Assembly (NCBI GenBank): GCA_051883495.1
Contig: JBJETV010000022.1
Location: 35,118-99,117 of the forward strand
DNA from: Christensenellales bacterium
GTDB taxonomy: Bacteria > Bacillota > Clostridia > Christensenellales > UBA1242
Length of the DNA stretch: 64,000 nt
Reading direction: 5' to 3'
Part shown: positions 1 through 64,000 of the stretch, piece by piece
Layout: each line of letters starts with the position of its first letter
How positions within the stretch are numbered: the first letter of the stretch is position 1
The notes under the pieces: model-generated
What the model saw: the letters and a program-made list of their open reading frames with translations, nothing else
The model's database searches: none
What the model was told of the DNA's origin: nothing
Translations under genes and position numbers: made by a program

Positions 1-10
1 TGACAAAAGA

Positions 11-41
11 TTGATAAATAGCGGAGTTTAGCAATTATAAT
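11..41 (+). promoter_or_regulatory. promoter-like 31-bp element, copy 1 (TTGATA-N19-TATAAT)
   Basis: ttgataaatagcggagtttagcaattataat. TTGATA at 11-16 and TATAAT at 36-41. The 19-nt spacer is longer than optimal. It is 26/31 identical to a second copy at 152-182. No gene lies downstream. Confidence 0.2.
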
Positions 42-151
42 CACTACTTTGCTTGTGTATGACAATATGCAATATGTTTTTGAATTGAAGTGTTTAAGAT
101 GTCTTTCTATGAAATCTATAACAAATCTTTGACATTATATTCGCTACAATG

Positions 152-182
152 TTGATTATTAGTGGAGATTGGCAATTATAAT
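152..182 (+). promoter_or_regulatory. promoter-like 31-bp element, copy 2 (TTGATT-N19-TATAAT)
   Basis: ttgattattagtggagattggcaattataat. It has the same layout as copy 1, with 5 mismatches over 31 nt. Confidence 0.2.
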
Positions 183-572
183 GTATAGTTTTTTTTGTAG
201 ATATTTTATTTTTGCAACAAAAAAAATAATTAAGTGGAATATTATTTTGGAAAGAATTTTTTCAACAAATTCTTTATACTTTGCAGTGTTATATTATAAC
301 GGATTAACTTATTTGCAGTTATGATTCATTGCTTTTAGCGATTCTGACTGATTGTTTTTATGAAATATTACACTAATAATATTTTGCTAATTTTTGAATT
401 ACGTTTTATAAAAATAATATCTTTTATAGGGTTATTACTTTGAAACAATAATTTGAAGCAACATTTAGATAAGATAGTGCATTTCCCTATCACATAATTT
501 GCATTTTGTGATTAAAAATAATAATTTTGTATATAAATGATTATTATTTGATTTCTCGATTTTTATTAGATT

Positions 573-638
573 ATGGAGAAAGTTGTCTGCAAAAACAAAA
601 TAAACATGGAGGAAGTTATCCACAAAAATACAATAAAA
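573..638. repeat. tandem direct repeat, 2 x 33 bp, second unit carries a perfect DnaA box TTATCCACA (616-624)
   Basis: Unit 1 (573-605) is atggagaaagttgtctgcaaaaacaaaataaac. Unit 2 (606-638) is atggaggaagttatccacaaaaatacaataaaa. They are 26/33 identical by hand alignment. Unit 1 has a degenerate box, TTGTCTGCA. Confidence 0.6.
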
Positions 639-811
639 TTGTTGATAACTTTCTATCCGACTTGCAGTATTTTGATAAAAGATGATGGTTGATAGAAAAT
701 TTGTATCTAGTGGAAATAATGCGAAAAGTAGAACAATGGACTTTTTGGTCGTAAAAAATGACAAGAATAAAAGAATAATTAAAATTTTTGGGGAAAAGAT
801 GACGATTTTTA

Positions 812-840
812 TTGCTTAAAAAATATTTATATGGTAAACT
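812..840 (+). promoter_or_regulatory. candidate sigma-A promoter of ftsH (TTGCTT-N17-TAAACT with TGn extended -10)
   Basis: TTGCTT at 812-817, TG at 832-833, TAAACT at 835-840. GGAGG at 856-860 lies 8 nt before the TTG start at 869. Confidence 0.35.
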
Positions 841-868
841 TACACTTGTAAAAATGGAGGAAATTTGA

Positions 869-3358
869 TTGAAAAACAATAAATTCAAGGGCTGGATAAT
901 TTTTGCGCTGTCGTTTATGGCAATTATTTTGCTTTTTTACCTTACCCAAACGGGCAATATGGGGACAAAGGTAGCAATTTCTGGACCTTCCAATGTGGTA
1001 ACACTAGAGTCGCTGATTGGTGTTAAGAAAGATTCAGATGGCAAATACACAGTGTCCACTGATATAGATTATGCTGGCAGTGCGGTCAAATATATTGCAC
1101 TGGCGGACAATGGCATTGGTTATGTTATCAAAAAGGATAGCAAATTTTCAAAGGACAATATTCTTAGCAATTGCGATTATTATTTTGAATATGTTACCGA
1201 ATCCGACTATGACCAGGTTAAAGCAATGATAGAAGCCTACAATGCAAAAGCAGAAACAAAAACAGAAGACGGCTGGATTTTGATAGAGGCTTTTCCTACT
1301 CATGTATCCAAAACTTCGTGGTGGGAAAGTTTGCTCCCTTATCTTAGTGTTATAGTTGTAGTAGTGTTAGGTGTTATCCTTATAAGAAGTATATTGGGTG
1401 CCAACCAAAAGAGTTTCAACTTTGGCAAAACAAAGGCTCAGGTGGCTCATGCAGTAAAAGTGAAATTTGCAGACGTTGCAGGCATTGACGAGGAAAAGGA
1501 AGAACTGCTGGAAATAGTAGAATTTTTGAAAAACCCACAAAAGTTTACCGAACTTGGTGCAAAAATTCCTAAGGGCATACTTCTTGTTGGTCAACCGGGC
1601 ACTGGCAAAACCCTGCTGGCAAAGGCAATCGCCGGCGAGAGTAACGTTCCATTCTTCTCCATAAGCGGAAGTGATTTTGTGGAGATGTTTGTGGGTGTGG
1701 GCGCTTCTCGTGTAAGAGATTTGTTTGAACAAGCCAAAAAGGAAGCCCCTTGTATTGTGTTTATTGACGAAATAGATGCTGTTGGCAGACAACGTGGTGC
1801 AGGGCTTGGCGGAGGAAATGACGAAAGGGAACAAACCCTAAACCAACTTCTCGTTCAAATGGACGGATTTGAGGGTAACACTGGGATTATTGTAATTGCT
1901 GCGACTAACAGAGCAGATGTTTTGGACCCAGCACTGTTAAGACCAGGAAGATTTGACAGGCAAATATACATTATGCCACCAGACGTCAAAGGTAGAGAAA
2001 TGATTCTCAAAATTCACGCAAGGAACAAACCAATAGATAGTTCGGTGGACTTTAAGAATGTAGCAAGGCTTACCAGCGGATTTACTGGTGCAGACCTAGA
2101 AAACCTTTTGAACGAGGCGGCAATACTCACCGCAAGAGAAAATAGAAAATCTATAACAATGACGGACATCACAGAGGGGATAAACAAAGTTATTATGGGA
2201 CCACAAAAGCGCAGTAGAGTGGTTACCCCTGTGGATAAGAGAATAACGGCATATCATGAGAGTGGGCATGCAATTGTGGGCAAGGTGCTGGCTCATTGTG
2301 ATGTGGTGCAAGAGGTGTCTATCATTGCAAGAGGTATGGCGGCCGGATATACAATCAGCAGACCGGACAACGACGAAAGTCATATGTCTTACAACAAACT
2401 TATAGACAATATAACCATGATGTTGGGTGGCAGAGCAGCGGAAGAAATAATGGTCAAAGACATTTCTACTGGCGCACAAAACGACATCGAAAGAGCAACC
2501 AAACTGGCTAGGAAAATGGTTACCGAATGGGGTATGAGTGCAAAACTTGGCCCTGTAAACTTGGGTTCTAGCAGTGAAGTTTTCTTAGGTAGAGATTATC
2601 AAAACCAGTTGAATTACAGCGAAAAAACGGCTAGCGAGATAGACAATGAAATAAAAGCAATCATTGATATGTGCTATTCTCGAGCCAAAGAAATCATAAC
2701 CAAACATGCAAAGCAAATGAACACAATGGTGGAAGTTTTGCTGGAAAAAGAAACCATTTATTTTGGCGAAGTGGAAATGATTATGAAAGGCAAAACAACC
2801 AAACAAATTCTTCTTCAAATGGAACAAGATGCCATACGGAATAAAGAAAGAATAGAACTGGAAAGAGCAGAAGCCGACCTGGAGAGAGTGAAGAAAGAGC
2901 AAGCCATAAGGATAAAAACAGCAGAAGCCTTGAAAAAGGGCGGTGTGCTATCTGCAGAGGAAATAGAAAAAGTGGTGGCAGACTCCGAAAATATAATTGC
3001 AACTGCAGAAAAAAAGGTTGCAGAACTAAAACAAAAATTGGCAGAAAAATATGCCAAGCCAGAGTCAAATAAACGAAAATCATCACAAACTAGCGATAAG
3101 AAAACTGCTAGCAAAATGACCAAGGCAAAACAAGCCAAAGAAAACTTGGCAAAGAAGCCTAGGACAAAAACGGAAAAGTCAAACAGTTCAAAAAAAACTG
3201 AAAGCAGTGAAAAAACTGACAGTGAAAAGACACAAAAAGTGAAAGTTGAAAACATTAAGCCTGACAATGCACAATCTGAAAATGTTAAGAATGATCAGGA
3301 TAAATCAGCCAATGAACATTCAAAAGATGTTGGGGCAAATAATAGCGATAAAAATTGA
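869..3358 (+). CDS. ftsH: ATP-dependent zinc metalloprotease FtsH with enlarged ectodomain and long K/E/S-rich C-terminal tail
   Basis: Walker A GQPGTGKT, Walker [31 protein letters not shown], zinc motif HESGH. Two TM helices ([17 protein letters not shown] and [17 protein letters not shown]). TTG start with a GGAGG SD. TGA stop. Confidence 0.95.
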
Positions 3359-3427
3359 CAAAGGCAAATAAAAACAAAATGTTTTGTCAAAGATTAAACA
3401 CAAGATTATTAAAGGACGGATTATATT

Positions 3428-4054
3428 ATGAAAAAGAAAATTGTTATCTCAGTAGCATTGGGAGTAGTAGCATTGCTGGCTATTACAACACTTATTTTGG
3501 CGCTTGTGCCAGTGAACAAAAACACAGTTATTGCAAAACCAAACGCAGTGTATATAACCAACCAAAACACAAAGGAATTTGGTGGGAATTGTGCTTATGA
3601 CAACATACAAGACGGCACTCAAAAAGGCTCTGTGATGCTAAACGACTTCTACAACGCATTCAACGAGAGTTTTGAACAAAAGGCTTTGGTAGCAATGTTC
3701 AGCGGGCAATCTAACAGTGGAATTAAGGCAAACTATGTAGATGTGGCTGGTTCATCAGAAAAAATTTCTAAAAATTATGACACCACAGAAAAATTTACAG
3801 TCATTTTTCACTACAACGATGCCCAAACAATATATGTAGAAGAAAAGGATATGTCATTTGAATACAATTATCTTTTCTTTGAAGTAACAAATGTTGATGA
3901 AAGGCAAGAGGTAACATTTGGAGTGATGAAAGACAATTATTCACTAGATGGTTCTTATAGTAGCCTTTCTTACAAATACTATTTTACTGCTCAAGCCAAT
4001 CTAAAACCTGTCTATCAATATATCAACACAATCCCAGTATTTAGCCAAAAGTAA
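3428..4054 (+). CDS. hypothetical membrane-anchored protein (single N-terminal TM helix)
   Basis: SD AAAGGACGG upstream of the ATG. N-terminus MKKKIVISVALGVVALLAITTLILALV. No recognisable motif. Followed by a hairpin terminator. Confidence 0.7.
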   Translation: MKKKIVISVALGVVALLAITTLILALVPVNKNTVIAKPNAVYITNQNTKEFGGNCAYDNIQDGTQKGSVMLNDFYNAFNESFEQKALVAMFSGQSNSGIKANYVDVAGSSEKISKNYDTTEKFTVIFHYNDAQTIYVEEKDMSFEYNYLFFEVTNVDERQEVTFGVMKDNYSLDGSYSSLSYKYYFTAQANLKPVYQYINTIPVFSQK

Positions 4055-4057
4055 AAA

Positions 4058-4080
4058 AGAACTCCCTTGCGGAGTTTTTT
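4058..4080 (+). terminator. intrinsic terminator
   Basis: Stem AACTCC (4060-4065) / GGAGTT (4071-4076), loop cttgc, then a T-run to 4080. Confidence 0.5.
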
Positions 4081-4091
4081 AGAAAGAGGAA

Positions 4092-5456
4092 ATGAAAATG
4101 CAAAAGAAAAATTTCTTGCTAAAAACTTTTATGTTGGTCTGTATGACTGTTGTAGTGATTTTGCTAGTGGGGTGTTCGCACACGCACAAGGCAGGCTCCG
4201 ATTGGGGCTCTACTGCGGGGGAACACTTCCATATTTGCACGCACCCAAACTGTTGCGAAATAATGGATAGTAAAGAGCATACTTTTGGAGAATATATAGA
4301 TTTTAAGAACCCAACTTGCACAGAGTCTGGCGCAAAATACAAAGTGTGTTCGGTGTGCAAATTTTCTAGTTGGATTACAATAGCGCCTTTATCTCACAAT
4401 TTTGGCACAAGCAGTGATGTTGTGTTTGAATTTGCAAAAATTCCTAACAGCGCTAGCGGATTTGACTTTACTTGCACCGCAACACGAAACTGTGTCCGTT
4501 GTGATGAATTCGAAAGTGAAACTCTTTCCACCGCAGACGGAAAAATCACTGCCAAAACAATCATTCAACTGGGTTGTGGGCAAGATGAGATAACATCTTT
4601 TACCAATCCACAATTTACAAACAAAGCCTTTAGTGATGCTTTTATTTCTCAAAATATAAGAGATGTGATTACTCAACCAAAGGCAAAAGAACATGACTAT
4701 GACTACGGAAATATTCAATATAGTTGGGCTGACGACTATTCCTATTGCACCGCAACAGTTGCTTGCAAAAATGCCGATTGTGAGTCTGTTTTGGAAGAAG
4801 AATCTATAAAAGTGGAACAACAATATTTTGAAGCCTCTTGCACAGAGGGAGATTATACAATATACACTGCAACTTTTGACAATGGGGAAATGTTCGCTCC
4901 AACACAAACTAGGGTAAACGGAACAAACTCTGCCACAGGACATCAATATGGCACTGTAAGTTATTTATGGGCAAATGATTATTCATCATGCACAGCACAC
5001 AACACCTGCGTCTCTTGCAATGTTGAATTTAGCGAAACTGTTGTCAAGACATCAGGCAGTGATAGTCCTATTGTCTATTCCGAAAAACAACAAACTTGTT
5101 TCCAAAGTGGAGAAAAAAAATACACTGCAACATTTGAAAACTCCACTATCTTCCCACAGACAGTGCTTATAGTGGAAAGAACTCCAAAGTTGGAACACGA
5201 GTGGGGCGAGGCAACATTTAGTTGGAGTGTTGGAGATGACGGCAAGGCGACTTGCACTGCAAGAGTAAATTGCACAAGACCACTCAACGACACCACTTGC
5301 GGAGGAAGTTATAGTTATACGATATCCGATATTGCACCTGTTGTAAATGAAAAGGGAGAAACTACTTATACAGCAGATTTTAGAAATATAACCACACTGC
5401 CAGAAAATATCAGAGTAAAATTTGGAGTGCAAATTTACACAGTAACTGCCGAGTAA
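4092..5456 (+). CDS. Cys-rich repeat lipoprotein (4 tandem ~85-95-aa modules)
   Basis: Lipobox LLVGC in MKMQKKNFLLKTFMLVCMTVVVILLVGCSH. SD AGAGGA. Repeated signature: H-x-(W/Y/F)-G ... W-x-x-D ... CTA ... C-x-x-C ... YTA(T/D)F. Confidence 0.8.
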   Translation: MKMQKKNFLLKTFMLVCMTVVVILLVGCSHTHKAGSDWGSTAGEHFHICTHPNCCEIMDSKEHTFGEYIDFKNPTCTESGAKYKVCSVCKFSSWITIAPLSHNFGTSSDVVFEFAKIPNSASGFDFTCTATRNCVRCDEFESETLSTADGKITAKTIIQLGCGQDEITSFTNPQFTNKAFSDAFISQNIRDVITQPKAKEHDYDYGNIQYSWADDYSYCTATVACKNADCESVLEEESIKVEQQYFEASCTEGDYTIYTATFDNGEMFAPTQTRVNGTNSATGHQYGTVSYLWANDYSSCTAHNTCVSCNVEFSETVVKTSGSDSPIVYSEKQQTCFQSGEKKYTATFENSTIFPQTVLIVERTPKLEHEWGEATFSWSVGDDGKATCTARVNCTRPLNDTTCGGSYSYTISDIAPVVNEKGETTYTADFRNITTLPENIRVKFGVQIYTVTAE

Positions 5457-5534
5457 TAATTATCAATTTGTCAATATCAATAAATTTTGTTTAATAATTT
5501 GATTTTGTTGCAAAATTGAAATATAATAGTAAAT

Positions 5535-6266
5535 ATGAAATTTAGAAAATATAACCTTGCAAAAGTGAATAAGTTATACAAAAATAAATGGGATTTGATA
5601 GATAAAGTTGCTATTTTTCTGGCGTCAATTTTGCTAACATTTATAATGGCAATGACTATATTTTATACAGTTTGCTATCAATCAGAAGTAGTTGGCCCAT
5701 CAATGCAACCAACATACAATATTTTGGCCCCAGATATTACGGATAAGGACGAAATCCTAAAAAGCCCTTACAAAGATCACATAATTGTTTCTCGTTTTAG
5801 ACAGCCAAAACAAGGAGATGTTGCCATTGTGGAACTCACTTCCCAGACAATAATCAAAAGGGTGATTGCAGTGGGTGGGCAAACTTTGACACTGAAAAAG
5901 AATATCGAGGACGATTATTACAGTTTTTATGTTGACGGAATGAAACTGGACGAAAGTTATGTCAAAGACCCAGCAGATATGGATTATGATTATATGAAAG
6001 ATTTTGTTACCAACCCTGCGTTGTTCAATATTTTTATATATGCAGAGTCCAAACAAGACGAATTTGGCAACGAAATGGTGCAAATTTATGTTCCAGATGG
6101 ATATGTATATGTCGCTGGGGATAACCGTGGCAACAGTGCCGACAGCAAAACCTATGGGTTGATAAAAACTTCTTCCTTGCGTGGGACAGTGATACTGCAT
6201 TATGCTTACAACGACTCACTTTTAGGAGTTATTATTCGTTCGCTTGCTGACCTTTTTAAGTTTTAA
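5535..6266 (+). CDS. lepB: signal peptidase I
   Basis: N-terminal TM helix. Catalytic Ser box GPSMQPT, Lys box IKRVIAVGGQT, and GDNRGNSADS box. Confidence 0.85.
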   Translation: MKFRKYNLAKVNKLYKNKWDLIDKVAIFLASILLTFIMAMTIFYTVCYQSEVVGPSMQPTYNILAPDITDKDEILKSPYKDHIIVSRFRQPKQGDVAIVELTSQTIIKRVIAVGGQTLTLKKNIEDDYYSFYVDGMKLDESYVKDPADMDYDYMKDFVTNPALFNIFIYAESKQDEFGNEMVQIYVPDGYVYVAGDNRGNSADSKTYGLIKTSSLRGTVILHYAYNDSLLGVIIRSLADLFKF

Positions 6267-6406
6267 GTGACATTTTTTAATCAACAAATTGTCTGTTTTA
6301 TGGAATTATTAAGTTTTTTTTTGTAATATTTTGACAAAATAGCAAAAAATTAGCAAATACAATATTCTTTTTTTAACTTATATATGTTGTAAAATATTCA
6401 ATTGTT

Positions 6407-6435
6407 TTGACAATTACATTGAAATATATTAAAAT
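6407..6435 (+). promoter_or_regulatory. candidate sigma-A promoter of degV (TTGACA-N17-TAAAAT)
   Basis: TTGACA at 6407-6412, 17-nt spacer, TAAAAT at 6430-6435. Confidence 0.45.
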
Positions 6436-6457
6436 TATTTTATAAATGGAGATTGAT

Positions 6458-7327
6458 ATGGCAAACAAAATTCAAATAACTGCAGATAGCACAATTGACT
6501 TAAGCCCAGAATTATACGAAAGGTTTAATATCAAGATTATTCCTTTTGTTGTGATGCTGGGCGACAAAAGTTTTACAGACGGCGTGGACATAAAGCCAGA
6601 GGATATATTTAGACATTTTGACAAAACTGGCGAACTGCCAAAGACAGGGGCAAGGAGTCCAGAAGACTTTGCGGACTTTTTCAAAAGTTTTACCGACCAA
6701 GGATTTGATGTGGTGCATATAGGAATTGGCGCAGAACTATCATCTGGCTATGCAAATGCAGTGGTTGCAAGTCAAAACAATCCTCACGTCTACGTGGTCG
6801 ACAGTCGCACTTTGTCATCAGGCAGTGGGCTACTTGCAATGTATGCCAGCGAACTTGCGTCCCAAGGCAAATTTTCCGCCGAGCAAATTGCTAAAAAGGT
6901 GGGAGAGAGAGCATATTATGGGCAGTCATCTTTTGTTATTGAAAAGTTGAAGTTTTTGTATAAAGGTGGCAGATGTAGTATGTTAAGCATGTTAGGGGCA
7001 AACCTTATGCACATCAAACCTTCAATCAAAGTGGCAAACGGAACCAACAAAGTGGGCAAAAAATACATTGGAAATATGGAAAATTGCGTAAGAAAATATG
7101 TTGAGGATACCCTTAGAGAATATAATACCCCAGACCATACAAGAGCAATGATAACATATTCTTCTATCACTGACGGAATGAAAAAAGTTGTGCAAGAGGT
7201 GCTGGAAAAATACGGCAAATTTAAGGAAGTGTTATACACTAATGCTGGCAGTGTAATAGCCTCTCATTGTGGGCCAAACACAGTGGGGATTCTCTATCTA
7301 AATGACGGAGACGAGGGACATTATTGA
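6458..7327 (+). CDS. DegV family fatty-acid-binding protein
   Basis: N-terminus MANKIQITADSTIDLSPELYERFNIKIIPFVVMLGDKSFTDG is typical of DegV. GGAG at 6448-6451 favours the ATG at 6458 over the track start at 6446. Confidence 0.85.
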   Translation: MANKIQITADSTIDLSPELYERFNIKIIPFVVMLGDKSFTDGVDIKPEDIFRHFDKTGELPKTGARSPEDFADFFKSFTDQGFDVVHIGIGAELSSGYANAVVASQNNPHVYVVDSRTLSSGSGLLAMYASELASQGKFSAEQIAKKVGERAYYGQSSFVIEKLKFLYKGGRCSMLSMLGANLMHIKPSIKVANGTNKVGKKYIGNMENCVRKYVEDTLREYNTPDHTRAMITYSSITDGMKKVVQEVLEKYGKFKEVLYTNAGSVIASHCGPNTVGILYLNDGDEGHY

Positions 7328-7423
7328 TTTTGCGAAAAAGATAAATTGCTTGTGTTGTCAATATGAATATAATTGCCATATTATGCCTGTTAAGTGAAGA
7401 TTGTAAATTATACAAAGTAAAGT

Positions 7424-7459
7424 AGAGTCGTTGAAATACGGCTCTTTTTCTTTTTTTTT
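7424..7459 (+). terminator. intrinsic terminator after degV
   Basis: Stem AGAGTCG (7424-7430) / CGGCTCT (7439-7445) with one T.G wobble, then TTTTTCTTTTTTTTT. Confidence 0.5.
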
Positions 7460-7692
7460 GATAAAAGTGTTATATTAGAAAAGAAGATAAGTATGTAAAA
7501 GTGAATAAAATTACAGGTTTTGGTCAATTATTAGCACAAAAGGTGCTCCAAAATGCTCATAATTTCCCAAAAAAAGCAATAAAAAGGGCTTTTTGTGAAA
7601 AAAATATGCAAAATTGTTAGGAAAATGTGGGGAAATATGCTAACATTAAGTAACCTTTTAAGGAAAATCTTATATTAAAGGAGAAAATTTTT

Positions 7693-7965
7693 ATGAACAA
7701 AGGTGATATTGTTAGCGCAATCGCAACAAAAGCAGGTTTCACACTTAAAGATGCAGATGAAGCATACAAAGCATTTGTATCCACAGTTGCAGAAGCACTG
7801 AAAAACGGAGAAGAAGTGGTCCTTGCAGGATTCGGCACATTCAAAGTTAAAGAAAGAGCAGAAAGAACTGGTGTCAACCCACAAACAAAGAAGGCAATCA
7901 AAATACCAGCAACCAAAGCACCAACTTTCAAGTTTGGAAAATCTTTCAAAGAACTGCTTAAATAA
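7693..7965 (+). CDS. hup: DNA-binding protein HU
   Basis: 90 aa, MNKGDIVSAIATKAGFTLKDADEAYKAF...GFGTFKVKERAERTGVNPQTKKAIKIPATKAPTFKFGK. SD AAAGGAG. Confidence 0.95.
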   Translation: MNKGDIVSAIATKAGFTLKDADEAYKAFVSTVAEALKNGEEVVLAGFGTFKVKERAERTGVNPQTKKAIKIPATKAPTFKFGKSFKELLK

Positions 7966-8042
7966 TTGCAAAGACAATTGCTATGTTCATTGTGAATAAT
8001 TTTTGTTCATTATGAACTCCGAAAGTTTGTTATTATCACAAG

Positions 8043-8070
8043 AAAGGGCCATTTGGCTCTTTTTTGTTTT
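8043..8070 (+). terminator. intrinsic terminator after hup
   Basis: Stem AAAGGGCC (8043-8050) / GGCTCTTT (8055-8062) with one G.T wobble, loop ATTT, then a T-rich tail TTTTTGTTTT. Confidence 0.5.
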
Positions 8071-8436
8071 ATGTAGATAATTCTCAAAAATAGCAATATA
8101 AGTGCTTCGTGTAATTTATCTTCAAATAGAAATTAGTATAATTTCTTGTGGTAAACGAGTAAAAGTCAGTATCCATTTATTTTGTTTTTATTTATTTCTA
8201 CTTCAAAAATTAACTTTCTTTTTTTTCAACTTACAGTAGTTTCTTTTTGAATTATAGCAGTAAATTTATCTTATGCTAAAATTTTCTTTAGTTTTATTTT
8301 ACAAAAGTTTTTATTTTTTTTCTTTTATATAAATACATCTATTTTTTTTGAAAAATTTTTATGTAATTTTTCGCATTTTCTTGGAGGGTAGGTAAAAGAT
8401 TTTGTAGTTTTTTTGTCAAAATTTGGTGTAATTTAT

Positions 8437-8465
8437 TTGGTAAAAATGGAAGATACTATTATAAT
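8437..8465 (+). promoter_or_regulatory. candidate sigma-A promoter of giant gene 1 (TTGGTA-N17-TATAAT)
   Basis: TTGGTA at 8437-8442, TATAAT at 8460-8465. This implies a leader of ~125 nt. The AT-rich context makes false positives likely. Confidence 0.3.
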
Positions 8466-8597
8466 AAGATTGTAGTATTATATTCTTTATCTTATTATGC
8501 AACTTTACTTGAGGAATAAGTGGTCGGTTGATTATTCTTGCAATGTATGAAATTTTTGCAAGGTAATCGGTTGATAGGTCTAAAAGGAGTTATCCAA

Positions 8598-11500
8598 ATG
8601 TTGAAAACTAAATTCAAAAAAAGCAAAACGAGTTTTTTTGGTAGAATGGTGGGTCTGTGCTTTATGGCACTGTGTCTTTGTGCGCCGACCTTTTTGGGTT
8701 TGTTTGGACGAGAGGTGTCCGCTTCGGCTAGTAATATAACCGAAGTAACTTCACTTATTCCCGGTAGCAAGGTCTATTTTGGCGAATACCCACAAGATAC
8801 TGTTATCAAGGTCAAGGACGGCATTAGTGAAAATGGTGGCTGGGAAATTGTAAATTTTACTTGGACAGAGGGTTCAAATAATAATTTCTCTACTCAAATT
8901 AGTCCAACAGAAGCCGGTGTAAATAAAAATAGTGTAAAGGCCCATAACACAATTAAAGGTTATATTGAAGAACTATTGCAAGGAATTTATGGTTCAGAAT
9001 TTAATTGGCACACAACAACTGTGGCAAAGTTTGCTCCAAATACCAGTTGCCAAACAGAAAATATATCCTACGATTACGTAACTGGATATTACACATTGCT
9101 AACAGACGTGAATGTGAGTGATTATTCTGGAGGAGAAAATGCTCCAGTATCATATCCTGCAGGTTCAAAATTTTATGCTTATAACAGAGTGGTTGATGCT
9201 CTGAATAAATATTATAAAGTGTCTCCCGATACTAGTGCAAGATGGCCATCTATATCAAGTTCATTTTATCTTACTGGGAAAAGATTTAATTACAGTGAAA
9301 ATAGCACTTTAGAAACAACTCCAATAACAATTATGTCGGAGCAAAGTTACATTAAGGATCCATCAAGTTATAAATTCTTGAAAAGATCTTATGGTGTTTA
9401 TAGAGTGGCTAACGATTTTTACGATTATTACGATAAATATAATAGTAGAACAAATAAAGGCAATGTTACGATGCATGGGTATGATAAGTTTTTGGATAGC
9501 GGAGCAGCTGTAGAAGATTATTCGGCCACAGGAACAGGACCTAGCGGAATATTCCTATTTGAAGTTAAACCAATAGAGTGGACTGTATTTAGTGCAGACA
9601 ACCTTCAAGTTAATTCAACAAACAGCGACGAATGTATAACATTGGCGTCTAGCCAAATAATAGATTCCAACGCATTAAATTATGAACCATGGAAGTATAT
9701 AGACAGTCCATTCTATTATTTTTCGAGTCGTTATGACCAAAGCAATATGAGGGCTTGGCTAAATGCAATGGGTTCTCTTACAACAGACGAAGAATCAGTT
9801 AATCTAACAATGACAAATGGTTCAAAGTCATACACAGATACATTTTATCAAAGCAAGCGAACATTCATGCCAATGGCTTTTGGGGGAAAAACAAATCTAT
9901 TGAAGTATTTTAGCCATATATCTAATGTGACTCAAAGTAGAAAGGAAGCAAGAGTAGGGCTTTTGTTGTCTAGTGAAATAGAAGGGAATGGTTTGCAAAC
10001 TGCAACACAAACACAATACTCATTGGCGTGCGGTGATCAAAGTAATACAGGAATATGGTATTTTTCGCAGACGGATTCGGATGGGACCAATCTTTGTTAT
10101 GGCCCTGATGAATATGGAAGAGGAAGCGTTGTCTCTGGAGTTAATGTAATTAATGTCTTTGGTGTAAGACCTGTTATTTGCTTGAAGAAATCTGATTTTT
10201 GCACCAGTAGTCAGTTTGGACAGATTGGAACAAATGAAATACTAAATATTAGTTCTCCACTATCCTTGGGCAAAGAAGTTGATGCTAGTACATATTCTGC
10301 CACAAAGCCTTATTTGTTGCAGTTTGCCACTGAAGAAAGTGGCATTGGGACTCTTAAAACTGCCTCTCTTGAAATAAAACAAAATAGTTTAGTTAGCACG
10401 GGGGAAAGTTACAATACTACTGCCAGCAACTTTGTGGTAACTAAACCAAACTATGACCCAAACACAAATGAGTCTCAACCGACAATAACTGCTCCGGCGG
10501 TGTCGGGCTTTGTTGTAGCGGGGATAAAGAGATATGATACCGAATCTGGCAAAAATATATCTGATGCCGATTGTCCCTTTACTGTTTCGTTTATACCAAT
10601 AACGTCATTCTTGGGGGCTGGACAAAACCCTATAAACAACACTATAAAATCACTTTCAGGGCAATTTGTGATGGACTATTATCTCATTTATCAAGGTGAT
10701 ATCTATCTTATCAATCCAAAATATGTAACCAACCCAAATATCTATGTTAGTGAAAGTGGGTCGGCGAGCAACTCCGGTCGGTCTGCAGCCTCTCCAGTTC
10801 CACTTGCTGTGGCAGAAAAACTGGCTGGCAATGGCGTGGGTGTAGATACAGGCAATATGTCTACTTTAATTTTCCTAGAAAATCGAGAATTTAGCGATAG
10901 AGAATTGAAGTTCAAATATCCAGTGGTGTTTAACTCTAATACAGTACTTGGAACATTTATCACCGTAACAAGTGGTAATGTAACATTTGAAAATATTATC
11001 TTTGATGGAAAAAACGAGGAAAGAAATACCGCCGGAATAGTGTTAAATGATGGCACTACTACTTTTAACAATTGTAAGGTTATCAATTTTAACAACACAA
11101 CAGGTGATGGCGGTGGGATAAAAGTTGGCGTTGAGGCGACTGTAAGTGGTTCTTTACTAGAACTCTCCAACAACAAAGCAAAGACGAATGGCGGTGGAAT
11201 GTATTGCGAGGGGAATTTGAATGTTGTCAAGTTTATCCTTACAAGCAATATGGCTAGCAATGGCGGGGCGATTTATGTTACTGGTAATGTTGAAGTAGGG
11301 ACTATTGAGGCTTCGGGCAACTTTGCAAATAAAAATACCTCTTGTATATATGCAACAACTACTGATTCATCAAAGAAATTCAAGGTTACAGAAACTTTGG
11401 ATATTCATGATAACAAAGCTAATATCAGCGGTGGAAACACATATTATTCTTCTTCTGCAGTTTGTTTAGAGGGTTATAAAGTAAACATTGTCAACCCACA

Positions 11501-14500
11501 ATTTAATGATAACGAAAATTCTATTGCATCATTGTTCCTTAATGGGTGTTATTTGATGGGTGATGGTAGCCCAACATTGAAGGGCAATAGTAACGAGAAC
11601 AAGGGTTTATTCTCCAAAAATTATAATAAGGATGCTACTAACAATTTTGCTGGAGCAATCTATGTTACAGATGGTGGCAAGGCTGATTGCTCATATGTCT
11701 TTTCAAATATATCCTTTAATAATAACGGTGCGGATAACGGTTATGGTGCGGTGTTGGTTGTGGGAGATTATGCCGAAAAAGAAGTTACATTTTATAATTG
11801 CTCTTTTAACAACAACATAGGTGTATATTGTGGCGGATTAGCATTTTATCAAAGCAAAGATGGTGGGTTGTCAGGCAATTTTAATATAACAAATTGCACA
11901 TTTATTGGTAACACTGCTACCAGTATAAATGAACCAACAGACCCAAATATAAAAAGAAATGTTGCCGGCGCATTGCTAGTTCAGCATAGAAATAACACGA
12001 ACCAAGTGGCTGTTAATATTTCTGGTACAACATTCTTGGGCAATCAATCTACAAAATATGGTGTTGCAAACTTTGAACTGAAAGAAGACGACAGTATTAC
12101 AATAAACACTGTAACCTTGGGTGGAGATTTGATAGACGGAAATAACAAATCAAACATCTCAAACATTTCAACCACTGCGGGAGCATTGTTTGCAATAAAT
12201 GGTAGCAGAAATAGTGCTAGTGGTGTTGCAACAGCATTTACTATAAATGAATTTGTCGCCAAAAATAATGGCATTGTAGATGGCAGTTTTGCAACAGAGG
12301 GAGTGCTGGAACTTAGCAACCTTGCTCCAACAAACGAATATCTTCTAAAAAATTGTTTATTTGAAAAAAATGAATCGACTTATTCCGGTGGTGCAGTGAT
12401 TATAAAAGACTGCTCTGGAAAGATTGAAGATTGTTATTTTGGTGAAAATAGTGTGTCTATTACAAAGAATGAAAATTCAGAAACCTATCTTGGAGGTGGT
12501 GCTTTGTATATCACCAGCCAACAAAGTGGATACACTTGCAATGTGGATATTTCAAAAACTACTTTTGCGGGAAATAGTGTTACTTTGAGCGTAACTGGAG
12601 TTTGTGTTGCAGGTGGTGGTGCAGTGCTTGCCAACAAATCTCTCTTGACATTGACAGATGTTTATGCCACAGGCAATACTGTAACGGCCAACGGCGAAAA
12701 TCAAATGGCAAAAGGTGGAACAATTTGCTCGTATGGCAATATGCAAACAGGAGTTGAATATATTACACAATGTCAACATCCTACTCCATGCGTTGTGATA
12801 AACGGTGGGTGCTACAAGTCAAATTTAGCAAATTTTTCTCAAAATGCTTATTCCTATGGTGGTGCTATTTGGGGAGATTGTGTCAAAATACAAAGCGGTG
12901 GAGCAATCGCTGGAATAACCACTACAATCGCAGGGAAAGTTCCTGAAGAAAATGTCACTTATGCTTACACTGCAGATAGTCGAGCGCAATTTGTTTCCAA
13001 CAAGGCTTATTATGGCGGTGGTGTGTATACTTCCACTTGCCTAGAAATAGATAACAAAGACACTAGCAATTTGGTTGCTTTGTTTAACGGCAACGAGGCA
13101 ACGCACGGTGGAGCAATCAACGCACATGGTGTGGCAATAATTGACGGTGGAGAATTTACAAATAACATAGCAAAAAATGTTAATGACAATACTGCTTCCT
13201 TTGGTAATGGCGGAGCAATTAGTTTTGAAAATAGCGAACAGACTATTAAATTCTATAATTATCCAACGGGATTAAGCACAGATAGTTCAGACGCGTCTTA
13301 TGCTTTGCCTATGTATGCAAAGATTGTTAGAGCAGAGTTTTATGGCAATGAAGCAGTTCAGGGTGGTGCGATTTATTCAAATAGTTCTTTATCTCACAAT
13401 GATGGGACAGCATTTGCAAAAGGTTCTATGTTGGAGATTGTGGGGCAAGTTGATGAAGGATCAGGTTATTCAGTAAAGATTGGAGATATCAGTACAAATC
13501 CTGATGAAAACAAATCTAACTCTGCAGTTTATTTTGGTGGTGGAATATATGCTTGTTCTCCTGTCAAGCTCCAAAATATCAATATAAAATATAACCAAGC
13601 AAACAGTGCCTCGGCAATATACCTTGACAATCAATATACAAGATATAGTGTTGCAGATAGCGGGTTCGTGGTAAGTGACAAAGTAGAGATATCAAACATT
13701 ATGTTTGAAGGGAACAAATCTGCATCTGTTGGTGTAATCCAAGCAAGCAGAAACATTGACATAACAATAACAAACTGTGATTTTATCGGGAATGAAAATG
13801 CAGGTGCAATACTCAACTTTATTGGCGCAAATGAAGGAAACAATGGGAATGGAATCGGCTCTGGAACACTGCAAAACTGCACATTTAGTAGAAATATTGG
13901 CTGTACTGACACTATGACAATTTATGAAGGTGATGTGATAAATGTTTCCAACAGCGAAGTGGCAATAAACGATTGTAATTTTGGTCAAAATGGCAATAAT
14001 GGACTTGCTCATTATGGAACCATTCTGTTGATTGCAGAGGGTGGAGTTGTTCACCTTAACAATATTTCTGTCAATGGAACAGAAGGGAATAAAATAGCCA
14101 ACACAGACGGTCTTATTTGGGTGCAAAACAACGGCACTCTGAAAGCAAAAGGTGGGCAAATATCCCAATTAACAGGGGAAAATGGCAGTGTAACTGTGAT
14201 AGAGGGCAAGGCTTCTTTTGACGAGATTAGCATTTCGAACTGCTCTGTCAGTGGCAACGGCGGTGCGATTTATGTCGCAAATGGGGGAGATTTGTATTTT
14301 GCCGGAAATATTGATAGTTGCTCTGCAACAGGCAATGGTGGTGCAATTTATGTGGAAAGTGGTGGTACTGCTTTGATTGCTGGCAAAATGAAATTAGACT
14401 TAACTTATTCTCAATGTAATATTACAAATTGCTCTGCACAAAATGGTGGTGGAATATTTGCAGACGGAGATGTTGTTGTGCAACGAGCAACTATTTCTGG

Positions 14501-17462
14501 CAATTCTGCTACAAATAGTGGCGGTGGAATATATGCAAACAATAATAGTTCTCTTACAATAGGCATTGACTCAGATATTACAAATAACAAAATCACCGGA
14601 AGTGGTCGAGGTGCAGGAATCTATTCCAAAGGTCAACTGTATATTACAGATGCAACTATTTCTGGCAATAGTTTTGATTCAGCAACCAACACTTATGGTG
14701 GTGGTTTGTATGCGGAAAATGTTTCTTTTGAAATAGTCAACACCATTTTCCAAGGCAACAATGCAGAGAGTGGTGGCGCAATATTTGCAAGTGGCGGAGC
14801 GGTCGATTTGCAATATTGCAACTTCTTGGGAGAGGCAAAAAACAATACTGTAAAATTGTCAAATTGTTATGCCAATTTATATGAGTGTCTTTTTGAAAAC
14901 ATTTCTTCAACCGAAAAAGCCAGTGCACTTCTTCTTGACGGCGGAAGTTGTATTATGCAAAATTGCACTTTTAACAACAATATATTTGTAAATGATACTA
15001 GCACTGATAAAAAAGGCACTGTAAACTCTACAGGTGTTTTGTTGGAAATGGCTGGATGTGAATTTACAGACAACGGAACAAATGGTCTTTTGTCCAATGT
15101 TTATTATAACAACACTGATGGTAGTGCAAGACTGGTCTATTGCTCATTTACAAATGGAAAGGCTAACGGAAGTGAAAATAGTGTAACAATAAGCACTCCA
15201 AATGCTTGGGTAGAAAACTGCACTTTTGACAATAACCAAGAGGGTGGCTTACTGCTTCAAGTGAGTTATGGTGTGGTGGCAAATTGCAACTTTACTGCAA
15301 ACGCAAAGAATGGCGGATTGAAAATAGTTGAGCCTAGCAGTGCAAATGCGAATGTAGAGATATTAGATTGTTCCTTCTTGAAAGGGGGTTCTGACAAAGT
15401 AAATAGTTCTGATTCAAATGGTGGTGCGGTGTTTATTGGGGCTGGTTGCAATGTAAGAATATCCGGCACTTTTGAAGCAAGGGAGAACTCTTCTACTAAT
15501 GGTGGTGCGGTGTATGTTTCAAGTGGGGCAAAGTTGTATATCACACGCAATTCCAAGGTGATTATTTCTGACAATAAATCCTCAGATAATGATAGCAATT
15601 TATTACTCGCCGGGGATAATTTGCTGGTGATAGAAGGTGGACTGCTTGACGGAAGTAGTATAGGTATTTCTCTTGCTAGCGGAAATATAGTCGCAAGAAA
15701 TGGAGGTATCCCTCTTGAAAGTGCAGATGTAAACAAGTTGTTTAGCGACAGCAAAGCGCACATTTTGTGCTATTCCTACAATGACAAAATAGTGTATAAA
15801 AAAGCAATTACTACTGAAACAACAGATTTTTATTATGAAGCGACCATTGACGGCATAAATTATTACACTCCAAAGAGTGATATAGTGTTGGCTTATTCTC
15901 AAATGCCAAAAGAGGGATTTACACTGGACAAGAGTTACTTTAAGGCGTATGTAGGAATTGGCGACCAGCTAAAAGAAGTGTCTATAGAAGAAATTTCCTT
16001 CCAAATTAAATCAGGAGAGTTGTATGGAGAAGAAGAAAGTGGCAAAATAAAAATTACTCAAAAAGGTAGTCAGACAATAAAATTCCTTATCAAAAAAGTA
16101 AAAAATGGCGAGAATGAAATTATTTTTGGGGAGGAATTTGGTGGTGATGTTGTCGTAGATGTTGTTGGAGAATATCTGTATATAATTTCCACTCCACAAG
16201 CAATAATGACCGCCAAAAAAATCAATACATTTAGGCTAACTCAAGCAGGTAGTGTAATAGGTAGCAACGGGCAAGAAATCGCAGGAACTTGGAGTCTTGT
16301 TTCGGGAGAAAATACGGAAAAATCCGGCTATTACCGCTGTCAATTTACTCCAAAACAATCTGCCTTGTATGAAAACGCAAGCAACCTAATTTCCACAATG
16401 TATGTGAATGTGGTCTATGATAAATTGTATTATTTTAATAGCACAAATAGTGGCTTCTTCGCAGACAGTGCAGGCAGTGTGCAACTGGACGGAGTAGGCA
16501 ATATTTCAGACGCATTGCCACTGCTAAATGACAACGGAACTATTGTCTTTATGGACACATATATCGTAAACACTTCGGAAAATATTGTTGCAACAAAGAG
16601 AGTGAATTTTGTAAGACAAAAAACTGACAAAGACTTTGCAATGATAGAGATTTCGGCAGAAAAATCATTGTATATCACAGGGCAAAATGCAGAAATAATA
16701 TTTGACGGAAACGAAACAAACAGTGTAAATTTCCCTGCCTTTGTTGTTAACGGAACACTTACTTTGGGGAATAATGTTACAGTTAGAAACTTTGAATTTA
16801 CTTCAAACACATCTTCTTCCAATTTTGGAGCAATTTGCAACTTTGGAACACTCATTCTGCAAGGGTGCAAAATCTACAACAACAAGGCACTGTCCTCCTC
16901 AAATAATCAAGGTGGGGCAATATACAACGAGGGAACAATGAACATTGTTGCTGGCAATTTTTACAACAACACAGCAGAAGGGTCTGGCAAAGGTGGATTT
17001 GTATATTCCAAAGGCAAACTGACGGTTTCTGGCGGAAGAATTTACAACAACACAAGTGCCTTTGGTGCTGGGATTTATGTGGCAAATGGCGGGTCGGCAA
17101 GCCTTGTTGACGGCTATATCACACACAACTACGCAACCAGCAATGGTGGTGGTGTGTATGTGGAAAATGGTGGCAAATTGTCGCTGAGTTCTACACAAAT
17201 TTTATCCAACAAATCAGGCGCAGATGGTGCCGGAGTTTATAAGGCAGAGGGCGGAATTGTATTGCTGTCTTCTGGCGAAGAAATTGCTGGCTCGACTATT
17301 CAGTCTATAGAAGTTAAAAATATTCCTTTTGCTACAAACAATCAGTCGAATGACGCTATTTGGGTAGTAATTTTGGGAGCAGTTGCAATGATTTTGGCTA
17401 CAGCAATAATGTTTATACTGCTCAAAAAATCTCAAAAAGTTTGCCTTTACAAAATAAAATAA
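8598..17462 (+). CDS. giant surface protein 1 (2,954 aa): signal peptide, DUF6273-like head, Pmp-type parallel beta-helix repeats, Ig-like domain, second short beta-helix, C-terminal TM anchor
   Basis: SD AAAGGAG lies 8 nt before the ATG at 8598. Signal MLKTKFKKSKTSFFGRMVGLCFMALCLCAPTFLGLFGREVSASA. VYFGEYPQ ... PIEWTVF ... MRAWLN ... VRPVICL. Many NGGAIY/GGGIY/FxxN repeats. C-terminus AIWVVILGAVAMILATAIMFILLKKSQK. Confidence 0.9.
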   Translation: MLKTKFKKSKTSFFGRMVGLCFMALCLCAPTFLGLFGREVSASASNITEVTSLIPGSKVYFGEYPQDTVIKVKDGISENGGWEIVNFTWTEGSNNNFSTQISPTEAGVNKNSVKAHNTIKGYIEELLQGIYGSEFNWHTTTVAKFAPNTSCQTENISYDYVTGYYTLLTDVNVSDYSGGENAPVSYPAGSKFYAYNRVVDALNKYYKVSPDTSARWPSISSSFYLTGKRFNYSENSTLETTPITIMSEQSYIKDPSSYKFLKRSYGVYRVANDFYDYYDKYNSRTNKGNVTMHGYDKFLDSGAAVEDYSATGTGPSGIFLFEVKPIEWTVFSADNLQVNSTNSDECITLASSQIIDSNALNYEPWKYIDSPFYYFSSRYDQSNMRAWLNAMGSLTTDEESVNLTMTNGSKSYTDTFYQSKRTFMPMAFGGKTNLLKYFSHISNVTQSRKEARVGLLLSSEIEGNGLQTATQTQYSLACGDQSNTGIWYFSQTDSDGTNLCYGPDEYGRGSVVSGVNVINVFGVRPVICLKKSDFCTSSQFGQIGTNEILNISSPLSLGKEVDASTYSATKPYLLQFATEESGIGTLKTASLEIKQNSLVSTGESYNTTASNFVVTKPNYDPNTNESQPTITAPAVSGFVVAGIKRYDTESGKNISDADCPFTVSFIPITSFLGAGQNPINNTIKSLSGQFVMDYYLIYQGDIYLINPKYVTNPNIYVSESGSASNSGRSAASPVPLAVAEKLAGNGVGVDTGNMSTLIFLENREFSDRELKFKYPVVFNSNTVLGTFITVTSGNVTFENIIFDGKNEERNTAGIVLNDGTTTFNNCKVINFNNTTGDGGGIKVGVEATVSGSLLELSNNKAKTNGGGMYCEGNLNVVKFILTSNMASNGGAIYVTGNVEVGTIEASGNFANKNTSCIYATTTDSSKKFKVTETLDIHDNKANISGGNTYYSSSAVCLEGYKVNIVNPQFNDNENSIASLFLNGCYLMGDGSPTLKGNSNENKGLFSKNYNKDATNNFAGAIYVTDGGKADCSYVFSNISFNNNGADNGYGAVLVVGDYAEKEVTFYNCSFNNNIGVYCGGLAFYQSKDGGLSGNFNITNCTFIGNTATSINEPTDPNIKRNVAGALLVQHRNNTNQVAVNISGTTFLGNQSTKYGVANFELKEDDSITINTVTLGGDLIDGNNKSNISNISTTAGALFAINGSRNSASGVATAFTINEFVAKNNGIVDGSFATEGVLELSNLAPTNEYLLKNCLFEKNESTYSGGAVIIKDCSGKIEDCYFGENSVSITKNENSETYLGGGALYITSQQSGYTCNVDISKTTFAGNSVTLSVTGVCVAGGGAVLANKSLLTLTDVYATGNTVTANGENQMAKGGTICSYGNMQTGVEYITQCQHPTPCVVINGGCYKSNLANFSQNAYSYGGAIWGDCVKIQSGGAIAGITTTIAGKVPEENVTYAYTADSRAQFVSNKAYYGGGVYTSTCLEIDNKDTSNLVALFNGNEATHGGAINAHGVAIIDGGEFTNNIAKNVNDNTASFGNGGAISFENSEQTIKFYNYPTGLSTDSSDASYALPMYAKIVRAEFYGNEAVQGGAIYSNSSLSHNDGTAFAKGSMLEIVGQVDEGSGYSVKIGDISTNPDENKSNSAVYFGGGIYACSPVKLQNINIKYNQANSASAIYLDNQYTRYSVADSGFVVSDKVEISNIMFEGNKSASVGVIQASRNIDITITNCDFIGNENAGAILNFIGANEGNNGNGIGSGTLQNCTFSRNIGCTDTMTIYEGDVINVSNSEVAINDCNFGQNGNNGLAHYGTILLIAEGGVVHLNNISVNGTEGNKIANTDGLIWVQNNGTLKAKGGQISQLTGENGSVTVIEGKASFDEISISNCSVSGNGGAIYVANGGDLYFAGNIDSCSATGNGGAIYVESGGTALIAGKMKLDLTYSQCNITNCSAQNGGGIFADGDVVVQRATISGNSATNSGGGIYANNNSSLTIGIDSDITNNKITGSGRGAGIYSKGQLYITDATISGNSFDSATNTYGGGLYAENVSFEIVNTIFQGNNAESGGAIFASGGAVDLQYCNFLGEAKNNTVKLSNCYANLYECLFENISSTEKASALLLDGGSCIMQNCTFNNNIFVNDTSTDKKGTVNSTGVLLEMAGCEFTDNGTNGLLSNVYYNNTDGSARLVYCSFTNGKANGSENSVTISTPNAWVENCTFDNNQEGGLLLQVSYGVVANCNFTANAKNGGLKIVEPSSANANVEILDCSFLKGGSDKVNSSDSNGGAVFIGAGCNVRISGTFEARENSSTNGGAVYVSSGAKLYITRNSKVIISDNKSSDNDSNLLLAGDNLLVIEGGLLDGSSIGISLASGNIVARNGGIPLESADVNKLFSDSKAHILCYSYNDKIVYKKAITTETTDFYYEATIDGINYYTPKSDIVLAYSQMPKEGFTLDKSYFKAYVGIGDQLKEVSIEEISFQIKSGELYGEEESGKIKITQKGSQTIKFLIKKVKNGENEIIFGEEFGGDVVVDVVGEYLYIISTPQAIMTAKKINTFRLTQAGSVIGSNGQEIAGTWSLVSGENTEKSGYYRCQFTPKQSALYENASNLISTMYVNVVYDKLYYFNSTNSGFFADSAGSVQLDGVGNISDALPLLNDNGTIVFMDTYIVNTSENIVATKRVNFVRQKTDKDFAMIEISAEKSLYITGQNAEIIFDGNETNSVNFPAFVVNGTLTLGNNVTVRNFEFTSNTSSSNFGAICNFGTLILQGCKIYNNKALSSSNNQGGAIYNEGTMNIVAGNFYNNTAEGSGKGGFVYSKGKLTVSGGRIYNNTSAFGAGIYVANGGSASLVDGYITHNYATSNGGGVYVENGGKLSLSSTQILSNKSGADGAGVYKAEGGIVLLSSGEEIAGSTIQSIEVKNIPFATNNQSNDAIWVVILGAVAMILATAIMFILLKKSQKVCLYKIK

Positions 17463-17512
17463 TCATTTTGTGTTGGTCAAAAGGTTTTTGTGTAAAAAGA
17501 AATTTGAAAAAA

Positions 17513-17538
17513 ATAGGTGAGAAATTGCCTATTTTTTT
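17513..17538 (+). terminator. weak intrinsic terminator between giant genes 1 and 2
   Basis: Stem ATAGGTG / TTGCCTAT-type, 7 bp with two G.T wobbles, 6-nt loop, then T7 (17532-17538). Confidence 0.35.
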
Positions 17539-17661
17539 GTATTTTTTGAAAAATTATAATCGCTAAATGTCTTTTGTAGAGCAAAAATACGCAAAAATAA
17601 ATTTGTCAACTAATTTTCAAACAAAAATATTGTTTTTTATATTTTTTTTGTGGCAAAATAT

Positions 17662-17690
17662 TTGTTAAATTTTGGCCCATAATATATAAT
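17662..17690 (+). promoter_or_regulatory. candidate sigma-A promoter of giant gene 2 (TTGTTA-N17-TATAAT)
   Basis: TTGTTA at 17662-17667, 17-nt spacer, TATAAT at 17685-17690. Confidence 0.4.
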
Positions 17691-17785
17691 ATAATCATAG
17701 TTGTAATAAGATTGTCGCATTGTGCATTTTTTTGGATAGCAATCTTAGCCAACAATTTAGTGGCATATGCCAAGAGGTTATGATT

Positions 17786-20700
17786 ATGAAAAATTTGAGC
17801 CGAAAATTTATGCAAGTTGTCTGTTCGTCGCTATTGGGTGTGGTGGCGATTATGGGCGGGATAATGTTGTCCCCAAATTTTTTTGCACGTCAAAAGGCAT
17901 ATGCGACTATTGAAAGCTCGCAATCACAAGACTCCATGCTTGGTGTAACGCAAGAAGAGATTATTCTTAATGAAACTTCTGGAGCATCGTTGTTGCTTAA
18001 TGCAATAAATTCAATGACCAATGAAAGTAAAATTAAATTTGAAAACGGTTATTATGCTAGCAATGATGCTAGTAAGGCTTACTCTTTTGTCTTTGAAAGA
18101 GATGTAACCGAATCAGACATTGATAGTTGGGGAAATAAGTTTGCCTTTGATGGCTTTACATTCAAAGCAAGTCAATCTTTCAGTGGAACAAATCCAATGC
18201 TTACAATTTCAGGTCTACAAAAAGTAGCATTTAGGAATTGCTCTTTTGTAGGCAATGGCAAAGTCGAAGGCATATCCTTTGTGAATTGTGAAAATGTATC
18301 TTTTGAAAATTGTTCCTTTGTAGATTTTAGTGGCAAATCAATTTTTTCTACAACAACTAGAGACAACACAACAATTACATTCTCTGGCGAAAATTATTTT
18401 GCAAACAATGTTTCAAACAATGGTTCAATACTTTCTTTCGAAACAGCAAATGTTTATTTTAATATAATGCCTGATGGGAGCAATTTTGTTATTCCTTCCA
18501 ATACATTATTTGAAGAAAACATTGCAACGAATTTAATAAATGTTTCTGGCGGAAGTATTAAGGCAATAAATATGACTTTTGCTAACAACACAGGTAGAAT
18601 TTTTTACATAAGTGGTTCCATTGTCGACTTGCAAGATAGTGAATTTTCTAACAACAGTAACTGTGTGGATAATGTTATAAAAATTGCAGGACAGCAAGGC
18701 AATTTGATGATGAGCAACCTAAAATTTGTAAACAATACAATCGTAAAAAAAGAAATAAAAAGTTTGCCTGCAGTGATTTCTATCGGTCTAGGGGGTGTAA
18801 CAACTGGATTAATTGGCAATATCAATATCGACAACCCAACGACTTTTGACAATGTTGTGGTTGCTGGAGATGATAAAGACACTGGTAGCAGTTTTAATAT
18901 AGTTGGTTGTGATATAACTGGTGGAGGAAGTGCTTTTAGTTTTGATAAGGTTCAAAGTGTAAAATTTATCAAAGAAACTGAAGAGACCGTATCAGATTAC
19001 AGTGTTATTGCAAATGGTTGTTCTGGCAATATAATTGAAGTAACGGAATGTAAAACCCTTGTCTTAAAAGAGGGTAACCTTGGTTGGTTGGATACTACAG
19101 AAACAATATCTCGTGGTATTTATCTCAAAGATACTGATAGTGCGACAATCGATAATGTAACTGTTTACAACTGCAATGCAGGAGAAGAAGATGGTGGTGC
19201 TATCTACTCCAAAAACAGTGTTTTATCACTAAACAATGTAAAATTGATAGGCAACAAGGCAAGAAATGGTGGTGCTATCGCAGTTAATGGTGGCAGTGTT
19301 ACATTGTCAAACAGTGTCTTGGAATCCAATGGTGCATTTTCTAGTGCATCTGGAAGTGAATTAAGTGGTTGTGGAGGCGCAATATATGTAAACACGGCAA
19401 CACTTAATATCACGGCAACATCTAAAGAGGGAGAAGGTGTAAACAAAGATGAAAAAATAATTTTCAAAAACAATAGTGCGACAAACGGTGGTGCAATTTA
19501 TTTAACTCAAGAAGCAAACTTTTCTCAAGAAGTTTTTGTCAATGAATACGTTTGCCCAATAATTTTTGAATCAAACACTTCATCCAATAACGGCGGAGCA
19601 ATATATTCCAATGCAATATTAAATATCAAAGATTCTTCATTTGTTGGTGGTGGTGCTGGCGGAAATGGTGGTGCGTTGTATATAGATGCAACAGACAAGC
19701 AATTCAATTTGGAACAATGTGATTTTCAAGATTTATATGCGGTGGACGGCGGTGCAATTTATGTAAATATTGCTGGCAAGGTAGAAATTCTCGGCGGAAG
19801 CAAAGGAAATAAATTCCTTTCTTGCAATGCAACAGGTGAGGGGATTATTTACATAGCCAAAGCAAAAAGTATCAATATGGAAAGCACAGAGTTGTCTGGT
19901 GCAAACATTACAGGTATTGCGTCAAACGGAATAGTTGTATTCAAATCTTCCGCAGATACTCAAGAAAATACTTTCAGTTGCGATATCAACGTCAAAGATT
20001 TAACGATAAAAGACTACACAACATCCTCCAAAGGTGCAGTGGTAGTGGATTATCAAGGCTATGCCAGCACTGTGGCAATCTTCGATGGAATTGTTGTGTC
20101 CAACGTTTATGCTCAAGGGGAAAGTTCTCTTGGTGGTGCAATGAGTTTTGAGGGTAATGTAAAGGCAACTATATATGACGGAGAGTTTACCTCAAACTAT
20201 GCAGACAATGGCGGTGTGGTGTATGCAAATGGTGCAAATGTAACAATGGAAAATTTAGAATTTTTGTCAAATTGCACACAACAAAGCGCCTCTTTGAATA
20301 GGGACATAAATGGTGCAATCTTGTATGCAAACAACAGTAATATTTCCATTAAAAACGCAACAATCACTGGCACTGTTTTGGCTGTAAATAGCAGTCTTAT
20401 CACCCTAGACGGCAGTGGGGAAGGAAATCTTGACTCTATAGAATTTGTCAACAATACTTGCTACTCTCAATATTCCTCATCAAATGATAGTTTTGGGTTG
20501 AAAATAAGCAAAGAAATAAGATTTTCTCTTTCAAACGGAAGGTTTGTTGCCAATACATTTGCAAAAGATATTCTGCAATTTGCTGACGATATGAATTATA
20601 AAATTTCGGACACTCTGTTTGAGGCAAACGAAATAAAATCTAGCACAGTAAATGGTGTTTTGAAAGTAACCAATCCTAATAATATCATACAAAATTGTGT

Positions 20701-23700
20701 ATTTAGAGATAACGCAGTAAATGGCGATTGTGCAGGTATATTTATCTCCGGAAAGGGATATTCTTACACTATCGCAGGATGCCAGTTTGAGTCTTGCAAA
20801 GGTTCTAGCGGTAGCGCAGTGCGTGTAGATTCTAGGAATTCTGACGTAAAACTCACTTTGGATGGTTGCGTGTTTACAAACAATTCCAGTTCTGACGGAA
20901 CAGTTTATTCCACAAAAGAATTGACAGTAAAAAATTGTCAGTTTATAAATAATACTTCCACTGCCAATGCTGGTGCAATAAGGGCAGAGGTGCTTACAGT
21001 GGTCAGTTCTACATTCCGAGGCAACACAGCCAGTGGAAATGGTGGTGCAATTTTCGTCAGTTCGTCTTCTTCTCAAGCATTGAGAATACTCGACGGCAAA
21101 ACTGAATTTTTGGAAAACACCTCTTCAAACGGTGGTGCAATATATATCTCCAAAAATACAGGAGCAATACTCTCAGGTTGCTCTTTTGTAGGCAATCAAG
21201 CAACAAATGATGGTGGTGCAATATACAACCTTGGTAGCCTGGTTGCAGAAGGGGTATCTTTTAGCAAAAACATCTCTACAAATCAGACAGAATCTCGTGG
21301 TGGAACAATCTTCTCTCAAGGCAATTTGAGCCTGTCGGATATAGAAACTTTTGAGGGCGACAACACCAAAAAAATAGCCAATGGTGGTGCAATTTATCTT
21401 ACATCAGAGAGTTTGACAAAGTATTCGTTCTACATAAACAATGTAAAATTTGGCAATTTTAAGGCAGTAAATGGTGGTGTGTTGTATATGGACAATGGCT
21501 ACCTAAAATTGAACAATTGTTCCTTTGGCTCTACTGCTGATGACATAATAAATTCTGCCACTTCAAAAGGTGGAGTGCTGTATATCAACAGTGCAAAATC
21601 TAGCGTAGATGTATTTGATTGCCAATTCCAAAATGCAACAGCAGGAAGTGGGGCATTTATTTACACAGAGGGCAATTCTTCAACAGGCGATATTATTACA
21701 TTCAACTCAACAACATTTAGCAACGCAACAGACTCTGCATTGTATCTTATCGGTGGCAAAATTTATCTGCATGATGTAGAAGTGTCTTCTTCCAGTGTAG
21801 CAAACATTATACTGAAGGGTGCGTATCTTTATCTTTCAGGGCTTATAAGTATTTATGACAGTGGCGAAAATAAGATAAATGTTAAACATGAAAGCGGTTA
21901 TATTATCCTCATCGGACCAATGTCAAAAGGTTCAAAAGTTGGTCTTACTGCTGATACAAATAAAAGGTTAGTCCAAGGTCAAAGCCTATCTCAAAATCAA
22001 TACTTTATGAATTCTGGAGATGCACAATGTTTCGTTCCAGATAGCAATTCTAACATTGCTTTAAGTTTTTCCTTTACAAGTGGTGTTGAAACTGGTGCAA
22101 TTTACTCCACATTGATAAGTAGTACATCTACTACTATTGTCGTGTCGGACTTCAGAGATTCTGTCAATTTCTTTGAAGGAAATCTTGAAGAATTGCCATA
22201 TTCACTGGTGCAAGTGTATAAAAATGGTGTAAAACTAGACTACACACTTTCTGATAGCGGTTGCAAGTTTGGAGATAAAATAACCTATGAATTTACTTCT
22301 TATGACGACAACTCTCATGCTTCAGTGGAAGATTTTCCAACAGACAAAGTAAAGGAATCTGCAAGAAGTTATTATCTTGTAAATGAGCTGGTTGACCAGG
22401 ATACAAATACAAGGACACAAAAAAACACAGTAATCGAACTCACTGCCGAGGGACAACTGACAATAGAAAAATTGCCTCAAGTTGATGATTTGTTTGTGGG
22501 ACATGCTTTGAGTACAGCTCATTTGACGCAAGGCAGAGCAGAATTTGGTGGAAATGCCATCGCAGGAACATTCAGTTGGAAAGATGGCACAAAGACTGCA
22601 AGAACAACCGCTGGTTACCAGTTGTTTACTGTTGTGTTTACTCCAACCAATACCAATTTGTTCGCCCCAGTGGAATTTGAAATGCTGGTTAAGGTGAATG
22701 GCTATGACGAACTAACATACAAGGAAGGTGGCTTCTTCCGTGGCGAAAGTAATGTGGGAACATCTTTGTCCGACATTATCAGCAAGATGAGTGACGGTGG
22801 AGTAATTTATCTTGAAAAATCAATAGAAAATGAATCAATTTCTGTGGACAACAAGACCGTCAAATTTGTTAGAGCAAATGGTTTTAATGGCACTATGTTT
22901 GTAAATTCCACCTTGGGCTCAAAAAATATGACAGGCAACATCATAATTGACGGTGCAGGAGATAGTTTTGTTACAGACGAAGTAAACGCTGACCCAGCAA
23001 ATATTGTTTTGATAAATTCCGGTTCTAGATCAATATACAGTGGAGTAACTATCCAAAATCACAATGGAACAGACTCTGCCGTTGCAGTGAAAGGTGGGGC
23101 CACACTTACAATTTATGGTGGAGAAATTCTGGACTGCGTTACAACTGGCAATGGAGGTGCATTGTCGGTGGTGGACAATTCTACTATAACAATTTATGAT
23201 GTTACTATCAGAAACTGCTCGGCTAAACTTGGTGGTGGATTGTATGTAGATAGCAATGCAAATGTAACAATCTATGACGCAGAGATTTTAGAATGTTCTG
23301 CTGTAAATGGTGGTGGATTGTACTGCAAAGGGGACAAAATAACGATAAGCAATATAAGCATTGTATCCAACAAGGCAATTTACGAAGAAGCAGTGATTGA
23401 CTCTGGACTTGGTGGTGGCTTATATTTTGAAAAAGTGCCAACAATTTATCAAGCAGAGATAAAATATAATTTCGCTAAACTAGGTGGTGGTGTTTATATT
23501 GCAAGTTGCGATAGCCAATTTGGTCTTGGTCGTGTGGGAGCAATATCTGTGTATGGCAACTCTGCAGTGCAAAATGGTGGTGGCATATATGCAAAAACCA
23601 GTTTTATTGCCAATGGTTTGTCTGTTTCACAGAATATGGTAACAAATAGTGGTGGCTTTGGTGGTGGGTTGTATATAGAATTAAATGAAGCAGATACAAC

Positions 23701-26700
23701 CAAACAAAGCACACTTTCCAATTGCGAGTTTGTGGGGAATATTGTCAACGCAGGTTGTGGTAGTGCAATCTATGCGTATAATCTTATACTCAATAATGTT
23801 CAGGTGGTGAATAATGGCATAGAAAATGGCAGTTCTACGATTCTTGGCGGTGCAATTTATACTGCAAGGAGTTTGAACTTACTAAACAGTTATGTTTCCA
23901 GCAACTATGCACAGGGAAACCCTAGTTCAGAATTGGGATTAGATGTAAAATCTGCTGGCTTGTCAGGTTTTGATGTTGTTGATAGTGAACTTAATATTTC
24001 CAACTCTACAATCGCCAACAACAACATTTACAACACTTCAGGCGGAGCAATTAGTGCTAACACTGGTTCGCAAATTTGGATGCAAGTTGGGACTGGTAGT
24101 TCTGGTGGAATAATAATTGCTGATAGTTTAATACAAGCCAATAACAACGAAGAAGTGGCAATAAATTACAACAAAATGAGCAGTGATAAGTTGTATTCAA
24201 AAGTTAACATTGTCTTGTCTGGCAAGGTGCAGATATTGGGTAAATTAACTGTAGTAAGAAAAGATGAGGGTGGTGAAGCAAAAAGTGAGTCCAATCTCAC
24301 ACTAAAAAATCTTTCAGCAGATTCCACAGTAAACCCAGCACTTGACAACAATAGCAATGGCTCAATCATTGCAACAATAGAAGGAACTGTTCTAAAAGCA
24401 GAAGATTACACCAAAATCTTTGTTTCACTAGGCAAAAAACTTAAAATACAAAATGACGTGTCAACCACTCTTGCAGTGGATAACGAAAGTGGTTCATACG
24501 ATAATAAAGTAATAAATTCGTCACAAAAATTTGACAAAGCAGATAGAAATAATGTATTATCTCGAGTCAATGTATACCCACTAAACAGCTATGCCTCAGA
24601 CAACCTAGTAATGTATGAAGTATATCAAGGTGTTGTGGTAAATGTTACTGATGTTATTGCAGATACCAAGTATGGAAATTCAGCTGAAAAACGGGCAATT
24701 TTATTTGTAAACTATGGAACGCTTATAATAGACAACCTAACACTCACCGCTGGGAGCAGAGAGGGATATTATGCGATAGAGAACTATGGCACAATGATTA
24801 TTTCTGCCAGCGAGTTTATTTCTGCCCCTATTTGCAATGAAGGTTATATCGAAATAAACAACGGAACAATTATCCGCAATACTAGCCTAACTCCTGCAAT
24901 AACCAACAAGGGAACTGTTGTTATCAACTCTGGTTCTTTCCATGGCAACACCAGTGGTGTGATAGAAAACCTAGTTGAAGATGCTTATGTAGAGATAAAT
25001 GACGGAATATTCTACAACAACGCAAGCAATGGTTCTGTGGTAGATTTGCAATACGGCTCTGCAATAATCAATGGCGGCACATTTGAACACAATGTTGTTC
25101 AACTAGACGGCACTACATCTTCTCTTGGTGGAGTAATTAAAGTTGCTAGTGGCACAACATTACAAGTATTTGGTGGAACATTTGAAAGCAACTCGGCTTG
25201 CTTTGGCTCGGCAATTTACTCCGAAGGAAATGTAGAAATTTATGACGGGCTTTTTGTATCAAACTTTACCTATGCATCAGATGATTTTAATGGTGCTGGT
25301 GGGGCAATCTTTGCAAAAGACAGCAAAGTCGCTATCTATGGCGGAATGTTTGAGGGTAATAATGGTCTGACTGGCGGTGCTATTGGTGCATACAATGCAA
25401 TAATAGATATTTTTGACGGTGCAAAATTTGCAGGAAACTATATATCCAACGTGGGGCAAAAAGGCTATTCACTTGGTGAAGTATCTTTCCTAAAAATTAT
25501 ACAGCTTGGTGCGGTTTTGTATGCAGGTGGAACATCAGAAATCAATATTTTTGGCGGAGATTTTGTGCAAAATGGTAGAGGAAACGGCTACGGAACAGTT
25601 TATGTTGGAGATGATTGCTTGCTAGAGATTTCAAGTGGAAATTTCTACGAAAACAATGTGAATGCAGGTGGTGCATTGTATCTTGCAGGCAGTTCAACAA
25701 CAACTATTATTGGTGGGGCTTTCTCAAACAACAACGTTTCTGGTTCTGATGGTTGTGCAATATACAATGGCGCAACACTTAATCTTTTTGGTGGTGCTAT
25801 TTACAATAACAGTGACTGTGCAAATATCTTGTCTCTTGGTGGCACAACAACTATTTCTGGCGGTGTAAAGATTTACAACAACACCAGCACAAGCAGTAAA
25901 AATATCATCTCCGTTACTGGTTCTCTTACTATGAATGGTGGACTTATCAGCGGGAATTCTGCAGATAATTGTATTGTCTATATAAACGAAGGTTCTTCGG
26001 CAAAAGTTGAGATTTCTGGCGGTCAAATAACAGGCAACAAATCTAAAAATGGTGCTGTGAGTGGTGTAACAGATAAGTTGACAATCAAAAATACTCCTTA
26101 CATTTTCAACAACACCAACGAGTCAGGAACAAAAAGTTTGAATGTAAATATAAAATGTGATGATAGTAGTAAAAAAGCATATCCAATACAACTATCCGGG
26201 GATCTTATGGTAGGTTCGGCTGTGGGTATTTTTGCTAACATACTTCCAACTAGTTTGGATTATATCAAAGCAGTTAGTAACAGCACTGGTTCAATTAACA
26301 CAAAGAATCTGCAGTATTTTTCAAGTGATGTTAATAGTTATAAATTATTTGCTTCCAGCCAAGATAGTTCTTTTTTTGAAAACGGCAAGACTTATCCATT
26401 TGGGGATTCTTCTCACTTTATGTTTGGAAAATCTAATAAGAAGATAGATACCAATGTCTTTGATTATATCGCCAGTGACTATTACGGTCAGTATGATGGT
26501 GCATATCATTCAATCTCTCTAGATTTTGTAGATAGCAACGACGCAAATAAATATGACATATTTTATTATCAGAGTTCTACAAGCAACCTTAAAGATAGCG
26601 ATTTGACAAATGTTATTTGGACAAGTAGTTTTGAACCTATTTTGTCAGGTAAATCTTATGTGTATTTTAGATTTAATTCTAAAAGTGATTCCTCAAAAAC

Positions 26701-29700
26701 TAGTGCGATAGATTGCAGAAGTATTCTTATTAGTGCAAAAGAAGTGGAAGTGGTGAAAACACCTACACTTCAAACAACTATTTATTACAATGCAAATGAG
26801 CCTCTTTCCAAGTCGTATTTGGACTCTTGGTTGGTGGGTGGCAAAGTTGTGGACAAAAAGAATCATGACATAACAGTTGGGGGCAGATTTGAATGGGGTG
26901 AGAGTAGCACCTTGTTCAACAAAATAGGCATAAACAAATGCACTGTTAGATTCGTTCCAGACGAAAACACATATTCTGCTTATTCTTCAATCACTTGCAC
27001 AATAGATGTTTTTGTCTATGCAAGAGAGTTGTATTACAATGGAGAATTCTATGTTGATGACACCTTTACAACAAAACTGGGAGATGAAAATGTTATTAGC
27101 AATGATAATAAAGGCAGTGATGGAAATGTAATATATTATCATAATGATATGGGCAGTGCTTTTGGCGCATTGACAATTGGTGGCAAGATTTATGTTAATG
27201 AAACATATATAGTCAACACTACATCAGAAACTACTTGGGAAAGAACTACAGATAGGATAACTATAACACGTTTTGCTGGGTTTACTGGGGCTATCATAAA
27301 GGCAACTGACAGCGCAAAACTAACTATTTCTGGTGCAATAACCATTGATGGTGGGGCGGTGTGGACTATCAACACAAGCAGTCCAAGTTCCAACAATCCA
27401 TATTATTTGAACGACTTAAACAAACCATATAATTCGGGCATACAAGCAACAAGCAGTATGATAGAAGTTGACACAAATGCTACACTAAATATAGGGAATG
27501 GGGCCATATTAGAAAATGCAGAAAATATAAATAATGGTGGCGCTATCACCAACCACGGAACAACTTTCATATCAAATTCAACAATTCAAAAAAATATGGC
27601 GAAAAATGGTGGTGCTATTGCCAATGATGGAGCGCTCAGTATAAGTGGTGATACACGAATACAATACAATCTTGCCAATATAAAAGATAAAGTTGCTGGA
27701 GATATATACGGCTATGGCGGTGCAATCTTCCAACAAAACAAAGGAGAGGCTGTCGCAGAAGCAACATTTGCAGTTACCAAATCTATTATTTCTTACAACA
27801 AATCTCAAACATATGGTGGGGCGATTGCAGTGCTTGCTGGCAGTGTGCTATTTGATGCAAGTGTAAGCGGAGATGAAACAGAGATTAGCAACAACAACTC
27901 CTCCTCCGCAACGGCTATTTATTCTTGCTCTATGGTGAGAGTTGTGGGAATAAAACTTTTCAACAACAATCTTATCTCTGGCACAAGTGGCAATAATATC
28001 TCCATTATGTTGGTAGGACAAGGCGAAAGGATGACCTTGGATAGTGGAAAACAATCTTCCACCACCACTGGTGGTTCCTCATCAGAAAGCACTCCTCCAA
28101 TGATAGAAATCAGTGGGCAGGTTGTTTTGGTAAGAGAGAATTCTTCGATAGAAAATGGTGAATCTCCATACATTAGGCAAAAGAGTATGGTTTCGGACAA
28201 TTCCAATATAACAGTATATCTAACGGCAAAAAGTGATAGTGGGTTGACTGTTGTGACTGATATAGGCAGAGTGCTGGTTGTTATTGAAAATGGTGCCAAT
28301 GAAGAAGTGTATAAGGCTTATGCAGGCAACAAGATTGCAATTATAACAACTCACAAAGAAGTAAGCGATATCTTCGCCCCAAAAATGCCAGATTCATCTG
28401 AGCCTGCAGTGAATACATCAGAATGGAAGTTGGTGGAAAATGGTGGAGAAGTGGAGATACTTATTTTGAAATCAAAAGACAGCACTCTCCCAACCGACTA
28501 TGAAAATAATCAAGGAAATGAAGACTTCACCAACAACGAATGGGTAAGGATAACTACAACATATGGTAATACCTATAGCGTAAATATAGATGGAGAAGAC
28601 CACCGCAAAATTTCTTACACAGAAAAAGGAGAAAAGTTACAAAGATTTGACAGAGCTGGACAATCTATCAAGGAGTTTGACTACGTTGATGAAGTAGAAT
28701 TTGGATTAAAAGATTTGGATACCCAAGTCCGTATCGGCAGAAACATATATGCATTGTGGACTTTGGCAGATCCTATATTCTATGTACAAGGGACTATTTT
28801 GGACGAACACGACAATCCAATAGGTGACGATTTTGATGCCAGTGCGGGATGTTCAGTGCCTTATGGCAATAAGATTAAGCTGGAAATCAATATTCTAAAC
28901 AAAGAAGAAAAATATAATTACTCTTACAGATGGGTGTATTACGACACAAGTACCACACATGAAACACAAAGGGATTTCATAAACCCTACCATAACGGATC
29001 AACCAGATAAATTAGTGATAAAGCATGCGTTCGCATACAGAATAGGTGTGACGGTAACAGTAAATGGACAAGGAACAAATGATGAAAAGCCTCAAGAGAG
29101 AAGAACTCCTATCTTCTTTGACAATATCAGAATAACCCCTGCACAAGTTGAACTGTCTTTGAGTAATAACAAATTTACTTATACACACAATATTATCAAT
29201 CCAATTTATAGTGATGGGACTGCAAAAACAGTAACAGATGATAGCGAATATAATCTTCGTATAAGCAAATTGAACAATGATACTGCTGAGACTCCAGAAA
29301 GTTTGGCTTTGCCTTATAATGAAACAATATGCAATAATATAATGCCAATAGGCACTGTGTTAGATAAAAATTCTGGAGAAAACACCAACGCACTTAATAG
29401 TAATGATTATCTTGTCAATATACAACAAGGAATCGCCGCAAGTGGTGGAATAGGCAATAAAGATACAGATAATTGTGACTATTTTGGTACACAGGATTAT
29501 GTCCTTATAAACAACACAAATAAGTTGTGGAGTATAACTCAACTAAAATTAAATGTTACAAAATGGGTTTATGCTCAACAAATAGGAGAAAATCAGTTTA
29601 AGATAGTGGGTGATTACACCAATGCTATTCAGAATATCAGCGGTTATACATTTGTTGTCTTGCCAGTGTTTGACAATATTGGAGAAGACAATGTAAGATT

Positions 29701-32700
29701 CAAACTTACTACCAATTACACCAATGCTCTTGGCGAACATATTAGCAAGGATATTATTATCAAGTACAACGGATATACCAATGGAGATGTCGTTGTCCTT
29801 GAAAATATAGAGGGTAGCGAGGTAAAAGCGGATAACCTAGGTTATGTGGGTGACGTAGGAACATTTACGACAACAATTACCGATGTAAACGACTATCATA
29901 AAGATGAAAATGATATCGGAGATGGAAACAACAATTATTCTTGGAGTGATATAGCAAAGACTTGGGCAATTACTAGGACGCAAGCGGTTATTCAAAATTG
30001 GATAATTGGTTATGTGGATGGAAGTTTTACAGGATATTCATACACTAGCCTTGAAGGCACAGATGGCAACAAGTTTATTCAATTGAATGACACCTATTTT
30101 GATAGCGCAACAAATAGCGTAGTTGTGCCAGACGACTTCTTCTATCAAAAAGATGGCAAGTTGGCAGTAGGGGCAACCTTTATAAATTGCGCAAATGGAA
30201 TGGGGGCAGAAATTGTTGACAAACTAAAGATTACTCTTTCTGTCAATGGCAGACTAAACAATGGAAGTATCCTTGAACAAAGTTTCACTTACTTAGTAAA
30301 TCTCAATAATAAAGGGGTTATTAAGTCTGACAATAAATCTTATATAGAATTATTTAATCCAGATGTCGTAGGCTCTGTAACTCAAGCAGGTGTATATACA
30401 ATAACAGCAACCATTGTCCAAGAAGATTCAGAATTTGATATGGCATCGGCATACAGTTATACACTTACTGTTGTAGTGAATAGGCAAGTTTTGCAAGAAA
30501 AAGATAACTGGATTGGTAGTTGGGGAGAGGCATTTAATGTATATAGTGGAAGATATGATGGACAACAAAAGACGATGACCATTGAAGGCGTTAATGACTA
30601 TACCTACAATACATATAAGGCAGTGGAAAACTTGGAATTGGAAGAAGGTTATTACACAGACATATTGTATTACATAAACAATGGTGACCGTGTAGAAAAA
30701 GTTTATGATGCCGGAGTTTATATAACATTTGCATCCTTGCCAGTAATTGAGTCCTACAACTTTATGTTGGATAAGGAATACAACATTTGGACAGTGTATC
30801 CTAGAACTTTGACAGTAGACACCTCAAACAGCAATCGTCAATATACAGGAGCTTTGCAGACTTATGAGCCAACAGTTAGCAATATTATTCTCGGTGAAGA
30901 TGATAGGGAAATATTGTCCTTTAGTGAGGGCTTTAGAGGGGCAGATATCAACGAAACTGGAGACCCTTATACTGGGGTTATTACAATAATATCAAGCAAC
31001 TATACCTTTGGACTAAACGGAGTGTATGTAAACACTCAAACAGTCAATTGGCGTATTATTAGAAAGCAACTTACTGTCAAGTGGCTATTCCACTATGGTG
31101 ATGCTAAGGACCCAACAGCAGTGGAAAGCAGTGGTGAGAGTGTAGCTGTTGAAAAAGTGTATGACGGAAAGACTTTCTATCCAGTTATACAGCTTTCAGG
31201 TTTTGTTACAGTGGATGGAACTTACTGTGACCATGTAACCCCTAGCGTGTTATATTATAGAGATGGCAATTCCACCGCTATAGGTGGCACATTCATCAAA
31301 GATTCTGGCAAATATTACACATTGACGAGTGATGCCTTAACAGGAGAACATTCTATGTATTACTCCCTGTCAACAGAAGTTGCAGAAAGAAGAATTACAT
31401 GGGAAATCACTAAGAAAGAAATAAATATTGTATGGAATGAAACACCTCTTGTATACGACAGCACTACGCGAACATTTGGAGCGACTATTCCTAGTGATCA
31501 ATTGTGTGAGGGCGATAATGTAAGCAATTTTGTACTGGATTTTGATGGTGAATATTCAGCAAAAGGCGTTGGCAATTATACTGCAACAGCAACAATTCGC
31601 ATAAATAGTGATACAGGAATAACCAACTATGTGATATCCAGTGAAACTAGCCAAAAACTATGGAGTATATTGCCAAAAGAAGTTTCCTTAAAATTTGAAA
31701 CAGGCAATTCTATTATTTATGATGGCAAAGCACACGCAAACTCTGCAACTATAGAGACTGGCATTTTTACCGGAGATAATATAAAGATTGTTCCAAAGTA
31801 TTACAATGGCTACAATGCTAGTGGAGAGCCAATTTCTGATGGAAGTACTATCAAAAACGTGGGCAAATATAGTGTAAAATTTGAATTGTATAATGCAGAT
31901 AATACAGAATGTAAAAATTATTTAGTAGAAAATGGTGACATTTCCAACTGGGATATTGTTCAACGCAAGTTGGAGATAGATTGGAAAGACCGTGACGGCA
32001 ATATAGTAACAAGTTTGTCAAATTATCAAAGAACATACAATTCTAATGCCACTACTGCATATTATGTTTATTATACTATCAACGACTTGTTGGAAGGTAG
32101 CGAACAGATTACAGTGAGATTTGGTGAAATGGGCACCAGCAACAACAGGACCATTTCGCTGGGGCTTGCGAATGTTCTCACAGGTCAGGCTGACTTTACT
32201 AATTCAGGTTATTTCATAAATGCTGGTTCTTACTTTGTAGAGATTGTGTCTATTGCAGACAGCAGTGGCAAATCAAACTTCGCTATGCCAGACAACAATA
32301 GATTTACAGTAACAGTTAATCCTGCACAAATTGATATAAACAGAATCCTTGACGACAATCATGATTTTGATGGCGATGATTGGTGTGTAGCAAGATTTTA
32401 TGACGAGGCTGGTGCATCAAAAAATGCTCCACAATATGATGGAACAGAAAAAACGGTGTATATTAAAATAAAAGATTTGTCAGGCAAAGAACTTGAAGTC
32501 AATGTGGACTATAAGGTGGAAAATAGCAAAAAGACCAATGCAGGCTCGTATGACGCAATTGTTACACTAATCAACAGAAACTACGCCCTAGGTGTGCTGT
32601 ATGTGACTGATGGTGAAAATGTGTTTGTTCAAAGAACAAGTGTAAATGTAAGATGGGCTATCAAGGCAAGACCTGTTACTTTCGTTTGGCCAGAAAATAC

Positions 32701-35700
32701 CGAATTTGAATTTACTGGCTCCGACATTTCAATAACCGTCCAAGAAATACAAGGTGTAATAACTCGTGATGGAGTTAAGGACAGTGTTGGTGTAGCAAGT
32801 TATTATAAAGATGGCAATACAACCAATGTTGCAAAAGATATTACAACAGAGGGGTATATCGCTAGAGTAAAAGACCTTAACAACAGCAACTATACTGTCA
32901 ACGAATCAGTAAATTCTAGTGTAAACTGGAAGATTATCAAACGCAAATTGGCAGTAAACTGGAGTATAAATAACAACAATTCTGTTATAGACAAAACAGG
33001 AGATATTTGGTCTGTTCAATTTGCCAATGCACCTAGGTACTTTGAGCCAACATTCACCAATTTGATAGGTGGAGCAATAGAAAATCCAACCCTTTCTGCA
33101 CAATATTCCGCCAAGTCTGGTAGTGTGTATGAGAATATATTACCAAGCGGAATTGTCAATGTAGGTGCTTATAGATGTTCTATTGCGATATCCGACAGTG
33201 ACTATTATTCTCTAGAGGATATATTTGGGGTTGGTTACTTCGAATGGACTATCTCAAGGAAGAGCGTAAGACCAGACTGGGCCAATCTTTCTCTTGTTTA
33301 TAGTGCAAGCAGTCTAAGGCCAACACTTAGCCTATCTGGTGTGTTTGACAACAGTATAGACACAACCAGTGTAAGCCTAATATTCTACGACAGCGATAAC
33401 AAAGTGCTATCAGTCGCACCAAGCAATGTTGGTGTGTATGGCGTTCAGGTAGACAAACTTGCCTTTGAAAGAAGTTACTCAAACTATCAAATATTGGAAG
33501 AAGATAACAACATTGTTTCATGGAAAATAACCAAGAGAAGTGTGTCATTTACAGAGTACAAAAACAACGGCGCTACAATGACTTATGATGGCAATGCTCA
33601 CTATTATTTTGGCGCAAACAAAGACGGTGACGCAGGTCTGGACCTTATTTCAAAATCTGCTTCTATGACAGATTCGCAATATTCTGCTATTCTTAGCGAT
33701 ATGAACAGCAACTTGTTCTTAGTGCCAGTGCTTTCTTATGTAGACAATGACGGAACTTTGCATGTTGTTGCCAACGACTTCACAATAGATTCGGGTGTTG
33801 ATGCCAATGTTATAAGGGCAAATATAATGGGACTTTACAACAGATGTATCAATGCAGGTGTTTACACACTTTCCTTTGTACTTTATGACAGAAATGGCAT
33901 CTCTAACAACTATGCACTGGGTGTTTCACAAGATAGTTACAACTGGACTATCAATCGTTTGGTTGCAACATTCAATTGGCTAGGCGAAGGTGATGACTGG
34001 AAGGTAGATGGCAGTACAGGAGTGCCTTATATCGTCTATGACAAGGTAGAACACTCCTTTAGCGCTACAGTAGCCAACAAGGTGGGAGAAGATGATGTTA
34101 GAGTAGGCTCTTACACCGACAGCACTGCAACCAATGCAGGCAACTACACTGCAAGAGTAACATCTCTGCGTGGAGACCAAGCCAACAACTATCAAGTAGA
34201 TTCTTCCAAGGCATATGCACTGTGGACCATTGCAAAAAGAGGAGTTTCTATCACTTGGGATACAGGAATTTTGACATCTTCATCATCAGGGCTCAGTGCA
34301 ACTTATTCGGGAGAGGAAATTGCTTGCAAGCCAACAATTTCTGTGATGGAAGGCGACAATGTTTCTGCCAAGGTTACTCTTACTAGTTCGGGCAATCCAG
34401 TGGATAGAGCAATCAATGCAGGCACTTACACAGCCACTGTTGATGGCCTTAATGGCGATATGAGTATAGGCAACTATACTTTGGAATCAATTGCCTCCAG
34501 TGATAAGACAAGGACATGGACTATCAACCCAAAAGAAATTACAATCAGTTTCCCATCTTCAGGATTTACTGTTGACGAGGGGAATAGAAAAGTCAGCACA
34601 ACCTATACAGGTGCAGAAATAGCATTTAAGATAGATTTTGTTGGAGTAGTGTATAAGGATATAAACTATCTATTGCCACACTATCAATATATTTATGTTA
34701 CTGATAATGTAGACTCTAGTTCGCAAATCATTAGAGAAAATAGAGAGTCCAATACTACTGCACTGCTTAAAAATGTTAACGAGAAAAAGGAAGACTGGCA
34801 AAATGTAACTATTACACTTGTTTCTCCAGACAATCCTATTATTGCAGGAAACTACAGACTGAAATCTGGTGAAGGCTCATGTAAATTTGTTATTACTCAA
34901 AAGAGAATATCCATAATAAGTTGGCAAATTGGTAGCAATGCATATAATGACAACAATCCAGTTGTCAATGCCTATACATTTGACGGCACTTCCAAACTCC
35001 CAACACCTGTTGTATCAGGGCTAGGCAGTGAAACAACTTCTCCTTTGGCATACAGTTACAAATACAGCAAGTCCGAATCATTCTTGGAAGTTGACAGCCC
35101 TTATTGGCAAGAGATTGACGAGTCTTATCTTACACACGCAGGCAAGTTTATGATTACTGCCAAACTAAACGGAAAATTGGCAGAAAACAACTACACTTTG
35201 GACAGTAGTTCGCTAAACAACTTTAGATATGAAACTTCAAAATACACTCCAACTATAACAGTTGTTCCTCTCAAAATGGGCGACCTAAAAGTTGGCGCAA
35301 CCGCCGAAGAAAAAACAACCGAAGTGCTGGTTGTAGTCAATTCTGCCAACAAAACACTTGTTTTGGGTGCAGAAAATAGTTATGTTAGACCATATGGCAG
35401 TGTAACATTGAAAAATGGAAGCAATGTGCTTAACAGTCAAACTCTTTCTGTAAAAGATAAAGCAACAGACGGAACATTTGACAAATACAAATCCTATGAC
35501 CTATTCAAACTTCTCGTGATAGACAATGATGACGACAACAACTTTATGTTTGCGGTGTTTACATACACAGAGACTATTGATGCTCAATATCACCCAACAA
35601 TTTCATTTGCGCCAAACACCAACGATATCACCAATGATTATGACTATGCTTCAATTTCGGATATGGAAGTCGATTCTAACGCATTTATCCCACAAAACAA

Positions 35701-38700
35701 AGCACAAACCAACCCAGTGGCAATGTATTATGCAGTGGGTTATGGAGAAAGCGTTAGATACCTTAAGATAAGCGACAACTTGTCTTTGGTTGATGAAACT
35801 GGCAGTGCATTGGTGTATGGCAACAAAATAACTCTCTATGTTTTGGGTGGAGAAAAGTTGGATGAAAATAGTTTTGGCATAAAACTTTATGGCAGAACAG
35901 AGGCAATAATGTCCAATTTGTCTGCAAGCGAAACAAGTAAAGAAGTCAACGGGATTGTTTGCTCAATATCCATTGCAAAAATGGATACTCCAGACGGATT
36001 CCATACATTCTACAGCAACTACTACAATGGCTTAGGTGAAAGCGAAAAAGCCAAAAATGCAAGCCTAGATGCTGGGGGTTATGTAAAGGTAGAAATAACA
36101 CTTCTCAGCACAGGGACAACATATATATATGGTTACAAACAAGGTGGATACAAAACAGTGGGGGAAGAAACAACCAGTTTTGGCGAAGCACTTTCTCCAA
36201 AGGCAAAAGTTGTGGTGGAAAAGAAAAATATTGTCCTAAACACTCCAGATGCCATGGTCAACTTTGGTGAAAATAATGTTCAATTTATCAAAGACGGCAG
36301 TGCTATCCCATACAACTATTACAGTATCATTGGCACATCTTATCCAAGTTCTGCAATAGGCACAGAGTCTGATTGGAGGCGTGTAGATATATTTGCCGAT
36401 TCTGGCATATTGGAAAGCGACAAAAATGACATAGAAAGTCGCATAACACCAGTGGTGGACAACATTTCCAGCCTAAATCCAGGCAAAAATGCAGGCGCAG
36501 TGAGGATTTCGTTTGTTCACGACAACTACAACATAACTTCCTACGCAGGTGCAGTGTGGGTGTTGAGTCAAGTGGTGGAAAGTGAAGATGTTCAGGTTAG
36601 ATTCAAATACAAATATGTATATGACACCACTGCAAAGACCATTTTAGACAATGATGTAGTCGTGTATGTAAAGGGCAACTTGTTTGTTGATTATCACATT
36701 ACAGAAATAAAAGATAATATCAGTGCCGGCACAGCAAAGATTTACATTGCTATTGGTGTGGACCCAACAGGTGTGCCAAAAGCCAGTGCCTACACTTCGG
36801 GCAAAAACGGAGATACTCCAATCTCGTTTGAAAAGACATTTACAATTGACGCGCTTAATCTTGACCAAACAGCATATAAGCAACTGGGTACAACAGAACT
36901 GTATTATGGTGTTATGAACAAGTCTTTGGTGTTTGGAGATTCTTTAACTACAGATGAAACATACACTGGAGGGGAAATTAGAAAGAGTCTTTCAAATCAA
37001 ATCTATATACAAAATGGATCAAGTGGCACAGATGTTGCATATATTGACACAGCCAATCTTGACTATTCTCACAGTGCAAATATCAATGCGGGTGTTGCAA
37101 CACTTACTATCACAGGAAAGAACAATCTAACTGGTAGAAAAGTCTTGACATTTAGGATTAACCCAAAGACAATCACCACAGATGATATTGGAAATTATGA
37201 ACTATCACTAATTGACGGCAGTGTAACGGGCAAGCAATTTGTTTATAACGGCGGAGCAATCAAACCTGTTATCAACTATATCAAACTGAAAGACTCTGAA
37301 AAAACACTTTCATTTGATGCCAATTACTCTTATCTTATGGGGGATAAATCTTCAATAATCAACTACAATGGCAACCCTGTTGATGTGGGTAGTTATTGCA
37401 TTCAAGTTGTCATAACAGGCGATTATCCAACCAGAAACTACACAGGAACAGTTTATCTTGCTTATGAAATAGTTAAGATGAGCATTCAAGACAACAATTT
37501 CGTAACAATAAATGTCAATGATAGCAGTCTTGTCTATACAGGATACAACTTGTCGCCAGTGATAACAGTGATGAGAAATGGCAAAGCGTATGATTCCAAT
37601 ACAAAGGAATTTTTGTGGCAAAATAATATCGCCATAACAAGCGACTTCAATTTCTCATACAATGCCGAACACAAAAATGCAGGCATACACGAAGTTACAA
37701 TAACTGCAAAAGAAGGGACAAACTTCTCGGGCAGTGTTACAAAGACGTTTAACATACAACAAAGAAGTTTGGGAGATGTGTCGTTTAATATAAATTCTCA
37801 AACCTTTACCGGCACAAAGATAACCCCAGCGAGAGATAATATAAAAGCAACCCTTGGCTCTTACATTCTTATTGCTGACGACTACGATTATGTTTCTTTG
37901 GGCGAAAATATCAATGTTGTTTACAACAGTAGTGGTGTCGCAGTGTATGGCGGAACAATAACTGCCAGTGGCAAAGGCAACTTTAGTGGTTCGGTGAATG
38001 TGCAATTTGTTATCACTCCACTAGAAGTAACACAAGAAAACAGCAATATGTTTGTTGTAACATTGGACAAAGATACATTTGAATATTCAGGCGAGGAAAT
38101 TAGACCAAATATAGAGGCAATATCCTTTGTAGTAGGCGCAAGTTCTTATCCACTAGCGATGTCCAACTGGACAAGCAAAGACCTTGAATATTTCAACAAT
38201 ATCAATGTTCCACTAAATGTTTCCGCTAGCCCAACTATCCGCATAACTCTCAGCAGAAACTTCACAGGAACTTTGGACAAGACTTTTGAAATCTTGCCAA
38301 AAGAAATGAAAGACGGTCTGTTCTTTGTGGTGGATCAAACAGAAGATTTGCAAGACACAATGACTGCTATTTCACTCAACCTTTCTAGCACAACATACAC
38401 AGGTGCTGTGCAAAATAAGGCAGTGGCTTTGTATCAAAAATTTGTGCTAGAAGATGGCTCGGTGGAATATAGAAGGATAGCCACAATCAACGAAGGCAAT
38501 AACAACCTTCCTAACTTCAAGTTGGATTTTGTGTCAAGAATCATTGACAACCCAACAGAAAGTGATTATGCAATCAATGTGGGTTCTGCATTTGTAAAAG
38601 TTACAGGACAAAACAATTATAGCGGTTCAATCTACTCCTACTTCAACATAGACCCTCTGGATATCCAGTCTGCTCTGGATAAGTGGATAAATGAGGGAGA

Positions 38701-41700
38701 AGATGCAACATCAAATTGCAGAATTATGTTGAATAATTATGTGCAAAAGGTAACTATTGATGACGATATTACAGCCTTCAAGTTTAATGCAAGCGCAACA
38801 TACACAGGTGATGTGATTATTCCAAACTTTGTCCTAAGCCTCCTTGTAGGTGATAGCAGAGTAACATTGCAAAAACGTGCAACTATTAATGCCAGCGGGG
38901 ATTATTATGTAGGCGTGCTTGACGGATGTGTAGATGTAAATTCTATCAATGTGTTGTATGCCACAGGATATGGCAACTACTCTGGCACAGCATACTTTAC
39001 ATTTGACATCTCTCCTATGGAAATTTCGTCTATTCTAGAGGGAGTGAGCATTGCAGATGTGGAATACACTGGCTCTGAAGTCAGATTGGAAAACTTGATA
39101 TTTAAGGGAGCAGATGGCAGTGTTGGGTTGAAAAACAAAAACAATACACTTTCCCTTGGCACAGACTACACATTGAATTATGACGGCTCGCAAGATAAGA
39201 TAAATGTAGGCACCAAGACAATAGTAATCGTAGGCAGAAATAACTATAGTTCGAGCAGTGTTAGCAAATTGACATTCAATATTGTTCCAAGAGATATGTC
39301 GCTTTATCCAGAAGAATTTGAGTTCAAGTTGACCTCTGAAAAGCAATATCAAGGCAAAAATGAATCAACAACACTATCTGCAGGAGATTTTGTATTGAAG
39401 TTCGTTTGTGGCACTCATCAAGAAACATTAGTCTTGTTTGACAATCAAACAGGCCTAGGCAACTTTACAATAAAGAGTTACGCAAACAACACCAACGCAG
39501 GCACTGCTACTGTGGTGTTTGAAGCCATTGGCAACTCAAACTTTGCAGGCAGTGTGGCAAAACAATTTGTAATCAGTCCAAAAGATGTGTCATCAAGTGA
39601 TGATATCTTGATAGAATTGCCAACTCCAACCAGCAAGATAGGTTCGTTGTATTTGTATAGGTATAACATGGGAGAAACCAAGCCACAACTCACCATTTCG
39701 GACAATGGAGAAAGTTTGGTCGCAGAAGAAGATTACGAAGTGATATACTCCAACTGCCAGAGAATTTCTCATGATATCTATGGCAATATGACATCTAGCA
39801 ATATGCCAACCGCCACTGTCATATTCAAAGGCAATTATGTTGGCAACCTTTCCAAAACTTATGGAATAGCAAAAATAGCCCTTACGGCAGAGGATGTGTC
39901 TTATCAGTTCCCACAACTTGTCTATACAGGTAGCGAGATTAAGATTTCGCCACTGATGATCAAAATGCAACTGAAAGAAACTTCTTATAGCAAGAGTTAT
40001 GTCTTTACAGTCAACGACTTTGCACTTGCTACAGGAGGATATTTCGAAGCAACTGGCGAAAATATCAACGCAACAGCATTAGACGGCTTGGGCAACTTTA
40101 CTAGCGAAAACAAAGGCAAGGTAAAGATTAAATTTACCGGAAGTGCCAGCAATGTTTTCGCAGGGGAGTTTGAGTTGGAGTTCAATATTGAAAGAAGGAA
40201 TATCTCCGATGCAACATTTGACCGAAACTTCTTTACTTCCGAAATATATTCAGGCACATACATTGGCAAAGATTATCCAGTAACATTTGCACAACAAACT
40301 TTGGAATTGGATAGAGATTATACCTTGGCATACAGAAACAACAAAGATGTTGGCTTGGCAACAGTTGTTGTGAGTGCAGTGGCTGGCAGTGGGGCACACA
40401 ACTTTACTGGATCATCTGAGATAACATTTAATATTTCACCAAAAGATATCTCCAGCGAAGATATTACATTTGATGTTAATGATTCTCCTACATACAACTA
40501 TGGCTCTGCAATAGAAGTTGCATCAAACAAACTTTCTGTTGTTATGCCAGTGGGTGGAGGTTCTTATAACCTAAAATATGTTTCGTCAACTTCGGGCGAC
40601 TTTGAGATTGTCCGTTATGAAAATAACATTAATGCCGGCATAGCAACCATTTGGATAAAAGGTATAGGCAACTTTACTGGCGAAAAATCAAGTAACTTTG
40701 TGATATCGCCAGTGGCTATTAGCAATGTAATTGTCAAAAACAATACTGTTGCAGGTGTAAGAAGTGAATCCTTTACTGGCAAGCAGGTAGAATTGGACGA
40801 TAGGACAGCAGACGAAATGTCTTCTACAGGTTCTTACTTTGAAGTAGTAGTTAATGGCAAAGAAGTCTTGAGAATATACAATTCTTTCAATTCCGCACTA
40901 TATGGATATGTGGAGAGTTATCAAGATAATATTCATGTAGGCACAGCAACTGTCAACTTCAAATTGTCCAGCAACTTCTACGACAGCATGCAGAATATCA
41001 CTTTCCAAATCAATCCAAAGAAATATGTCGAAAGTGAATTTGTCATTCCAAATATTCGTGACCAAGTAAAATCTGCCACTCCATCAACTCCAATCTTCAC
41101 CACAGATTATTGTGATGGCTTGCTAAAATTCCGTTATATTGACCAAATGGGCAACGAGGAATGGCTAGAACTCCCAGAATATTCCGATTTGGGTGTCGCC
41201 AACTACACATTGTCTTATATCAACAACAACGATTATGGCATAGCAACAGTAACAATAAGATTTGAAGGTGATTTTGACGGATTGGCATACACGCAGTTTG
41301 TAATTATCAAAGCCTACTCTCCAACAGATGTAACCGTTACTGTAACTAAAGATGGAAATACAACTATTGCATACACAAGAGGACTGGCTCTAGACGACTT
41401 AACATTGTATGCCTCCACTCTTGCCACAGGTGCAAAGTTACAATGGCTAAACGGTAGCGAAAAAATTGCTTCTGTCGGATTGCAATCTTATTCCGCATAC
41501 TACAACGAAAACCCAGAAGAATATTCAGACGTAATAATTCAAGTAGAATTTATGGTGGAACAAGGAACATTTACCGAACAAGATAAGCAAAATATAAGAG
41601 AAAGAGTCTATTCTGACAAAAATTCAGAATTATTTGGCGATTATTCCACTCTTTATCGTGTGCCATACTTCTTTGGACTTGTGCTGGAGAATGTAACTCT

Positions 41701-43996
41701 TCCTATAGGTTATGTTTGGAAGGAAGGACAATCAGACAAATTCTTTACCAATGCAGATAAGATTACCAATGCAACAGAACCAGGTCTAGGAGAACCTTGC
41801 AAAACATATTTGCTCACAGCTACTTATGTGGGCGAAGAAAGTTTGTTTGGCACATATGACTTAACAGTTAAGGTTTGTGTGGTTCGTGGTTCGCTGAACC
41901 TAGATAACTTTGCAAAGACATTCTATATCAACTACTCTCCAGATATTTATTACAAAGACCTTACATTCTTCAACCAAACATCTTGGCCTTGGAGTATAAA
42001 ACAAGATGGATTGTATCTTGAAGGCTGGAATGAAAAAATAGTTGCCACCAGCGAAGGTGTGGTGCTAGATATGATTTACAACCCACAACGAGCAATAGAT
42101 GGCAAAGCCCTCAAAGATGGTGGATTCCTGACTGCAGTGTATGGAAACAAGCAAAACTACAACTCGGTTACAACCACTGCGACTATCTATGTGGTGCAAG
42201 GTAAATATGACAGGGAAGAAGTGCTCACTGCAGAAGTATTGGCAGAGTTGGATATATTGCAAAACACATCTTACAAGGCTGGCAAAGACCTTGATATCCA
42301 AACACTCAACATAACTTTGCCACAAGGATTTAGTTTCAAAACACCAGAGCAAAAGATTTATATTGGAAGCAACACTGTAGAAATAATCTATCATGGCAAA
42401 GTTCTTGACGAAAATGGTCAACTTGTAGATGATCCAAACTATCAAACATATGGCGAAAGTTTGGCAGAAAGAATGACAATCACTATCAATCTTGTTGCTC
42501 CAAGCTACACATATTTCCTCACAGAAGATGGCTCACAAGATACACTGATAACTTTGCCAAATGGCGAAAGAGCAGTGCTCAGACAAAATGGCGACAGTCT
42601 TAATATCAATGGCAATGGCGTAGCAGTGTATATGGAATATTGGGACGTCTATCGTTCGGAACTAATACAAGTGATGGGCAATGCAGAGTGGCTAAACACA
42701 GCAGAACATCCAAGCGACCAAATTCTTCTATTAGTAAATGGCTCCGTTTATACAAAACAAGTGGAGTTTAGGTTCGACAGTGAATGGAGAGGAATTATTG
42801 ACCAACAAAACAGTATGATATTATCCATTAGTGTCAAGTTGGAGCAAATAAATATAGACAATCCAAATGCTGTAGTTACTTTCCCAGTGGGAGAGGAAGA
42901 TGATGAGGCAGAACAAATTTTGAGTTATCAAAATGTTCCAACATTGACAAGACTTAATGGTGTTCAATTCTCGGAGGAATTCCTTGCACAATATGGTGAA
43001 GGTATTGATGTAAAAGATGTCTTCTACGAATATGAATTGTGGCAACTAGACACACAAGGCAACCCACATCAAATGATTGGTTCTAGGAAGGAATTGCTCT
43101 CCACAGATGTTCTTGATGCCCATGGAGATTTCGACGAATATACATATTTCTACAAAGTATATGCAGTGTTTACTCGTGGCTCTTGCAACAACTTCAACTT
43201 TGGCGATTACCAGCCTTCTACTTGGCTTAAGATATATCGTTCCAATGTTACATTTGAGATAGAAAATGATGTAGAAGTAATTTACGGCGACATTGACCCA
43301 ATGAACACTGGCATAGTAGTTTTGGGCATAGAAAACCTAAACAAAGGTGAATATACTTTGGGTGTGTTTGACAAAAATAACAACAGAGTTTCGCTTGATG
43401 CACAAACTAATGCTGGAGAATATACAATAAAATTCTTCCTCAATCAGTCAAAACTAGACAAACTAACTGGCAATTATATCTTTGACAGTGCGTTTGAACA
43501 AAATGACTATACTTTGACCAAAAAGTTTACTGTATTGCAGAAAGAAATTACAGGTTATACTTTGGCAGTGGATGGTGTATTAAGGCAAACAGGTGCAAGG
43601 CTCAACGACAAGATTTCTGTGCTGTTTGATATGAGTCAATTTGTTGGTGGCGTTTTGCCAGACTATACACTGGTATTCCGCAAGAACGGAAGTATTGTTA
43701 GCAGTGTTATAGAGCAAGGCGACTATGAGGTGGAGGTTGTATTTAATGGTGACAATTATCATGCAACCGAAGTTCTAAGATTTACAGTGTTGCCACCAGA
43801 CGGAATGCAAACTCTTGTCATCGTTGCCATAGCCTTGGGTGTCGTTGCCTTGGGTGGATTGGGAGTTTTCGTAAGTGTGCGTATCAGCAGACGCAATATG
43901 CGAAAGACTATCCAAAAGCAACAAATGAAAAGAATTAAGAAAGAACTTAAATCTTTGTCAGAAAAAAAGGCAGACGACATAAAGAATAAACAATAA
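17786..43996 (+). CDS. giant surface protein 2 (8,736 aa, 26.2-kb ORF): signal peptide, four beta-helix supermodules, ~14.7 kb of MBG/Ig-like repeats, C-terminal TM anchor and basic tail
   Basis: The ORF is uninterrupted. SD AAGAGG lies 8 nt before the ATG at 17786. Signal MKNLSRKFMQVVCSSLLGVVAIMGGIMLSPNFFARQKAYA. FKNNSATNGGAIY, FESNTSSNNGGAIY, FLENTSSNGGAIY and similar. C-terminus LVIVAIALGVVALGGLGVFVSVRISRRNMRK... Confidence 0.9.
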   Translation: MKNLSRKFMQVVCSSLLGVVAIMGGIMLSPNFFARQKAYATIESSQSQDSMLGVTQEEIILNETSGASLLLNAINSMTNESKIKFENGYYASNDASKAYSFVFERDVTESDIDSWGNKFAFDGFTFKASQSFSGTNPMLTISGLQKVAFRNCSFVGNGKVEGISFVNCENVSFENCSFVDFSGKSIFSTTTRDNTTITFSGENYFANNVSNNGSILSFETANVYFNIMPDGSNFVIPSNTLFEENIATNLINVSGGSIKAINMTFANNTGRIFYISGSIVDLQDSEFSNNSNCVDNVIKIAGQQGNLMMSNLKFVNNTIVKKEIKSLPAVISIGLGGVTTGLIGNINIDNPTTFDNVVVAGDDKDTGSSFNIVGCDITGGGSAFSFDKVQSVKFIKETEETVSDYSVIANGCSGNIIEVTECKTLVLKEGNLGWLDTTETISRGIYLKDTDSATIDNVTVYNCNAGEEDGGAIYSKNSVLSLNNVKLIGNKARNGGAIAVNGGSVTLSNSVLESNGAFSSASGSELSGCGGAIYVNTATLNITATSKEGEGVNKDEKIIFKNNSATNGGAIYLTQEANFSQEVFVNEYVCPIIFESNTSSNNGGAIYSNAILNIKDSSFVGGGAGGNGGALYIDATDKQFNLEQCDFQDLYAVDGGAIYVNIAGKVEILGGSKGNKFLSCNATGEGIIYIAKAKSINMESTELSGANITGIASNGIVVFKSSADTQENTFSCDINVKDLTIKDYTTSSKGAVVVDYQGYASTVAIFDGIVVSNVYAQGESSLGGAMSFEGNVKATIYDGEFTSNYADNGGVVYANGANVTMENLEFLSNCTQQSASLNRDINGAILYANNSNISIKNATITGTVLAVNSSLITLDGSGEGNLDSIEFVNNTCYSQYSSSNDSFGLKISKEIRFSLSNGRFVANTFAKDILQFADDMNYKISDTLFEANEIKSSTVNGVLKVTNPNNIIQNCVFRDNAVNGDCAGIFISGKGYSYTIAGCQFESCKGSSGSAVRVDSRNSDVKLTLDGCVFTNNSSSDGTVYSTKELTVKNCQFINNTSTANAGAIRAEVLTVVSSTFRGNTASGNGGAIFVSSSSSQALRILDGKTEFLENTSSNGGAIYISKNTGAILSGCSFVGNQATNDGGAIYNLGSLVAEGVSFSKNISTNQTESRGGTIFSQGNLSLSDIETFEGDNTKKIANGGAIYLTSESLTKYSFYINNVKFGNFKAVNGGVLYMDNGYLKLNNCSFGSTADDIINSATSKGGVLYINSAKSSVDVFDCQFQNATAGSGAFIYTEGNSSTGDIITFNSTTFSNATDSALYLIGGKIYLHDVEVSSSSVANIILKGAYLYLSGLISIYDSGENKINVKHESGYIILIGPMSKGSKVGLTADTNKRLVQGQSLSQNQYFMNSGDAQCFVPDSNSNIALSFSFTSGVETGAIYSTLISSTSTTIVVSDFRDSVNFFEGNLEELPYSLVQVYKNGVKLDYTLSDSGCKFGDKITYEFTSYDDNSHASVEDFPTDKVKESARSYYLVNELVDQDTNTRTQKNTVIELTAEGQLTIEKLPQVDDLFVGHALSTAHLTQGRAEFGGNAIAGTFSWKDGTKTARTTAGYQLFTVVFTPTNTNLFAPVEFEMLVKVNGYDELTYKEGGFFRGESNVGTSLSDIISKMSDGGVIYLEKSIENESISVDNKTVKFVRANGFNGTMFVNSTLGSKNMTGNIIIDGAGDSFVTDEVNADPANIVLINSGSRSIYSGVTIQNHNGTDSAVAVKGGATLTIYGGEILDCVTTGNGGALSVVDNSTITIYDVTIRNCSAKLGGGLYVDSNANVTIYDAEILECSAVNGGGLYCKGDKITISNISIVSNKAIYEEAVIDSGLGGGLYFEKVPTIYQAEIKYNFAKLGGGVYIASCDSQFGLGRVGAISVYGNSAVQNGGGIYAKTSFIANGLSVSQNMVTNSGGFGGGLYIELNEADTTKQSTLSNCEFVGNIVNAGCGSAIYAYNLILNNVQVVNNGIENGSSTILGGAIYTARSLNLLNSYVSSNYAQGNPSSELGLDVKSAGLSGFDVVDSELNISNSTIANNNIYNTSGGAISANTGSQIWMQVGTGSSGGIIIADSLIQANNNEEVAINYNKMSSDKLYSKVNIVLSGKVQILGKLTVVRKDEGGEAKSESNLTLKNLSADSTVNPALDNNSNGSIIATIEGTVLKAEDYTKIFVSLGKKLKIQNDVSTTLAVDNESGSYDNKVINSSQKFDKADRNNVLSRVNVYPLNSYASDNLVMYEVYQGVVVNVTDVIADTKYGNSAEKRAILFVNYGTLIIDNLTLTAGSREGYYAIENYGTMIISASEFISAPICNEGYIEINNGTIIRNTSLTPAITNKGTVVINSGSFHGNTSGVIENLVEDAYVEINDGIFYNNASNGSVVDLQYGSAIINGGTFEHNVVQLDGTTSSLGGVIKVASGTTLQVFGGTFESNSACFGSAIYSEGNVEIYDGLFVSNFTYASDDFNGAGGAIFAKDSKVAIYGGMFEGNNGLTGGAIGAYNAIIDIFDGAKFAGNYISNVGQKGYSLGEVSFLKIIQLGAVLYAGGTSEINIFGGDFVQNGRGNGYGTVYVGDDCLLEISSGNFYENNVNAGGALYLAGSSTTTIIGGAFSNNNVSGSDGCAIYNGATLNLFGGAIYNNSDCANILSLGGTTTISGGVKIYNNTSTSSKNIISVTGSLTMNGGLISGNSADNCIVYINEGSSAKVEISGGQITGNKSKNGAVSGVTDKLTIKNTPYIFNNTNESGTKSLNVNIKCDDSSKKAYPIQLSGDLMVGSAVGIFANILPTSLDYIKAVSNSTGSINTKNLQYFSSDVNSYKLFASSQDSSFFENGKTYPFGDSSHFMFGKSNKKIDTNVFDYIASDYYGQYDGAYHSISLDFVDSNDANKYDIFYYQSSTSNLKDSDLTNVIWTSSFEPILSGKSYVYFRFNSKSDSSKTSAIDCRSILISAKEVEVVKTPTLQTTIYYNANEPLSKSYLDSWLVGGKVVDKKNHDITVGGRFEWGESSTLFNKIGINKCTVRFVPDENTYSAYSSITCTIDVFVYARELYYNGEFYVDDTFTTKLGDENVISNDNKGSDGNVIYYHNDMGSAFGALTIGGKIYVNETYIVNTTSETTWERTTDRITITRFAGFTGAIIKATDSAKLTISGAITIDGGAVWTINTSSPSSNNPYYLNDLNKPYNSGIQATSSMIEVDTNATLNIGNGAILENAENINNGGAITNHGTTFISNSTIQKNMAKNGGAIANDGALSISGDTRIQYNLANIKDKVAGDIYGYGGAIFQQNKGEAVAEATFAVTKSIISYNKSQTYGGAIAVLAGSVLFDASVSGDETEISNNNSSSATAIYSCSMVRVVGIKLFNNNLISGTSGNNISIMLVGQGERMTLDSGKQSSTTTGGSSSESTPPMIEISGQVVLVRENSSIENGESPYIRQKSMVSDNSNITVYLTAKSDSGLTVVTDIGRVLVVIENGANEEVYKAYAGNKIAIITTHKEVSDIFAPKMPDSSEPAVNTSEWKLVENGGEVEILILKSKDSTLPTDYENNQGNEDFTNNEWVRITTTYGNTYSVNIDGEDHRKISYTEKGEKLQRFDRAGQSIKEFDYVDEVEFGLKDLDTQVRIGRNIYALWTLADPIFYVQGTILDEHDNPIGDDFDASAGCSVPYGNKIKLEINILNKEEKYNYSYRWVYYDTSTTHETQRDFINPTITDQPDKLVIKHAFAYRIGVTVTVNGQGTNDEKPQERRTPIFFDNIRITPAQVELSLSNNKFTYTHNIINPIYSDGTAKTVTDDSEYNLRISKLNNDTAETPESLALPYNETICNNIMPIGTVLDKNSGENTNALNSNDYLVNIQQGIAASGGIGNKDTDNCDYFGTQDYVLINNTNKLWSITQLKLNVTKWVYAQQIGENQFKIVGDYTNAIQNISGYTFVVLPVFDNIGEDNVRFKLTTNYTNALGEHISKDIIIKYNGYTNGDVVVLENIEGSEVKADNLGYVGDVGTFTTTITDVNDYHKDENDIGDGNNNYSWSDIAKTWAITRTQAVIQNWIIGYVDGSFTGYSYTSLEGTDGNKFIQLNDTYFDSATNSVVVPDDFFYQKDGKLAVGATFINCANGMGAEIVDKLKITLSVNGRLNNGSILEQSFTYLVNLNNKGVIKSDNKSYIELFNPDVVGSVTQAGVYTITATIVQEDSEFDMASAYSYTLTVVVNRQVLQEKDNWIGSWGEAFNVYSGRYDGQQKTMTIEGVNDYTYNTYKAVENLELEEGYYTDILYYINNGDRVEKVYDAGVYITFASLPVIESYNFMLDKEYNIWTVYPRTLTVDTSNSNRQYTGALQTYEPTVSNIILGEDDREILSFSEGFRGADINETGDPYTGVITIISSNYTFGLNGVYVNTQTVNWRIIRKQLTVKWLFHYGDAKDPTAVESSGESVAVEKVYDGKTFYPVIQLSGFVTVDGTYCDHVTPSVLYYRDGNSTAIGGTFIKDSGKYYTLTSDALTGEHSMYYSLSTEVAERRITWEITKKEINIVWNETPLVYDSTTRTFGATIPSDQLCEGDNVSNFVLDFDGEYSAKGVGNYTATATIRINSDTGITNYVISSETSQKLWSILPKEVSLKFETGNSIIYDGKAHANSATIETGIFTGDNIKIVPKYYNGYNASGEPISDGSTIKNVGKYSVKFELYNADNTECKNYLVENGDISNWDIVQRKLEIDWKDRDGNIVTSLSNYQRTYNSNATTAYYVYYTINDLLEGSEQITVRFGEMGTSNNRTISLGLANVLTGQADFTNSGYFINAGSYFVEIVSIADSSGKSNFAMPDNNRFTVTVNPAQIDINRILDDNHDFDGDDWCVARFYDEAGASKNAPQYDGTEKTVYIKIKDLSGKELEVNVDYKVENSKKTNAGSYDAIVTLINRNYALGVLYVTDGENVFVQRTSVNVRWAIKARPVTFVWPENTEFEFTGSDISITVQEIQGVITRDGVKDSVGVASYYKDGNTTNVAKDITTEGYIARVKDLNNSNYTVNESVNSSVNWKIIKRKLAVNWSINNNNSVIDKTGDIWSVQFANAPRYFEPTFTNLIGGAIENPTLSAQYSAKSGSVYENILPSGIVNVGAYRCSIAISDSDYYSLEDIFGVGYFEWTISRKSVRPDWANLSLVYSASSLRPTLSLSGVFDNSIDTTSVSLIFYDSDNKVLSVAPSNVGVYGVQVDKLAFERSYSNYQILEEDNNIVSWKITKRSVSFTEYKNNGATMTYDGNAHYYFGANKDGDAGLDLISKSASMTDSQYSAILSDMNSNLFLVPVLSYVDNDGTLHVVANDFTIDSGVDANVIRANIMGLYNRCINAGVYTLSFVLYDRNGISNNYALGVSQDSYNWTINRLVATFNWLGEGDDWKVDGSTGVPYIVYDKVEHSFSATVANKVGEDDVRVGSYTDSTATNAGNYTARVTSLRGDQANNYQVDSSKAYALWTIAKRGVSITWDTGILTSSSSGLSATYSGEEIACKPTISVMEGDNVSAKVTLTSSGNPVDRAINAGTYTATVDGLNGDMSIGNYTLESIASSDKTRTWTINPKEITISFPSSGFTVDEGNRKVSTTYTGAEIAFKIDFVGVVYKDINYLLPHYQYIYVTDNVDSSSQIIRENRESNTTALLKNVNEKKEDWQNVTITLVSPDNPIIAGNYRLKSGEGSCKFVITQKRISIISWQIGSNAYNDNNPVVNAYTFDGTSKLPTPVVSGLGSETTSPLAYSYKYSKSESFLEVDSPYWQEIDESYLTHAGKFMITAKLNGKLAENNYTLDSSSLNNFRYETSKYTPTITVVPLKMGDLKVGATAEEKTTEVLVVVNSANKTLVLGAENSYVRPYGSVTLKNGSNVLNSQTLSVKDKATDGTFDKYKSYDLFKLLVIDNDDDNNFMFAVFTYTETIDAQYHPTISFAPNTNDITNDYDYASISDMEVDSNAFIPQNKAQTNPVAMYYAVGYGESVRYLKISDNLSLVDETGSALVYGNKITLYVLGGEKLDENSFGIKLYGRTEAIMSNLSASETSKEVNGIVCSISIAKMDTPDGFHTFYSNYYNGLGESEKAKNASLDAGGYVKVEITLLSTGTTYIYGYKQGGYKTVGEETTSFGEALSPKAKVVVEKKNIVLNTPDAMVNFGENNVQFIKDGSAIPYNYYSIIGTSYPSSAIGTESDWRRVDIFADSGILESDKNDIESRITPVVDNISSLNPGKNAGAVRISFVHDNYNITSYAGAVWVLSQVVESEDVQVRFKYKYVYDTTAKTILDNDVVVYVKGNLFVDYHITEIKDNISAGTAKIYIAIGVDPTGVPKASAYTSGKNGDTPISFEKTFTIDALNLDQTAYKQLGTTELYYGVMNKSLVFGDSLTTDETYTGGEIRKSLSNQIYIQNGSSGTDVAYIDTANLDYSHSANINAGVATLTITGKNNLTGRKVLTFRINPKTITTDDIGNYELSLIDGSVTGKQFVYNGGAIKPVINYIKLKDSEKTLSFDANYSYLMGDKSSIINYNGNPVDVGSYCIQVVITGDYPTRNYTGTVYLAYEIVKMSIQDNNFVTINVNDSSLVYTGYNLSPVITVMRNGKAYDSNTKEFLWQNNIAITSDFNFSYNAEHKNAGIHEVTITAKEGTNFSGSVTKTFNIQQRSLGDVSFNINSQTFTGTKITPARDNIKATLGSYILIADDYDYVSLGENINVVYNSSGVAVYGGTITASGKGNFSGSVNVQFVITPLEVTQENSNMFVVTLDKDTFEYSGEEIRPNIEAISFVVGASSYPLAMSNWTSKDLEYFNNINVPLNVSASPTIRITLSRNFTGTLDKTFEILPKEMKDGLFFVVDQTEDLQDTMTAISLNLSSTTYTGAVQNKAVALYQKFVLEDGSVEYRRIATINEGNNNLPNFKLDFVSRIIDNPTESDYAINVGSAFVKVTGQNNYSGSIYSYFNIDPLDIQSALDKWINEGEDATSNCRIMLNNYVQKVTIDDDITAFKFNASATYTGDVIIPNFVLSLLVGDSRVTLQKRATINASGDYYVGVLDGCVDVNSINVLYATGYGNYSGTAYFTFDISPMEISSILEGVSIADVEYTGSEVRLENLIFKGADGSVGLKNKNNTLSLGTDYTLNYDGSQDKINVGTKTIVIVGRNNYSSSSVSKLTFNIVPRDMSLYPEEFEFKLTSEKQYQGKNESTTLSAGDFVLKFVCGTHQETLVLFDNQTGLGNFTIKSYANNTNAGTATVVFEAIGNSNFAGSVAKQFVISPKDVSSSDDILIELPTPTSKIGSLYLYRYNMGETKPQLTISDNGESLVAEEDYEVIYSNCQRISHDIYGNMTSSNMPTATVIFKGNYVGNLSKTYGIAKIALTAEDVSYQFPQLVYTGSEIKISPLMIKMQLKETSYSKSYVFTVNDFALATGGYFEATGENINATALDGLGNFTSENKGKVKIKFTGSASNVFAGEFELEFNIERRNISDATFDRNFFTSEIYSGTYIGKDYPVTFAQQTLELDRDYTLAYRNNKDVGLATVVVSAVAGSGAHNFTGSSEITFNISPKDISSEDITFDVNDSPTYNYGSAIEVASNKLSVVMPVGGGSYNLKYVSSTSGDFEIVRYENNINAGIATIWIKGIGNFTGEKSSNFVISPVAISNVIVKNNTVAGVRSESFTGKQVELDDRTADEMSSTGSYFEVVVNGKEVLRIYNSFNSALYGYVESYQDNIHVGTATVNFKLSSNFYDSMQNITFQINPKKYVESEFVIPNIRDQVKSATPSTPIFTTDYCDGLLKFRYIDQMGNEEWLELPEYSDLGVANYTLSYINNNDYGIATVTIRFEGDFDGLAYTQFVIIKAYSPTDVTVTVTKDGNTTIAYTRGLALDDLTLYASTLATGAKLQWLNGSEKIASVGLQSYSAYYNENPEEYSDVIIQVEFMVEQGTFTEQDKQNIRERVYSDKNSELFGDYSTLYRVPYFFGLVLENVTLPIGYVWKEGQSDKFFTNADKITNATEPGLGEPCKTYLLTATYVGEESLFGTYDLTVKVCVVRGSLNLDNFAKTFYINYSPDIYYKDLTFFNQTSWPWSIKQDGLYLEGWNEKIVATSEGVVLDMIYNPQRAIDGKALKDGGFLTAVYGNKQNYNSVTTTATIYVVQGKYDREEVLTAEVLAELDILQNTSYKAGKDLDIQTLNITLPQGFSFKTPEQKIYIGSNTVEIIYHGKVLDENGQLVDDPNYQTYGESLAERMTITINLVAPSYTYFLTEDGSQDTLITLPNGERAVLRQNGDSLNINGNGVAVYMEYWDVYRSELIQVMGNAEWLNTAEHPSDQILLLVNGSVYTKQVEFRFDSEWRGIIDQQNSMILSISVKLEQINIDNPNAVVTFPVGEEDDEAEQILSYQNVPTLTRLNGVQFSEEFLAQYGEGIDVKDVFYEYELWQLDTQGNPHQMIGSRKELLSTDVLDAHGDFDEYTYFYKVYAVFTRGSCNNFNFGDYQPSTWLKIYRSNVTFEIENDVEVIYGDIDPMNTGIVVLGIENLNKGEYTLGVFDKNNNRVSLDAQTNAGEYTIKFFLNQSKLDKLTGNYIFDSAFEQNDYTLTKKFTVLQKEITGYTLAVDGVLRQTGARLNDKISVLFDMSQFVGGVLPDYTLVFRKNGSIVSSVIEQGDYEVEVVFNGDNYHATEVLRFTVLPPDGMQTLVIVAIALGVVALGGLGVFVSVRISRRNMRKTIQKQQMKRIKKELKSLSEKKADDIKNKQ
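18150..28300 (+). other. region of giant gene 2 encoding four parallel beta-helix (PbH1/Pmp-like) modules separated by Ig-like 'G(T/R)F-x-W' domains (boundaries approximate)
   Basis: Helix blocks at ~18.15-21.8, 22.9-24.4, 24.7-26.25 and 27.2-28.3 kb. Ig-like segments GTFSWKDGTKTARTTAGYQLFTVVFTP (~22.56-22.70 kb) and GGRFEWGESSTLFNKIGINKCTVRFVP (~26.88-27.02 kb). Confidence 0.55.
29128..43800 (+). repeat. protein-level tandem array of diverged ~95-110-aa MBG/Ig-like repeats inside giant gene 2 (boundaries approximate)
   Basis: Recurrent unit boundaries include NY...W-x-I-x-(K/R)-(K/R)-x-(L/V)-x-(V/I) (WRIIRKQLTVKW, WEITKKEINIVW, WSILPKEVSLKF, WKITKRSVSF). Later ones follow GxxNFSGS...F-x-I-x-P-x-x-(I/V) followed by YTG-x-EI-x-P. 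I saw no long identical DNA repeats. Confidence 0.65.
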
Positions 43997-44002
43997 CAAA
44001 AG

Positions 44003-44031
44003 ATGGGAGAATTAACTTTCTCCCATTTTTT
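44003..44031 (+). terminator. strong intrinsic terminator directly after giant gene 2
   Basis: Perfect 9-bp stem ATGGGAGAA (44003-44011) / TTCTCCCAT (44018-44026), loop ttaact, then T6. Confidence 0.75.
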
Positions 44032-44060
44032 GGTCAAAATGCCAAAAGTATGGGCGACTA

Positions 44061-44089
44061 TTGACAAATCACCACCGAGGATATATAAT
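44061..44089 (+). promoter_or_regulatory. consensus sigma-A promoter of the GLUG-repeat gene (TTGACA-N17-TATAAT)
   Basis: TTGACA at 44061-44066, exactly 17 nt of spacer, TATAAT at 44084-44089. GGAGGG SD at 44103-44108. Confidence 0.6.
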
Positions 44090-44113
44090 ACACTCAACAA
44101 ATGGAGGGAAAAT

Positions 44114-47100
44114 ATGAAAAAATTCTTGTGGTTTATTGTGGTTGCAATAGCAGTTGTAAGTTTTGGGCTTACAATTTACTATTTCTCTGCCGACAACGAA
44201 GTTATCTATGTTCGCAGTTCGTATATCGTTGTGGACGAGGGAGATTTTATTTCAACCAACAGTTTGATAGAAATCAAACACAAAGGCAAAGACACAACAT
44301 TATCTTTTTCAAGCCAAAACGAAGAAGTTTTGAGCTTCAAGTCAGAGGGCAACACTTTTGAAGCAAAAAAAGGAGGTCAAGGGCAGATTGTTGTTACGAC
44401 CAGCAACAGACGTTATGCAACTTTGGTTATTGACGTGCTTGTTTGCGATGGCTCGGCAGAATATCCATATGTTATCACTACCGAAGCACAACTAAAGAAA
44501 ATCGGCGACACCTCGATAGAAGACAACAAATATACTACCGACAAAAATTATCGACTAGGAGATGACATCTCATTAGAAGTGGTGGAAGAAGGCAACTGGT
44601 CTCCAATCCAAAATTTCACCGGAACATTTGACGGCAACTTCTATACAATTTCCAACGTCAATATTACAGATAGCACACTAAAAGCAGATAATTATGACAA
44701 TAAGTTTGTTGGATTCTTTGACAAAATTGCTTACAACGCAACTGTCAAAAATCTTATACTTTCCAACTTCAATATCAATGTCAGCGAAGCATTTGCTGTA
44801 GGTTCAGTGGCAGGACTCAACCAAGGAACAATTCGTACTTGCCTTACTTATGGCTCAATAGAAGTGGCAAACAAAGTGCAATATCTTGGCGGTGTTGTGG
44901 GCAATATGTATGTTGACTCCACAGCCACAGACACAATTTCTCCTATTATCGATAGATGCGGGTTTGAAGGAGCAATAACACTTCCTCAGACCAATCAAGC
45001 AACTTCTGCCAACCTAGGTGGAATAGTAGGAAAAATGGAAGAAAGTCAACTTTCCGAGAGTTATTTTAGGACAACTCAAGACAAAGTGCTAAAGAATTAT
45101 TCCAACCAATTTGGTGGAATTGTTGGCACTTATAGCACAAACAACAAACTTTATGACAGTTATGCATTCTTTGGCGGTTTGGACGAAGACAATACCAACA
45201 CAGCAACTATTGCAGGTATTATTGCAACAAACAACGAAACAAACACTACAAAACTTCAAAAATCAGTGCTTGGCAATTACTTTGGCGGAAGTGAAAACAT
45301 ATCCAGCACTGTCCTAACAGGCGAAACACTCAATTCTTCAGTAAACAAATATCTCACCAACGAGCAATTCTCCTCTCAAAACAGTTTTGTAACATATGTA
45401 ACATCGGCAGAAGATGTGAGATATTGGAATTTCTATTCCGTATGGGAATACTCTGGCGCATATATCTACCCAGTGCTTAATATCTTCTCATCAGTTGGTT
45501 CTTCTTATCTAGACAATCCAGAAATTGTAACAGACAGCACAGTAAAAACAGCACAAGAGTTATACGATGCACTTGCGGGCAATGGAAAATATGCAACTGT
45601 TACTGGGCTTGATATTCAAGGTGAATTTGACGCAGAAACAGGCAATTATTATATTGATATGGATCCAGAGGTTGTTGGTTGGACTTGGGGAGATGCTTCT
45701 CACCCAATCCCAGCAGGATTTGACAAAACAATCGCATCATCCACTGGATGTATAATCAAAAATCTCGTTATCACAAACACAGACACCTCAGCAACCAAAA
45801 ATGTAGGACTTGTAGCAAACCTTGGCAGAAATGCAATAGTAAGTTCATTGATATTTGACAAAGTTACAATTACAGGTAACCCAGCGCAATATGTTGGTGT
45901 TATCTGCGGTATTGACGAAGGCGCTATGATTGCAAGCATCGCTATCCAAGACCTTTCAGTCAATCTTTCTGAGGGATATATCCCAGTGGGCAACTGGCAA
46001 GGGTTGGATTATAGCAATGGCTGGGAAAACACTTCAGTCAAAACTGTTGTGGCAAGTGCCAGAGCAATAGGTTCTGTGGCAGGCAAAGCACTTTCCAGCG
46101 AAAACTATGGCATTCAACATATCGTTGTCGCCAATGTAGATTTTTCAAATTGCTACTTCTTGTATGCTGGTGGTATAGTGGGTTACAATTCCGCAGTTAT
46201 CACCAAAGGCATCAGAAGCAACAATGTAAGTTCAATCAAATTGAATGCAACTTATGCAGGTGGCGTTGTAGGCAACAACTTCGGTAGAGTTGAATATTGC
46301 AATGCAAGCAATGTAGAATTTAAGAAATCAATCAACCAATCCAATGAGAATACTTTGTTCAAAACAAACATTTTTGTTGGTGGAATCAGTGGAACAAACA
46401 ATGGTGATATCGCAAATGTTCAAGTTCAACAACTTGACATCGAGTTGCCAACCACTTCCGGCAATTATCTTTCACTTGGTGGTGTTTCTGGGGCAAACAA
46501 CGGCGCAATAAACAACGCACAAGTGTTGTATCCAGTTATCAAAACTACAGAAAAATATTATGTTATGGCTGGCGGTTTGGTGGGTAAAAATAGTGCTATC
46601 GTCAATGGCAACAGCACCAACGGAACAATTGCCAACTCCTCTGTAACAGGCGGAAGTATTGTCCTTGACTTCTCAACTAACGGCAGATCAGCATACAACA
46701 ACAAGAATGTTTCAATAATAGCCACAGGAAGTATGGCTGGCGGTCTGGTCGGTTATGACGACAGAACAACATCAGCATATTCCATTCAAAATTGCACCAC
46801 CACAATCACCAAAGTTTCTGCTTTCTTCGCAGGTGGATTTACAGGACTATCTTATGGCAAAATTTCCAAGGTTTCTGCTGGCGACACAACCAAAGTGTAT
46901 GGCGGATTGGAAATAAATGGCTTCCACGCAGGTGGATTTAGCGCAGGCATCGCAGATGGCTTTGTAAAAGACAGTTTTGTTCTTTGCACAGTAAAAGCAT
47001 GCGTAACAACTGGCAGTTACAATGATATTTCATCTGTTGTTGGTATGGAAATATCCGCCAGCGCAGGCTATGCAGTGCTTATCTCCAACAAAGCAGAGAT

Positions 47101-47377
47101 CGCAGGCAACTATGCAGTGGTAGAATTTGGTGGCAACGGAATATCTTTCTCCACCACAGCCGACCTTCAAGACAAATATGTAGGTGGCAAATATACAGGC
47201 AATATCTATATGCAATCTGGCGCAGTTACTGCCTCAAACATTGGAACAAAGCTTACCAAAGAGCAAATTACAGGTGAGGGTGGAGATTTCTCCGAATTTA
47301 CCAAAAATATTGGTTGCACAGGCAATGTCCACGATATTTGGAACCTTAACGCAGGCCAATACCCAACTCAAAAGTAA
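44114..47377 (+). CDS. signal-anchored surface protein (1,087 aa) with Big_2-like domain and many GLUG-motif repeats
   Basis: N-terminus MKKFLWFIVVAIAVVSFGLTIYYF. Repeats LGGVVGNMY, LGGIVGKMEES, FGGIVGTYS, AGGIVGYNSAVI, AGGVVGNNFGRVEYC, VGGISGTNNGDI, LGGVSGANNGAINN, AGGLVGKNSAIV, AGGLVGYDDRT. The track's N-terminal extension (from 44003) is encoded by the terminator hairpin. Confidence 0.85.
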   Translation: MKKFLWFIVVAIAVVSFGLTIYYFSADNEVIYVRSSYIVVDEGDFISTNSLIEIKHKGKDTTLSFSSQNEEVLSFKSEGNTFEAKKGGQGQIVVTTSNRRYATLVIDVLVCDGSAEYPYVITTEAQLKKIGDTSIEDNKYTTDKNYRLGDDISLEVVEEGNWSPIQNFTGTFDGNFYTISNVNITDSTLKADNYDNKFVGFFDKIAYNATVKNLILSNFNINVSEAFAVGSVAGLNQGTIRTCLTYGSIEVANKVQYLGGVVGNMYVDSTATDTISPIIDRCGFEGAITLPQTNQATSANLGGIVGKMEESQLSESYFRTTQDKVLKNYSNQFGGIVGTYSTNNKLYDSYAFFGGLDEDNTNTATIAGIIATNNETNTTKLQKSVLGNYFGGSENISSTVLTGETLNSSVNKYLTNEQFSSQNSFVTYVTSAEDVRYWNFYSVWEYSGAYIYPVLNIFSSVGSSYLDNPEIVTDSTVKTAQELYDALAGNGKYATVTGLDIQGEFDAETGNYYIDMDPEVVGWTWGDASHPIPAGFDKTIASSTGCIIKNLVITNTDTSATKNVGLVANLGRNAIVSSLIFDKVTITGNPAQYVGVICGIDEGAMIASIAIQDLSVNLSEGYIPVGNWQGLDYSNGWENTSVKTVVASARAIGSVAGKALSSENYGIQHIVVANVDFSNCYFLYAGGIVGYNSAVITKGIRSNNVSSIKLNATYAGGVVGNNFGRVEYCNASNVEFKKSINQSNENTLFKTNIFVGGISGTNNGDIANVQVQQLDIELPTTSGNYLSLGGVSGANNGAINNAQVLYPVIKTTEKYYVMAGGLVGKNSAIVNGNSTNGTIANSSVTGGSIVLDFSTNGRSAYNNKNVSIIATGSMAGGLVGYDDRTTSAYSIQNCTTTITKVSAFFAGGFTGLSYGKISKVSAGDTTKVYGGLEINGFHAGGFSAGIADGFVKDSFVLCTVKACVTTGSYNDISSVVGMEISASAGYAVLISNKAEIAGNYAVVEFGGNGISFSTTADLQDKYVGGKYTGNIYMQSGAVTASNIGTKLTKEQITGEGGDFSEFTKNIGCTGNVHDIWNLNAGQYPTQK

Positions 47378-47435
47378 TTAGTGAGTAATAAAAAAGAGAT
47401 ATTGATGTGTCCTTTTGAGACAGAATAGAAATTAA

Positions 47436-47465
47436 GGGAATTAGGATATATCTAATTCTCTTTTT
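47436..47465 (+). terminator. intrinsic terminator after the GLUG-repeat gene
   Basis: Stem GGGAATTAG (47436-47444) / CTAATTCTC (47452-47460) with one G.T wobble, 7-nt loop, then TTTTT. Confidence 0.65.
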
Positions 47466-47640
47466 GATATATTTTGGTATAAGAACAGAAGAGTAATTTA
47501 TTTTGTAGAAGAGTAGAAGTAAATAAATATCGGGTTTTTATGTGTAATTAAACTATAATATATAAACCATAAGAACTACTTTTATAAGTGTTATTTACAA
47601 GGAAAAATATTTACAACTTGAATACAAAAGGAGAAAAAAA

Positions 47641-48645
47641 ATGAGTAATGATATAATAATTAAGGATACAAAGCAATCAGAAATAACTCAAGAAATTTCA
47701 TTGGAAACTATTATAAGTAATGCAATAAAAATTCCAGGGGTTAAAGTCGATAGGAAAAAGTTTTTGGCAGAAATGTTTGCGAAAGAAACAGACTATTTGC
47801 TAGATATTATTGAAAAGGGCCCTATTTTGGCAGGGATAGAAGAAAGTGAATTAAAGAAGATTTCAAGTAGGTTGATTTTTGATAGAACAACAAAATCATC
47901 ACTTGCATCATTTGCTATGGGTATTCCTGGTGGATTAGCAATGTTCGCTACTATACCTGCAGATACATTACAATTCTATGGTGTTACACTAAAATTAGCA
48001 CAAGAACTATCATATCTATATGGTTCTCAAGATTTATGGAACGATGGCATAATTGATGAAGAAATAGTAAGAAATCAGTTAATACTTTATTGTGGAGTGA
48101 TGTTTGGTGTATCAGGGGCTACGGCTGGAGTAAGGTTGCTGTCTACACAAGTAGCTAAAGTTGCATTAAAGAAATTACCACAAAAGGCATTAACAAAAAC
48201 TTTTTGGTATCCTATCTTAAAATCAATTGGTAAATCTGTTGGGCTAAAGGTTACAAAAAATACTTTAGCAAAAGGTGTATCAAAAGCAATACCTGTAATA
48301 GGTGGAGTGGTTTCAGGGACATTAACATTTGTTTCAATGAAGCCTATGGCAGAAAAATTGCAAAAGACTTTGGAAAAAGCAAATTTTCATTATACAGAAG
48401 AGGAATTTAATAAAGATATTGAAATTGTTGATGCTGTAGATGGGATAAAAGACATTATAGAAGAACCTAAAAAGAAGTCATTATTTGAAAAAAGCAAAGA
48501 AAAGTTTGGTAGTTTGTTCCATAAAAAAGATATTAAAAATGAAAATAATTTAGAGCAAATTAAGAAATTAAAAGAGTTGCTTGAAATAGGAGCCATAACT
48601 CAAGAAGAATTTGATCAAAAGAAAAAACAATTATTAGACTTATAA
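47641..48645 (+). CDS. EcsC-like protein with C-terminal SHOCT domain
   Basis: SD AAGGAG. FAMGIPGGLAMFATIPADTLQFYGVTLKLAQELSYLYG resembles the EcsC core (GG...IPA...LR..Q.IA..YGY). The C-terminus LEQIKKLKELLEIGAITQEEFDQKKKQLL is a SHOCT-type motif. Confidence 0.75.
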   Translation: MSNDIIIKDTKQSEITQEISLETIISNAIKIPGVKVDRKKFLAEMFAKETDYLLDIIEKGPILAGIEESELKKISSRLIFDRTTKSSLASFAMGIPGGLAMFATIPADTLQFYGVTLKLAQELSYLYGSQDLWNDGIIDEEIVRNQLILYCGVMFGVSGATAGVRLLSTQVAKVALKKLPQKALTKTFWYPILKSIGKSVGLKVTKNTLAKGVSKAIPVIGGVVSGTLTFVSMKPMAEKLQKTLEKANFHYTEEEFNKDIEIVDAVDGIKDIIEEPKKKSLFEKSKEKFGSLFHKKDIKNENNLEQIKKLKELLEIGAITQEEFDQKKKQLLDL

Positions 48646-48709
48646 AATATTTCGCGAAATATACAACTCCTTTAATGAATACAAGAGTATTACTTAAAGG
48701 AGAAAAATT

Positions 48710-49231
48710 ATGGAAAATTATGATTTGCAACAAGATGAAGTTGTTTTATACAAAGGGAAAGTTGTGTTGAAACAGAAAAAGGGAATAACTGAGTTGATAC
48801 TAACAAATAAAAATTTTGTACTAATTACAACGAAAAAAAAGTTATTTGCAAAAGCAGAAGTATTTGTTGATACTTATCCAGTTAAAGAAATTAAATATTA
48901 TAAAGACAACCCGCAGGTAATAAGAAAGGGACAGTTAATTGAATTGTATTTCTTAAATGATGAGACAGAGTTTATGTTTGAAAGTAAAAGCGAAGCACGA
49001 ATATTTGTAAGTACAGCATTAAATTTATTGACAAATAAAACAACTTTTGAAAGGACATTCTTAAAGGGCTCAGATAAAATAAAAAACACAATTTCAATGG
49101 TTGATAAATCCCTTGGCGTTGATACTGTTGGAATAGCAAAAAATGTTATTAAAAATGGAATGCTTGGTAAAACAACAAATGTCATTGGAAAAGGGGTTAA
49201 GGTTATTGGTAAGTTTATAGGTAAGAAATAA
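48710..49231 (+). CDS. small PH/GRAM-like protein with cationic Gly/Lys-rich C-terminal tail
   Basis: SD AAAGGAG. The N-terminal ~110 aa (EVVLYKGKVVL...LILTNKNFVLITTKK...) resemble bacterial PH-like folds, which is a low-confidence call. The tail is GVDTVGIAKNVIKNGMLGKTTNVIGKGVKVIGKFIGKK. Confidence 0.75.
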   Translation: MENYDLQQDEVVLYKGKVVLKQKKGITELILTNKNFVLITTKKKLFAKAEVFVDTYPVKEIKYYKDNPQVIRKGQLIELYFLNDETEFMFESKSEARIFVSTALNLLTNKTTFERTFLKGSDKIKNTISMVDKSLGVDTVGIAKNVIKNGMLGKTTNVIGKGVKVIGKFIGKK

Positions 49232-49237
49232 AAAAAA

Positions 49238-49265
49238 GAGACTCCAACGAGTCTCTTTTTGTTTT
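49238..49265. terminator. bidirectional intrinsic terminator (PH-like gene on +, spoVG on -)
   Basis: Perfect stem GAGACTC (49238-49244) / GAGTCTC (49249-49255), loop CAAC. A7 lies upstream and TTTTTGTTTT downstream. Confidence 0.75.
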
Positions 49266-49321
49266 ACAAGATAAATTTTAGCGAAAGTTTATATATTTTC
49301 GTCCAAAACTAAGCCAAACTA

Positions 49322-49597
49322 TTATTCTGCTTTGATTGCTTTATCAAATTCTGCAAGAATAAGAGATTTGATGTGTTCTCTTGTTTCTGTGTCCAATGGA
49401 TGAACAATGTCCTTATGACCGCCATCAAGAGTCTTTCTGCTTGGCATTGCGATAAAGTATTCGCCATTGCCTTCGTTGCTTTCGATGATCTTGATGTCAT
49501 GGACAACAAAACAATCGTCAATTGTCATGCTAGCAACTGCTTTAAGTTTTGTGTCGTCTTTTTTGATAATCCTAATTCTAATGTCTGAAATCTTCAA
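49322..49597 (-). CDS. spoVG: septation/regulatory protein SpoVG
   Basis: LKISDIRIRIIKKDDTKLKAVASMTIDDCFVVHDIKIIESNEGNGEYFIAMPSRKTLDGGHKDIVHP matches the SpoVG pattern. The TTG start at 49597 is preceded by AAAGGAAGG 9 nt upstream. The track's ATG at 49636 would add 13 non-homologous residues. Confidence 0.85.
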   Translation of the reverse strand: MKISDIRIRIIKKDDTKLKAVASMTIDDCFVVHDIKIIESNEGNGEYFIAMPSRKTLDGGHKDIVHPLDTETREHIKSLILAEFDKAIKAE

Positions 49598-49708
49598 AGT
49601 CCCATACCTTCCTTTTTTATTGCCGTGATTTTTCACTGGCTAACTTAAGTTTATATTAAACTTACAAAAAAAGCAAACAAAATAGCATACTTTTTCATAT
49701 TTAATATT

Positions 49709-51070
49709 ATGGTTCAAATTTTTGAAAAATATAACAATATTTTTTTTGTGGGGATAGGTGGAATAAGTATGAGTGCTCTTGCAGTTTTTTGCAGAGAAAA
49801 GGGCGCAAATGTTTGTGGCAGTGATAGTAGTTGCTCGGAAAGTGTTTTGGGGCTAAAAAAAAGAGGGATAAAAGTTTATCCAAAGCACAAGGGCAAGAAT
49901 ATTACTGGTAGCAATCTAGTTGTTTTTTCTGGGGCAATATCCCAAAACAATCCCGAACTGTTAGAAGCACACCATCAAAACATTCCAACAATGGAGAGGT
50001 CAGAATTTCTGGGGAAAATATGCGAAGGTTATGAAAATATTATTGCAGTGTCTGGAACGCATGGCAAAACCACCACAACCAGTATGATTGCACATATTTT
50101 TATGGTGGCAAACCTCAACCCAACTGTTCATTTAGGGGGCAATCAACCGCAACTTGGTGGCAACCTACATATAGGGGGAGATAAATATTTTATAACAGAA
50201 GCATGTGAGTTTAGGGATAGTTTTCTTCAACTTAAACCAACAGTTTCTGTCATCACAAATATAGAATTTGAACATGTAGATTACTTTGGCTCATTTGCAA
50301 GAGAATGCCAGTCGTTCACCAACTTTGGAAAGACAACCAAAAAACTATGTATTGCCTCTGCAAGTTGCAAAAAAAATCTCCTGCTAGAAGACAAAAAGGT
50401 TAAATTTGTAGGCGATAAATCAGGACTTAATGCCCAAAATATCTCATTGTGTGAAGACGGCAAATATTCCTTTGACCTTTATTGCAAAAAGAAATATCTT
50501 TGCAACTTCAAACTTAATATCTATGGCAAATACAACATTCAAAACGCACTTTTGGCAATAGCAGTCGCTAGGCAGTTTGGGATAGATATCAACATTATTC
50601 AACTTGCAATAAAAACATACGAACCTGTGCATAGAAGATTTGAACAACTAGGCTTTTTTGCAAGCAATATCGTGGTGCAGGACTATGCCCACCATCCAAC
50701 AGAAATATCTTGTTCCATCAATACCTGCAAAGAGGTTTTTGGCAGAAAAATAGTGTGTGTTTTTCAGCCACACACCTACTCTCGCACCAAATGCCTTATT
50801 GATAGTTTTACCAAATGCTTTGACGGACTGGACACCCTTATCTTGTTGCAAACTTATCCCGCAAGAGAAAAATACGAATATTCTGGCAGTGCAGAATATC
50901 TAAAAAAGAAATTAGAAGAACTTCATCCCAGTTTTGCAGTGCAAGGAGTGTTCAATTTCAAACAATTTATTAGCCATATCAAATCTATGCAAATATCCAA
51001 CAGTGTAATATTATTTTTGGGAGCGGGGGATATAGAGCAAGTGGCAAATCAACTGGCAAAACTAAAATAA
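49709..51070 (+). CDS. murC: UDP-N-acetylmuramate--L-alanine ligase
   Basis: FFVGIGGISMSALA N-terminal motif, P-loop GTHGKTTTTSM, DYAHHP, and Mur ligase length and layout. Confidence 0.9.
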   Translation: MVQIFEKYNNIFFVGIGGISMSALAVFCREKGANVCGSDSSCSESVLGLKKRGIKVYPKHKGKNITGSNLVVFSGAISQNNPELLEAHHQNIPTMERSEFLGKICEGYENIIAVSGTHGKTTTTSMIAHIFMVANLNPTVHLGGNQPQLGGNLHIGGDKYFITEACEFRDSFLQLKPTVSVITNIEFEHVDYFGSFARECQSFTNFGKTTKKLCIASASCKKNLLLEDKKVKFVGDKSGLNAQNISLCEDGKYSFDLYCKKKYLCNFKLNIYGKYNIQNALLAIAVARQFGIDINIIQLAIKTYEPVHRRFEQLGFFASNIVVQDYAHHPTEISCSINTCKEVFGRKIVCVFQPHTYSRTKCLIDSFTKCFDGLDTLILLQTYPAREKYEYSGSAEYLKKKLEELHPSFAVQGVFNFKQFISHIKSMQISNSVILFLGAGDIEQVANQLAKLK

Positions 51071-51073
51071 AAA

Positions 51074-51103
51074 ATGGCTTGAATTACAAGCCATATTTTT
51101 TTT
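51074..51103. terminator. bidirectional intrinsic terminator between murC and rpmE (overlaps rpmE stop)
   Basis: Stem ATGGCTTG (51074-51081) / CAAGCCAT (51087-51094), loop aatta. A5 upstream and T8 downstream. Confidence 0.65.
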
Positions 51104-51287
51104 GAAATTTTTCCACCTTTCCGCTGGCATCAACAATTTTTTGTTTTCCAGTAAAGAAAGGATGACATTTGCTACAAATATCCACTTTGATAGTGTCGCC
51201 AGGTTTTGTAGATCTAGTCTTAAATTTTTCCCCACAGGCGCAAACAACTTCTACTTCATGGTAATTTGGTTGAATATCTTTGTTCAT
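51084..51287 (-). CDS. rpmE: 50S ribosomal protein L31, Zn-binding type A
   Basis: [50 protein letters not shown]. Has the CxC...CxxC motif. GGAGG SD. Confidence 0.95.
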
Positions 51288-51481
51288 GTTGGCCTCCTAC
51301 ACATTTTCTATATTGGTCTATGCTAGTATAGCCCAATTTGGCGATTAAGTCAACAATTTTTTTATTGTTAGGTGGTATATAAAGTTTTTAAGCAAATTTT
51401 AGCCAAAAATTGCAATACTTGTTTGACATTGTTTTGCAACATAAATATAATAAGTATATAAATATAAGTTTGTGGTCAAAA

Positions 51482-51510
51482 TTGACAGTGAAAATCAGTA
51501 TATATATTGT
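51482..51510 (+). promoter_or_regulatory. candidate promoter (perfect -35 TTGACA, weak -10 TATTGT at N17 or TATATT at N15)
   Basis: TTGACA at 51482-51487, with an AT-rich -10 region at 51501-51510. Confidence 0.25.
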
Positions 51511-51548
51511 TTTTTTCACTTTACAACACAGGCTTTGAGGGAGGAAAA

Positions 51549-52586
51549 ATGAAAAAAGGTGGGGCAAGAGTTTCTGGAGTTTTCACATTGCTCTTTTCGT
51601 TGATTATTCTTTTGTGTGCTGTTTTGCATTTAGGCAGTGTTTTTTCCATTGAATTTTTGCAAAAACTTACAGAAAATTCAACCATTGAAATTATCCATAG
51701 GGTTTTCATTGCCATATTTATTATGCCACTAAGCCTTATCCTTAATGGTTCTTTTGGCATAGATTACGAAATCGTGCAACAAGTTTTGGCAATTTTTACT
51801 GTGGCTTTTTATTTCCTTGGCTTATTGTGGGGTATTAAGGAAATCACTCTTGCTGGCAAAACTGATGAGAAATATGCCAAATGCTCTCGCACTTGCAGAT
51901 TTGTGCTTATCATAAAGATTATTGTTTTTGTTTACTTACTTTATGTATTCGCAAGCAGTTTCTACGACCAAGCCCTTATTGTGTTTTTCGAGTCAGTCAA
52001 CTCTTATATCACTTTTGTTCCAAAATTCACTACAATCCTTAGTGCTGTGCTTGCGTTCATTGCCTTTTTGCTCTATCTTATACCAGAAATCAGTTTCTTT
52101 AAGGCAAAGAGAAAGTTTCAGGCAGATATGGATTATCAGGAATTTATGTCTGAAAATGGAGAATACCCAGAGGGACAGGTCGCACAGCAGGCAGACGGAC
52201 AATATTACAACCAATATCCTCAAGAACAAAACTACAACGACCAATATGCCGGTGGGCAATATGTAGATGAACAAGGAAATGTGCAGTATCAATATTATGC
52301 CAATCAATACGACCAAAATGGCGCATACAACCAAGGTCCAAATCTTCAAACGCAATATGTCAGCAACAATGTCGAACCTCTCAACCCACAGGCTTTCACC
52401 CAAAATCCAAACAGATCTGGTGTTAGCATTATCCCAGGACAAAATGGTGTTCCTTACAACATCACTCCAAAGGGCATAGAAGACCTTGCCAGACTAGAAA
52501 GGTTGCATTCCAGCGGAGCAATAGACGATAAAAATTATTTTGCAATGCGAAAGAAAGTTTGCCAAATCAATGTTTCTTCCAACTAA
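51549..52586 (+). CDS. polytopic membrane protein with Q/N/Y-rich linker and C-terminal SHOCT domain
   Basis: SD GAGGGAGGA 4 nt before the ATG at 51549. About 5 hydrophobic helices. Low-complexity GQYYNQYPQEQNYNDQYAGGQYVDEQGNVQYQYYANQYDQNGAYNQ. C-terminus IEDLARLERLHSSGAIDDKNYFAMRKKV. Confidence 0.8.
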   Translation: MKKGGARVSGVFTLLFSLIILLCAVLHLGSVFSIEFLQKLTENSTIEIIHRVFIAIFIMPLSLILNGSFGIDYEIVQQVLAIFTVAFYFLGLLWGIKEITLAGKTDEKYAKCSRTCRFVLIIKIIVFVYLLYVFASSFYDQALIVFFESVNSYITFVPKFTTILSAVLAFIAFLLYLIPEISFFKAKRKFQADMDYQEFMSENGEYPEGQVAQQADGQYYNQYPQEQNYNDQYAGGQYVDEQGNVQYQYYANQYDQNGAYNQGPNLQTQYVSNNVEPLNPQAFTQNPNRSGVSIIPGQNGVPYNITPKGIEDLARLERLHSSGAIDDKNYFAMRKKVCQINVSSN

Positions 52587-52704
52587 AAATAGACTAGGGA
52601 AATATTTCTAATTAAAATAAACATTAGAACAAACTTTTTGAGTAGATATAAAAATTTTCAAAAGAAGTTATAAATTTTTATAATTTTATCTAAAAAAAAT
52701 GTTA

Positions 52705-52734
52705 CAAAAAACCACCAGTTTTATGGTGGTTTTT
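52705..52734. terminator. bidirectional intrinsic terminator (membrane/SHOCT gene on +, PEBP gene on -)
   Basis: Stem ACCACCA (52711-52717) / TGGTGGT (52724-52730), 6-nt loop. A6 upstream and T4 downstream. Confidence 0.65.
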
Positions 52735-53197
52735 AATTGTCATATATTCCATATATAGTAGCACTGTCCAGCACTTTGCCAGCCATTTCTCTATCCAGTT
52801 GCGTCTTGGAGAAGTTGCCACACATATTAAGGTCGCTACTTAAAGCATACACCGTAAGCCTATATTTGTGTGGCTTGTCTGGTGGGCAAGGTCCGCCATA
52901 ACTATTGTCGTGCCAACTATTTTTGCCTTGGATAAAGTCATAGCAATTCTCACTGTCGCCTTCATTGAGATAGTCCCTGTGCAAGTTGGCAACCAACCAG
53001 TGAATCCAAACAAAGTTGCATACAGGCAGAGAGTCTGGGTCGTCAAACACCACCACAAAACCTACAGTGCCCTTTGGCGCATCTTCAATTTTTATAGGCA
53101 AAGACAAGGTTGGCATGCCAAAGCGCTGTTCGCTTCCACGTTTGCCGTATTTATCCAAAATTTTTCCGTTTACAATTCCATCACTAGATATTTTCAT
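52733..53197 (-). CDS. YbhB/YbcL (PEBP, Raf-kinase-inhibitor-like) family protein
   Basis: VVFDDPDS...WIHWLVANL...GPCPPDKPHKYRLTVYAL are typical bacterial PEBP motifs. Confidence 0.85.
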   Translation of the reverse strand: MKISSDGIVNGKILDKYGKRGSEQRFGMPTLSLPIKIEDAPKGTVGFVVVFDDPDSLPVCNFVWIHWLVANLHRDYLNEGDSENCYDFIQGKNSWHDNSYGGPCPPDKPHKYRLTVYALSSDLNMCGNFSKTQLDREMAGKVLDSATIYGIYDN

Positions 53198-53289
53198 TTT
53201 TCACCAAAAATATTATATCATATTTTGTAAAATTTGTTAAACACTTCAAAGTATTTTCCTTTTTTTTACAAATTGTGTATAATAATAGT

Positions 53290-54054
53290 ATGGATACAAA
53301 AATTTTATTTGACAAATTATCTATTGAGGATTTTGACATCCCAAACCTAAAAGTTGTAATTTTTGACTTTGACAACACCCTTTATGACAATATAGAGTGC
53401 AAACAAGATTGGAGAGATGTTGTCCTAAAGAAAGTTGAAAATTTCCTTTCATTTTTGCCAAAACAAAAAAGGGAAACCCTTATGAACAAGTATGGGCTTT
53501 ATGACACAGATGGTAGGTTTTTTGAAAAGTTATTAAGGCTTTTTTCTGCCGAAAATATGCCCTTTTCAATCAAAGATTTTAGAGAACTTTCTTCGACCTT
53601 TATTTTTGATGCAGATTGGTCCAAAACAAATACTCTTCCAAATGAACTTTTGAGTAACCTTTCCAAAAAATATAACCTGTATATCTTGTCCAATTCCAGT
53701 GAAAATGTTGTAAAATATTTTTGCGAAAAATTGGGGATAGATATGTCATGTTTTAAGAAAATTGTCCAAAATAGATTTGACTCCAAAGATTTCTCCAAAA
53801 AGCCGGATTTTTTGGATATTATCTCTCAAGAGGGCATTTCTGCCAGCCAAGCAGTTGTGGTGGGCGACAGTGAATATTATGACATTCAGCCAGCAAAAGA
53901 GATTGGTGCCAACACAATTTTGTTGTATGGTCAGTGGGGTAAAAGTGGCGAAGGCTATCCTTGTTGCCACAAATGTTGCCATCACAGTCATATGACCTCG
54001 TCTGAAATGACCAGTTGTCATACAACAGACAATCAAAAGAGCAAAAAGGAATAG
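53290..54054 (+). CDS. HAD-superfamily hydrolase with Cys/His-rich C-terminal tail
   Basis: Motif I VIFDFDNTLYD, motif II LSNSS, motif IV VVGDSEYYD. Tail GEGYPCCHKCCHHSHMTSSEMTSCHTTDNQ. The start is ambiguous (ATG at 53290 or GTG at 53275) and neither has a clear SD. Confidence 0.8.
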   Translation: MDTKILFDKLSIEDFDIPNLKVVIFDFDNTLYDNIECKQDWRDVVLKKVENFLSFLPKQKRETLMNKYGLYDTDGRFFEKLLRLFSAENMPFSIKDFRELSSTFIFDADWSKTNTLPNELLSNLSKKYNLYILSNSSENVVKYFCEKLGIDMSCFKKIVQNRFDSKDFSKKPDFLDIISQEGISASQAVVVGDSEYYDIQPAKEIGANTILLYGQWGKSGEGYPCCHKCCHHSHMTSSEMTSCHTTDNQKSKKE

Positions 54055-54056
54055 AA

Positions 54057-55259
54057 ATGACAGACAACAAACAAAATGAAAAATCTAATAATATTGATCA
54101 AACAAAAGAAGTTCTTGACCATCTTGCCAAAAAGGATAAACGAATGATTGTGGCATTTGCACCAAGTGCAAGGGTGTCCATTGGCGAAATGTTTGGTGGA
54201 GAAGTGGGGCAAAATGTAGAGAGAAAAATTGTAAGCGCATTAAAACTTTTGGGTTTTGACGATATTTTTGACATAGATTTTGGTGCAGACCTAACTATTA
54301 TGGAGGAAGCGGAGGAATTTGCACAATTTATGCAAAAAAAGTGGACAAGCAATGATGAAAAAGTAAAAAATTCAACATTCTTTACTTCGTGCTGTCCTGC
54401 ATGGGTAAAGTTTGTCCAAAAGGTTTTCCCTCAATTCAAAAATAATATATCTTCTTGCAAATCTCCGCAAGAGATGACTTCCACTATTGCAAAAACATAT
54501 TACGCACGCAAACTAAATCTCAAACCAAGCGACATATATTTTGTATCAATTATGCCTTGTGTCGCCAAAAAATTTGAAAGACTGACAGATAGTTTTGTGG
54601 ATGAAAATGGCAACAAAAAATATTACACCGACGCAGTGCTAACTGTGAGAGAAGTTGGAGAAATATTAAAAGCAAAAGGAATAAATCTATTGCGACTGGA
54701 AGACGGACAATTTGATTTGCCATTGGGAATATCCTCTGGGGCTGGGGTAATTTTTGGCACAGCAGGCGGAGTTATGGAGTCTGCATTAAGAACATTGGAG
54801 GACAAATTTTCCCCTCAAAAGTCCACAAATAAAGATAAAAAATCACAAATTAAGTCTATGGATTTTCTTCTAAAAAAAGGGAAAAATGGAATAAAAGAAG
54901 GCACTGCGCTTATCGCTGGTAAAGAAGTGAAGATTGCGGTGGCAAGTGGGCTTGCTGGTTCTGGGCAACTGCTAAGAGATATATCTTCTGGCAAAAAATC
55001 CTACGATTTTGTGGAAGTTATGGCATGTGCAGGAGGCTGTGTAAATGGAACAGGAATGCCACTTTGCACCGCTACACCTGAACAAAAAGAAAAAATAATC
55101 ACCAAAAGAGCACAAGGGTTGAGAAGAAGTGACGGCAAAAAGTCTGTGCGAAAATCTCACGAAAACCCAGCAATCATTGACCTTTACACCAACTTCCTAG
55201 GCAAAGCAGGTAGCCCCCTCGCCCACGAACTCCTGCATATCAGTCACAACACAAAGTAG
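54057..55259 (+). CDS. hydA: [FeFe]-hydrogenase, H-domain only (M1-type, no N-terminal FeS-cluster domains)
   Basis: H-cluster motifs FFTSCCPAWV, MPCVAKKFE and EVMACAGGCVNG, plus C-terminal RKSHENPAIIDLYTNFLGKAGSPLAHELLH. The first ~100 residues contain no Cys. SD AAAGGA 6 nt before the ATG at 54057, which lies 2 nt after the HAD stop. Confidence 0.85.
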   Translation: MTDNKQNEKSNNIDQTKEVLDHLAKKDKRMIVAFAPSARVSIGEMFGGEVGQNVERKIVSALKLLGFDDIFDIDFGADLTIMEEAEEFAQFMQKKWTSNDEKVKNSTFFTSCCPAWVKFVQKVFPQFKNNISSCKSPQEMTSTIAKTYYARKLNLKPSDIYFVSIMPCVAKKFERLTDSFVDENGNKKYYTDAVLTVREVGEILKAKGINLLRLEDGQFDLPLGISSGAGVIFGTAGGVMESALRTLEDKFSPQKSTNKDKKSQIKSMDFLLKKGKNGIKEGTALIAGKEVKIAVASGLAGSGQLLRDISSGKKSYDFVEVMACAGGCVNGTGMPLCTATPEQKEKIITKRAQGLRRSDGKKSVRKSHENPAIIDLYTNFLGKAGSPLAHELLHISHNTK

Positions 55260-55293
55260 AGTAATATTTCAACAAAATAATTTTATACAAAAA

Positions 55294-55316
55294 ATGACCC
55301 AAAAGGGTCATTTTTC
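55294..55316. terminator. bidirectional intrinsic terminator between convergent hydA and metG
   Basis: Perfect stem ATGACCC (55294-55300) / GGGTCAT (55305-55311), loop AAAA. Flanked by an A-run and a T-run. Confidence 0.75.
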
Positions 55317-55393
55317 GTTGTTTTTTCAAAAACCACATCAAATTTTGGTGTGATTTTTCACATATAAGTAATAGCTTACAAGTGAGTAATACT

Positions 55394-57109
55394 TTACTTG
55401 CTAAAGAATTCTTTGATGTCGAATGGGGTTGACATAAAATCTCGAAGTTCTTTAAGTTTGATGTCGTCAAATCTTTCAAATATTGGCTGTGGTGTGCCGA
55501 TAGTGTGAGGGGTAGGGATATTAAGTTTTGATGCGTTTTGCCAAAAATCTTGTGCGGTTGGATCACCAGACAGTGCCAACTGGTCTTGCCAAAGAGTTTT
55601 TGTCTTCTGTGGGATAAATGGAGATGCCACTACGCAAAGGCTGGCACAGAGATTAAGTGCTAGGCGCAAAACTTTTTGGGCTTCGGCTGGTTTTTCTTGT
55701 TTCATAAGTGCCCAAGGAGCAGATTTTTCTACATATCCATTGCCCACTGTGGCATAACTCATCACCAATTTGTATGCTTCACGAAGTTCTGTTTTTTCAA
55801 AGGCTTCAGCGATTTTCTGTGGATATTCCTTTATCGCTTTCAAGACTTCTTTGTCCAAGTCATTCAGTTCGCTTTCTGCAGGTAGAGGTAGGTCCAGTGT
55901 TCCGCCAAAGTAACTTTTTACCATGTTAAGACTGCGATTGAAAAGGTTGCCAAACTTGCCAACAAGTTCGGAGTTGCAGTTATTTTTGAAATCTTCCCAC
56001 TTGAAGTCAGTATCTCTGTTTTCTGGAATTATTGTAGCCAGATAAGCACGCAATGTGTCGATATCTATTTTGTTGGAATTATCCAAAATAGAGTTGCAGA
56101 ACACACCAATTTTTTTGCTTTTGCTAAATTTTTGACCTTCAAAATTCAAAAAGTTTAACCCAACCACATTGTGTGCAAGGTTGTATTCGCCATTTTCTAG
56201 CAACATTGTTGGGAAGAATACTGTGTGAAATTGAATATTGTCCTTGCCAACAAAATTATAAATTTTTGCATCTTGTTGACACCAAAGGTCTTGATATTTT
56301 TGTTCATCGAGTTCTTTAGTTATGGAAATATATCCAATTGGGGCATCAAACCACACATAGAACACTTTATTTTCAAACCCATCAAGTGGAATAGGGAATC
56401 CCCATTTGTTATCTCTGGAGATACACCTTTCTTTAAGTCCTTCTTGCACCCATTTTTTTGCTTCTGCATAGACATGTGGGCGCCAAACATCTTTTTTGCT
56501 CTCGATATATTTGTCTAGCATCTCTGTGCCTTTGTCCAACCTCAAGAAAATATGTTTTGTTTTCTTTAATGTTGCGGGTCTTCCACAAGTTTTGCATCTT
56601 GCATTTTCAAGGGAGGTCAAAAGGCTGTCGCATTTTTCACATTGGTCGCCGTTTGCGTGTTCATAACCACACCTTGGGCAAGTGCCCACCACATATCTGT
56701 CTGGCAAAAACATATTGCAGTGTTCGCAATAATACACATCTGCCTCGCCTTGTGAAATGTATCCATTTTTGTTCAAAGTAAGGAAAAATTCTGTTGTAAC
56801 ATCTTTGTGAATGTCTGTATGAGTGTTGGAATAGATGTCATAACTTATTTCCAGTTTTTCATAAATTTCCTTGTGAATTTGATGAAGTCTTTCGGTCAAA
56901 ACCTCCACAGGGAGCCCAACCTCTTGTGCGGTTACAAGGCTAGGTGTTCCGTGCATGTCCGAACCGCCTACAAATGTAGTGTCATAGCCAAAACTTCGGC
57001 AATATCTTGCAAAGATATCTGCTGGCAAATGGCAGCCTACTATATGACCTACATGAGGAATATTGTTTACATATGTCAATGCTGATGTAATAAGTCTTTT
57101 TTCTTTCAT
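55394..57109 (-). CDS. metG: methionine--tRNA ligase
   Basis: HIGH-type NIPHVGHIVG, KMSKS-type KFSKSKK, zinc knuckles CEHCNMF / CPRCG / CEKC. SD GGAGA. Confidence 0.95.
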   Translation of the reverse strand: MKEKRLITSALTYVNNIPHVGHIVGCHLPADIFARYCRSFGYDTTFVGGSDMHGTPSLVTAQEVGLPVEVLTERLHQIHKEIYEKLEISYDIYSNTHTDIHKDVTTEFFLTLNKNGYISQGEADVYYCEHCNMFLPDRYVVGTCPRCGYEHANGDQCEKCDSLLTSLENARCKTCGRPATLKKTKHIFLRLDKGTEMLDKYIESKKDVWRPHVYAEAKKWVQEGLKERCISRDNKWGFPIPLDGFENKVFYVWFDAPIGYISITKELDEQKYQDLWCQQDAKIYNFVGKDNIQFHTVFFPTMLLENGEYNLAHNVVGLNFLNFEGQKFSKSKKIGVFCNSILDNSNKIDIDTLRAYLATIIPENRDTDFKWEDFKNNCNSELVGKFGNLFNRSLNMVKSYFGGTLDLPLPAESELNDLDKEVLKAIKEYPQKIAEAFEKTELREAYKLVMSYATVGNGYVEKSAPWALMKQEKPAEAQKVLRLALNLCASLCVVASPFIPQKTKTLWQDQLALSGDPTAQDFWQNASKLNIPTPHTIGTPQPIFERFDDIKLKELRDFMSTPFDIKEFFSK

Positions 57110-57129
57110 AAATTTTCTCCTGTTTTATG

Positions 57130-57179
57130 TTTGCAAACGCAATTTTTTTGCAAAAATATTTACAACTCACATTTGCAAA
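57130..57179. promoter_or_regulatory. three copies of the 8-bp palindrome TTTGCAAA in the dtd-metG spacer (candidate operator)
   Basis: TTTGCAAA at 57130-57137, 57147-57154 and 57172-57179, which is 21-70 nt upstream of the metG start codon. Confidence 0.3.
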
Positions 57180-57239
57180 AAGTTAGTTTTATTTGATTTT
57201 ATATTTTATACATAACGTATAATCAGCGGAAAGTAGCAA

Positions 57240-57698
57240 TTATCTTTTTTGGTCTGCAGAATCTATTATTATTGTTATTGGACCGTCGTTTTGCACATCA
57301 ACGTGCATATCTGCCCCAAAAATTCCGCTGTTTATTTTTTGGAAAGAGCCTTCATTTTGGCACTTTGATATAAATTGGTCAATCAATATTTTCGCCTCTT
57401 GCGGAGGCATACTTTCAAAGAAATCTGGTCTAAACCCATGGGAAGTGTTTGCATAGAGAGTGAAGTTGCTTATTACAAGCAATTCTGCTCCAACATCTTT
57501 TGGCGCAAGATTCATTTTATCATTTTCGTCACAAAAAACTCGCAATCCGCATACCTTACGCACAAGATAGTCTAGGTCTTTAGCATTGTCTTCTTTTTTA
57601 ATACCAACAAAACACACAAAACCCTTGCCGATTTGTCCTACAATTTTGTTGTTTACTGTTACACTTGCACTGGTGCATCGTTGAACAACTGCTCTCAT
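57240..57698 (-). CDS. dtd: D-aminoacyl-tRNA deacylase
   Basis: MRAVVQRCTSASVTV...SNFTLYANTSHGFRPDF...GADMHVDVQNDGPITIIID. GGAGGA lies directly upstream of the ATG at 57698. The track start at 57716 adds 6 residues. Confidence 0.9.
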   Translation of the reverse strand: MRAVVQRCTSASVTVNNKIVGQIGKGFVCFVGIKKEDNAKDLDYLVRKVCGLRVFCDENDKMNLAPKDVGAELLVISNFTLYANTSHGFRPDFFESMPPQEAKILIDQFISKCQNEGSFQKINSGIFGADMHVDVQNDGPITIIIDSADQKR

Positions 57699-57845
57699 AC
57701 TTCCTCCATTATGCAAGTATTATACACCGCAATTCATTTTTTTTCAAACATTTTTTGCACAACAAGTGCACAAATAGTTGTTGTCTAATGAAAAGGCATA
57801 TTTGCACAAAAAAGCGAAATTATGCGCAAAAATGAATTTTTTGTT

Positions 57846-57873
57846 TTGAAAGATAAAGAATATATTATATAAT
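57846..57873 (+). promoter_or_regulatory. candidate promoter of the truncated giant lipoprotein gene (TTGAAA-N16-TATAAT)
   Basis: TTGAAA at 57846-57851, TATAAT at 57868-57873. Confidence 0.3.
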
Positions 57874-57937
57874 TACTTTAATTATAAGACCTATTATGTA
57901 ATGCAAAAAAACAAAAATTTTGGATAATGGTGAAGAA

Positions 57938-60900
57938 ATGAAAAGAAAGTTGTTAAGTTTTTTGTTTATTATTCCACTTTTGTTTGCGTCTATGTTTATG
58001 CTTTCTGCTTGTGGAAAGGAGAATTTGAAATCTATCACTCTTAGCCTTTCGGGGCAAGATGTGTTGCAAAACAGCAAAAATACTTGGACTGTGGCCAAAA
58101 GAAACAAGCCATATCAAGTGCAGGCGGTGTTGTTTCCAGCAGAGTATTCTGTTGACGACCTAACATGGAGATGCACCCCAAGTGATGTGGCGACCATAAC
58201 TACTTCCGGAGCGCTTTCCGCAAAATCTGGTGGGTTGGCAGAGGTTTCGGCGCAATACAAGAATTCTGATGGCAGTGTGGTGTTTGCGTCTATCAAGGTG
58301 TATGTTTCCGAAACAAAACTTCCAACTTATAGTCAAATGGACATCAATGTTACATACGAAGGGGCAAATCTCTTGGAAAGTGAAAGTGCTTTGTCTTTTG
58401 TGCCAAATAATATGACAGACAGTTTTGAATTGAAATACTACGAAATTGTCGAAAATAATGGCAAAAAAAATTATGTGGAAACAGCAGAATTGTTGAATGT
58501 TGGCGATTACATTGTTCAATGTGTTCAAAAAGCCAGCCAACAAGAAATTTGCAGTCTTAACATTCACATAACCCCAGCGGTTATCCCTGCCCAAGTGCAA
58601 GCCCCAGTGATAAGCAGTGTGTATGGCGATGAATCTTTTGACGGAGTATTTGCAACAGGGCAAGATATAGATTATCAGACAGGCACTGTGCTATATGGCA
58701 TAGGTAACGACAGCAGTCGAGAAATAGGCAAATATGTCTTTGTTTCCCATGCACAACTTGCAAGTGGTGTGGGCAATTATGTTGTTGATGCAAGGATGCA
58801 GTTTGCTAGCAGTCAAGACGAGAAAAACTACAAATTCGAATACACAAAGGGCAGTCATACAATTTCTCCACGACAAGTTGTTGTAAAGGTTTTGGACAAA
58901 GATATCATTTATGGGGATAATATAGGAGATGTGGACTATGCTCTTTATGACTATGCGCAATATGCAAACAACGGAAATTCTTTTGATGATTTAGCAGAAA
59001 TCACTAGTGAAATCGTTTCATACAAAGCAAATATTTCAACAGGCAATGCTATTTTGAAGAAGGACAATAAACAGGTGGAGAAAAACAGTTTCAATCAATA
59101 TCCTGTTTTGTGGCAAGATGACATTGTGGCGCAGTATGACCTATCTTCCAAATTTGTTTGCAGTGGCAATGTTCAAATGGAAACTGTCGTTGGTGGCAAA
59201 ATAAAAATTTCTCCACGAGATATTGAGGTTACCCCTCAGAGCAGACAGAAGATTTTTGGAGAGAAAGACGAGAATGAGTTTTTCTTGGGGAGTTATTCTT
59301 ATGGAGTGGTGGACGAGAAAGAAATTTTACCATTTATATTTGTAAGTTACAACACCACAGCCTCTCTTGGAGAAAAAAATATGCTTGCCCCAGTGGGAAC
59401 ATATTATTATGCAGTGGACAACACCAAAAACAAAAACTACAACTTCTCCCTATGTGAAGATGCAAAAATGAGCATTTCACGAATAGTTTATGAAGTGTTG
59501 CCGGCAGAGGTTGTGATAAAATTTGCAGATGTCCTAGACGAATATTACAAGGCGACTGATGTTGTAGGAGTGAGTGAGGGATATCAACTAAAGATGGTGG
59601 AAAGTCTGACAGTGGCAGGCAAGGTTGTAGTGCAAAACAAGCAATGCAATGAAGTATTTGAAGAGGGCAAACTTGCACTGATTGGCGAAGACAAAATGGG
59701 GCTGTCATTAAGATTAGACGAAGTAACCAACTCGGACAAGAATATATACAAAAAATTCAAAATTTCACTTAGAGAATTTTTCTTTGACTCTCCATCTTCC
59801 AAAAAGGAAAACTATAGAGTTACAGTGTTAGATTCTTATCTCACTACAAAAAGAGAAAAATTGACGGTTACTCCATATATCAAGCCATATTACAGTGATG
59901 GGTTTGATGCAAGCAGAGTGTATGACGGAACTGTTGTTTCGACAATAGACGGTTTGTATTCTTCTTATATAATTGAAGGCAATTTTATAAACGGCGAAAC
60001 ATCATCTGACATTTTGCCTCAAAACACCAACTTTTTGACAATGCAAAAAGATGGCAAATATGTAAAAGTTTTGTCCAGCGGTGAAGTGTTTGTGGACGAA
60101 ATGAAAGATTGTGGCAGGTACAAAATTATGCTGGACGAAAGCGTAGTTGTAAATGCAGGAATGGAGCATTATGAACTCTGCTTTGACACTTCCAAAACAT
60201 ATTGCTATGAGATTAAGCAAAAGCAAGTTCATATAGTGCTGGATACATCAGAAAAGATTGAAATCGATGGGCAACAATATCCAGTTGTTTACAAAACTTA
60301 TGGACAAGGCGACCCAAATTTTAGTTTCAAAACAGTAGATGTGGTGGTAGAACCTGTTTCGTCAGGCAAACTTGCTAGACATAAAATTGGCAAAGATACC
60401 GAGGTGGTGGGACGTTATCCATTAACATTAGGCGATGCCTCTTTGGGAGAAAACTATTCTTTAGTGTTGGATAATTGTTATTTGCAGATTTTGCCAAGAA
60501 AAGTTACTGTTGTTCCAACTTCTCCAGTCGTTACCTATGGCTCGGATATCTCTCTCAATCAGTATTCTTACAATATAGACAACACATTGACATTTGACGA
60601 AAGTTTGACCACTGCTCCAACCTTTGCTGGCAGTTTCGCATTGCAGAAACATGACACAAATGTAGTCAAAAATACTTGTTACAAGGTGGGAGTTTACAAT
60701 ATTGTTGCAGGAAATTTTGCATGCACTTCTGATAATTATATTATGACATTATCCTCTGATGCAACTTATACAGTTACTGCAAAAAAGACAGTGCTAGACA
60801 TTTTATCCATATCCAATGCAGATAAAAACACTACGCCTATTAGCGATGTAATACTTGCAAACTCTCAACTAAAATTAAGACAAAGCGTGGGCAATGTAAC

Positions 60901-63900
60901 ACTGTCTGCTACTGCCGAATTGACAGATGGTGGGGACAACTATTATCTTGCCAGCAAAGACGACATTAACCTGCAAATTTCGCTTGGTTCGGAAGATGTT
61001 AGTGATTGTTATGAATGGACTTTGGGGCAAAAGATTGTTTATTATTTTGGCAAAACATTGATAGAACTGCGAGTGGTGAAAAAGGGAGATACAACCAGTT
61101 CTGCCAGTGTAATTTACAATGGCAGTGCAGTGGGAGATTTGTTTGAACTTGTCTGCACCAATGAAAATTTCTCTATAGACAGCAGTAGTGCATTTCAGTT
61201 GGTTTATACAGACGAAAGGGGTAACGAACTAACGGAAAATCCAACAAATGTAGGCAGTTATAGCGTGGTGCCAAAAGTGGACACAAATCATAAGTTGGTG
61301 ATAAGTTATATTCAGGATGGCGAAACAAAAACAGTAGAATTTTCTGGCTTGACACAGTCTTCATCTTCAACCCTGTATGTTGTTAGTTTGCAAGAGGTGG
61401 GCTATCTTACAATAACCAAAGCCGATATTGAGATAGCAACGGAGTATGTGCAATTTGAAAATGACTTGACATATGGCGCAAACTCAATGCCAAATTTGAA
61501 AACTGAGTATATAGAAAATGGCGAAACAAAGAAAGTGTTTACTTTCAAAGAAGGTGAGGAAGTAATTTTGACGACCTTTGATGGCAAGAATTATAGAATA
61601 ATTGACGGAAGTGAAGATATTTCTACCCTTGATGTTGGAACATACAATTACACTTTGATTGTTCAACCAGAAAATGCAAATTACAACACTGCTACAATAC
61701 ATGCCACTCTCAATATTGTTCCAAAACAAGTAAAACTTACGGGCGGAACTGCGCAGTTGCCAGAAGAATTGATATACAACGGAACTACCAAAAATTGCAT
61801 AATAACCCCAACCTTTGACATAGAAGATGTGCCATACAACATTGCATATAGATATATCAAACTAAAGGCGGAAAGTGTAGATGGTGTGGACATAATGCTT
61901 AATGCGTATGACTACTCTGGTGGTTCAATAAACAAAGAAAATCCAACTCTCATATCACCAGACTCCATTGCTAGTTCTACCAGCGAAATAACTTATGAAC
62001 TAAAAACTATTGATGGAATAAATTACGTTGTCATCAACGGTGCAAAAGCAGTGGAAGTAGGGTTAGCCAATTCTTCACCTTTGGGAGCAGGGGCATATAT
62101 TTGCGTTGCAAACATATCTTCCAGAGTAGGCAATTATGTGATAACTCGCAACGATTCTCCATGCAGTGTGGCATATTTGTATGAAATAAAAAAGAATGGA
62201 GATTTGAGCATTTCATTCAACAAAACAGAATTTTTCTATGGCACAGAGTTTGACCTTGTAAGTAGCAACGCAACTATTCCTTTTGAGTGCTCGGTTACTC
62301 CAAACATTGGCAATTCCTTGCATTATGTAGCGGTGGACGATTGGGGGACAGATACAATACTTGCCGTTGGAACATACAGAGTAAAGGTCAAGGCAATTAC
62401 AGACAACTTCTACAAAGAAGAAACATTTGAGTTTGCTGTGCTTCCTTGCATAGCGGAGATAGAATTCCCACCAATCAACTCTTATGCCTTCACAGGAAGC
62501 AGAGTAACCTCATTCTTTGAGAATATCAAAGCCAAAAAATATGATAAAGACGGAAACTTGGTGGATACACAAATATTTTCATTGACTAATAAAGATTTTA
62601 CTGCAAGATTCTTTCAGTATGACGAAGAAACAGGAGATTACACTATAGATCTTCTTGTTAATCAACATGAAGATATTGATGGGACAAGCAATATTCCCGT
62701 CTATGTGGGCAAATATTTGTTGAAATTGACATATGGTTCAGAATCTTCAAATTATTATGGCACAGGAGATTACTATTATTCTATCCAAAAGCCAGCATAT
62801 TCTGGTGAGATTACCGTAGTTACTAGGGAGATAACTTACAATCCAAATATTTCCGCAACAGGACTATATAACCTGATAAGATATGGAGATGAATCAGCAC
62901 TAACTACCAACAAGGGAATGTTCAAAATTGACCTAACAGAATCGCAGTATGACCTAAAAATTTATGTAAAAGTGCTAGACGAAGATGTCGAACTAGTTAA
63001 GGATAGTTCAGATTGGATAAAATATGTTATGACCTGCGAAAATGGTGGAGTTGACCTTAAATTTGTAGTAACATTTAAGGGAGATAAAGAAGATTTTGCT
63101 CCTGCAGAAATTACAAGAAAGTTATCGGTGCAAAGGAGAGAAATAAACAGGGAATATTTTAGTGAGCCATCAGGGATAACTGGATATTATTATTCTGGAT
63201 TTGAAGTGTATCATGCGCTCAAATATAGAGGCTTTGCACCTTTGGACAAACTGCAATTTGATACAAATGAAGTGTTTTATAACGGCAGTGAAGAAGTTAC
63301 AGTAGAGTATTATGATAATAGCAAAACAGATTATCACTATGCGGTGAAAATGCTAGACAAATTGGGCAATGAAATAGGCTTGGTCGGCTTTGTTTATTAC
63401 GAAGACGGTTTGCGAATGGATAGAATTCCAATAGTGCCAGGAGAAAACTACAAAGTAAGATATTATGTGTCTATAAATGGCAGTAATTATTCCAGTTCAG
63501 ATGATCTAAAACCAGAGAGTGAAAGCCCTTGGGAGAGCAGTTTTAGAATAAACAAGATAGATTTGAGTGTAAAGATAGAAGTAGAGCCTCGAGAATATTC
63601 CAACAAATCTTTCACATTAAAGGATATCAATATTATCACTTCTAGCAGTAATGTTGCAGAACTTAATGTGCGAACAGTAGTAAGCCAGGATGGAAACGAA
63701 GCCAACTTCCTATCAAATCCTCCTAGTGACATAGTTTTGGTTGTTAGGTTGCTGTCTGGGGTTAGTGAGTTAACTCTGCCAACCAGCGGGAGTGGGCCAA
63801 CATTGATATTATCCAAAGGAGTTTACACTATTAAAGTCTCATTGTTACATCATAGTAGTTATGACATAACAAAATTCTTCTCCAGTGTAGTCTTATATGA

Positions 63901-64000
63901 TGGCAGTTCTTCTAAAACATATTCATCAAGCGAGATTGCAGAGTCGGGTGGAGATAGTAGAGGTGTATATGGCATCACTGCAATTCAAGACCTAACTATC
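57938..64000 (+). CDS. giant surface lipoprotein, 5' part only (first 2,021 codons; runs off the window): lipobox, Big_2-like domain, MBG-type repeats
   Basis: Not in the supplied ORF track because there is no stop in the window. My translation: MKRKLLSFLFIIPLLFASMFMLSACGKENLKSITLSLSGQDVLQ... I read the first ~1 kb continuously and spot-checked lines 59341, 60001, 61021, 62041, 63001, 63901 and 63961, all open in this frame. MBG-like signatures ISPRQVVVKVLDKDIIYGDN, ISPRDIEVTPQSRQKIFGEKDENEF, KTYGQGDPNFSF, RVYDGTVVS. Confidence 0.85.
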   Translation, partial: MKRKLLSFLFIIPLLFASMFMLSACGKENLKSITLSLSGQDVLQNSKNTWTVAKRNKPYQVQAVLFPAEYSVDDLTWRCTPSDVATITTSGALSAKSGGLAEVSAQYKNSDGSVVFASIKVYVSETKLPTYSQMDINVTYEGANLLESESALSFVPNNMTDSFELKYYEIVENNGKKNYVETAELLNVGDYIVQCVQKASQQEICSLNIHITPAVIPAQVQAPVISSVYGDESFDGVFATGQDIDYQTGTVLYGIGNDSSREIGKYVFVSHAQLASGVGNYVVDARMQFASSQDEKNYKFEYTKGSHTISPRQVVVKVLDKDIIYGDNIGDVDYALYDYAQYANNGNSFDDLAEITSEIVSYKANISTGNAILKKDNKQVEKNSFNQYPVLWQDDIVAQYDLSSKFVCSGNVQMETVVGGKIKISPRDIEVTPQSRQKIFGEKDENEFFLGSYSYGVVDEKEILPFIFVSYNTTASLGEKNMLAPVGTYYYAVDNTKNKNYNFSLCEDAKMSISRIVYEVLPAEVVIKFADVLDEYYKATDVVGVSEGYQLKMVESLTVAGKVVVQNKQCNEVFEEGKLALIGEDKMGLSLRLDEVTNSDKNIYKKFKISLREFFFDSPSSKKENYRVTVLDSYLTTKREKLTVTPYIKPYYSDGFDASRVYDGTVVSTIDGLYSSYIIEGNFINGETSSDILPQNTNFLTMQKDGKYVKVLSSGEVFVDEMKDCGRYKIMLDESVVVNAGMEHYELCFDTSKTYCYEIKQKQVHIVLDTSEKIEIDGQQYPVVYKTYGQGDPNFSFKTVDVVVEPVSSGKLARHKIGKDTEVVGRYPLTLGDASLGENYSLVLDNCYLQILPRKVTVVPTSPVVTYGSDISLNQYSYNIDNTLTFDESLTTAPTFAGSFALQKHDTNVVKNTCYKVGVYNIVAGNFACTSDNYIMTLSSDATYTVTAKKTVLDILSISNADKNTTPISDVILANSQLKLRQSVGNVTLSATAELTDGGDNYYLASKDDINLQISLGSEDVSDCYEWTLGQKIVYYFGKTLIELRVVKKGDTTSSASVIYNGSAVGDLFELVCTNENFSIDSSSAFQLVYTDERGNELTENPTNVGSYSVVPKVDTNHKLVISYIQDGETKTVEFSGLTQSSSSTLYVVSLQEVGYLTITKADIEIATEYVQFENDLTYGANSMPNLKTEYIENGETKKVFTFKEGEEVILTTFDGKNYRIIDGSEDISTLDVGTYNYTLIVQPENANYNTATIHATLNIVPKQVKLTGGTAQLPEELIYNGTTKNCIITPTFDIEDVPYNIAYRYIKLKAESVDGVDIMLNAYDYSGGSINKENPTLISPDSIASSTSEITYELKTIDGINYVVINGAKAVEVGLANSSPLGAGAYICVANISSRVGNYVITRNDSPCSVAYLYEIKKNGDLSISFNKTEFFYGTEFDLVSSNATIPFECSVTPNIGNSLHYVAVDDWGTDTILAVGTYRVKVKAITDNFYKEETFEFAVLPCIAEIEFPPINSYAFTGSRVTSFFENIKAKKYDKDGNLVDTQIFSLTNKDFTARFFQYDEETGDYTIDLLVNQHEDIDGTSNIPVYVGKYLLKLTYGSESSNYYGTGDYYYSIQKPAYSGEITVVTREITYNPNISATGLYNLIRYGDESALTTNKGMFKIDLTESQYDLKIYVKVLDEDVELVKDSSDWIKYVMTCENGGVDLKFVVTFKGDKEDFAPAEITRKLSVQRREINREYFSEPSGITGYYYSGFEVYHALKYRGFAPLDKLQFDTNEVFYNGSEEVTVEYYDNSKTDYHYAVKMLDKLGNEIGLVGFVYYEDGLRMDRIPIVPGENYKVRYYVSINGSNYSSSDDLKPESESPWESSFRINKIDLSVKIEVEPREYSNKSFTLKDINIITSSSNVAELNVRTVVSQDGNEANFLSNPPSDIVLVVRLLSGVSELTLPTSGSGPTLILSKGVYTIKVSLLHHSSYDITKFFSSVVLYDGSSSKTYSSSEIAESGGDSRGVYGITAIQDLTI

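Follow-up and report, generated by a model that had tools for sequence, protein, structure and literature searches.

The window, by which we mean the whole 64-kb stretch of DNA that was analysed, carries three giant surface-protein genes, here called A, B and C, which are intact open reading frames (ORFs) lying co-oriented and head to tail (Table 1), with spacers of 323 nt between A and B and 117 nt between B and C. Together with D, a further giant gene counted to the window end, they take up 8865 + 26211 + 3264 + 6063 = 44,403 nt. A preliminary description of this DNA had given the same coordinates for the three genes and the same sum, and it had also placed lepB where we find it. The lepB gene keeps its position in loci L034, L036, L039 and L040 and is a member of a conserved housekeeping order upstream, FtsH-x-x-LepB-DegV-HU; its closeness provides no evidence of a dedicated link to the giant genes, and LepB is the enzyme expected to cleave the signal peptides of A and B. 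For comparison we used about 40 related loci of Christensenellales-like gut MAGs (GTDB genus-level UBA7862 and relatives), labelled 'Clostridia bacterium' or 'Christensenella sp.'. The lineage belongs to the uncultured, low-G+C gut Clostridia, and the locus lies near parB. All relatives of the giant genes are from MAGs, and the members are labelled 'hypothetical protein'.

Table 1 Features of the locus, in window coordinates, and of protein B, in residues
Feature	Position	Strand	Description
lepB (type I signal peptidase)	5535..6266	+	Pfam Peptidase_S26, 7.6e-24
HU gene	7694-7966		upstream of gene A
Terminator hairpin after HU gene	8038..8067	+	13 pairs; -17.3 kcal/mol, z -5.1
Promoter region, gene A	8405..8480	+	T-tract; TTGGTA-N17-TATAAT 8437-8465; 12-mer TAATAAGATTGT 8462-8473
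Gene A	8598-17462	+	2954 aa, 8.9 kb
Terminator after A	17507..17538	+	A-run/hairpin/T-run; -13.0 kcal/mol, z -5.8
Conserved non-coding region upstream of B	17508..17720	+	terminator, CGCTAAA..CTTTTGT.GAGC element, TTGTCA at 17603, T-tract
Promoter, gene B	17662-17690	+	TTGTTA-N17-TATAAT, then TAATAAGATTGT 17704-17715
Gene B	17786-43996	+	8736 aa, 26.2 kb
B signal peptide	residues 1-34
B unique region	residues 35-400
B PMP/beta-helix repeats	residues about 400-3400
B unique region, second	residues 3400-4400
B second repeat family	residues 4400-5700
B repeat of 100-120 aa	residues 5440-7930		about 20 copies
B unique region, third	residues 7930-8670
B membrane helix	residues 8678-8696		then 40-residue basic tail
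Terminator after B	43998..44031	+	hairpin + T-run; -18.2 kcal/mol, z -5.0
Promoter, gene C	44058..44089	+	TATTGACA-N17-TATAAT; perfect consensus TTGACA-N17-TATAAT at 44061-44089
Gene C	44114-47377	+	1087 aa, 3.3 kb
Terminator after C	47434..47462	+	hairpin + T-run; -10.9 kcal/mol, z -2.5; weakest of three
Gene D	57938..64000, cut by window end	+	at least 2020 aa; lies downstream of dtd as a conserved giant gene of its own

Protein A begins with a signal peptide and a head of ~700 aa that is lineage-specific; these are followed by a beta-helix region of PMP-like type and, at the C-terminus, by a membrane helix and a short basic tail. By hydropathy, its N-terminus has a hydrophobic stretch at residues 18-36 followed by VSASA, and its C-terminus a hydrophobic helix at residues 2923-2941 followed by KK; the N-terminal stretch of B spans residues 11-34 and is followed by AYA. 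The head of A has no relatives beyond A orthologues among the 1.84 billion representatives searched, and its model reaches a pLDDT of 51. In the model of A, residues 776-1100 form a beta-helix, for which the binding region of L. reuteri SRRP is the best fold match, and the remaining model is of low confidence. No sequence relatives of A or B were found in the PDB. B repeats the GGA(I/L/V) and FxxN motifs that define PMP membership, scores 25.9 and 41.3 bits against Pfam Chlam_PMP (PF02415; cut-off 20.6) and 24.1, 36.6 and 17.5 bits against TIGR01376 (cut-off 15), and also matches Beta_helix, and its C-terminal part matches surface proteins with MBG_2, Big_2, fn3 or CBM_X2. A alone scores 9.7-11.5 bits against the PMP-repeat profile, under the cut-off, and its beta-helix region is homologous to the repeat region of B. 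The two proteins appear to be distant paralogues and are probably beta-helix proteins of the PMP-repeat kind, held at the C-terminus by a membrane anchor like that of Ebh.

The repeats of B are highly diverged (about 20% identity), the locus has no DNA-level tandem repeats, and no repeat copy-number variation was seen among orthologues. A orthologues have 2880-2954 aa at 40-70% identity. Alignments of B with its orthologues (8745, 8765 and 8775 aa) are collinear, run in a single piece and have few gaps, and the length of B stays within 8736-8775 aa in the near clade (a spread of <0.5% at 45-67% identity) and is 6652 aa in a distant clade. Such near-fixed length and strict collinearity are untypical of repeat-variable adhesins, and a structural or spacer role fits them equally well.

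C has a single N-terminal helix (residues 4-22) that lacks a small-x-small cleavage site by hydropathy and is nearly invariant in homologues; this predicted signal anchor is followed by an Ig-like domain (about residues 30-115) and two GLUG-type beta-helix blocks. In fold comparisons, the AlphaFold model of C (pLDDT 85) locally matched S. pneumoniae IgA1 protease in its beta-helix part (7uvl_P and 6xja_P), with a probability of 0.98-0.99 but E of 0.013-0.02, and the Ig-like domain matched Big_2 and SraP Ig domains. Against Pfam Glug, C scores 16.7 bits, under the cut-off of 20.5, and most C homologues carry a precomputed PF07581 match. An assignment as an IgA1 protease or M26 zinc metalloprotease was rejected because C contains neither HExxH nor a match to the Peptidase_M26 catalytic domain. 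Judged from sequence and model, C is probably an Ig-like and GLUG beta-helix protein without a protease domain. D has the lipobox LSAC, at which its orthologues (2158-2376 aa, at the same position) keep [ST]-[AS]-C, and scores 29.3 bits against Pfam MBG_2 (cut-off 25); we regard it as a predicted MBG-domain lipoprotein.

The preliminary description proposed that the giants are anchored differently, A and B by a signal peptide and a C-terminal TM helix, the GLUG protein by a signal anchor, and the fourth by LSAC. All of these were found by hydropathy and are conserved in orthologues, and the plan of A and B, an N-terminal signal peptide, a C-terminal membrane helix and a charged tail, is a prediction at the level of sequence. 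It further listed as absent any sortase, convincing LPXTG, S-layer-homology or choline-binding module, in agreement with our result that the scanned ORFs of the window match no sortase, SLH or choline-binding family. LPxT[GASN] does not occur in A, B or D and occurs only twice in C, both times internally and never C-terminally. The sortase-anchored LPXTG class was rejected on these grounds. A and B do not match any autotransporter family, and both end in a single hydrophobic helix and a basic tail.

The three promoter matches of the preliminary description lie exactly where it had put them. Ten-of-twelve promoter matches are common in this AT-rich DNA (55 in the window vs 35 expected by chance) and prove nothing alone; perfect consensus matches number 2 in the window vs 0.05 expected. 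All 11 orthologous loci retain the C promoter, over a range of 37-92% C protein identity and with varying spacer and flanks. At the DNA level the A promoter region is ~80% identical to that of relatives with an A protein of 42-44% identity, and exact copies of TAATAAGATTGT are found at the A and B promoters only. The A-B spacer is 83-94% identical to L034/L036 at the DNA level, compared with 53-57% for the flanking coding DNA and 35-50% for other spacers, while the flanking proteins are 42-46% identical; with the exception of the HU gene, no other DNA within 27 kb is as conserved. The spacer matches no Rfam family, and changes in a small ORF inside it, which has no ribosome-binding site, are mostly amino-acid replacements.

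All three hairpins with T-runs that had been claimed after A, B and C fold stably, as judged by folding energies and z-scores. The one after A is poor in G-C pairs, but an A-run/T-run lengthens it, and in the 6 relatives that retain it nothing differs except the loop or one stem position; conservation in 6 relatives also holds for the A and B promoters. After B, L001, L002, L005-L007, L009 and L011-L013 have hairpins of different stem sequence, each with a T-run behind it, at the matching position, and L010 and L028 have no obvious hairpin there. In relatives, the gene directly after C is spoVG, in convergent orientation, and the hairpin separating the two is a different one. A hairpin of different stem sequence also occupies the same place after HU in L034, L036, L039 and L041, and this terminator probably isolates gene A from upstream transcription. 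With promoter and terminator elements at the same positions in relatives, and stems after B that differ yet pair, the earlier claim of separate transcription units gains support, and the conserved elements suggest that A, B and C are three separately promoted and terminated genes.

The order ParB..FtsH-LepB-DegV-HU-A-B-C-SpoVG-MurC..MetRS-Dtd-D recurs in Christensenellales-like gut MAGs (UBA7862 and relatives), where it was seen as ParB..FtsH-LepB-DegV-HU-A-B and as B-C-SpoVG-MurC..MetRS-Dtd-D, and it is common to relatives in which A is only 40-43% identical. The preliminary description had named scattered, unrelated genes in related genomes as evidence against its view; the order is instead conserved in relatives. 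The phylogenetic depth of the genes differs. C is distributed order-wide, always adjoins spoVG-murC, and is present in lineages without A and B; B is narrower and A narrowest. Because they are conserved to different breadths, the three genes do not form one module, and the conservation of C where A and B are missing means that joint action of the three is not implied. A (43%) and the N-terminus of B (46%) are far less conserved than FtsH (84-87%) and DegV (76-77%), and within one MAG the identities are 44% for A, 48% for the N-terminus and 67% for the C-terminus of B, and 68% for C. A and B thus appear to evolve faster than housekeeping genes and fastest at the N-terminal tip, as expected of an exposed, ligand-facing end.

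Among known systems, the ~1.1 MDa Ebh of Staphylococcus aureus, whose membrane topology and tight repression have been described and which inhibits adhesion in a size-dependent manner, shares with A and B a secretion signal at the N-terminus, extracellular repeats that run to thousands of residues, anchoring without LPXTG by one C-terminal membrane helix and a charged cytoplasmic tail, and a giant gene that is monocistronic and tightly controlled in its transcription, the last being deduced from sequence in our case (PMC6548404). There is no sequence homology, however: A and B contain no FIVAR, GA or DUF1542 modules (Pfam), their distal part is a PMP beta-helix, and the stalk is built of beta-sandwich-type repeats whereas that of Ebh consists of helical bundles. 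Chlamydial Pmp and other PMP-repeat passengers (TIGR01376/PF02415) resemble B in its above-cut-off PMP repeats and Beta_helix, and A in its homology to that region, but A and B lack the autotransporter beta-barrel, end in one membrane helix and are five to nine times longer, and the PMP region makes up only the distal third of B. With Gram-positive fibrillar adhesins (SraP/SRRP, SasG) the giants share the arrangement of tip, repetitive stalk and anchor, as well as the resemblance of the A beta-helix model to SRRP and of the C Ig-like domain to SraP/Big_2. Unlike these, the locus has no LPXTG/sortase, serine-rich repeats or accessory Sec genes within the window, and its repeats are diverged and invariable in number. 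C resembles the streptococcal IgA1 protease (ZmpA, M26) in the beta-helix fold match and in the Glug repeats of most homologues, with C of the window itself under the cut-off, but differs by its N-terminal membrane-helix anchor and missing catalytic domain. Metagenomic giant genes of mammalian-gut Clostridia, whose products were proposed to bind surface glycans (West-Roberts et al., bioRxiv 10.1101/2023.11.21.568195), likewise encode very large predicted extracellular proteins; those have 10,000-30,000 aa or more and RCC1, Listeria-Bacteroides or YG repeats, and membrane anchors are reported to be missing from the RCC1-type class. That study makes no mention of the present family, nor of its synteny or regulatory DNA.

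As for the organization of the locus, the 39 kb could in principle have been imported as a block, since it is a large surface-protein gene block and such blocks are often variable in other bacteria. The 'island' of the preliminary description did not withstand comparison, however, and we regard horizontal acquisition as most improbable: the G+C content of 0.35-0.39 is that of the flanks, there is no tRNA at the locus, no tandem repeat and no integrase in the scanned ORFs, the gene order is kept in relatives down to 40% protein identity, and A, B and C differ in phylogenetic depth. A single operon transcribed mainly by read-through from the promoter upstream of A, in which the internal promoter and hairpin sites are minor or non-functional, is also quite unlikely. 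Co-orientation, short spacers, the chance frequency of ten-of-twelve matches, the few G-C pairs after A and the two loci without an obvious hairpin after B speak for it, but the promoter hexamers are fixed in position while neighbouring bases vary, with all 11 loci agreeing at C, the stems after B change with pairing kept, the A-B spacer stands out in its conservation, and C has the same promoter where no giant gene precedes it.

With regard to function, polysaccharide lyases and hydrolases adopt beta-helix folds as well, and the beta-helix parts of A, B or C might be surface enzymes that degrade dietary or host glycans. Foldseek matches of the C and A models indeed include GH55 laminarinase, PL6 alginate lyases, pectate lyases and phage depolymerases, and C has the invariant polar residues D280-R281-C282 and D348 inside its first beta-helix. 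All such fold matches are weak (E ≥0.006, TM-score ≤0.19 normalised to the query) and reflect the right-handed beta-helix in general. None of the CAZy-type families in Pfam or NCBIfam was matched, and the best local matches by probability are beta-helix parts of adhesins or IgA1 protease and Ig domains, which makes an enzymatic role doubtful. A somewhat better, still minor, chance is given to A and B being a surface shield, spacer or envelope-structural layer, i.e. a fixed-length fibrillar coat rather than an adhesin. Such a coat would keep neighbours at a set distance, hide other surface molecules or lend stability to the envelope, roles that have been reported for the S. aureus proteins Ebh, SraP and SasG, and a regulator at the conserved promoter regions would turn its expression on or off. 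The narrow length range and collinearity of B, the conserved core synteny, the exceptionally conserved regulatory DNA and the behaviour of Ebh, with its same topology, tight repression and size-dependent inhibition of adhesion (PMC6548404), all agree with a coat. The N-terminal tips, on the other hand, are the fastest-evolving parts, which is a better fit to a ligand- or immune-facing end than to a passive spacer. Both PMP beta-helices and beta-sandwich stalks are typical of adhesins. A related and equally tentative idea is that A, B and perhaps C and D are parts of a lineage-defining surface structure of fixed dimensions, e.g. a fibrillar coat with a depth of hundreds of nanometres. Selection would hold this structure to a constant size, and a putative regulator would switch its production by binding to the near-invariant DNA in front of A and B, with the shared TAATAAGATTGT as part of its target.

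We favour, with a probability of roughly 60%, a vertically inherited chromosomal locus whose three separate units produce membrane-tethered giants, with A and B most likely serving long-range attachment; adhesion as such, which the preliminary description had proposed along with host interaction, is a plausible function for them in view of the folds. The Sec signal peptide would take the chain of A or B out of the cell, and the C-terminal helix and basic tail would stop transfer and hold the protein in the cytoplasmic membrane with the N-terminus outward, a predicted topology that is the same as the known one of staphylococcal Ebh. In B, ~5000 membrane-proximal residues of beta-sandwich-type repeats and unique domains may act as a stalk, which would hold the PMP-repeat beta-helix of ~3000 residues and a unique tip at a great distance from the cell. 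C, the older, order-wide protein, would display its Ig-like domain and two GLUG beta-helices from the invariant N-terminal helix. The unusual conservation of the promoter regions suggests that expression is tightly controlled and that this control is shared. A and B may attach the cell over a long range to glycans of the host, of particles or of neighbouring cells.

A, B and C, the three co-oriented giant surface-protein genes of the window, had been presented as an island. The gene order in relatives shows that the locus belongs to the conserved core chromosome near parB and was not acquired as an island. On contigs with an A orthologue, the order is ParA-ParB .. FtsH, two small genes, LepB, DegV, HU, A and B. 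In the related loci that were long enough (about 40 were compared, with handles L001, L002 and so on, all from uncultured Christensenellales-like gut MAGs), an ORF of MurC size comes after C, with spoVG in between where genes were called, and the MurC match was confirmed in 23 loci. Members of the C family (1025-1128 aa, 32-91% identity over the full length) are unnamed proteins from uncultured Clostridia. When one genome per species was scanned, C was present in 29 species labelled 'Clostridia bacterium' or 'Christensenella sp.', e.g., UBA7862, a genus-level gut taxon name used in two microbiota papers. Look-ups for identical proteins gave no recorded match for C, with either of two start choices, or for DegV. 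A giant ORF lies immediately upstream of C in L001-L003, L005-L007, L009-L013 and L028, is separated from C by one gene in L016, L020 and L021, and is absent in L014, L017, L018, L022-L024 and L029-L032. The homology search for B used its last 1500 aa only, and full-length B orthologues were recognised via their neighbouring genes; B measures 8765 or 8775 aa on the A-orthologue contigs, 8745 aa in L001 and 6652 aa in L002, from a distant clade. For A, only about eight orthologue clusters were found (2880-2954 aa, 40-70% identity). By these distributions the three genes differ in depth, C being order-wide, B narrower and A narrowest. The beta-helix regions of A and B share ~24% identity, and A may therefore derive from a B-like ancestor.

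A conserved protein of ~415-434 aa, cytoplasmic in appearance and without a Pfam family, is found near C in L016-L018, L020-L024 and L026, where it either precedes C in lineages without the giant gene or separates B from C; the window encodes no homologue of it. Where B is missing, the protein of ~420 aa that lies upstream of C is unrelated to B.

Features of the window and of protein B (window positions in nt; residues where stated)
Feature	Position	Remarks
Gene A	8598-17462	2954 aa
Gene B	17786-43996	8736 aa
Gene C	44114-47377	1087 aa
Gene D	57938 to window end	at least 2020 aa
FtsH		upstream, housekeeping
LepB	5535-6266	upstream, housekeeping
DegV		upstream, housekeeping
HU	7694-7966	upstream, housekeeping
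HU hairpin	8038-8067	strong, 3' of the HU gene
Extra DNA	8070-8400	between HU terminator and A promoter
A promoter region	8405-8480
A head	8706-10277	mature residues 1-524
A-B spacer	17508-17720
Small ORF	17567-17668	in A-B spacer
C residues 1-31	44114-44210
Gene pair	47641-49231	334-aa SHOCT-domain protein; 173-aa ORF without family
SpoVG	49322-49636	minus strand; downstream, housekeeping
MurC		downstream, housekeeping
L31		downstream, housekeeping
PEBP-family protein		downstream, housekeeping
Perfect promoter match	51423-51451	upstream of 359-aa ORF
359-aa ORF	51507-52586	conserved; no Pfam family
HAD hydrolase	53275-54054	downstream, housekeeping
[FeFe] hydrogenase	54015-55259	downstream, housekeeping
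MetRS		downstream, housekeeping
Dtd		downstream, housekeeping
B signal peptide	residues 1-34
B unique region	residues 35-400
B PMP/beta-helix repeats	residues ~400-3400	with unique inserts; Chlam_PMP and TIGR01376 above cut-off
B unique region	residues 3400-4400
B second repeat family	residues 4400-5700
B 100-120-residue repeat	residues 5440-7930	~20 copies; DY..Y.NNINAGTATV..G.GNFTG....F.I.P
B unique region	residues 7930-8670
B membrane helix	residues 8678-8696
B basic tail	residues 8697-8736

The four ORFs claimed in the preliminary description (A-C and the fourth giant gene, D, which is cut by the window end) are all present, and their summed length of 44,403 nt matches its figure, about two thirds of this 64-kb chromosome stretch near parB. 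G+C content is 31-39% in bins of 2000 nt, GC skew is positive across nearly the whole window, and neither a tRNA nor an Rfam family was found anywhere in it. The gene pair between C and spoVG is missing in all related loci, where spoVG directly succeeds C, and is a small genome-specific insertion. The HAD-hydrolase and [FeFe]-hydrogenase ORFs overlap in different frames; they form a single fused ORF of 656-801 aa in L001, L006 and L007 and are split as in the window in L005, the closest relative, and the split could be either genuine or a frameshift common to the two.

The three promoter-like sites lie where they had been placed. Ten-of-twelve promoter matches are common here (55 found in the window vs. 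35 expected) and so carry little weight by themselves; perfect TTGACA-N17-TATAAT matches number two in the window, one of them upstream of C, vs. 0.05 expected. All 11 orthologous loci retain the C promoter, TATTGACA-N17-TATAAT, even where protein identity is as low as 37-39%, with variable spacer and flanks. Hairpins with T-runs follow A, B and C with folding energies of -13.0, -18.2 and -10.9 kcal/mol, respectively, the first two far outside the shuffled controls. Six relatives retain the terminator after A together with the two hexamers of the A and of the B promoter, and a hairpin and T-run with differing stems occupies the same position after B in L002, L011, L012 and L013. The hairpin after the HU gene insulates A from transcription upstream. 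These positionally conserved promoters and terminators lend comparative support to the proposal that A, B and C form three separate transcription units. Read-through between the units may occur, and a hairpin after B is not universal among the loci compared, L010 and L028 showing none.

At the DNA level, the spacer that separates A from B matches L034/L036 at 83-94% identity, vs. 53-57% for the flanking coding DNA and 35-50% for other spacers, and the proteins flanking it are 42-46% identical in the same relatives; the HU gene excepted, the highest conservation of any 100-nt bin in 27 kb is found here. The A promoter region is ~80% identical to that of relatives and resembles the B promoter region, and the window contains just two exact copies of the 12-mer TAATAAGATTGT, one at each of these promoters, a likeness that suggests a common putative regulator of A and B. 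We infer that regulators may bind densely here and that A and B may be under joint control. A 24-mer from the B promoter matched only two contigs in a metagenome scan. The small ORF in the spacer was rejected as a leader peptide because its start is unconserved, a ribosome-binding site is lacking and most of its changes replace amino acids. Compared with L034/L036, the stretch separating the HU terminator from the A promoter is longer in the window by ~370 nt of very AT-rich DNA, and L039-L041 have other extra DNA at this position.

Anchors, assigned by hydropathy as sequence-level predictions, differ between the proteins as the preliminary description had proposed, and their features recur in orthologues. 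The N-terminal hydrophobic stretch ends in VSASA in A and in AYA in B, and the C-terminal helix is followed by basic residues in A and by the 40-residue basic tail in B; C has a single N-terminal helix that lacks a small-x-small cleavage site, as expected of a signal anchor, and D has the lipobox LSAC. No C-terminal LPXTG was found in the A-D proteins. Across 30 C-family sequences, the membrane helix and the next ~30 residues are nearly invariant, and residues 1-31 are nearly invariant in 30 homologues that are otherwise ~40% identical. This near-invariance is a hint that C makes a specific contact inside the membrane and is not simply anchored there.

Searching with the final 1500 residues of B gave matches to many surface proteins with MBG_2, Big_2, fn3 or CBM_X2 domains at ~25% identity over ~40% of the query. 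In the PDB, sequence relatives were found neither for A nor for B and its repeat profile. In an exhaustive phmmer search of 1.84 billion representatives, the A head had no relatives beyond its orthologues, and it had no Pfam match at E up to 5; its strongly conserved motifs, VYFGEYPQ, PIEWTV, WLN and GVRPVICL, come in an order reminiscent of DUF6273, a resemblance that no tool supported. The model of A residues 37-1100, built with eight sequences, has a pLDDT of 51 and is unreliable save for the beta-helix at 776-1100, so the fold search is uninformative for the head; the best fold match of this beta-helix is the binding region of L. reuteri SRRP, with a non-significant E-value. C was modeled with a pLDDT of 85 as a membrane helix, then an Ig-like domain and then two beta-helix blocks. 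Locally, its fold is matched best by the beta-helix portion of pneumococcal IgA1 protease and by Big_2/SraP Ig domains, with no match reaching E 0.001. The HExxH motif is absent from A, B, C and D. D has an MBG_2 domain above cut-off.

Orthologues of B align with the window B in a single collinear alignment (e.g., 3322 columns, 64% identity, 26 gaps), and nothing in the alignments suggests that repeats were gained, lost or homogenised; no DNA tandem repeats were found in the window, and internal protein repeats were only weak in a BLAST self-comparison. Divergence is faster in the giants than in housekeeping genes, as identities to L034/L036 show: 42-43% for A and 45-46% for the B N-terminus vs. 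84-87% for FtsH and 76-77% for DegV. Against the one MAG represented by L041 and L006, identity is 44% for A, 48% for the first 3180 residues of B, 67% for its last 2800 and 68% for C, and against L040 that of A climbs from 0.58 to 0.89 toward the membrane end. Because identity rises toward the membrane in A and B, their membrane-distal ends change fastest.

Export would run via the Sec system, and A and B would be cleaved by signal peptidase I; the proximity of LepB is only part of the conserved housekeeping order. A C-terminal stop-transfer helix would hold A and B in the membrane, with a predicted N-out, C-in topology like that of Ebh (PMC6548404), and a long stalk would bear the PMP beta-helix tip. 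By our own rough arithmetic, which is not a result, the beta-helix part (~3000 residues at ~25 residues and 0.48 nm per turn) would span ~60 nm and the stalk (~50 beta-sandwich-size units of ~4 nm) ~200 nm. In evidence, as read from the sequences and their comparison, are intact genes, export and anchor signals, promoters and terminators, all of them conserved, together with fast-evolving tips, and we infer the biological role of the locus, for which attachment to glycans of the host, particles or other cells seems the likeliest. A shielding, spacing or envelope role also fits and agrees with the fixed length and tight regulation. The beta-helices may have an enzymatic role.

Giant extracellular proteins of gut Clostridia are already known in general (bioRxiv 10.1101/2023.11.21.568195), and the elements are of known kinds, namely PMP beta-helix, beta-sandwich stalk, membrane-helix anchor, GLUG beta-helix and MBG lipoprotein. 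Our literature search found no description of the A/B/C family, its synteny or its regulatory DNA; what stands out is that length is constant, that synteny is conserved and that the promoter DNA is conserved to a very high degree. A 'surface-protein island' is the wrong picture for this locus, and the corrected annotation separates an old, order-wide membrane protein, C, which always neighbours spoVG-murC, from the younger giants, B and then A. Since such costly genes are kept intact across a whole uncultured gut lineage, the giants probably play a central part in the contact of these cells with their surroundings, and the exceptionally conserved promoter DNA offers a concrete starting point toward identifying what regulates giant surface proteins in organisms that still defy cultivation.

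Follow-up and report, generated by a model that had tools for sequence, protein, structure and literature searches.

How long can a single bacterial gene run without interruption, and what kind of protein would it encode? This question is raised by an ORF in a 64-kb window (the whole stretch of DNA that we analyzed) from an uncultured Clostridia bacterium of the animal gut, a relative of "Christensenella sp. UBA7862." To our knowledge, the surface biology of Christensenellales-like gut Clostridia, the group to which this organism belongs, is essentially unstudied.

A single gene of 26.2 kb

A first-pass annotation, made from the letters of the DNA, had called one 26.2-kb ORF of about 8,736 aa, with the Shine-Dalgarno sequence AAGAGG at 8-nt spacing, a promoter-like site farther upstream, and a terminator with a perfect 9-bp stem downstream. 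We found the plus-strand frame to be open from 17720 to 43996. Read from the ATG at 17786 to the stop at 43996, the coding sequence comprises 26,211 nt with no internal stops, and the window contains no N. The protein computed from the translation has a mass of 951 kDa and a pI of 4.6. The Shine-Dalgarno sequence lies where it had been called, as does the terminator-like hairpin, which reads ATGGGAGAA-TTAACT-TTCTCCCAT at 44003-44026 and is followed by TTTTT (Table 1). The promoter-like site is also present, but it constitutes weak evidence because the AT-rich intergenic region yields many such matches (10 found versus 2.8 expected). Scans of the window for tRNAs and Rfam families found nothing.

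TABLE 1 Coordinates in the window of the giant gene, its flanking signals, and the parts of its product
Feature	Residues (aa)	Nucleotides	Strand	Basis or description
Promoter-like site TTGTTA-17-TATAAT		17662..17690	+	10/12 positions match
Shine-Dalgarno AAGAGG		17772..17777	+	8 nt 5' of ATG, read directly from sequence
Giant CDS	8,736 aa + stop	17786..43996	+	Colinear open orthologues, dN/dS ~0.2
Signal-like leader	1-40	17786..17905	+	Basic n-region, hydrophobic aa 8-34, AYA before putative cleavage site
Beta-helix module 1	~41-1380	17906..21925	+	PMP-type repeats; Beta_helix, Chlam_PMP, and TIGR01376 above threshold; self-hits; GGA motifs
Beta-helix module 2	~1701-2110	22886..24115	+	Self-similarity; nine GGA[IVL]-type motifs
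Beta-helix module 3	~2291-2790	24656..26155	+	Self-similarity, GGA motifs; TIGR01376 POMP_repeat 17.2 bits versus cut-off 15
Beta-helix module 4	~3101-3360	27086..27865	+	Self-similarity to modules 1-3; five GGA motifs
Region i	3361-3980	27866..29725	+	No family match (Pfam, NCBIfam, PDB profile search)
Repeat zone A	~3981-5815	29726..35230	+	~17 copies of an ~85-aa domain, distantly MBG/YDG-like, predicted Ig-like
Region ii	5816-6388	35231..36949	+	Unmatched by repeat profile
Repeat zone B	~6389-7745	36950..41020	+	~14 copies of 'YTG..I.P...DY.V.Y.NN..G.A.V.I.G.GNY.G..F.I'
Region iii	7746-8517	41021..43336	+	Conserved, predicted membrane-proximal module, rare in public data
Last two MBG-like domains	8518-8670	43337..43795	+	HMM iteration; pLDDT ~80-86, most confident part of C-terminal AF2 model
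C-terminal transmembrane helix	8671-8698	43796..43879	+	Kyte-Doolittle; helical in AF2 model; conserved in orthologues
38-aa basic tail, predicted cytoplasmic, RISRRNMRKTIQKQQMKRIKKELKSLS...		43880..43993	+	10 K, 5 R; motif conserved
Intrinsic-terminator-like hairpin		44003..44031	+	9-bp stem, 6-nt loop, then T run

Do orthologues of similar length exist, as the first-pass annotation had asked? In an independent assembly, a contig of ERZ808245 that belongs to the same organism as Christensenella sp. UBA7862 carries a colinear frame open for at least 8,153 aa (52.7% identity to aa 631-8734). A contig of SAMEA3663025 carries 3,936 colinear open aa (73.5% identity to aa 569-4507), and the orthologous frame is open for at least 5,072 aa in Christensenella sp. 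UBA7862 itself and over 2,794 aa in a further contig (L002). All of these comparisons begin at aa ~570 or later, as the first ~570 aa of the orthologues lie outside the retrieved flanks. The colinear open frame is kept in three species-level lineages, the dN/dS is ~0.2 (0.14 to 0.25 along the first 4,500 codons), and the GC content of the giant gene equals that of its neighbors.

These observations bear on whether the ORF might be an artefact of assembly, chimeric, or a decaying pseudogene still open by chance. The assembly behind the window is of the metagenome type, genes with repeats are easily mis-assembled, and one related contig (L001) has the gene in two pieces. However, what separates the pieces in L001 is a run of N, and this is the sole break among the related contigs. 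The internal repeats are mutually only 20 to 35% identical, as judged by self-similarity, and therefore cannot be confused by an assembler, so that the gene is neither collapsed nor expanded. A chimera or frameshift had been named beforehand as what to look for; what we found were colinear open orthologues in independent assemblies, with the dN/dS given above. The probability of an artefact is negligible in our view, and we conclude that the ORF is a genuine single gene. A gene for an ~1-MDa protein that is intact across species in metagenome assemblies is also a useful benchmark for gene callers and protein databases. A search of proteins with the N-terminal 1,200 aa returned no close orthologue; the matches were beta-helix proteins, none of them above 35% identity. 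Collections searched with both termini returned short fragments only and no full-length protein. Given this lack of full-length matches, the collections seem to be without proteins of this size, so absence from them is not evidence.

Conservation varies along the protein. Identity to the ERZ808245 orthologue is highest in the C-terminal third (59 to 75%), intermediate in the beta-helix part (37 to 64%), and lowest in the middle (33 to 49% at aa 3400-4800). The idea that sequence change simply increases toward the distal tip was rejected, since the least conserved part is the middle.

Beta-helix modules and a predicted stalk of Ig-like repeats

The first-pass annotation had proposed four Pmp-type beta-helix modules followed by about 4,900 aa of MBG/Ig-like repeats. 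The four modules were borne out by self-similarity, by clusters of GGA motifs, and by Pfam and NCBIfam matches to PMP and Beta_helix models. These PMP-repeat right-handed beta-helices (~3,300 aa) lie between aa ~100 and 3360, with inter-helix linkers of ~800 aa in all. Matches exceed the cut-offs for PF13229 (52.5 versus 25.9 bits), PF02415 (39.5 versus 20.6 bits), and TIGR01376 (34 versus 15 bits), and 35 of 37 GGA[IVL]-type motifs fall into four clusters within aa 255-3344. Module 4 has no Pfam match of its own. The Pfam matches of the second search tile, at aa ~980-1150, are part of module 1.

C-terminal to the beta-helices lies a stalk of ~5,300 aa, predicted to consist of small beta domains. 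Here HMM iteration picked out a repeat of ~85 aa in at least 33 copies. The copies in zone A carry the motif Y-x-G ... N-x-G-x-Y ... N-Y ... W-x-I; the zone B repeat is common to many Firmicutes surface proteins. A two-domain AF2 model is all-beta (pLDDT 74), and Foldseek matched it to tandem Ig-like domains in chitinase, InvE, Rib, cadherin, Hoc, and Sap, although TM-scores were low and no E-value was better than 1e-3. These data suggest that the repeat is an Ig-like beta-sandwich.

How close is this repeat to the MBG and YDG families? None of PF17883, PF18676, PF18887, and PF18657 reached its Pfam gathering score in any tile, the best being MBG_3 at 17.5 bits versus a cut-off of 25. When single copies were searched, 14 of 53 gave weak MBG/YDG matches (MBG_3, 6; YDG, 4; MBG, 2; MBG_2, 2; best E-value, 6e-5), and other families appeared among the 53 as singletons only, none recurring. 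MBG/YDG-type motifs (Y-D/T-G, A-G-x-Y, and N-Y) are visible in the repeat alignment. Searching the C-terminal 5,400 aa against Pfam (E-values up to 5) and NCBIfam gave one sub-threshold MBG_3 match and nothing else, and PDB profile searches with three 1,200-aa orthologue alignments gave nothing meaningful. In addition, the repeat profile leaves ~1,900 aa unmatched within the stalk (aa 3361-3980, 5816-6388, and 7746-8517). Thus, the long Ig-like repeat region of the first-pass annotation stands, but its resemblance to MBG/YDG is only distant, and the repeat profile does not cover the whole stalk.

The two ends of the protein

A Kyte-Doolittle scan of the whole protein revealed exactly two hydrophobic segments, aa 8-34 and aa 8671-8701, which agrees with the Sec-type signal and the single C-terminal hydrophobic helix (the sequence quoted then is aa 8677-8698) of the first-pass annotation. 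The N-terminal segment belongs to a Sec-type leader without a YSIRK motif. Its c-region is rather long, with the hydrophobic stretch of ~27 aa ending at least 6 residues before AYA. The leader would direct Sec export and would probably be cut after AYA.

At the other end, the helix may act as a stop-transfer anchor, and the Lys/Arg-rich tail, which is 38 aa long rather than the ~45 aa first given, would stay in the cytoplasm by the positive-inside rule. The helix and the tail motif (R-R/K-x-F/M-K/R-K-x-I/V-Q-K-Q/E-Q) are kept even in relatives at ~30% overall identity. With an N-terminal leader, one C-terminal transmembrane (TM) helix, and a basic tail, the type I topology proposed earlier, with the beta-helices at the tip, is likely. 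The term "tail-anchored" was wrong because the protein has an N-terminal signal; "C-terminally anchored type I" describes it better.

We also considered a sortase or other C-terminal sorting signal, as an LPPDG precedes the helix. This candidate was rejected: regular expressions for LPxT[GAS], NPxTG, LAxTG, NPQTN, LPxGA, and [SP]PxTG had no match in the whole protein, and NCBIfam and Pfam gave no match to a sorting or anchor domain.

Region iii, next to the last two MBG-like domains, is 65 to 75% identical in the orthologues; a set of 1.84 billion representative proteins contained only ~8 real relatives of it. AF2 gave a C-terminal model that is mostly beta but of low confidence (mean pLDDT 57), and Foldseek matched it to Ig-like arrays, including the neck of GhpA (E = 3.7e-10). 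One might speculate that, in this Clostridia lineage, the C-terminal ~1,000 aa (region iii, the two MBG-like domains, the TM helix, and the tail motif) are a cassette of a type not described before, by which giant surface fibrils are anchored or sorted, with the tail docking a cytoplasmic partner for placement, export, or signaling. We consider this proposal doubtful. Even so, cassette and tail motif would offer a concrete handle on how monoderms anchor very long fibrils without sortase.

Known relatives in kind and a proposed role

Is such a protein without precedent? The first-pass annotation did not recognize its domain order in any described adhesin family. A precedent exists in the adhesin-like proteins (ALPs) of methanogens: beta-helix repeats, then Ig-like repeats, and a TM-helix anchor make up the commonest architecture of these proteins in Methanobrevibacter and Methanosphaera (PMC11532034), and the giant protein shows the same combination of parts as these Methanobacteriales proteins. 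The ALPs of Methanobrevibacter smithii and Methanosphaera stadtmanae have beta-helix regions, some with Chlamydia_PMP repeats, ahead of tandem Ig-like "big" domains (PMC11532034), and they share with the giant protein a single TM-helix anchor with basic flanking residues and a gut habitat. Three Methanobrevibacter proteins (P0050, P0063, and P0080) were among the matches to the N-terminal 1,200 aa, with only local identities of 28 to 33% over 15 to 19% of the query, in the beta-helix part. The same search returned many bacterial proteins of 1 to 2 kaa that combine PF13229, PF02415, and Big_3_5, which are likewise a precedent for the domain order. However, ALPs come from archaea and mostly carry the anchor at the N terminus, whereas the giant protein is bacterial with a C-terminal anchor; the ALPs retrieved have ~1.9 to 2.0 kaa and usually a single beta-helix domain (PMC11532034), compared to 8,736 aa and four modules; and their Ig-like repeats are archaeal big domains (ABD), specific to archaea, whereas those of the giant protein would be MBG/YDG-like.

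In size and topology, the nearest proteins are Embp of Staphylococcus epidermidis and Ebh of Staphylococcus aureus. The first-pass annotation had called the size rare and named Ebh as the comparison; the comparison holds, and these proteins of the same ~1-MDa class show that the size has a match. In Embp (10,203 aa), an export signal is paired with a TM helix at the C terminus (PMC7587433). Like both proteins, the giant protein comes from a monoderm, is of ~1 MDa, and has an N-terminal export signal and, in place of a sortase signal, a predicted TM region at the C terminus (PMC7587433); all would share a very long rod of diverged repeats, a few hundred nanometers in length (estimated for the giant protein). 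The rods of Embp and Ebh, however, are alpha-helical bundles (FIVAR, GA, and DUF1542) behind a YSIRK signal, whereas that of the giant protein is predicted to be all-beta and Ig-like with a distal beta-helix; FIVAR, GA, and DUF1542 had no Pfam match in it, and its AF2 models are all or mostly beta.

Other likenesses are partial. Chlamydial Pmps have a beta-helical passenger with the same repeated GGA(I/L/V) and FxxN motifs (PF02415 and TIGR01376 are above threshold in the giant protein), but they are type V autotransporters with a C-terminal outer-membrane beta-barrel, and no autotransporter beta-barrel was matched by Pfam or NCBIfam in the C-terminal tiles, which end in one TM helix. Gram-positive fibrillar adhesins as a rule carry the adhesive part N-terminally and the anchor C-terminally (PMC8286594), and they resemble the giant protein in a putative N-terminal adhesive region, tandem stalk domains, a C-terminal anchor, and fast sequence evolution (PMC8286594, PMC9210967). 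Of the parts in the definition of Monzon and Bateman, the giant protein shows tandem stalk repeats and a C-terminal anchor, whereas an adhesive domain distal to the anchor is putative. Yet most fibrillar adhesins are LPXTG sortase-anchored and far shorter, and only ~20% of those without a known anchor have a TM helix (PMC8286594, PMC9210967). Giant1-5 of Apilactobacillus kunkeei are encoded, as here, by adjacent genes for extracellular proteins (3,000 to 8,000 aa) that combine a signal peptide and a beta-solenoid at the N terminus with a lengthy stretch of highly imperfect repeats, but their stalks are alpha-helical and attach through C-terminal DUF5776 or SH3b-like domains without a TM helix (PMC12863079). 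The grappling-hook protein GhpA of Aureispira (PDB 9flp), the best Foldseek match of the C-terminal model, is also a giant surface protein with a long Ig-like array; at a TM-score of ~0.1, ~10% identity, and in a different phylum, the likeness is one of fold type only. The giant protein is therefore an unusually large case of a known adhesin-like kind, with its domain order nearest the methanogen ALPs and its topology and size nearest Embp/Ebh. It leaves current concepts unchanged; that giant adhesins can carry a binding head on a stalk of repeats is already well established.

We propose that the product is probably a fibrillar adhesin-like surface protein of ~1 MDa, Sec-exported and membrane-anchored, whose adhesive role is suggested by analogy. 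Outside the membrane, the polypeptide would form a rod that begins with the conserved membrane-proximal cassette and continues with ~50 small Ig-like beta-sandwich domains, at least 33 of them detectable as one diverged repeat family. By a rough estimate, the extended rod would measure ~200 to 250 nm, and the stalk would hold the four beta-helix modules far past the wall. By analogy with Pmps, methanogen adhesin-like proteins, and other beta-helix surface proteins, these modules would be the ligand-binding part, binding glycans or surfaces of other cells, host mucus, or particles. If expressed, the protein would claim much of the cell's capacity for biosynthesis, and contact with the surroundings would be made mainly through it.

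Binding by the modules is an analogy and not a result because beta-helix domains can also be enzymes. Could the protein instead be a cell-bound enzyme carrier, with polysaccharide lyases or hydrolases of the pectate-lyase-like fold on a long tether degrading dietary or host glycans? The right-handed beta-helix of PF13229 is the fold of many glycan-active enzymes, and the host is a gut fermenter, as indicated by a nearby Fe-only hydrogenase gene and a related contig from pig gut. We regard this as very unlikely, however, since catalytic families (pectate lyase, glycosyl hydrolase 28, etc.) were unmatched in Pfam and NCBIfam, and what did match was only the adhesin-type PMP repeat and the generic model Beta_helix. 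The free distal end that the fibrillar adhesin-like model assumes may also be questioned. If the leader were an uncleaved signal-anchor, the 8,600-aa ectodomain would be a giant loop or hairpin on two TM helices; the length of the hydrophobic stretch and its distance from AYA would fit this, and membrane anchors at each end are described for 11 M. smithii ALPs that share these domain types (PMC11532034). Nevertheless, with its basic n-region, its hydrophobic core, and A-x-A ahead of a polar mature N terminus, the leader has the form of a classical substrate of SPase I, a gene for an S26 signal peptidase is close by, and Gram-positive fibrillar adhesins normally have a free distal end (PMC8286594), all of which render anchoring at both ends improbable.

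The neighboring genes also encode large surface proteins, and ~70% of the 64-kb window codes for very large ones, which suggests that proteins of this sort make up an entire surface layer. The giant protein could then be a structural coat or spacer rather than a specific adhesin, forming a thick fibrillar layer against phage, immune factors, or predators or setting the distance between cells, and the higher conservation of the stalk, compared to the middle and distal parts, would be consistent with this. On the other hand, the same architecture binds ligands in characterized Pmps, Embp, and fibrillar adhesins, and S-layer and SLH domains were not found by Pfam or NCBIfam. A purely structural role is thus unlikely, and the spacer and adhesin roles are in any case mutually compatible.

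Flocs, that is, cell-to-cell attachment, underlie the H2 syntrophy of Christensenellaceae with Methanobrevibacter. We speculate that a fibril of this kind, acting as an adhesin, might mediate such attachment; the ALPs of Methanobrevibacter itself follow the same plan of beta-helix plus Ig-like domains. The window itself is chromosomal in context, with housekeeping genes.

The giant gene and its conservation

The giant gene is real and is not a product of assembly. The ORF listing and translation confirmed the single 26.2-kb frame of about 8,736 aa claimed by the first-pass annotation: from its ATG, the gene spans 26,211 nt and its sole stop is the terminal one. N is absent from the whole window. 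The encoded protein (8,736 aa; 951 kDa; pI 4.6) has a high content of S, N, G, and T. Could the frame nevertheless be an assembly artefact? Its internal repeats share only 20 to 35% mutual identity in self-comparison and are old and diverged; repeats of this kind would not be collapsed or expanded by an assembler. GC content is uniform with that of the flanks. Colinear open orthologues were found in independent assemblies: L002 (MAG CM_BacUBA273.120; open for 2,794 aa until the contig end cuts the frame; 67% identity), L003 (Christensenella sp. UBA7862, 251-kb GTDB genome contig DLSM01000006.1; open for at least 5,072 aa, as far as the sequence examined extends; 56.6% identity over aa 3656-8734), L005 (SAMEA3663025; open for 3,936 aa with both edges open; 73.5% identity over aa 569-4507), and L006 (75-kb ENA contig ERZ808245 NODE-63; open for at least 8,153 aa; 52.7% identity over aa 631-8734). 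Over 5,072 aa, L003 matches L006 at 100% identity, so the two represent one organism in two collections rather than independent evidence; taken as one, the orthologues cover at least three species-level lineages. The sole apparent split of the gene, in related locus L001, lies at a run of N. The dN/dS ratio against L005 (Nei-Gojobori) was ∼0.21 overall and 0.14 to 0.25 per 1,000-codon block, and these low values in every block indicate that the whole frame is under purifying selection. The diverged repeats, the open orthologues, the N run, and the dN/dS ratio all contradict an artefact.

Searches of two protein collections recovered only fragments (P0001, 1,364 aa; P0094, 325 aa), and neither the giant protein nor a full-length orthologue. 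It seems that these collections lack very long proteins or contain them in pieces, so that such genes would be systematically under-represented.

The Shine-Dalgarno sequence, promoter-like site, and 9-bp-stem terminator noted in the first pass were all present. A perfect TTGACA-17-TATAAT stands ahead of the downstream gene, so the giant gene looks like a transcription unit of its own.

Features of the window and of the giant protein (window nucleotides unless marked aa)
Feature	Position	Strand	Remark
ORFs preceding S26 signal peptidase gene	3428-4054; 4092-5456		no family match
S26 signal peptidase gene	5535-6266	+
Gene for 2,974-aa protein	8538-17462	+	no Pfam match
Promoter-like site TTGTTA-17-TATAAT	17662-17690	+	10/12 positions match; AT-rich spacer gives many such matches
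ORF of giant gene	17720-43996	+
Shine-Dalgarno AAGAGG	17772-17777	+	8 nt 5' of ATG
Giant gene	17786-43996	+	from ATG
Beta-helix modules 1-4	aa ∼41-1380; 1701-2110; 2291-2790; 3101-3360		self-similarity
Repeat zone A	aa ∼3981-5815		iterated HMM
Repeat zone B	aa ∼6389-7745		iterated HMM
Region iii	aa 7746-8517
Last two repeat copies	just N-terminal of TM helix		iterated HMM
Hydrophobic segments	aa 8-34; 8671-8701		hydropathy scan; the only two
C-terminal tail	43880-43993 (aa 8699-8736)	+	38 aa, 15 K/R
Hairpin, 9-bp stem, then T run	44003-44031	+	immediately 3' of giant-gene stop
Perfect TTGACA-17-TATAAT	44061-44089	+	belongs to downstream gene
Gene for 1,087-aa protein	44114-47377	+	no Pfam match
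HAD hydrolase	53275-54054	+
Fe-only hydrogenase	54015-55259	+	overlaps HAD in a different frame
Third very large ORF	∼57938-64000	+	continues past window end
ORFs inside the third	58160-58663; 59334-59708	-	probably spurious

Domains of the giant protein

The four Pmp-type beta-helix modules proposed earlier were borne out by self-similarity, by the clustering of GGA[IVLMFA]-type motifs (35 of 37 inside the modules), and by matches above cut-off in the N-terminal third to Beta_helix (52.5 bits versus 25.9), Chlam_PMP (39.5 versus 20.6), and TIGR01376. The linkers between modules had no family match.

Over the C-terminal 5,300 aa, Pfam and NCBIfam gave almost nothing (one MBG_3 match, 17.5 bits versus a cut-off of 25), and PDB sequence profiles gave no match. 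An HMM iterated on the giant protein and its orthologues showed that aa 3983 to 8670 contain 33 copies of a single ∼85-aa repeat. The zone B unit, 'YTG..I.P...DY.V.Y.NN..G.A...G.GNY.G..F.I', is a tandem repeat of many Firmicutes surface proteins bearing CAP, SLH, or choline-binding domains. Searched singly, 14 of 53 repeat copies weakly matched MBG_3, YDG, MBG, or MBG_2, and other families never recurred, which points to a distant relationship rather than membership by Pfam's criterion. An AF2 model of two zone A repeats (45-row alignment; pLDDT 74) was all-beta, and its best PDB matches were tandem Ig-like domains (Moritella chitinase, InvE, Rib, cadherins, Hoc, and Sap; top E-value 1.4e-3, probability 0.99). 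Of the earlier reading as MBG/Ig-like repeats, the Ig-like fold is thus supported by the model, and MBG holds only as a distant likeness.

Region iii is among the best conserved parts of the protein and is rare, being shared by ∼8 proteins among 1.84 billion representatives; these relatives also carry the last MBG-like domains together with the TM helix and a tail motif, R-R/K-x-F/M-K/R-K-x-I/V-Q-K-Q/E-Q. The tail sequence RRNMRKxIQKQQMxRIKKELK is kept even in family members (P0095 to P0098) with only ∼30% overall identity, a degree of conservation that a simple positive-inside stop-transfer signal would not usually show. The tail is shorter than the ∼45 aa first counted. The AF2 model of aa 7746-8736 had low overall confidence (mean pLDDT 57) and was mostly beta, with the TM segment and tail as one continuous helix; it matched Ig-like, cadherin, and Fn3 arrays, the top match being the neck of the Aureispira grappling-hook protein. 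No sortase-type motif occurs anywhere in the giant protein. This rare and conserved anchor cassette at the C-terminus, together with its cytoplasmic tail motif, is the one element that appears poorly described.

Proposed surface topology and comparable known proteins

The gene and its conservation are established, as are the domain types of its product and the hydrophobic segment at either end. We propose that the protein would be exported by Sec and its leader cut after AYA, with the C-terminal helix serving as a stop-transfer anchor and the basic tail remaining cytoplasmic. About 50 Ig-like domains at ∼4 nm and ∼100 beta-helix coils at ∼0.48 nm would form a rod of ∼200 to 250 nm, placing the beta-helix modules, the presumed binding part, far outside the wall. 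We also considered a protein anchored at both ends, a structural coat, and a tethered enzyme.

The giant protein is a new, very large example of an already known kind. The first-pass topology and domain content were largely right, but the architecture, then unrecognised, is known: the order found here, beta-helix followed by Ig-like repeats and a TM helix, is the one most often seen in adhesin-like proteins of Methanobrevibacter and Methanosphaera (PMC11532034), and Methanobrevibacter proteins are among the matches to the N-terminus of the giant protein. Embp/Ebh are alike in topology and size class but differ in folds (PMC7587433). Chlamydial Pmps share the PMP repeats, whereas the giant protein has no autotransporter barrel. 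The general plan of Gram-positive fibrillar adhesins also fits (PMC8286594). UniProtKB holds >41,000 proteins above 5,000 aa, the bacterial ones mostly at the cell periphery (PMC11573180), and Apilactobacillus kunkeei carries arrays of adjacent giant surface-protein genes (PMC12863079).

Host and gene neighbourhood

The genes on either side are those of a chromosome (FtsH, S26 signal peptidase, DegV, MurC, SpoVG, PEBP, HAD, Fe-only hydrogenase, MetRS, and Dtd), and their order is kept in relatives. Named relatives are 'Clostridia bacterium' MAGs and Christensenella sp. UBA7862 (Christensenellales, NCBI taxonomy); a related pig-gut metagenome contig has a 96% identical MetRS. Against the organism of L002 and L007, identities were 96% for SpoVG, 93.5% for MetRS, and 78% for MurC, compared with 67% for the C-terminal third of the giant protein and 59% for the next large surface protein; the surface proteins thus evolve faster than core genes.

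Very large surface-protein genes crowd the window. The upstream 2,974-aa protein is a weak paralogue of the giant with an identical topology (hydrophobic leader, aa 37-57; beta-helix; C-terminal TM helix, aa 2938-2964; short basic tail), and its beta-helix repeats show weak similarity to the giant's modules. The downstream 1,087-aa protein has an N-terminal TM helix; its gene adjoins the giant gene in all related loci (L001, L002/L007, L003, and L010), where the protein is 68 to 92% identical. Of the third very large ORF, the window shows at least 2,020 aa, compared with ∼2,350 aa in relatives; because it continues past the window end, it is absent from the ORF listing. Its product starts with a leader of lipoprotein type (…MFMLSAC) and contains MBG-like motifs. 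Both large leader-bearing genes lie a few genes downstream of the S26 signal peptidase gene, which possibly encodes a dedicated processing enzyme.

The overlapping HAD and Fe-only hydrogenase ORFs are arranged alike in the window and L010 (13120-15092), and the gene calls of L007 (11786-13744) and L008 give a single 652-aa fusion protein; this difference between close relatives is one of gene fusion, fission, or frameshift.
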